Of a stretch of DNA of 27,288 nt, positions 1-27,288 are shown piece after piece (position 1 is the stretch's first letter; every line of letters begins with the position of its first letter). The notes under the pieces are model-generated. The model was given only the letters and a program-made list of their open reading frames with translations. It was not told the DNA's origin and did not search any database. A program made the translations under genes and the position numbers. The stretch comes from a virus (lineage: Duplodnaviria > Caudoviricetes): positions 1-27,288 of the IMG/VR virus record IMGVR_UViG_3300025598_000143; one strand, written 5' to 3'.

Positions 1-1
1 T

Positions 2-733
2 CTTGGTGCATCTTCTGGTGTGTATATTGGCTCCCAATTGACCACGACCGGAACTTCATCAACGGTTGGTAACGGACAAACTGGTACTTATCAGCTTAGT
101 CAGAACGTGACTTTCACGTCTGGAACGGTCACTTTGGCTTATCCAAACGTGCAACAGTGCGCTATTCCAACAAACATCCAGACTCCTTCAATCTGGTTGT
201 GGAATCCAATGGCTATGGTTGGCCGCGCAGTAAGTGTTACTGCGGCAGCAAGTGCTACTGCTACAACCGCGACTGTTAACGGCTACGATGTCTACGGATA
301 TCCAATGTCGGAAAACATTACGATTTCGGCAGGTAACGCTGTTAACGGTAAGAAAGCATTCAAGTACATCAAGAGTGTTGTTCTTAACGCTGCTGATGCT
401 ACACATGCTTACTCCGTTGGTACAACCGCAATTGTTGGCCTTCCTGTTCGTTCGGATACGGCTGCTGAAGTTGTAGTAAATTCTGGTAACTCTCAGACTG
501 TTTTGAGTGTTAACACGGGTTTTGCTGCAAACGGATTCTTACCTGCTGACCGTACTACACCGTCCGCAACAACGGGCGATGTCCGTGGCACGATTGACCT
601 TGCGAATGCGTCGGGTGTTAATCTTACGCCTTCCACTGGCACGAACAAGTATTCGTTCCGCCAGATTCCGCAAGCCTACAATGTTCAGTCTGCAACTGGC
701 TTGTTTGGTTTAACCCAGTATTACAACTTTTAA
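2..733 (+). CDS. Virion structural protein (5'-truncated by window edge)
   Basis: Frame is open from base 2 (LGASSGVYIG...), so the GTG at 20 is probably internal. The product is Thr/Ser/Gly/Asn-rich and beta-rich with GYDVYGYPMSENIT, and lies at the head of a structural module. Confidence 0.65.
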   Translation, partial: LGASSGVYIGSQLTTTGTSSTVGNGQTGTYQLSQNVTFTSGTVTLAYPNVQQCAIPTNIQTPSIWLWNPMAMVGRAVSVTAAASATATTATVNGYDVYGYPMSENITISAGNAVNGKKAFKYIKSVVLNAADATHAYSVGTTAIVGLPVRSDTAAEVVVNSGNSQTVLSVNTGFAANGFLPADRTTPSATTGDVRGTIDLANASGVNLTPSTGTNKYSFRQIPQAYNVQSATGLFGLTQYYNF

Positions 734-743
734 GGAGTAACCC

Positions 744-1163
744 ATGAAGCATCATTCTGAACATCATGGTCACCATGCTCATGGCGGTCATGCTCATCAC
801 ATGGTTAAGAAGCATTCTATGCATACGATGAAACGTGCTGCCCACAAAAAGGGTGGTAAGGTTGAGTCGCCAATGCATGGTGAAGTAGACGAAGATCCAA
901 CGCCAAAGGAAGTTTACGCTGGCGCTGGTTCGCATACCGTACACGAAGCAGAAGAAAAGCATGCCGCCCGTAAACGCGGTGGCCGTACTCACAAGGCGCA
1001 TAAGCACCTTGAAATGCACGGCAAGCATGCTCATCACCGCCTTGACCGCCCTGCCCGTAAATCGGGTGGCGCAGTTGCTGGCGGCGCTGAAATGCGTCCT
1101 TTCTCCGCAGCCAACAAGGTTAAGACCCCTGCTGGCCGTATGGTGGAGCCGGGGGAGTCGTAA
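744..1163 (+). CDS. His/Lys-rich small basic protein with four x-[A/K]-x-GG motifs (putative internal head protein)
   Basis: AAGGAG RBS at 732-737. 24 His in 139 aa by hand count. Motifs are HAHGG, HKKGGKV, RKRGGRT and RKSGGAV. Confidence 0.8.
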   Translation: MKHHSEHHGHHAHGGHAHHMVKKHSMHTMKRAAHKKGGKVESPMHGEVDEDPTPKEVYAGAGSHTVHEAEEKHAARKRGGRTHKAHKHLEMHGKHAHHRLDRPARKSGGAVAGGAEMRPFSAANKVKTPAGRMVEPGES

Positions 1164-1366
1164 GCCGTCAGCATCATGCTGATGGCGGCGGAGCGAAGTG
1201 GATTCAGGGTGCTATCAAGCATCCCGGTGCGCTTCACCGACAACTTCACGTTCCGGCGGGGGAGAAAATCCCCGCCAAGAAGTTAGCTAAGGCGGCGCAT
1301 AGCACGAACCCTACTCTTGCTAAACGCGCCAAACTTGCTCAGACGTTGAAGAAAATGCACGATTAA
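1160..1366 (+). CDS. Small basic phage protein (...SRQHHADGGGAKWIQGAIKHPGALHRQLHVPAGEKIPAKKLAKAAHSTNPTLAKRAKLAQTLKKMHD); start undefined
   Basis: Not in the ORF track. The frame is open 1124-1366 and fills the gap exactly. The WIQxAIKxPGAL...KIPxxKL...KRAxLAxTL pattern resembles small proteins I recall from phage structural regions. No ATG/GTG/TTG precedes the conserved part, so the start coordinate is provisional. Confidence 0.65.
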   Translation, partial: VSRQHHADGGGAKWIQGAIKHPGALHRQLHVPAGEKIPAKKLAKAAHSTNPTLAKRAKLAQTLKKMHD

Positions 1367-1369
1367 GTG

Positions 1370-1394
1370 GGGGGCTGCGGCCCCCTTCTTTCTT
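1370..1394 (+). terminator. Putative Rho-independent terminator or attenuator
   Basis: GGGGGC-TGCG-GCCCCC stem-loop (1370-1385) followed by TTCTTTCTT, just after the TAA at 1364-1366. Confidence 0.6.
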
Positions 1395-1405
1395 CGGAGG
1401 ACCAT

Positions 1406-1651
1406 ATGACTGCTGCATGGACAAGATCAGAAGGCAAATCCCCATCCGGTGGCTTAAATGCCAAAGGACGGGCTTCATATCATTCTGAAACGGGCGGAAC
1501 CTTAAAGGCTCCAACGAAAGATACGCATAACTCCCGGCACAAGTCATTTTGCAGCCGGATGGAAGGGATGCGGTCTAAAATGACGAATCACAAAAATGCA
1601 CATGATCCTGAAAGCAGGGTTAACAAAGCACTTAGAAAATGGGGTTGCTAA
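1406..1651 (+). CDS. Conserved small basic phage protein (DUF6321-like, from recall)
   Basis: GGAGG at 1396-1400 supports ATG 1406 rather than GTG 1367. Pattern is AWxRxEGKxPxGGLNAKGRASY...RxKSFCxRM...SRxNKALRKWxC. Confidence 0.75.
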   Translation: MTAAWTRSEGKSPSGGLNAKGRASYHSETGGTLKAPTKDTHNSRHKSFCSRMEGMRSKMTNHKNAHDPESRVNKALRKWGC

Positions 1652-1652
1652 C

Positions 1653-1733
1653 ATGGTTGTAGGTTTATCATTCGGTGAAATTGTCAATGTTATCCTTTCC
1701 GGCATCATTATTATTTTATTGGTGCAAAAATAA
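1653..1733 (+). CDS. 26-aa hydrophobic peptide MVVGLSFGEIVNVILSGIIIILLVQK (single TM helix)
   Basis: Starts 1 nt after the upstream stop, and its TAA overlaps the next ATG (TAATG). Fills the gap exactly. Below the ORF-track cutoff. Confidence 0.5.
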   Translation: MVVGLSFGEIVNVILSGIIIILLVQK

Positions 1734-1897
1734 TGGAAAAGAAACCTTTTTGGGAGCATCCTGCTGAAAAAGATGCACACCACAAACATTTAACCACCAA
1801 ACAGAAATCTCTTGCAAAAGCACATGCACGGGCGGCTGGCCGTCCCTACCCAAATCTGGTAGATAATGCAGCAATAGCACGTAAAAAGGGTAAATAA
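1733..1897 (+). CDS. 54-aa basic protein MEKKPFWEHPAEKDAHHKHLTTKQKSLAKAHARAAGRPYPNLVDNAAIARKKGK
   Basis: TAATG coupling at the start; the stop is 2 nt before the next ATG at 1900. AAGRPYPNLVDN resembles a recurring small phage protein. Below the ORF-track cutoff. Confidence 0.7.
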   Translation: MEKKPFWEHPAEKDAHHKHLTTKQKSLAKAHARAAGRPYPNLVDNAAIARKKGK

Positions 1898-1899
1898 TT

Positions 1900-2715
1900 A
1901 TGACCAGTCAAGCCTTTGTCATTAACGATTCTGTTACTAAACGTGGCTTACATGAGCCTTTTGAATTGCAGGTTGCACGTAACCAAATTACGGGTCATCA
2001 GCCTGTTGAGATTTTTGGGTACAGCACACAAGTTGCAGGGACTGCCCTTGGCCCATTGTGGGAAGGTTTGACGCAATCTGGCGGCGCATACGCGTACCCA
2101 AGTTCTGCTGGTCAAATTGTTCTTCTTAGCGCATCTGGCGCAACGGATGCTGGCTTAATTGTTCAAGTTAATGGTTTGGATTCAAGTTTTAACGTTCTTT
2201 CGGAACTTGTAACATTAAACGGGTCCGGAACAGCAACCACCACTAATTCTTATTATCGCATTAACGGGCTGTTTGTTACTAATGGTTTAAATGCGGGCAT
2301 TATTACCGCTAAAATTTCAACCGTTCTTTACGCGCAAATTAATGCGGGTATTGGTCAGACGCAAATGTCAATTTATACGGTTCCAAATGGTTTTACGTTT
2401 TATTTGACATATGTTCAAGGTAACGCCAGCATTGGGTTTACATCCAGCAACTACATGCTTTATGCGGAATCAAATAAATTTAACCTTTCCGGCACAGTTG
2501 TTGAAAATGGATACACTTATACGGTGAATGGCAATACAACTTTGCTTTCTCAATCTCCGTTTGTGCAAATTTTTAATATTCCATACACGATTGCTCCAGC
2601 GCACCCCGGCGGCACAGATATTCAATTTCAAATGAAATCTAACACTGGCGGTCCATTTGTTGGGTCAATTTTTGCGGGCGGCTATTTAGTAGCAAACGAC
2701 GGTACTATCTTCTAA
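1900..2715 (+). CDS. Putative virion structural protein (beta-rich)
   Basis: 271-aa ORF, tightly packed, Gly/Thr/Asn-rich. It contains a 'VNGLD...SELVTLNG' segment loosely similar to 'VNGYD...SENITISAG' of the first ORF. Confidence 0.65.
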   Translation: MTSQAFVINDSVTKRGLHEPFELQVARNQITGHQPVEIFGYSTQVAGTALGPLWEGLTQSGGAYAYPSSAGQIVLLSASGATDAGLIVQVNGLDSSFNVLSELVTLNGSGTATTTNSYYRINGLFVTNGLNAGIITAKISTVLYAQINAGIGQTQMSIYTVPNGFTFYLTYVQGNASIGFTSSNYMLYAESNKFNLSGTVVENGYTYTVNGNTTLLSQSPFVQIFNIPYTIAPAHPGGTDIQFQMKSNTGGPFVGSIFAGGYLVANDGTIF

Positions 2716-2724
2716 GGATAGAAA

Positions 2725-3423
2725 ATGACCACCAGCGGCACTTATACGTTTAATCCGTCGCTTGGCGAAATCGTCTTGAATGCGTATGCACGTTGCGGTG
2801 TACGCAGGACCGCTATTATGCAAGAGCATATGACGGATGCACGATTTGAAACCAACCTCATGCTTGCCTCTTGGGCTAACCAAGGGGTTAACTTGTGGGA
2901 AGTTGTGCTTATTTCCGTGCCATTGGTGCAGGGCCAAACGACATATACGGTCCCGCAAAAGGTTGTGATGATTCTTGATGCCGTTATTCAGCAGAATACT
3001 GGCACTTCATCGCAGTTTGACCGTGTTATTATGCCTATTTCCCGCACAGAATACAGCCAAACGCCTAATAAGTTGCAGCAAGCACCGCCTACGGTGTTCT
3101 GGTTTGACCGCTTAATTAACCCAACGGTTACATTGTGGCCCGTTCCGGATCAGAGCAATGTTTATACATTGAACTATTATGCGGTTACGCAAATTCAAGA
3201 TGCTGAATTAACGGACGCACAGACGGTTGACATCCCCTACCGCTGGATGGACGCCTTGGCATCTGGCTTGGCAGCACGTTTGGCGGCTATTTATGCTCCA
3301 GAACGCATGCAGATGTTGGAGGCCAAGGCCCAACAAGCGTATATGATAGCTGCTACACAGGATACGGAAAACGTTCCCTTGTATATCATGCCCGGACTTT
3401 CTGGCTACTTTAGGGTGTCGTAG
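2725..3423 (+). CDS. Putative head-tail adaptor/connector protein
   Basis: AAGGA RBS. MTTSGTYTFN start, NLMLASWANQGVNLW and DIPYRWMDALASGLA motifs resemble podovirus adaptor/tail-accessory proteins; position is consistent. Confidence 0.6.
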   Translation: MTTSGTYTFNPSLGEIVLNAYARCGVRRTAIMQEHMTDARFETNLMLASWANQGVNLWEVVLISVPLVQGQTTYTVPQKVVMILDAVIQQNTGTSSQFDRVIMPISRTEYSQTPNKLQQAPPTVFWFDRLINPTVTLWPVPDQSNVYTLNYYAVTQIQDAELTDAQTVDIPYRWMDALASGLAARLAAIYAPERMQMLEAKAQQAYMIAATQDTENVPLYIMPGLSGYFRVS

Positions 3424-3425
3424 TC

Positions 3426-4157
3426 ATGGCGTACCGTCCCCACGGCCATGCTTTTGTTAATCCAAGCGCACCATCGGCATGGGGGCGGTGTGATCGTTGC
3501 GGCTTTATTTACAACCATAAAGCGTTGAAATTCCAATTTGATTACCGGGGTCCGCAATTACAGAACCTGCGGTTTTTGGTGTGCGAAAAATGCTATGACA
3601 AGCCACAGGCTCAGTTAAAGCCAATTTTGACTACACAAGACCCAATTCCTGTGTTGAACGCCCGCCCTGATTCGTATGACATATACAACACCAGCAATCT
3701 GGCGGAACCCGGCTTTACGGTTAATGCCCAAACAGGCATTCCTGTTCCCGCTAACGTAGATTTGATTACGGAAAGCGGTCAGAATCTTACGGTTCAGCCA
3801 ATTGGGAAACCAGCGGACCTTGATCCAAATGCATTGATGCCGCTCATTAACCAAACGGTTTTTGATGTTCTTTTGCCCGTAACATCTATTACGGCATTTG
3901 GAACAACTACTATCCAAGTAACTACTTCCTCCGCACATAACCTTGTAACTGGTAGCCAAGTATCAGTTACGGGAACAACAGATAATAATGCGATGGGAAT
4001 GTACAGTGTTACAGTAAGTGGATCGCAAACCGTTTTTACATATCAAGCCAATTCTGCTATACCTTCTGGTGGACTTTTGGGGGCAAATACACGTATAGTG
4101 ACTGCGTCCGTTGGTATACCGCCGCAGTACACACAAATTGTTCAGACAGGTGCGTAA
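3426..4157 (+). CDS. Virion-associated protein with N-terminal CxxC...CxxC zinc-binding motif and C-terminal beta domain
   Basis: CDRCGF...VCEKCYD at the N-terminus. The C-terminal VTTSSAHNLVTGSQVSVTG...GMYSVTV...FTY resembles FCCH-like beta-barrel repeats of phage tail proteins. Confidence 0.6.
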   Translation: MAYRPHGHAFVNPSAPSAWGRCDRCGFIYNHKALKFQFDYRGPQLQNLRFLVCEKCYDKPQAQLKPILTTQDPIPVLNARPDSYDIYNTSNLAEPGFTVNAQTGIPVPANVDLITESGQNLTVQPIGKPADLDPNALMPLINQTVFDVLLPVTSITAFGTTTIQVTTSSAHNLVTGSQVSVTGTTDNNAMGMYSVTVSGSQTVFTYQANSAIPSGGLLGANTRIVTASVGIPPQYTQIVQTGA

Positions 4158-7100
4158 ATGTCAAATGTTTCCATTTCCAATTTACCATCTGTAACATCGG
4201 CGCAATCCAGTAGCCAAGTTCCTGCGGTACAAGCGGGAACTACCGTTTATCTGACCGTAGACCAGATTGCGCGATATACGCAGCAAACGTACCCAATTAC
4301 GGGCATTACTTCTATTACCGCTCAATCTCCGTTATCTGGCGGCACTATTACGTCGTCTGGAACGATTGGCTTAACAACGGGTAATTTGACCAATAATTAT
4401 TTGGCAAATATGCCCTCCAACACAATTAAAGGGAACAATACTGGTTCCTCTGCTACGCCTTTGGATTTGACTGCTGCACAAGTGCTTTCAATGATTGGCG
4501 CAGGAACTGTTTCTTATGTAGCTACAGGTTCTGGTCTATCTGGCGGTCCAATTACAACTACTGGTACAATTTCTATTGCCGCCACAGGTGTTACATCTGG
4601 AACTTACGGATCAGCATCTACCGTTCCTGTAATTGCGATTAATTCGCAAGGGCAAATTTCATCCGCGGCCAATACCAATATTTTGATTCCATCGGGTCAA
4701 GTTACTGGCCTTGGAACAATGGCGACGCAAAATGCAAGTTCTGTTGCTATTACTGGCGGTAACATCAATGGTACTACCATTGGCGGGACAACTCCGGCAG
4801 CGGCTACGTTTACGGCGCTTACAGCAACGGGTACAACCAATCTTGGTACAATTGCATCCGGCACATGGAATGGTACTGCCATTGCTATAGCTTATGGCGG
4901 TACGGGTGCTACAACTGCATCAGGTGCGCGAACAAATCTTGGGGCGGCTGCTTCTGGCGCAAATAGCGATATTACCAGTCTGACTGGTCTGACTACTCCT
5001 CTTGCTGAAACAGAGGGCGGAACAGGTTATGGATCGTATACAACAGGTGACATTCTTTATGCTGCGTCATCTTCCACCTTGGCCCGTCTTAATGACGTGG
5101 CTACTGGCAATGCTCTTATTTCTGGAGGGGTCGGTGTTGCTCCGTCTTATGGTAAAATTGGTCTTACTACTCATGTAAGCGGCACATTGCCTGTTGCCAA
5201 TGGCGGTACGGGCGCGACCACATTAACGGGTTATCTTGTAGGCAATGGAACAAGCGCAGTAACGGCTGTGTCTACAATTCCAAATGCCGGGCTAACCAAC
5301 TCATCCATTACAATTGGTTCAACCGCAATTTCACTGGGCGCTTCAGCATCCACGTTGGCAGGTTTGACAACAGTTACGGTTACGCAAGACCCAGTTTCTG
5401 CATTGCAGTTGTCCACCAAGCAATATGTTGACGGCCAAGTCGCATCGGTCAGCAATACGACCTACCACACTGCGGCGGCTGCGGCGACAACCGCCAATTT
5501 AACTGCAACTTACAACAACGGAACTGCTGGTGTTGGCGCGACGTTGACCAATAGTGGGGCGCAAGCGGCATTTGCGGTTGATGGTTATACCGCATCGTTG
5601 AATGATCGCATCCTTGTTAAGGATATGACGACTGCCGCTTATAACGGCATTTACACGGTTACTACGGTTGGTTCCGGCGCGACAAACTGGGTTTTGACCC
5701 GCGCAACTGACTTTAATACAGTTGGCACTGGCCCTAATTACATTGAAACTGGCGCTGGTGTATTTGTTTCTGGCGGCACAACATGGGGTTCAACCTCATG
5801 GGTGATGAATACAACTGGCACGATTACGGTTGGTTCTACGTCCCTTGTGTGGGTACAGACATCGTCGGCAGGTAACATTGCTGTATCTGCGCCAATTACC
5901 AAGACGGGCAATACCATCGGCCTTGGCACGGTAGGCGTTGCAAATGGTGGCACAGGTTTAACGTCATTAACGGCATATGCGGTATTGTATGCCGCAAGCA
6001 CGTCATCCGTAGGCCAGATATCGCCATCCACTACGGGTTACCCGCTGCTTTCTACGGGCGCTTCAACGGCTCCTGCGTTTGGTCAGTTGTCCTTAACGGC
6101 GGGTGTGACGGGTACGTTGCCCGTTGGCAATGGCGGCACGGGTACGGCAACAGCGTTTACCACCGGATCGGTTGTATTTGCGGGAGCGTCTGGCGTATAT
6201 ACGCAGAACAATAGCAAGTTTTTCTGGGACAATACTAACTTCCGTCTTGGTTTAAATACCGCTACACCACAAACGACCTTAACAATAGTTTCTGCCACCC
6301 AATCTACAACGCCAACTGCGTCACTCCCAGCAGGTACGGACCTGTATATTGTCGGCGCAAATGCTGCCAATACCCGCATCACGCAAGACGCTTATGGTAC
6401 TGGTGTCTACGGTGTGTTTACGGCACGGCAAGCCCGTGGCACAGCGGCATCTCCTACTGCATCGCAATCCGGCGATTTCTTGGCGCAGTTTACGGCCCGT
6501 GGTTATGGTGCGACTGGATTTGGCACAGCATCTACGGGTTACATTGCATTTTCTGCGGCGGAAAACTTCACGGATACGGCGCAGGGTACGTATGCGGGTA
6601 TTTACACAACACCAACGGGCAGCAACTCAATTGCTGAAGTATTTCGGTTTGGCCCGGCTGGCCAATTAGGTATTGGCGGCGCTACATACGGCACGTCTGG
6701 TTATGTACTTACTTCTGGCGGCGCATCTGCTGCTCCAACGTGGTCGCAAGTTTCTGCTACGGCTCTTAGTGGCACGGTTCCAGTTGCCAACGGTGGTACT
6801 GGTCTTACGACTTATGCGGTTGGTGATCTTCTTTATGCTTCCGGCACAACAACTTTGTCCCGTCTTGCGGATGTAGCAACGGGTAACGTGTTATTGTCCG
6901 GCGGCGTGGGCGTGGCTCCTTCGTGGGGTCAAGTCTCCCTTACAACGGCTGTTACTGGTACGCTTCCCGCCACAAATGGTGGTACAGGTCAAGCATCCTA
7001 TACCATTGGCGATCTGCTTTACGCATCATCAACTACGGCACTTTCCCGCCTGTCTGATGTTGCCACGGGTTCTGTTCTTGTGTCTGGCGGCACGTCCACT

Positions 7101-8612
7101 GCTCCAGCATGGTCATCGTCGCCAACAATCACTGGCACAACAACGTCTGGCTACTTCATTGCGAACGGTGCGATTACATCGTCCCTTAATGCTGGTGCTT
7201 ATTCCTATGGTACGTTGGCTTATTCTGACACTAACATCTTCTTGTCGCTTACCTCATCGGTGAATAGTTACAACCAAATGGTATTGCAAAATACCAATTC
7301 AGGTTCCTCTGCTTCTACTAACTTCATCGTTTCCAATAATAACGGAACCAACAGCACGTACTTTGGTGAATTTGGTATGAATTCATCAGGGTTCACGGGT
7401 TCTGGTGCATTCAACGGTGCAAATAACGTATATTTGGATGCAACATCTGCTGATCTTGTAATTGGAACAACGACTGCAAACGCTGTCCACTTTGTCGTGA
7501 ACAGCGGCGCGACTGACGCAATGACTATTGCATCCGGCGGGACAGTGACAATTGGTACGCTTAACCTTACCAATGCGCTTGGCACGGCCTACGGCGGTAC
7601 AGGCCTTACGTCGTTTACCTCTGGCGGCGCGGTTTATGCGACATCTACGTCCGCATTAACAACCGGAACGCTTCCAATCGCATCGGGCGGCACGAATAGC
7701 ACCGCAACCCCAACTGCTGGCGGTGTTGGATACGGCACGGGTACGGCTCATGCCTATTCTGCGGCGGGTACTTCTGGACAGCCTTTGATTTCTGCGGGAT
7801 CAAGCGCACCTGCATTTGGAACGCTTGCCCTTGGTACGGCCAACACCAACGTAAGTGGTACGTTGACGGTTACTAACGGTGGTACAGGTGCTGCCACATT
7901 TACTGCCAACGGTGTTATTTACGGTAACACAACAAGTGCATTAGGCGTCACCGCCGCAGGTACTACTGGTCAGGTATTGATTGCCACGACAAGTTCCGCA
8001 CCTACGTGGGGTCAGGTATCATTAACTGCTGGTGTAACTGGTACATTGCCTGTCGCTAACGGCGGAACGGGTGCCACAACACTTACTGGTGTGCTTAAAG
8101 GCAACGGCACAAGCGCAATCACGGCGGCTACGGCAGGTACGGATTATGTTGCTCCGGGTACAGCCACGACATTTACCGCCACACAGACATTTTCTGGTTC
8201 GTCATCCGTTTTGGCGGCGATTGCTACCAACATTGCGGAAGTAGCAACTGTATCTGCAACGGCTGCTACGGGTACAATTAACTTTGACGTAACCACGCAG
8301 TCTGTCTTGTATTACACGTCATCTGCGGCGGCTAACTGGACACTGAATATACGCGGCAGTTCAGGAACGTCATTAAATACACTTATGTCTACGGGTCAGT
8401 CCATTACGATTGCGTTCTTAGTGACCAATGGTGCTACCGCCTATTACCAGACAGGTTTTACGATTGATGGAACATCCGTCACACCAAAGTGGCAGGGTGG
8501 TACGGCCCCATCAGCAGGTGACGCCAGTTCAGTTGACATATATACTTTTAGCATTGTTAAGACGGGTTCGGCTGCGTATACCGTCTTTGGCACAGTAACC
8601 AAGTTTGCATAA
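4158..8612 (+). CDS. Long tail fibre protein (1484 aa)
   Basis: Thr/Gly/Ser/Ala-rich with about 11 GTLPVANGGTG-type repeats, a DRILVKD...NGIY...WVLTRATD module and a C-terminal 141-aa beta domain. Confidence 0.85.
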   Translation: MSNVSISNLPSVTSAQSSSQVPAVQAGTTVYLTVDQIARYTQQTYPITGITSITAQSPLSGGTITSSGTIGLTTGNLTNNYLANMPSNTIKGNNTGSSATPLDLTAAQVLSMIGAGTVSYVATGSGLSGGPITTTGTISIAATGVTSGTYGSASTVPVIAINSQGQISSAANTNILIPSGQVTGLGTMATQNASSVAITGGNINGTTIGGTTPAAATFTALTATGTTNLGTIASGTWNGTAIAIAYGGTGATTASGARTNLGAAASGANSDITSLTGLTTPLAETEGGTGYGSYTTGDILYAASSSTLARLNDVATGNALISGGVGVAPSYGKIGLTTHVSGTLPVANGGTGATTLTGYLVGNGTSAVTAVSTIPNAGLTNSSITIGSTAISLGASASTLAGLTTVTVTQDPVSALQLSTKQYVDGQVASVSNTTYHTAAAAATTANLTATYNNGTAGVGATLTNSGAQAAFAVDGYTASLNDRILVKDMTTAAYNGIYTVTTVGSGATNWVLTRATDFNTVGTGPNYIETGAGVFVSGGTTWGSTSWVMNTTGTITVGSTSLVWVQTSSAGNIAVSAPITKTGNTIGLGTVGVANGGTGLTSLTAYAVLYAASTSSVGQISPSTTGYPLLSTGASTAPAFGQLSLTAGVTGTLPVGNGGTGTATAFTTGSVVFAGASGVYTQNNSKFFWDNTNFRLGLNTATPQTTLTIVSATQSTTPTASLPAGTDLYIVGANAANTRITQDAYGTGVYGVFTARQARGTAASPTASQSGDFLAQFTARGYGATGFGTASTGYIAFSAAENFTDTAQGTYAGIYTTPTGSNSIAEVFRFGPAGQLGIGGATYGTSGYVLTSGGASAAPTWSQVSATALSGTVPVANGGTGLTTYAVGDLLYASGTTTLSRLADVATGNVLLSGGVGVAPSWGQVSLTTAVTGTLPATNGGTGQASYTIGDLLYASSTTALSRLSDVATGSVLVSGGTSTAPAWSSSPTITGTTTSGYFIANGAITSSLNAGAYSYGTLAYSDTNIFLSLTSSVNSYNQMVLQNTNSGSSASTNFIVSNNNGTNSTYFGEFGMNSSGFTGSGAFNGANNVYLDATSADLVIGTTTANAVHFVVNSGATDAMTIASGGTVTIGTLNLTNALGTAYGGTGLTSFTSGGAVYATSTSALTTGTLPIASGGTNSTATPTAGGVGYGTGTAHAYSAAGTSGQPLISAGSSAPAFGTLALGTANTNVSGTLTVTNGGTGAATFTANGVIYGNTTSALGVTAAGTTGQVLIATTSSAPTWGQVSLTAGVTGTLPVANGGTGATTLTGVLKGNGTSAITAATAGTDYVAPGTATTFTATQTFSGSSSVLAAIATNIAEVATVSATAATGTINFDVTTQSVLYYTSSAAANWTLNIRGSSGTSLNTLMSTGQSITIAFLVTNGATAYYQTGFTIDGTSVTPKWQGGTAPSAGDASSVDIYTFSIVKTGSAAYTVFGTVTKFA
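4872..8075 (+). repeat. Degenerate protein-level repeats (GTLPVANGGTG and the longer GDLLYAS..TxLSRLxDVATGxxLxSGG unit) in the tail fibre
   Basis: Short motif near 4872, 4995, 5180, 5925, 6110, 6770, 6957, 7572, 7665, 7857 and 8040; longer unit near 5040, 6815 and 7000. Coordinates are approximate and the DNA is diverged at synonymous sites. Confidence 0.8.
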
Positions 8613-8623
8613 GGATAAGACGG

Positions 8624-11074
8624 ATGCCAACGATTATCACCCGTGGAGCAGTATCGGCAAAGGCTTACGGCTTTGGTGTGTCTGGTGGTTACAGCGTAGG
8701 TAAGTCCTTGCGCTTCCGTTCGTCTGCAAGTGCGTATTTGAATAGGACTCTTGGCACTTCGACCAATGGGCAAAAATTCACATGGTCAGGGTGGGTAAAA
8801 CGCGGTAAACTTGGGTCAGTTCAAGGATTGCAACACGGCTATTCCGCAAGCAATAACCAAGGCGGAATATTATTTAATTCTTCTGATATTTTGCAATTTA
8901 GTGATTATCCAACATCATCAAATGCACTGCTTCAAACTACCGCCGTTTATCGTGATCCATCCGCTTGGTATCATATTGTAGTTGCGGCTGATACGACACA
9001 GGCAACGGCTGCAAACCGCGTATTAATGTATGTCAATGGCGTTCAAATTACGTCATTTTCTACCGCAACATACCCAACTCAAAATACTGTTCTTAATATT
9101 AATAAAACAGCCAATACTGGCTTAGTTGGTCAATATTACGACGGCACAAATAACTACTTTGACGGCTACCTCGCCGAAGTAAACTTCATTGACGGCCAAG
9201 CCCTTCCAGCATCCTCCTTTGGCACATATGACACCAACGGCGTATGGCAACCTGCTAAGTACAGCGGCACGTATGGCACTAACGGGTTCTATCTGCCATT
9301 TAGTAACACGACATCCACGACTACGCTTGTCGCTGACTCTTCAGGCAATGGCAACAACTGGACGCCTAACAACATCTCCCTGACGGCAGGTAGCACCTAC
9401 GACAGCATGACGGATAGCCCTACGGTTACGTCTGCGTCGGTGGCGAATTATGCTACATTGAATCCTTTGGGAATTACTGCAAGTTCAACAACTGGAACTG
9501 CAAACGGTAATTTGCAATATGCGTCTACTGGAAATAGTACAGGACAACAAACACGACTTGGTTCTATTGGTTTGACTTCTGGCAAATGGTATTATGAATG
9601 GATTCAATCTGCTGGAACATCTGATGCTATGGGGGGTTTTGCAAATAGTTCATTTAACTTGTACAGCGGCAATCCAGATGGTGATGCAAATTGTTGGGGA
9701 TTCCAATTTAACAATGGGATTCCAAACATTACGAAGAAAAATGGTGCAACTGCAACGCAAATTTTTGCGGCGGCGGCAAACAACGATGTGATGATGATTG
9801 CTGTTGATTTGAATGCGTTAAAAATTTGGATTGGCAAGAATGGCACATGGTCAGAAAGCGGAGTGCCTTCAACAGGAACAAATGCTCAATTTACAAACTT
9901 AACATCTGGCTCTACTTGGTACGCATTTGTTCGTGGTGGTGGTGGTACTGGAGCAACAACAACATTAAACGTGAATTTCGGCCAACAGCCATTCACCTAC
10001 ACCCCGCCAACGGGCTTCAATGCACTGAACACCTACAACCTGCCTACGCCTACCATTGCAAACGGGGCGCAGTATATGGCGGCTACGACCTATACGGGTT
10101 CAACTGCGGGTGGAACAGTCAACAATGGCACAAACAATACCATTGGCACCACATTCCAACCTGATTTTGTTTGGACAAAAGACAGAACTGCCGCTGAAGA
10201 CCACTCATTAAGTGATTCAGTAAGAGGCGGATCAAAGATTTTATATTCAAATCTGACCAATGCAGAAGGCTCTAACGCCCAAAACATAACGTCGTTTAAT
10301 TCAAACGGATTTACTTACGGCACCAATTATTCGTCTAACCAATCTTATGTTGGTTGGATGTGGAAAGGCGGCGGCGGGGGCGGCGTCTCCAACACCAATG
10401 GCAGCATCACGTCCACCGTGTCGGCTAACACGACCGCAGGGTTTTCTATCGTTAGTTACACCGGAACCGGTGCAAATGCCACCGTGGGGCATGGGCTTGG
10501 TGTTGCTCCAAGCATGGTAATTGTAAAAAATAGAAGCGCGTCGGCCACCAATTGGGCAACATGGCATACTGGTTTATCGGGAGCCAATTATGTTGTTTAT
10601 TTGAATTTAACTAATGCTCAAGCAACTAATTCTGGTCAATTTAATTCTACGTTACCTACATCTTCCGTATTTAGTGTTGGAACAAGTTCAGATACAAACG
10701 GATCTACCAATTCTATGGTCGCCTACTGTTGGGCCGCTGTAGCTGGCTACAGTGCATTTGGTAGCATAAGTGGAAACGGCTCAACTGACGGGCCTTTCTG
10801 TTATACCGGATTTAGACCGCGTTGGGTGATGTTTAAGAGAACTGATTCTACAGGTTCTTGGAATATTTGGGATACCAGCAGAGATACTTATAATGTCATG
10901 AATGACGTTCTTTCTCCCAATCAATCAGCCGCAGAAGCATCGCCATATCCAATTGATTTCCTATCAAACGGATTTAAACTTAGAACAACCAATGCAGATT
11001 TTAATGCTTCTGGCGGAACTTATGTGTACGCTTGTTTTGCGGAGAACCCCTTTAATTATAGTAGAGGGCGCTGA
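8624..11074 (+). CDS. Receptor-binding/tail tip protein with concanavalin A-like (LamG) and SPRY-like domains
   Basis: AAGGA RBS. LamG-like FTWSGWVKRG, RDPSAWYHIVVAADT and YFDGYLAEVNFIDG; SPRY-like SGKWYYEW and IAVDLNALKIWIGKNG; C-terminal FQPDFVWTK...GHGLG...YACFAENPF module. Confidence 0.8.
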   Translation: MPTIITRGAVSAKAYGFGVSGGYSVGKSLRFRSSASAYLNRTLGTSTNGQKFTWSGWVKRGKLGSVQGLQHGYSASNNQGGILFNSSDILQFSDYPTSSNALLQTTAVYRDPSAWYHIVVAADTTQATAANRVLMYVNGVQITSFSTATYPTQNTVLNINKTANTGLVGQYYDGTNNYFDGYLAEVNFIDGQALPASSFGTYDTNGVWQPAKYSGTYGTNGFYLPFSNTTSTTTLVADSSGNGNNWTPNNISLTAGSTYDSMTDSPTVTSASVANYATLNPLGITASSTTGTANGNLQYASTGNSTGQQTRLGSIGLTSGKWYYEWIQSAGTSDAMGGFANSSFNLYSGNPDGDANCWGFQFNNGIPNITKKNGATATQIFAAAANNDVMMIAVDLNALKIWIGKNGTWSESGVPSTGTNAQFTNLTSGSTWYAFVRGGGGTGATTTLNVNFGQQPFTYTPPTGFNALNTYNLPTPTIANGAQYMAATTYTGSTAGGTVNNGTNNTIGTTFQPDFVWTKDRTAAEDHSLSDSVRGGSKILYSNLTNAEGSNAQNITSFNSNGFTYGTNYSSNQSYVGWMWKGGGGGGVSNTNGSITSTVSANTTAGFSIVSYTGTGANATVGHGLGVAPSMVIVKNRSASATNWATWHTGLSGANYVVYLNLTNAQATNSGQFNSTLPTSSVFSVGTSSDTNGSTNSMVAYCWAAVAGYSAFGSISGNGSTDGPFCYTGFRPRWVMFKRTDSTGSWNIWDTSRDTYNVMNDVLSPNQSAAEASPYPIDFLSNGFKLRTTNADFNASGGTYVYACFAENPFNYSRGR

Positions 11075-11075
11075 C

Positions 11076-11684
11076 ATGGCTTCAGTAAAACCAATGATTG
11101 GAATAAAATTTAACCGCTTGACTGCCATCCAAGAAATTGGTTTGGGCAACAGGGGTAAAATTTACTTATTTCAATGCGATTGCGGCAACACAAAAGAAGC
11201 CAGTGGGTCAGAAGTCCGTACTGGGCATATTAAATCTTGCGGGTGCTTGCGATCAGAAATGATTGCTGCCAAAAATGAAACGCATGGTGCGGTTGGAACG
11301 CCAACCTATGAAACATGGCAAGGCATGAAAGCAAGATGCCTTAATCCAAAGACGGCAGCTTACAAAAATTATGGTGGTCGTGGCATTACAATTTGCCAAG
11401 AATGGCTAACTTTTGAAGGTTTTCTTGCTGACATGGGTGAACGTCCAGAAGGATGCACCTTAGAACGCATTGATAACAACAAAGGTTACATCAAAGATAA
11501 TTGCCGTTGGGCCACCGTTGCTGAACAATCCCGTAATACACGTCAAAACAAGTTTTTATCCAAAAATGGCAAAACCATGTGTATGATGGATTGGGCGAAA
11601 GAAACTGGGATACCTTATCCTACTATTCAGGATCGTGTCCGGCGGGGATGGTCTGACGAACGTGCTTTAGAAAGGGCATTTTAA
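11076..11684 (+). CDS. Free-standing HNH-type (His-Me finger) homing-endonuclease-like protein
   Basis: Likely start is ATG 11076 just after the upstream stop, not 10902. Motifs: CDCGN...KSCGC, WxxMKxRC, YGGRGI and TLERIDNNKGY..DNCRWAT...QSRN. Confidence 0.8.
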   Translation: MASVKPMIGIKFNRLTAIQEIGLGNRGKIYLFQCDCGNTKEASGSEVRTGHIKSCGCLRSEMIAAKNETHGAVGTPTYETWQGMKARCLNPKTAAYKNYGGRGITICQEWLTFEGFLADMGERPEGCTLERIDNNKGYIKDNCRWATVAEQSRNTRQNKFLSKNGKTMCMMDWAKETGIPYPTIQDRVRRGWSDERALERAF

Positions 11685-12142
11685 TGTTTCTTCATAACGG
11701 ACAACGCCTTAACATAGATCAGCCCTTTACCATAGAGGATACAAACTATCCTCCAAATTGGCTGCGGGAATCCACGCCTGAAATGCGTGAAGCACTGGGT
11801 ATTGTTGAAATTACGTGGGGTCCACGCCCAGACGACCGTTTCTACTGGGTTCAAGAAAACATGGACGGGACATATACAACGTCGCCAAAAGACCTGACGC
11901 AATTAAAGGCGACCTTTACCGCTCAAGTGGATCAAACGGCATATAGCCTGTTGTTCCCCACGGATTGGATGATTGTTCGTAAAGCAGAAACCAATGTGGC
12001 GGTTCCTGATGCCACCACGACTTACCGTGCTGCGGTTAGGGCTGATGCGCTTGCCAATCGGACGGCAATATCCAATGCTACAACTGTTGAAGAATTAATT
12101 ACGGTGGTTTCCTCATTTACTTGGCCTGTGGTGCAATTATGA
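11684..12142 (+). CDS. Putative tail fibre assembly chaperone-like protein
   Basis: TAATG coupling. YPPNWL...and LxxTDWMIVRKAE...YRAAVR motifs are typical of proteins that follow fibre/RBP genes. Confidence 0.65.
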   Translation: MFLHNGQRLNIDQPFTIEDTNYPPNWLRESTPEMREALGIVEITWGPRPDDRFYWVQENMDGTYTTSPKDLTQLKATFTAQVDQTAYSLLFPTDWMIVRKAETNVAVPDATTTYRAAVRADALANRTAISNATTVEELITVVSSFTWPVVQL

Positions 12143-12381
12143 CGTTAGACTGGCAGCAAATTGTTGATATTCTCATTACGGCGGGGTTTGCTTGTGTAGG
12201 GTATTTTTATGCCCAAATCATTGCGGATGCCAAAAAAGACCGTCAAATGTTGAATGATTTGCGGGTTGATTTGCCAACAAAATACGTCAGCAAAGATGAT
12301 TTAACTGCTCATTTAAATCGCATTGAAATGATGTTAAACAAAATTTGGGATCGTTTGGAGCAAAAGGTGGATAAACCATGA
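12139..12381 (+). CDS. Small membrane protein: N-terminal TM helix plus coiled coil (holin-like candidate)
   Basis: ATGA overlaps at both ends. Hydrophobic IVDILITAGFACVGYFYAQII followed by a charged heptad-like region (YVSKDD...RIE..L.KI.DRLEQK). Confidence 0.65.
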   Translation: MTLDWQQIVDILITAGFACVGYFYAQIIADAKKDRQMLNDLRVDLPTKYVSKDDLTAHLNRIEMMLNKIWDRLEQKVDKP

Positions 12382-13334
12382 GTATTACAACCAATCTTGC
12401 TTTAAACGAACCAGCGTATAACAGCACGTCCCCGACGTGGGATCAGCCGCTTAACTATAATGCCACCATCCTTGACCAGATGTTTGGCAACACGACAAGC
12501 GTATCTGTCAGCACCAGCGGAACGCCCACTTATACCTTAATTGCAGCACCCAGTGCTACAGCAGCCGGGTCCACATCTCAGGCTATGCGGATTAATTTAA
12601 CGGGTTCGTTGGCGGCCAACCAAACGGTTCTTTTCCCGCAAAATGTGGCTGGTATGTGGGTTGTTACCAATAGCACATCGGGTGCTTATACGGTAACGGT
12701 TGGGTCAAATAACGGCAGTAATGCAGCAGCGGGTACTACGGTTGCACCGCCACAAGGATTTAGCATTTTACTTTATTCAGATGGAACCAATATTAAGAAG
12801 GCGGATGATGGAATTATTAATTCTGTTACGGCTCTTACCCTTACAGGCAATCTGGTTGTTGGCGGCACGTCCACCTTTAATGGAACATCAGCCTTCAATG
12901 CCACCGCTACATTAAGTGGTTCGGCATCTACCTTGGCGGCCATTATACAAAATGCGGCTGAACCTGCAACTATTACCGCAACGTCTGCGACCGGAACAAT
13001 CAACTTTGACGTTCTTACGCAGTCTGTATTGTATTACACAACAAATGCCAGTGGCAATTTTACATTAAATTTCCGTGGTAACGGGTCAAATACATTTAAT
13101 TCCATATTGGCTACGGGTCAGGCGCTAACTTGTGTGTTTATCAATACCAATGGATCCACGCCTTATTATGCATCCGCATTTACCATAGATGGCACGTCTA
13201 TCACGCCTAAGTGGCAAAATTTGGTTGCTCCGGGGTCTGGCAACGCAAGTGCATTGGATATTTACACTTTTGCAATTATTAAAACGGCATCCAATACCTA
13301 TACCGTTTTGGCCGGATTGGTAGGGTATGCTTAA
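12378..13334 (+). CDS. Short tail fibre/tail structural protein with C-terminal domain paralogous to the long fibre
   Basis: N-terminal TTNLALNEP...WDQPLNYN anchor-like segment. The last 141 aa align without gaps to the last 141 aa of 4158..8612. Confidence 0.75.
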   Translation: MSITTNLALNEPAYNSTSPTWDQPLNYNATILDQMFGNTTSVSVSTSGTPTYTLIAAPSATAAGSTSQAMRINLTGSLAANQTVLFPQNVAGMWVVTNSTSGAYTVTVGSNNGSNAAAGTTVAPPQGFSILLYSDGTNIKKADDGIINSVTALTLTGNLVVGGTSTFNGTSAFNATATLSGSASTLAAIIQNAAEPATITATSATGTINFDVLTQSVLYYTTNASGNFTLNFRGNGSNTFNSILATGQALTCVFINTNGSTPYYASAFTIDGTSITPKWQNLVAPGSGNASALDIYTFAIIKTASNTYTVLAGLVGYA

Positions 13335-13642
13335 TGCAATATACGTGGGAGTTTCCTCAATTTGTCGTAAACCCATCCTCTGATGGCCTGACCAATGTGG
13401 TTACGGCCATTAATTGGGTTTGCACAGGTACGAATGGCTTGGTTACCTCATCAAGTTCTGGTACAGTACAATTAGGAACACCAAATCCTGCGGAATTTGT
13501 TCCATATGCGGACATTACACAGGAAATGGCGTTCCAATGGGTATCACAATCTATCAGTATAACGGGGGTTGAAGCAGCTATTGCCGCTCAAATTAACCAG
13601 ATATCTACACCACAAGTACAGCCTCAAAAACCACCATTTTAG
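13334..13642 (+). CDS. Small tail-associated protein (possible fibre chaperone)
   Basis: TAATG coupling; YTW...NVVTAINW...FVPYADIT.E....WV pattern recurs after fibre genes. Confidence 0.6.
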   Translation: MQYTWEFPQFVVNPSSDGLTNVVTAINWVCTGTNGLVTSSSSGTVQLGTPNPAEFVPYADITQEMAFQWVSQSISITGVEAAIAAQINQISTPQVQPQKPPF

Positions 13643-13651
13643 GAGAACATA

Positions 13652-13855
13652 ATGGAAAATCTTGAACTTGAACTAAAGTTGACCGTAGCCCACGTTAACA
13701 CCGTATTGAAGCATCTTGGTGCTGGCGTTTATGCGGAAGTAGCTGATTTGATCCAGCTTCTTCATGGTCAAGCAAAACCACAGATTGAATCTGCTGTTGT
13801 TCCCGCCCCAGCACCTGTTGAAGCTGCGCCAACGGAAGAGCAGCCCGCCCAATAA
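13652..13855 (+). CDS. Hypothetical protein (67 aa)
   Basis: AGGAG RBS at 13641-13645; fills the gap; helical with a Pro/Ala/Glu tail. Confidence 0.7.
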   Translation: MENLELELKLTVAHVNTVLKHLGAGVYAEVADLIQLLHGQAKPQIESAVVPAPAPVEAAPTEEQPAQ

Positions 13856-13864
13856 GGATGACTT

Positions 13865-14587
13865 ATGACAACTGGCCTTACATATTCGTCATATGTTCAA
13901 CAGATCGCCACCTTGGCGGTTGTCCCTACAACTGACACTAATTTCCAGATCATTTTGCCCCAAGCAATTTCTTACGCGGAACTGCGGATGCAACGTGATC
14001 TGGATTTTTTGTCCGCTCAAGTTTATGATAACACTTCGTTTTCTACGACTCAAAACGTAAATATCCTAACGATACCAACTGCGGCGTTTATTACGCTTCA
14101 GACGATTCAAGTTAACAATAACGGGGTTTTGACTCCCTTGGCCCCCGTGGCTAAGGAGTACATTCAAAACGTATTCAACAGCACGGCAAGTGCAGGAGTT
14201 CCAAGTGTCTTCGCTGTTTATGGAGGCGATTCGGCCACGACTGGAAATACAAGCCAGTATATTCTCCTTGGGCCGTATCCTAACTCATCTTATCCACTGA
14301 CGTTGACGGGGACGATTCATGCGTCGTCCCTGTCGGCGACCAATACGACTACGTTTATTTCCACTTATCTACCGGACCTATTTATAGCCGCCAGCATGGT
14401 TTACGTGGGCGGGTTTCAGCGTAACTTCTCCACGACTGGCGCTGATCCGCAGATGCCTATCAATTGGGAACAGCAGTACCAAACGCTTCTTAAAGGTGCG
14501 ATGGTAGAGGAGTATCGAAAAAAATTTCAATCTTCCGCATGGGGTTCGCAATCTCCTTCGCCTATTGCTACACCGCCAAGGGGGTAA
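13865..14587 (+). CDS. Putative head-tail connector/tail tubular A-like protein
   Basis: AAGGA RBS. Motifs ISYAELRMQRDLDF, LLGPYP and STYLPDLFIAASM; located directly upstream of the nozzle-like gene. Confidence 0.6.
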   Translation: MTTGLTYSSYVQQIATLAVVPTTDTNFQIILPQAISYAELRMQRDLDFLSAQVYDNTSFSTTQNVNILTIPTAAFITLQTIQVNNNGVLTPLAPVAKEYIQNVFNSTASAGVPSVFAVYGGDSATTGNTSQYILLGPYPNSSYPLTLTGTIHASSLSATNTTTFISTYLPDLFIAASMVYVGGFQRNFSTTGADPQMPINWEQQYQTLLKGAMVEEYRKKFQSSAWGSQSPSPIATPPRG

Positions 14588-14590
14588 GCG

Positions 14591-16696
14591 ATGGCCCACG
14601 CAACACTTAAATTAATTCCGGGTGTTGATGTAATTAAGACGCCGACCCTCAATGAGGCGGCTCTTTCTTCCACAAATCTTGTCCGGTTCATGCCGGACCG
14701 CAATAACCTTGGCCTTGTTCAGAAGCTGGGCGGATGGGTCACATATTTTAACACCGCCTATTCTTCTACGATTCGGGCGTTAAAAGGCTGGGCGGACCTT
14801 AACGCGGTCAACCATTTGGCCGTAGGGGCGCAATCATCCCTTAACGTTTTGACTGGGAATAATAACGTTAATATCACCCCGCAGACATCTGTAACCAATA
14901 CCGCCCCTAATTTTTCCACGGTTTCGGGATCGACAACCGTTACGGTCATTGATTCCAACATAACTGCTTCGGTTCTGGATTACGTAAATTACGTTACTCC
15001 GGTGGCGGTAGGTGGCATAGTCCTTACGGGGTCTTATCTGCTTCAAACCGCATCTGGTACTCAATATACAATTACCGCAGCATCCCCCGCCACATCCACG
15101 GTAACCAATGGGGGCGCATCCTATACCTTTTCAACGATCAGTGGCTCTTCCATTGTAACCGCAGTGTTAAATAACCACGGGTACTCCGTAGGGTCGCAAT
15201 TTTATGTTGGTGTTTCTACCACCGTTGGTGGGTTAACTTTGTTTGGTTTGTATATTGTTGCTTCCGTAACAAATGCGAACACATTTACTTTTTCCGCCGC
15301 GAACAGCGCCACATCAACTGCTGGCCCGACATCTATTAATAGCGGTAACATAAATTCCAATTTTTATATCGCAATTGGCCCGCAACCTACGGGAACAGGT
15401 TTTGGTGTTGGTGGATTTGGTACAGGCGGGTTCGGTCTTGGAACTACACAACCATCCGTACCCGGTACGGCTATTACAGCAACAGACTGGTCTTTGGACA
15501 ACTTTGGCGAAAATTTAATTGCCAATCCTACGGGCGGCGCTATTTATTTTTGGTCCCCTTCTGGGGCGTTGCAAAACGCTCAGATCGTTGGTGGACAAGC
15601 ACCATTGGTTAATGACGGATGCTTTGTGGCGATGCCACAGCGGCAGGTTGTTGCTTGGGGGTCTTCGTTTACCTTGCAACCTGATCCATTATTGATCCGC
15701 TGGTCTGATGTGGGCGATAGTTCTGTGTGGATAGGAACAGCCACTAATCAGGCGGGTTCTTACCGTATTCCGCAGGGTTCCAAGATTGTTACGTGCTTGC
15801 AGGGTCCGCAACAGGGTTTAATTTGGACTGACTTAGACCTTTGGTCCATGCAGTATATCGGTGCGCCATTGGTGTACGGATTCAACAAAATCGGCTCCAA
15901 CTGTGGTGCAATCAGCCGTAAATGCGTCGGTCAATTGGGTAACGTCATCTATTGGATGTCCCAGAAACAGTTCTTTGTTAATGCTGGTGACGGCCCTAAG
16001 CCGCTGCCTTGCCCTGTCTGGGACGTTATTTTCCAAAATTTAAAATCAGGAAATGATGGCAATGGCATCCCTTATACACAGCATATCCGTTGCGCCCCTA
16101 ATTCACAGTTTAACGAAATCATGTGGTTCTACCCTTCCGCAAACGGAAACGGAGAAAATGATTCCTATGTTAAATACAATACGGTTCTCAACCAATGGGA
16201 CTTTGGCTCTTTGGGTCGTTCTGCTTGGATTGATCAATCTGTCCTTGGGCCTCCCATTGGTGCTGGCACTGATAACTACTTATATCAGCACGAAATAGGT
16301 AATGACGCGGCGGTTGGTAACACCACGACCGCTATGGCATCCTCCATGCAAACGGGCTTCTTCAGCATTGCTGAAGGCGACCAGATCATGTTTGTGGACC
16401 AGATTTGGCCTGACATGAAATGGGGTACGTATTCTGGCAACCAAAACGCTACCGTGTACGTAACTTTGTACTGGACCAACTATCCGGGCGATGCGACGGT
16501 TACGACTGGATCGTATTCAGGGTTCCCAAGCAATTCCGTGTTTTCCGCCACATTTCCAATGACACAGGCAACGGAATATATTTCTTGCCGTATCAGGGCG
16601 CGTTTGATTGCGGTTAATATTTCATCACAAGACGTAGGCACATTCTGGCGGCTTGGCGGCATACGCTACCGCGCAAGTGCGGATGGGAAATACTAA
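14591..16696 (+). CDS. Putative tail nozzle/tail tubular B-like (beta-propeller) protein
   Basis: 701 aa with KLGGW, WSLDNFGE.LIA, IRWSD...W...TNQAG and FWRLG..R.....DG motifs. Size and position fit podovirus nozzle proteins. Confidence 0.7.
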   Translation: MAHATLKLIPGVDVIKTPTLNEAALSSTNLVRFMPDRNNLGLVQKLGGWVTYFNTAYSSTIRALKGWADLNAVNHLAVGAQSSLNVLTGNNNVNITPQTSVTNTAPNFSTVSGSTTVTVIDSNITASVLDYVNYVTPVAVGGIVLTGSYLLQTASGTQYTITAASPATSTVTNGGASYTFSTISGSSIVTAVLNNHGYSVGSQFYVGVSTTVGGLTLFGLYIVASVTNANTFTFSAANSATSTAGPTSINSGNINSNFYIAIGPQPTGTGFGVGGFGTGGFGLGTTQPSVPGTAITATDWSLDNFGENLIANPTGGAIYFWSPSGALQNAQIVGGQAPLVNDGCFVAMPQRQVVAWGSSFTLQPDPLLIRWSDVGDSSVWIGTATNQAGSYRIPQGSKIVTCLQGPQQGLIWTDLDLWSMQYIGAPLVYGFNKIGSNCGAISRKCVGQLGNVIYWMSQKQFFVNAGDGPKPLPCPVWDVIFQNLKSGNDGNGIPYTQHIRCAPNSQFNEIMWFYPSANGNGENDSYVKYNTVLNQWDFGSLGRSAWIDQSVLGPPIGAGTDNYLYQHEIGNDAAVGNTTTAMASSMQTGFFSIAEGDQIMFVDQIWPDMKWGTYSGNQNATVYVTLYWTNYPGDATVTTGSYSGFPSNSVFSATFPMTQATEYISCRIRARLIAVNISSQDVGTFWRLGGIRYRASADGKY

Positions 16697-17061
16697 TGGC
16701 ATCCTTAGACGATATTTTGTCAGCACAGAAAAATGGTGTTGTAGCCCTTAACTCCATAGCAAACTACGACGGTTTGCGGACGGGATACTACGGTTCCAAA
16801 AACACCAAAGAAATAGCAGCCGCTACCACTCAGGTGATAAAATCTTCATCCGGCTGGTTGGCGACAATTTCCGTCATAGCCGCAGGTTCTACGACTGGTT
16901 ACATTTACGATACCAATAATTCCGGTTCACTGACGGGTAACAGGATTTACGCTATCCCGTCTTCTTTGGGGATTGGTATATACCAAATACAGATACCGTT
17001 TGCGACGGGGCTTACAATTGTGACGGGAACGGGGTCAATTGTTTCCTTGACATATACCTAA
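16696..17061 (+). CDS. Small structural protein (121 aa)
   Basis: TAATG coupling; beta-rich C-terminus (IPFATGLTIVTGTG). Confidence 0.65.
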   Translation: MASLDDILSAQKNGVVALNSIANYDGLRTGYYGSKNTKEIAAATTQVIKSSSGWLATISVIAAGSTTGYIYDTNNSGSLTGNRIYAIPSSLGIGIYQIQIPFATGLTIVTGTGSIVSLTYT

Positions 17062-17089
17062 CAGGACTATCGAAATTTTAAATTTTAGT

Positions 17090-17112
17090 GTAATTCTATG
17101 GAATTACGGAGG
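17090..17112 (+). promoter_or_regulatory. Inverted repeat GTAATTC-TATG-GAATTAC abutting the GGAGG RBS
   Basis: Perfect 7-bp arms at 17090-17096 and 17101-17107; GGAGG at 17108-17112; lies in the largest, AT-rich intergenic gap. Confidence 0.4.
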
Positions 17113-17117
17113 CTACG

Positions 17118-18878
17118 ATGAGCGACATGTACGGCAATGAAGACGATCCAACCAACGGAGGCTCATACCTGCCGTCGCTCCCTAAGCTGTATCAAAAGAT
17201 TTTTGCCCAATTAGGCATGAATGGCCCTGCAAAACAGGCGGATACGTCTACCCTTGTCCCGCCACAGGGTATGCAGGATTTTTACAATTCTGCATTCAGT
17301 GCTTTAGGTTTCCCGCCATCGCCCCGCAATCCTAATCGGATACAACGGTATCCTGACCATCCGGGTGCGGCTCAAGCCGGATTTGGGCCATATGGAAGAA
17401 TATCGCCGCCTAATGAAAATTATGGTGTTGGATTAGATTTTTCTGGTTACTCTCCTGCAAACGCAGTAAAAATTAATAGAAATATTAACCAAACATATGG
17501 TTCAAGGGGTTACGGCGCTGGTCCTTATGAGTCCACGCAACAATATCCAGATAGACAAATATTTTCTGACCAGCCCAGTGTAGGCGATGCCTCGACTATG
17601 CCTGTTTACCCGCAGCGTCAGTCCCGCCCACCAATGTATACGCCGCCAGAGACAAATGTGCCTATGCCGTCTTTTGCAACAGGTAGGTCGTCGCAACAGG
17701 TTACTGATCCGTTGCAGCGCACAATGCTTGGTTTGGATGACGATGGAACGGAAACAACACAGCCATCCGGCGGGTCGCAGCTTTCTGATCCACGGGCTGT
17801 GAGGGCGTTAGACCCATCTGCACGTCCTTATCGCCCACGTCCGGATGAGGGTGGAGGTTCCGACAACGCTCCTTTAATTACCAGTGGCATGATTCCATCC
17901 ACGGGTCGGGCGCATATGACATCGCCTATTATCCCCAAAGATGCCGCCGCATCTAAGGGTCGCGCCCACATGTCGGCACAATCTCAAAGCCAACCTGATT
18001 TACCCGCATCTAAAGAAGCTGGTGATACGGGTGAATTTCTTAACAATGATCCCAACGATATGCGTCCGGGTTCTTTGGGCGAGGCCCGTAAATTGTTTCC
18101 GGGCCGCAAATTACAGCAAGCTATCTATTATACTGAGCCAAACGAAGAACATGGTGGCGGTCAAATGCGCCGTCTTGGTGTAGGCGCAGATACCAGCAAA
18201 CTTAATCCTGATTATATTGCACGTATTTGGGAACCTGCGGATATGTCTGGCGGGGAAAGATTTATTCGGGGTGCATATGAGACACCGGGCAAAAACCCAC
18301 TTACATACACGCCTGAAATGGCTTCTGGCGGAGCGGCTGGACAGGCTGATAAAATTGCCCGTGAAAAGGCGACCCCTTGCCATGTTGGTCCTATTACTAT
18401 GGCAGTTGGTGGGCGTACTGACCATATTCCTATGAACGTGCTTGAAGGTTCATATGTGTTACCAGCAGATATTGTTTCCGGATTGGGCGAAGGCAATACG
18501 CTTGCTGGTACTAAGCTGATCAACAATATGTTTAGCAGTGGCCCATTTGGTGTTGGTGCAAAAACCCCGCAATTCTCAGCTTTGCCTAAGCCTAGCTTGG
18601 ATGAGTATGGCTCTATGCAAAAAATGTTTAACACTCAAAATTTAGGGCAAATTAACGCTGCTCAAAAAGCTGATGGCGGCCCTGTAATGTCGGGCAAATA
18701 CCGCCCAGTTCCTATCGTTGCTGCTGGCGGCGAATACGTCATTCACCCTGATGATGTTAAGAGATTGGGTAATGGCGATATGGAAAGAGGACATGATTAT
18801 CTGGACAATTTCGTAAAAGGCGTCCGTAAGCACCTTGTTAAAACTCTTAGCAAATTGCCGGGACCAAGGAGAGATTGA
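17118..18878 (+). CDS. Putative internal virion protein: Pro-rich disordered N-terminus plus conserved C-terminal core with GG motifs
   Basis: GGAGG RBS. Core motifs GRTDHIP....GSYVLPADIVSGLGEGNTLAG and VPIVAAGGEYVI; MASGGAA at 18318 and KADGGPV at 18666. Confidence 0.7.
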   Translation: MSDMYGNEDDPTNGGSYLPSLPKLYQKIFAQLGMNGPAKQADTSTLVPPQGMQDFYNSAFSALGFPPSPRNPNRIQRYPDHPGAAQAGFGPYGRISPPNENYGVGLDFSGYSPANAVKINRNINQTYGSRGYGAGPYESTQQYPDRQIFSDQPSVGDASTMPVYPQRQSRPPMYTPPETNVPMPSFATGRSSQQVTDPLQRTMLGLDDDGTETTQPSGGSQLSDPRAVRALDPSARPYRPRPDEGGGSDNAPLITSGMIPSTGRAHMTSPIIPKDAAASKGRAHMSAQSQSQPDLPASKEAGDTGEFLNNDPNDMRPGSLGEARKLFPGRKLQQAIYYTEPNEEHGGGQMRRLGVGADTSKLNPDYIARIWEPADMSGGERFIRGAYETPGKNPLTYTPEMASGGAAGQADKIAREKATPCHVGPITMAVGGRTDHIPMNVLEGSYVLPADIVSGLGEGNTLAGTKLINNMFSSGPFGVGAKTPQFSALPKPSLDEYGSMQKMFNTQNLGQINAAQKADGGPVMSGKYRPVPIVAAGGEYVIHPDDVKRLGNGDMERGHDYLDNFVKGVRKHLVKTLSKLPGPRRD

Positions 18879-19351
18879 TGGATTATCCCGTCAGATTAGC
18901 TACTCTTAAAGATGCTGATGATATTATGGTTCTTCTTGCTTTAATGCATGAAGAAAATGGTCTATTTGAAATGGACTATGATGCCGTTCGGGACATGGTA
19001 ACCAACGTATTAAGTGGCAAAAATGGCATCATTGGCGTTATCGACGGTGAAGAAGGTTTGGAGGCGGCTGTTTGCCTTGTTATTGACAAGCTTTGGTACG
19101 CTAAGACTTGGTGCTTAAACGACGTTTTTAACTTTGTTGCGCCTAAATATCGTCGTTCTACAAGGGCAAAATCGTTAATTTCTTTTGCCAAAAACTACTC
19201 TGATCAGGTGGGCATCCCCCTTTTGATGGGTATTGTTTCTAACGTTCGGACAGAAGCAAAAATTAAACTGTTGGAACGTCAAATGAGTAAAGCTGGTGCG
19301 TTCTTCATTTACAATCACGTAAATGAAAAACCTGATAACCACGTACAGTAG
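18878..19351 (+). CDS. GNAT-like acyl/acetyltransferase
   Basis: TGATG coupling with an AG-rich RBS upstream. VRLATLKD start and FVAPKYRRSTRAKSLISFAK motif-A-like segment. Confidence 0.7.
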   Translation: MDYPVRLATLKDADDIMVLLALMHEENGLFEMDYDAVRDMVTNVLSGKNGIIGVIDGEEGLEAAVCLVIDKLWYAKTWCLNDVFNFVAPKYRRSTRAKSLISFAKNYSDQVGIPLLMGIVSNVRTEAKIKLLERQMSKAGAFFIYNHVNEKPDNHVQ

Positions 19352-19362
19352 GATTTAGGGCT

Positions 19363-22300
19363 ATGGGTTCATTATGCAGCGGGTTGTTTGGTTCACAGGC
19401 TTCGACGACATATCAAGCGCCGCAAGCCGTACAGAATGCTTTAACGGACATTCTTGGCCGCGCAGCAACGCAGTCTAATCAACCATATCCGCAATATACG
19501 CCTGACACTTCAGCGCAATACTCGCAATATAACGCCGGGTTGTTAGCCCCCATGACGCCCAATCAAGCTCAGGCTGGGCAATCAATCGCTGGGTTGCAAG
19601 GTTATACGCAACCTAATTTTGCTGCTGCAACTAATTTGGTAGGTGCTGCGGCTAGCCCATTGCAGATGCAACAGTTTTCGCAGAACGCTGTTAATCAATA
19701 CATGAATCCATATCTTAATGATGTAGTGGGTTCTGCTGTTGCCAATATTAACCAAACCAATGCCCAACAACAGCAACAAGTGCTGGGCAATGCGATCCAA
19801 CGGGGCGCATTTGGTGGCGACCGTGCTGGTATTGCTCAGGCCGAATTGGCCCGCCAACAAGGTCTAGCAAACAATGCAACAATTGCTAACCTTCTTGGGC
19901 AAGGTTACTCACAGGCTCAGGGCCAGTTTAACCAGCAACAGCAAACAGACCTTGCTACTCAGTTGCAAAATCGTAACTTGATGACCAATGCAGGTCTTAA
20001 CCTTGCAAACCTTGGCACACAGGGTCAGCAAGCCGCCTTGCAACAGGCTCAGGCTCAGTACGGATACGGTACGGCAGAACAGCAACAGCAACAGGCTGGT
20101 CTATCGACTGCTTATCAGCAATACATGAACCAACAAGCATTTCCTTACCAACAACTCAGCTACTACGCTGGCTTGGCATCTGGTGCTGCCCCGGCATTGG
20201 GTGGGACGACAACTGGTTATTCGCCTACGGTCAGTAACGCTGGTGGCTTGTTGGGTGGCTTATCCATTCTTGGTGGTCTTTCCAATCCCGGCGCAGTTTC
20301 TGCTTCCAATCCATATTCTGCGGCGTCGGCTGGCATTGGTGCGCTTACTTCCGGCTTTGGAAGTCTCTTTGGCTTAAAAGATGGCGGTCGCGTTGATAGG
20401 GCGTCTGGCGGTCGTGCTGCTTATGCAGATGCGGGTTCGGTTCAAATTAGCCCCGTAACTCAAGCATACAATGATTATAATGATGCAGTCGCTGCGGGCG
20501 CTCCGTATGATGTTCTGCAACAATTGTATCGTAAATATCAACAATCATTCCAAGGCGCTACACCTCCTTGGAAAGCCACGACGCCAGCCGCCGCGACATC
20601 TCCAACTGCCACAACGGCCACCACATCTTCCGCTCCGGGAGTTGTTGCTGCCGCAACTGGCGGGCATGGTGGTCAAGATCAAGGGGGGGTAACTGCTCGC
20701 AATGCCGCGTATTCCCCTGATTACACAAGTAGCAACGGCCCTGTAGGCGGCGGTGGTTATGGCCCTTATGATGCTGGTGGTGGTCCGGGTTCAGCGTTTA
20801 ATTCTGGCGGTCCATTAGGTGGTTTATTGAGTGGAATTGCAGCAGCGTTGCAGGGAACAACCAATGTAAATAAAACGCCTTATGATCCAAATTATACGGG
20901 CGTTGTGTCTTCGATGGGGCCAGAAATGGCAAAAACCGGGTATGTCGCATATGATCCGGCTTCTGACCAAATAGTAAATAATTATGGTGGATACAGCGGG
21001 ATTCCTGCTTCAACATCCGCCTTGGATCAAAACACCGGACCATCTGCCGATTTAGCGGGTTCAAAACTTGACTCATCTGGCAAAACTATTAACCTTGGCG
21101 ATTTAAATGCTGCTTATGGTTTGCCAGCAGGTTATCTTGGTGGTCAATTGTATAAAGAAAGCGGATTTAATCCGGACGCAACAAGCAGAGAATCTAGCGC
21201 ACAAGGGCTTGCTCAATTTACAAAAGGAACGGCGGCTTCAATGGGCGTCGACCCACGTGATGTTGTGTCCTCTGCATATGGTGCAGCAACTCTTGGGCAA
21301 CAAAATGCCGCTGGCCTTGAAGCAAGAGGCATTCCCGCTACTGCTGAAAACCTTTCTCTAGCGCACCAATTTGGTTTAGCTGGCGCTGCGGCAATTATTA
21401 AAAATCCAAACAGCACTATTTTTGATGCGTTAAAAACAGTTCAAGACGAAGACAAAGCGTTGGCCGCTGTCACTGGTAACAAATACAATATTTCTGACAC
21501 TGCAAGATCAGTATATGACCGTGTTTCCCGTGATTTTATTGCAAGTATGCGGGCTGCTAATGAAAAAGGTTTGGATATACCAACCCGCACATTAGAAGCG
21601 CCAAGCCTTTCCAATCAACCTGAAAATGTACAGCAACGCGAAAATGCAGCCAATGCCGTTGCGGATGCTGCATCAAAAGGCGTTCTTGCAAGTGGCGTGT
21701 CTGGTGTTTCTGGCCTTACTGACCAAGGCGGTATTGGTAATGCCGGATATGGCCTTGGGTTAGCGGGGGACAAAATATCTCCGTCGACATCCGCGACTGG
21801 ACCAACAGGGTTTTTTGACAATAACGCGACCCCATCGCCTTCTCAAAATTCATCAACTACGGCTGGTGGGTTGTTTGGTGGTGCTGCACCGTCTACTTCT
21901 GCTACAGGCCAAGGCGGGATGTTTGACAATAATTCATTGGATCGTACTGTTTCAGAAACTGATAATAGTTCGAATGAATCCGGCAGTTCGTTGGGTGGCC
22001 GTGGTATTGGCCCATCTGTTGCAGAGCATGAAGATAGTGGCGGCGAAGGTGGCGGTGGCAACAATGCCCGTGGCGGGTTAATCCATGCCCATCATAAACA
22101 CCATTATGCAGATGGTGGTTATGCTGCATTCCATATGCAATATGGCATGCCTACAAGCGAAGATATTGCTCAAACGGCATCTGATTATGCGGGTTCTGGC
22201 GCTGGTGTTTTGAATCCACAACTTGAAGCGTTAGCAGCAAAAGGCGTTCTTCCTTCCGCTAAAGGTGGACGTATCCATGCTCAAACAGGCGTTGGCATTT

Positions 22301-24048
22301 CTGCTGATGAAACGCCAGTTGTCCATAGTTGGGATGAGCCAGACGACAATGCACAGGTTTCAAAAAACAAGCTAACAACGGCCACAGCGCCTGTTGTTGA
22401 AAGCAAATTTAAAACACCTTTGCAACAGCTAGGTAGCACCATTTCAAGCGCAGTAAAAAGTGCTGATGAATATATTGCACCAAAGGCTGAAGAGGTGGTT
22501 AAAGCTGCTACAGAACCACAATATGTTCCTGACCCAAATTACGTTGCTCCAAAGTATCGTTCTATGGAAAATGCTGGACCGTATGATGCCGCTCCTGCAA
22601 AAGCGGCAGAATTAAGGAAGGCATCGGGAACGTATACCAAGCCATACGAAAAAACTCAGCCGATTGATCCTGCCAAATCATTTGCTGTGGATCAAGGCGC
22701 AGATAATGTTGCTGACAAAGGTCAAGAGGCCACACCAGCCGCATCGGCAACGCCTATTGCACGGCAACGTGATGTCGCCCCCGGCATTAAAGAATGGTAC
22801 AACGCACCGCCTCCTGCCGATATGCGTCAAATAGCTGCATTAAATTTCGGTGCTAACTTGCTTGCTGGCGGTGATTTTGGTTCTAACCTTGCCCGTGCAG
22901 GGCACGACTACGCCAATACAATCCTTGCACAGCAGGATCAGCAACGTGCCACGATGCGGAATGAATCTGAGTCTGCGCTTCAACGGTCGCAGGGCATTGA
23001 AGCTGGTGCAAGAACAGCCAAAGAACGCATTCAGCCAATGGGCCTTGGGTATTCTATTGTTTCTGGCACAGGCACTCCGGACGACCCAATCATTCTTACT
23101 GGTATTCAAGGCGCAGATGGTCAAGCTGGCGGGACAAACGTTCAGGGCGGCGCTGGTGGCGTTGGCGGAAAAACCGCACAGATTGTAATGAAACAGCCAT
23201 ATAGCGGCGAAACCTATGTGCCTGATTTCTCCGACAATCCACAGGCGCAACAAACCGCTGCTGCTAATATAACGATGCTTGCCCATCAGGCAAAGGCAGC
23301 TATGCCCATGCAAACTGAGTTGGCGAAAAAGAATTATGAATTATCTCAAGCTGAAGTTCAGGCGGCAAGACAAGATGCCCGTGCTGCTGCGGATAATATC
23401 GTTCCTTATAAAGAAGTTATGGATGCAATTCATGTTATGCCACAGGGTGGACCTCTTTCTCCGGGTTTAACGGGTAAGGCTCGTTATGCCGCAATTGCTG
23501 GTTTAAATGATGCTGCAAGGGCTGTTGGTATTGATCTTGGTTTGACAGATTCAATGTCGGCTGTGGATATTATGAATAAGTTCGCGACTGCCGCCGCAAA
23601 TCAAACGTCTGAAAGCCGTGCAGCTAAGTGGCTTGAAACAACCGCCGCTTCCTTGCCTAGCATTGGTTTGAATCTTCCAACAATGCAGAAGCTGGCCGCT
23701 AACCAATTTACCGCAGCGCATACGAAACAAATGTATGCCAATACGATTGCTAAATTGGCGGCGGAGTCTGACGGTCAGGACCGCGACATGACAGGTCATT
23801 TCTATGCGGTCAATCCACGTCAGAACCAAGTCAAAGTTCAAAATGCTATTTACAAACTAATGAATGCCCACCAGAAGGAAGGTGGCAAGCCTGATGGTGC
23901 ATGGATAAAGAATCCAGAAACTGGCCGTTATGAAACACCAATTTCTATGTTCCAAAATGGTTTCTTGACGCCAGAACAATTTGACAAAATATCGTATGAT
24001 TTGACTGGTATGAAGAATATGTCTTCGGTCTTCGGCGCTGGAGAATAA
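19363..24048 (+). CDS. Large DNA-ejection/internal virion protein with embedded lytic transglycosylase (SLT) domain
   Basis: Gln-rich N-terminal region (YMNPY, GAFGGDR); SLT-like YGLPAGYL...KESGFNPDA...SAQGLAQF...AHQFG at about 21085-21560; several GG motifs. Confidence 0.8.
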   Translation: MGSLCSGLFGSQASTTYQAPQAVQNALTDILGRAATQSNQPYPQYTPDTSAQYSQYNAGLLAPMTPNQAQAGQSIAGLQGYTQPNFAAATNLVGAAASPLQMQQFSQNAVNQYMNPYLNDVVGSAVANINQTNAQQQQQVLGNAIQRGAFGGDRAGIAQAELARQQGLANNATIANLLGQGYSQAQGQFNQQQQTDLATQLQNRNLMTNAGLNLANLGTQGQQAALQQAQAQYGYGTAEQQQQQAGLSTAYQQYMNQQAFPYQQLSYYAGLASGAAPALGGTTTGYSPTVSNAGGLLGGLSILGGLSNPGAVSASNPYSAASAGIGALTSGFGSLFGLKDGGRVDRASGGRAAYADAGSVQISPVTQAYNDYNDAVAAGAPYDVLQQLYRKYQQSFQGATPPWKATTPAAATSPTATTATTSSAPGVVAAATGGHGGQDQGGVTARNAAYSPDYTSSNGPVGGGGYGPYDAGGGPGSAFNSGGPLGGLLSGIAAALQGTTNVNKTPYDPNYTGVVSSMGPEMAKTGYVAYDPASDQIVNNYGGYSGIPASTSALDQNTGPSADLAGSKLDSSGKTINLGDLNAAYGLPAGYLGGQLYKESGFNPDATSRESSAQGLAQFTKGTAASMGVDPRDVVSSAYGAATLGQQNAAGLEARGIPATAENLSLAHQFGLAGAAAIIKNPNSTIFDALKTVQDEDKALAAVTGNKYNISDTARSVYDRVSRDFIASMRAANEKGLDIPTRTLEAPSLSNQPENVQQRENAANAVADAASKGVLASGVSGVSGLTDQGGIGNAGYGLGLAGDKISPSTSATGPTGFFDNNATPSPSQNSSTTAGGLFGGAAPSTSATGQGGMFDNNSLDRTVSETDNSSNESGSSLGGRGIGPSVAEHEDSGGEGGGGNNARGGLIHAHHKHHYADGGYAAFHMQYGMPTSEDIAQTASDYAGSGAGVLNPQLEALAAKGVLPSAKGGRIHAQTGVGISADETPVVHSWDEPDDNAQVSKNKLTTATAPVVESKFKTPLQQLGSTISSAVKSADEYIAPKAEEVVKAATEPQYVPDPNYVAPKYRSMENAGPYDAAPAKAAELRKASGTYTKPYEKTQPIDPAKSFAVDQGADNVADKGQEATPAASATPIARQRDVAPGIKEWYNAPPPADMRQIAALNFGANLLAGGDFGSNLARAGHDYANTILAQQDQQRATMRNESESALQRSQGIEAGARTAKERIQPMGLGYSIVSGTGTPDDPIILTGIQGADGQAGGTNVQGGAGGVGGKTAQIVMKQPYSGETYVPDFSDNPQAQQTAAANITMLAHQAKAAMPMQTELAKKNYELSQAEVQAARQDARAAADNIVPYKEVMDAIHVMPQGGPLSPGLTGKARYAAIAGLNDAARAVGIDLGLTDSMSAVDIMNKFATAAANQTSESRAAKWLETTAASLPSIGLNLPTMQKLAANQFTAAHTKQMYANTIAKLAAESDGQDRDMTGHFYAVNPRQNQVKVQNAIYKLMNAHQKEGGKPDGAWIKNPETGRYETPISMFQNGFLTPEQFDKISYDLTGMKNMSSVFGAGE

Positions 24049-24049
24049 A

Positions 24050-27000
24050 ATGGATAATCAAGATTTATTGGGTTCGTTTTCATTAGACAGCCACGTAGCC
24101 TCACAGGGCAAAGCGCCTTCTGGAGGCGCTGGTGCTGCGCCGGAAAAAGCCCCTGATAATATTGCAAGTTCATTTTCTTTGGACGAGCCATCTGGCGTAA
24201 CTGCCCAAAGACAACAAAAAGAACAAGAAACAAAAACCAAACAGTATAAAGATACGACTGCATCTGATGTTGCAAAAGGTCTTGGTTCCGGCATTGAATT
24301 GGGCGCTGCTCAAATTGTTGGCCTACCCGGCGATATCGCCCGTGCTGGACGTTATTTAAAAGAAGAAGGTACATATTACGGCAAGAAGGCGTTAGAGAAT
24401 TACGGCTATCTGCCGGAAGGAACCGCTGACGAAGACTGGAAAGCCGTAGAAGAGGCCCGCCAATCTCCTAACCGTGGTTGGGTCGGCCCATTGCCTAGCA
24501 GTGAAGTGACGGAAGCTGCCGCCAAGAAGTATTTGCCGGGGGCTAGTTATGAACCTGAAAGCCGTGGTGGCGCATATGCTCATACCATTGGTGAATTTGT
24601 CCCGACTATCCTTGGCGGCGAAGGTTCCGCTATTAAGAAGCTTGGTACGGCGGCTATCGCTGGAGCAGGTTCTGAAGCTGCGGGACAGGCTACCGAAGGC
24701 ACACCTTATGAAGGCATCGCCCGTATAGGTGGCGCTTTGGTTTCGCCGTTTGCCGCAGAGAAAACGCTTTCACGTCCATTAGGTTCCGTTGGCTCCGCCT
24801 TGGGTGTTAGCGATCAGGCTTTAGGGGCTGTTGGTCTAAAATCCGGCAACATGGCGGCATATGATAAACTTGTCAGCGAAGGTTCACGATTAAGCAAACT
24901 TGGCGTATTGGGCGGGCTTTCAGAGGACAATATTAAGGCGATTGTTGAACAAGAAATGCGTGATGGTGTTCGCCCATCCGATTCAATTATTACAAGTGCT
25001 TCAGCATTGTCTGATTCACCGTCGGACATTGTGCGGGCATTTATTAAAAATTCGTCGTTGGAAAATCCAAAAGTCCGCGCCGAAGTGCAAAAATTGGTTG
25101 GCAATGTTGGTCGTGCCTCTGATACGGCGGATATGACGGCAACAAGAATATTGAATGATATGCAGGATGAAGCATCCGTTAATGCTTTAAATGCCCATCG
25201 TTTAGTTAATGGCCTTCCAGCCGATATTACTGAGGCTCCGACAGCGAACAAACTTCGCAGCGTTGCGGATGAAGTCAAAGACGGCGCATGGGACCGTTTG
25301 GTTCAACCAACCTATGATGACCACAAAGCCGTTAATAACGATCTTATTTTTGATAAATTGACAAAAGTTGGGCAAAAAAATCCAGATTTAATTTTTGATG
25401 CTCAGGAATTATACAATTCACGATTGGAGAATCGTGGAGAAAACCCCGTTACATTTTTAACAAAAGATCAGAATGGAACGTATAAAAATTTTGGTTATGT
25501 TGGAGATAATGGAACGGTAAAGGGCGCTCCTTTAGAATTTTTGGATATATTACAAAGAAAATTGTATCAGTCCAACGATGAAACAATGCAGTTAAATGCC
25601 AAAAAAATTAAGGAAGGCATTGATCAATATTTTACCCAAAAAGGGCTGCCCAATGAGTTACAGGCGGCCAAAGATGCTCATGGCGACATTCGTAGCCAAG
25701 GCAACGCAATTACGGCTGGAATGAATTTTATTTCTGATGGGGCGTATCAAACAAATCCATCAAAAAGACGGGCTTTTCTTGGCCGCTGGAATAATTTAGA
25801 CGATGTAGAAAAAGGATTGTACCAAGCAGGTGTTTTGCACCAGATTAAAGAAACCCTTGGGCAAGGGCAGCAGGGTTACAAAAACTGGAACAAGGTGTTG
25901 CAAAATGCGGATAACCGCCAATTGCTACAAGAAATCCTTAATTTCCGCCCAAAAGGCGCACCTGCTCAGGTGGGTCCAAGCAACTATGAGCGGTTTAGCA
26001 ATGCTTTGGATGTTGCCCAAGCATTCAAGAAAGAGCATGTAAACAATATTTTAATGAGTACTCCTGAGTCGCGTACATTCCTTGGTAGAATTTTGGGAAT
26101 GGGCGACAGGAGTTTATTCGACGTTATGTTGCATACGGCTTACCGTGGTGCATTCAGCCCAGAATTAGGCACAATAACTGCCCTTAGTGGCGGGTTAGGT
26201 TATATACGTCAGGTTTTTGCTGACCGTAGAGCATTAAAAATGCTTCAAATGTTTAATAGCAAAGACCCTCAGTTTGCAATGCAGCTTGCAAGGGATATTG
26301 CAACCCATAAAGAAGCAAAAACAAGCTGGCAAAAAGTTAAAGCATTGTTGGACTTTACCGACAAGGCTACCATTAACTTTTACCGCCGTGCTGCTGTTGC
26401 TGCCAATAACCAGCAGCCTCAACAACGCAAAGAAGGTGGTCGGGTAGATAATGATGCTGATGGATTTATTCCCCACAATGATCCTAAAAGACAAAAGAAT
26501 TTAGAAGCCTTCAAGCCAATTAAGGATGAAAAAGGCAATCCAAGGGTATTTTACCACGGCACAAACAAAAACTTTGACGTGTTTGGTCAGGGTAGGTCGC
26601 ATCCTCTTTTCCGCCCGCAACGGTTCCATTTTGTTTCGCCTAATCCTGAAATTGCAGGAGTCTTTGCCCATGACAGGGATAGCAGTCACATAGAAGGCAA
26701 TTACCCCGGCGAATCAGCGCAAAATATAATGCCTGTACATGTTTCAGCCAAGAATCCTTGGGATTACGAAAATCCTGATCATGTAAGCGCATTGATGTCA
26801 GAGGTTGTTAAAAGGCAGCCCGGATGGTCCCCTGAAGAGGCGGACCAAATGCATCATTACATTCATACCAGAGGCGGGTTTGATTTTATTGAAGACCCTC
26901 AACAACAAAAAATAATAAAGGATTTGGGCCACGACAGTTTCTATGTGCATGAAATGGGCGCTAAGAATTTAGCTGTCTATGATCCACGGCAAATCAAATC

Positions 27001-27226
27001 TGCCACGGGCAATAGTGGTCATTTTGACCCATCAAATCCCGACATTACCAAGGCAAAGGGCGGGTTTGTTGACCGTCCAAAGCGGGCAACGGGTGGCCGT
27101 ATTCCGGAAGTGGATAAATTATTTAAGGCTGCCAAAAAAGAGTTAGATAACTCCACTAAACCTATGCTTAATATGCATGATGACCACATCGTTAATGCTC
27201 TTAGGATTGCCCAAGGACGGATTTAA
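24050..27226 (+). CDS. Large DNA-ejection/internal virion protein with ADP-ribosyltransferase-like (polyvalent-protein type) domain near the C-terminus
   Basis: Gly/Ala-rich amphipathic N-terminal region. FYHGT...FVSPNPEIA...IMPVHVSAKNP...GHDSF...AVYDPRQIKSATGNSGHFDPSNPDI at about 26500-27049. Confidence 0.8.
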   Translation: MDNQDLLGSFSLDSHVASQGKAPSGGAGAAPEKAPDNIASSFSLDEPSGVTAQRQQKEQETKTKQYKDTTASDVAKGLGSGIELGAAQIVGLPGDIARAGRYLKEEGTYYGKKALENYGYLPEGTADEDWKAVEEARQSPNRGWVGPLPSSEVTEAAAKKYLPGASYEPESRGGAYAHTIGEFVPTILGGEGSAIKKLGTAAIAGAGSEAAGQATEGTPYEGIARIGGALVSPFAAEKTLSRPLGSVGSALGVSDQALGAVGLKSGNMAAYDKLVSEGSRLSKLGVLGGLSEDNIKAIVEQEMRDGVRPSDSIITSASALSDSPSDIVRAFIKNSSLENPKVRAEVQKLVGNVGRASDTADMTATRILNDMQDEASVNALNAHRLVNGLPADITEAPTANKLRSVADEVKDGAWDRLVQPTYDDHKAVNNDLIFDKLTKVGQKNPDLIFDAQELYNSRLENRGENPVTFLTKDQNGTYKNFGYVGDNGTVKGAPLEFLDILQRKLYQSNDETMQLNAKKIKEGIDQYFTQKGLPNELQAAKDAHGDIRSQGNAITAGMNFISDGAYQTNPSKRRAFLGRWNNLDDVEKGLYQAGVLHQIKETLGQGQQGYKNWNKVLQNADNRQLLQEILNFRPKGAPAQVGPSNYERFSNALDVAQAFKKEHVNNILMSTPESRTFLGRILGMGDRSLFDVMLHTAYRGAFSPELGTITALSGGLGYIRQVFADRRALKMLQMFNSKDPQFAMQLARDIATHKEAKTSWQKVKALLDFTDKATINFYRRAAVAANNQQPQQRKEGGRVDNDADGFIPHNDPKRQKNLEAFKPIKDEKGNPRVFYHGTNKNFDVFGQGRSHPLFRPQRFHFVSPNPEIAGVFAHDRDSSHIEGNYPGESAQNIMPVHVSAKNPWDYENPDHVSALMSEVVKRQPGWSPEEADQMHHYIHTRGGFDFIEDPQQQKIIKDLGHDSFYVHEMGAKNLAVYDPRQIKSATGNSGHFDPSNPDITKAKGGFVDRPKRATGGRIPEVDKLFKAAKKELDNSTKPMLNMHDDHIVNALRIAQGRI

Positions 27227-27288
27227 TGGACCCTTTTACGCTTATAGCTGGCGCTACCGCCATTTATAACTCAATCAAGACCTCCGTG
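27226..27288 (+). CDS. Start of next gene (MDPFTLIAGATAIYNSIKTSV...), truncated
   Basis: TAATG coupling; frame open to the window end. Confidence 0.6.
   Translation, partial: MDPFTLIAGATAIYNSIKTSV

What the first reader, a model, noticed from the sequence alone, without database searches (positions are those of the whole stretch)
774..27103. Recurrent x-[A/K]-x-GG-x-[V/I/A] motif punctuating five unrelated internal proteins: candidate Gly-Gly polyprotein-processing or packaging-tag system
Seen in sequence: HAHGG (774), HKKGGKV (843), RKRGGRT (969), RKSGGAV (1056), HADGG (1175), MASGGAA (18318), KADGGPV (18666), LKDGGRV and RASGGRA (20374, 20398, then degenerate YADAGSV), NARGGLI and YADGGYA (22063, 22105), SAKGGRI (22255), RKEGGRV (26426), KAKGGFV and RATGGRI (27050, 27083). 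Copies are often paired, sit in basic/His-rich linkers and fall at domain boundaries. In this form they are concentrated in putative internal/ejected proteins rather than adaptor or nozzle proteins. Established knowledge: clan CE viral proteases mature virion polyproteins at Gly-Gly sites (adenain (M/I/L)xGG|x; ASFV pS273R GG|x). Inference: the motif is a maturation-protease site or capsid-loading tag that lets swappable cargo be packaged and released. No protease gene is visible in this window. I cannot confirm that the motif is undescribed.
Basis: partly seen in the sequence, partly recalled or inferred. Interest (0 to 1): 0.85.

Follow-up and report, generated by a model that had tools for sequence, protein, structure and literature searches.

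The report
Gly-Gly joint marks on phage cargo
This freshwater-type short-tailed phage and its relatives put one short Gly-Gly signal at the joints between the swappable parts of the proteins they probably pack into the particle and inject; it is most likely a cut-and-address mark read by a small domain also found in phage lambda's tail ruler protein, though no cut and no enzyme have been shown.

Summary
The motif is real at every stated coordinate: 13 copies in the internal-type proteins against 1.5 expected, 0 in 18 other ORFs. In relatives it marks head-cargo, basic core and ejection proteins, not nozzle, adaptor, scaffold or fibres. It sits between domains: 1 of 92 copies inside a Pfam domain against 15.3 expected. 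At the g21 joint, relatives have a stop codon, a self-cleaving S74 domain (20) or the motif directly (13 of 13 without S74). The g19 end domain is a doubled module also found in tape measure proteins, including lambda gpH, which is cut nearby by an unknown enzyme. Motif excess appeared only in genomes with this module (9 of 12; 0 of 15 without). No clan CE or prohead protease was found in two complete relatives, and the module matches no solved fold (80-81). Best reading: a cut-and-address signal read by the module (0.5); uncut docking tag 0.33. The scan noted a similar tag in a crassvirus and this g19 domain in two other genomes before.

The parts
744..1163 (+). g2, His/Lys-rich 139-aa protein right after the capsid genes; 4 motifs (774, 843, 969, 1056); predicted DNA-condensing core protein
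   Evidence: 104 motifs in 34 of 34 homologues; no Pfam or PHROG hit
1163..1366 (+). g2b, basic module starting SRQHHADGG in the -1 frame at the g2 stop, without a standard start codon; motif at 1175; the same module is fused behind a GG motif inside the basic head protein of other relatives
   Evidence: weak Pfam Fusello_VP2_Capsid E 1.5e-5, below cutoff
14591..16696 (+). g17 nozzle/stabilisation protein: negative control and family marker (HTVC023P/CRP-901-like podophages)
17118..18878 (+). g19, 586 aa: variable front part plus constant C-terminal double module; motifs at 18318 and 18666
   Evidence: core family in 14 of 14 in-group genomes
18381..18533 (+). Module repeat 1 (G-R-T-D...G-S-Y-V); keeps the Asp (codon 18420-18422), lacks the Glu
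   Evidence: Asp in 259 of 259; Ser/Ala at the Glu position
18666..18830 (+). Module repeat 2 (KADGG-P-V...A-G-G-E-Y-V); keeps the Glu (codon 18732-18734), lacks the Asp loop; its GG-x-V forms a predicted strand
   Evidence: Glu in 212 of 217
18875..19351 (+). g20 GNAT acetyltransferase, core gene, no motif
19363..24048 (+). g21, 1,561 aa: DNA-ejection (pilot) domain, residues 10-314, fused to cargo; motifs at 20374, 20398, 20422 (degenerate), 22063, 22105, 22255
   Evidence: phrog_4287 E 3e-12 (9)
20374..20442 (+). Triple motif at the end of the pilot domain, where relatives have a stop codon or an S74 self-cleavage site
24050..27226 (+). g22, 1,058 aa ejection-type protein; motifs at 26426, 27050, 27083; conserved C-terminal helical tail after the last motif
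26525..27025 (+). ART-PolyVal domain between two motifs; similarity to the closest orthologue (68%) stops at residue 795, at the motif, and the domain instead resembles ART modules of head-cargo proteins
   Evidence: Pfam PF18760 E 3.8e-17 (8)

Best explanation
[RKYFHLM]-[KA]-x-G-G-x-[VATI] is a recognition signal on proteins that go into the head or tail and are ejected. It is read by the small GG...D...GE(Y/F)V module (doubled in g19), and the chain is cut at or beside it during maturation or ejection, so that fused 'polyvalent' precursors fall into single enzymes (ART, M15 peptidase, lysozyme, InPase, GNAT), the pilot domain is freed, and basic core proteins become short peptides. Shown: distribution, boundary position, interchange with stop codon and S74, co-occurrence with the module, module homology to tape measure proteins. 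Inferred: presence in virions, binding by the module, the cut, and the Asp(repeat 1)/Glu(repeat 2) pair as one composite active site.
For: Boundary position: 1 of 92 motifs inside a Pfam domain against 15.3 expected in 25 proteins; 11 of 15 ART domains have a motif within 25 aa after and 11 of 15 within 30 aa before (expected 1.6 and 2.0). Natural substitution at the g21 joint, 37 distinct sequences: 4 stand-alone proteins end there, 20 have an S74 domain starting there, and all 13 fused proteins without S74 have the motif directly, some in register (FF-SDRR against FF-ASGG) (counted by eye). Module plus motif recur in unrelated cultured phages H66 and AP1 and in tape measure proteins. Lambda gpH carries it with GG at 736-737; gpH is cut with gpH* put at 691-730 residues, site and enzyme unknown (PMC12617516, passages). 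Motif count at least twice the shuffled mean in 9 of 12 genomes with the module, 0 of 15 without or marginal, including same-family CRP-901 (0 against 3.3) and CRP-902. Complementary Asp/Glu retention.
Against: No peptidase family that could serve in 150 ORFs of G003 and G004; the module has no fold match (best VIA Z 2.9, rmsd 4.1, 72 aligned) and no His/Cys/Ser triad is evident; the JBD30 authors found no peptidase motif in this stretch and guessed a cut at its other end (PMC11445458 section 16). Lambda has Tyr at the Asp position, and its estimated cut lies a little upstream of the GG. Five cargo proteins end 2-10 residues after the GG, all keeping GG-x-V, where a cut frees nothing. Information is as high after the GG as before. 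Many S74-bearing proteins keep a GG-like motif after S74, so S74 may be just another inserted module. Capsid and scaffold, the usual prohead-protease substrates, lack the motif. HTVC023P, MinM2 and H66 have the module without genome-wide excess; the genomes are related, and five of the 12 helped build the profile.
Confidence: 0.5

Rival explanations
1. Uncut multivalent docking tag: GG-x-V adds as a beta-strand to the g19 module, or to portal or scaffold, and so loads cargo into the prohead and orders its exit. Fusion of once separate tagged genes leaves a tag at each joint.
For: Up to 10 copies in one disordered basic protein; 40 distinct pairs spaced 8 residues apart; copies at extreme N- and C-termini; constraint on both sides of the GG; in the model the module's own GG-x-V is a strand; no protease found; crAss001 cargo protein C1 is held on the portal wing, showing that docking of cargo exists (PMC10172136, passages).
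Against: One tag per protein would do, yet enzyme domains are fenced on both sides; interchange with stop codon and S74 at one joint suggests the parts must separate; both strand slots of the g19 model are filled in cis and the free upstream motif is not docked (pLDDT 54); Asp/Glu invariance is unexplained.
Confidence: 0.33
2. No reader: a flexible hinge or unfolding point for passage through the tail, spread because modules recombine at it.
For: Gly-Gly is flexible; module swaps end at the motif; GGC/GGT codons are over-used in it.
Against: Flanking Lys/Ala and Val/Ile/Thr are selected beyond composition; the DNA is synonymously diverse; it goes with the module across genomes; terminal copies have nothing to hinge.
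Confidence: 0.12
3. A DNA-binding repeat (basic residues around GG) that ties the proteins to the genome during packaging.
For: In g2 and the basic head protein the consensus is R-x-x-R-K-x-GG-R/K; g2b resembles fusellovirus VP2 weakly.
Against: In cargo proteins the form is often neutral or acidic (YADGGEV, FAEGG).
Confidence: 0.05

Closest known systems
Polyvalent proteins of phages (Iyer et al. 2017, PMC5512222)
   Same: Late-gene multidomain proteins with ART-PolyVal, InPase, GNAT, LPD23 and wall-lytic domains, proposed to be packaged and cut into units.
   Different: That paper proposes embedded zincin metallopeptidases as the cutter; none appeared in the Pfam scans of 29 cargo proteins. 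It names no Gly-Gly joint ('glycine' 0 occurrences in the main text; supplements not read).
Prohead-protease maturation in T4 and SPN3US/phiKZ (AXE sites; PMC10052503)
   Same: One short motif on several head and ejection proteins, often repeated; T4 propeptides also target proteins to the prohead core.
   Different: There capsid and portal are substrates, cuts mostly remove N-terminal propeptides, and a prohead protease is encoded. Here the motif is internal and terminal, capsid and scaffold lack it, and no such protease was found.
Adenain and ASFV pS273R (clan CE) Gly-Gly maturation (recalled, not from a call)
   Same: Gly-Gly sites fencing basic core peptides and polyprotein units.
   Different: No clan CE gene found; Lys/Ala rather than Met/Ile/Leu two before the GG; a conserved Val/Ile after it; bacterial virus.
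C-terminal module of tape measure proteins (lambda gpH 733-780, JBD30 gp46 1019-1057, Douge gp16)
   Same: Same AxGG...GE(F/Y)V module by profile match (E 9e-18 Douge, 4e-6 JBD30; lambda was in the profile), starting at the GG.
   Different: One or two separate copies inside a tail ruler; here a tandem pair with split Asp/Glu in its own protein, with the bare motif exported to many other proteins. The module is unresolved in the lambda and JBD30 maps according to the passages read.
S74 intramolecular chaperone/autocleavage domain (Pfam PF13884)
   Same: Occupies the same joint in 20 of 37 g21 relatives.
   Different: It cuts itself in cis (mechanism recalled); the window's g21 lacks it.

Membership tests
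Clan CE (adenain/pS273R-type) Gly-Gly maturation system | A clan CE cysteine protease encoded by the virus | tested here: not met
   No such Pfam family at E<=0.01 in 150 ORFs of complete relatives G003 and G004 (ORFs under 70 aa and 5 spanning fetch borders left out) or in the window. A divergent enzyme cannot be excluded by Pfam alone.
Clan CE (adenain/pS273R-type) Gly-Gly maturation system | Substrates cut directly after Gly-Gly | not testable with these tools
   No virion proteomics available.
T4/phiKZ-type prohead-protease maturation | Prohead protease gene in the head module | tested here: inconclusive
   No Pfam hit; the one conserved unknown gene between scaffold and capsid genes folded without a protease-like match (best Z 4.0, rmsd 4.7, 67 aligned).
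T4/phiKZ-type prohead-protease maturation | Capsid, scaffold or portal carry the motif | tested here: not met
   3 in 58 capsid, 0 in 49 scaffold, 4 in 82 portal proteins; exception: three copies in the 825-aa gene after TerL of DSL-LC04 (119).
Phage polyvalent proteins | Disparate effector domains (ART-PolyVal, InPase, GNAT, LPD) in one late-gene protein | tested here: met
   g22 (8); relatives.
Phage polyvalent proteins | Embedded zincin metallopeptidase as proposed processing enzyme (present in about 36% per the paper, so not obligatory) | tested here: not met
   None in 29 cargo proteins scanned; a separate SprT-like gene exists in MW202675 (87) but its family had only 12 members among the loci and was not seen in G003/G004 (122).
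Tape-measure AxGG...GEFV module | Profile match over GG strand, Asp loop and GE(F/Y)V | tested here: met
   g19 core to H66 gp59: hhalign 93%, E 3e-7; H66 domain to tape measure proteins; joint profile to three PDB tape measure chains.
Known peptidase folds | g19 module adopts a peptidase fold | tested here: inconclusive
   Model pLDDT 78 (74); no significant structural neighbour, only uncharacterised phage proteins in BFVD.

The most novel reading that the evidence does not exclude
The GG...D...GE(Y/F)V module is an unrecognised peptidase of new fold whose active site is formed between two copies. It is the missing enzyme that cleaves lambda gpH and many other tape measure proteins, and this podophage family has turned it into a stand-alone, trans-acting processor with a portable seven-residue signal that lets any enzyme be loaded, cut free and injected.
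Probability: 0.22. Interest if true: 0.92.

Novelty: new variant of a known kind. Interest (0 to 1): 0.7.

Why it matters
How podophages without a prohead protease select and process the proteins they inject is open, and how lambda gpH is cleaved is stated as unknown in a 2025 paper (PMC12617516). The motif gives a rule for spotting injected anti-host enzymes in a large family (1,192 clusters at 50% identity match the g19 profile at E<=1e-30) and points to two residues and one site that can be tested in cultured phages. A seven-residue loading or release tag would also be useful for phage protein delivery.

Tried and rejected
Gly-rich composition: rejected. DNA repeat origin: rejected, codons vary. 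Clan CE or prohead protease: not found. The conserved gene after the scaffold as protease: no Pfam or named Atlas family, no fold match, and CRP-901, which lacks the motif, has a similar-looking gene there. g19 model against PDB: no match; absence is not evidence of a new fold. The Atlas hint to crassvirus cargo protein 1 scored 0.85, a lead only; not followed by alignment. My early reading that HTVC023P lacks the module (blast clustering) was wrong: the profile finds it in gp79. A -1 slippery site for g2b: the G run is not conserved. PDB sequence searches with g2 and the g19 alignment found nothing. Papers on TM4 and Cluster O phages gave no cut site.
Full report
Setting. The window is the whole record (27,288 bases) and holds the virion module of a podophage: SU10-type adaptor, fibres, nozzle, GNAT and ejection genes. 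The nozzle's relatives are MW202675 (49%), DSL-LC04, CRP-901/902, MinM2 and HTVC023P/027P. The head genes lie upstream, so I used 245 related loci, 12 longer relatives G003-G014 (78-100% complete) and named genomes.

Observation. All sites are as written. With GG pairs fixed and other residues shuffled, the tight pattern occurs 13 times in g2, g19, g21 and g22 against 1.48, and 0 times in 18 other ORFs with a similar number of GG. Out of sample it concentrates in five families: multidomain cargo after the portal (143 in 64 proteins), a basic protein before GroES (374 in 60), g2 (104 in 34), g19 (64 in 56) and g21 (67 in 52), and is nearly absent from nozzle, adaptors, scaffold, capsid, portal and fibres. 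The 12 relatives and MW202675 carry 12-22 copies each (simple ORF calling, poor for G011). An unforced logo of isolated GG pairs in the basic proteins shows Lys/Ala at -2, Arg/Lys/aromatic at -3, Arg/Lys at +2 and Val/Ala/Thr/Ile at +3, with as much information after the GG as before; structural controls show none of this.

Position. In 25 proteins with Pfam domains (21 of the 29 scanned had a hit, plus g22 and three MW202675 proteins), 1 of 92 motifs fell inside a domain against 15.3 expected; only the best stretch per family was available, so domain cover is under-counted. ART domains are fenced: 11 of 15 after, 11 of 15 before. One MW202675 protein reads motif-GNAT-motif-M15-motif-unknown-motif-ART-motif-end. 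In g22, similarity to the nearest orthologue stops at the motif before the ART domain, which resembles head-cargo ART modules instead. The g2b module occurs alone or fused behind a motif inside the basic protein.

The g21 joint. Among 37 distinct relatives, the pilot domain ends at a stop codon in 4 outgroup phages, at the start of an S74 domain in 20, and directly at the motif in the remaining 13 (my regular expression missed five S74 starts and one motif, which I counted by eye). That S74 cuts itself at this Ser-Asp is recalled. This is the best argument that the parts are meant to separate. Against it, many S74 forms keep a GG-like motif behind the S74, so S74 may be one more insert.

A candidate reader. 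The constant end of g19 is in 14 of 14 in-group genomes and has 4,283 matches among 50%-identity clusters. It is two copies of a module found at the N-terminus of H66 gp59 and an AP1 protein, both with motifs, in HTVC023P, DSL-LC04 and MinM2, and in tape measure proteins. Repeat 1 keeps an Asp and lacks the Glu; repeat 2 the reverse (259 of 259 and 212 of 217 among 266 stored proteins, selected by the same family's searches); H66 and AP1 split them the same way. That pattern suggests one composite site; the distance could not be measured. The model (pLDDT 78) puts the module's own GG-x-V in a strand and matches no solved fold. Over 27 genomes, motif counts of at least twice the shuffled mean occur in 9 of 12 with the module (6 of 12 above the maximum of 100 shuffles) and in 0 of 15 without it or with a marginal hit; these are not independent and the module itself contributes one to three motifs.

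Protease search. Pfam over 150 ORFs of two complete relatives gave only S74 as a peptidase family. The conserved unknown gene before the capsid genes gave no protease-like fold. A host enzyme is not excluded.

Literature. Nine searches of an open-access library showed no description of this motif on phage internal proteins; subscription papers and all supplements were not seen, and the supplements of the polyvalent-protein paper could bear on this. Read: PMC5512222 (abstract, passages, sections 32 and 33: processing by zincin peptidases proposed); PMC12617516 (passages: gpH cut, site and catalysis unknown, residues about 690-817 unresolved); PMC11445458 (passages, section 16: residues 1022-1066 predicted as a hook, no peptidase motif seen); PMC10172136 (passages: cargo C1 bound to the portal, no cleavage mentioned); PMC10052503 (passages: AXE sites); PMC1796659 and PMC4351075 (passages: no cut site). 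Adenain, pS273R and fusellovirus VP2 function are recalled.

Earlier scan notes. One reports a similar tag on crassvirus cargo and favours an uncut tag; two describe this g19 domain in other genomes and read it as an anchor rather than an enzyme. I had the module idea before seeing them (note) and confirmed the duplication and the lambda homology; the S74/stop interchange, the boundary statistics and the split Asp/Glu make me weigh cutting somewhat higher than they did.

Verdict. A real, lineage-wide joint signal on predicted injected proteins, with a plausible reader in the window. It works like the motif-guided loading and maturation of T4 and giant phages but fails their membership tests and those of clan CE systems. 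Cut-and-address 0.5, uncut tag 0.33, hinge 0.12, DNA binding 0.05. New variant of a known kind; interest 0.7.

Noticed in passing
window 1158-1366: g2b has no standard start. In all related junctions printed it continues in the -1 frame exactly at the g2 stop (GTA-A, ATA-A or CTG-A overlaps): coupled re-initiation at a weak codon or a frameshift at the stop.
   Followed up: partly
window 27140-27226; L082 cargo genes: A second short helical motif, roughly D-x-x-V-x-x-A-L-x-(I/L/V)-A, recurs at the N- or C-ends of cargo and g22-type proteins; possibly a second address.
   Followed up: no
L083 36121-39829 (CRP-901): CRP-901 lacks both module and motif, but two cargo-like proteins share their own N-terminal (NP-x-K...LG) and C-terminal (L/F-S...G...GAL) segments, perhaps a different code.
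   Followed up: no
DSL-LC04 10344-12821: The 825-aa gene after the large terminase, in the portal position, carries three motifs.
   Followed up: no
L081 9188-12745 and other g21 relatives: An S74 chaperone/autocleavage domain, usually seen on tail spikes, sits inside an ejection protein in 20 of 37 relatives; L162 shows a decayed S74 start followed directly by the motif.
   Followed up: partly
window 10902-11684: HNH endonuclease gene among the tail genes.
   Followed up: no
window 4158-8612: Fibre g8 has 25 GG in V-A-N-G-G-T-G-type repeats, a different structural use of GG that does not match the motif.
   Followed up: yes
L082 19254-19643: A GroES-like gene is core to the family, between cargo block and scaffold.
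   Followed up: no
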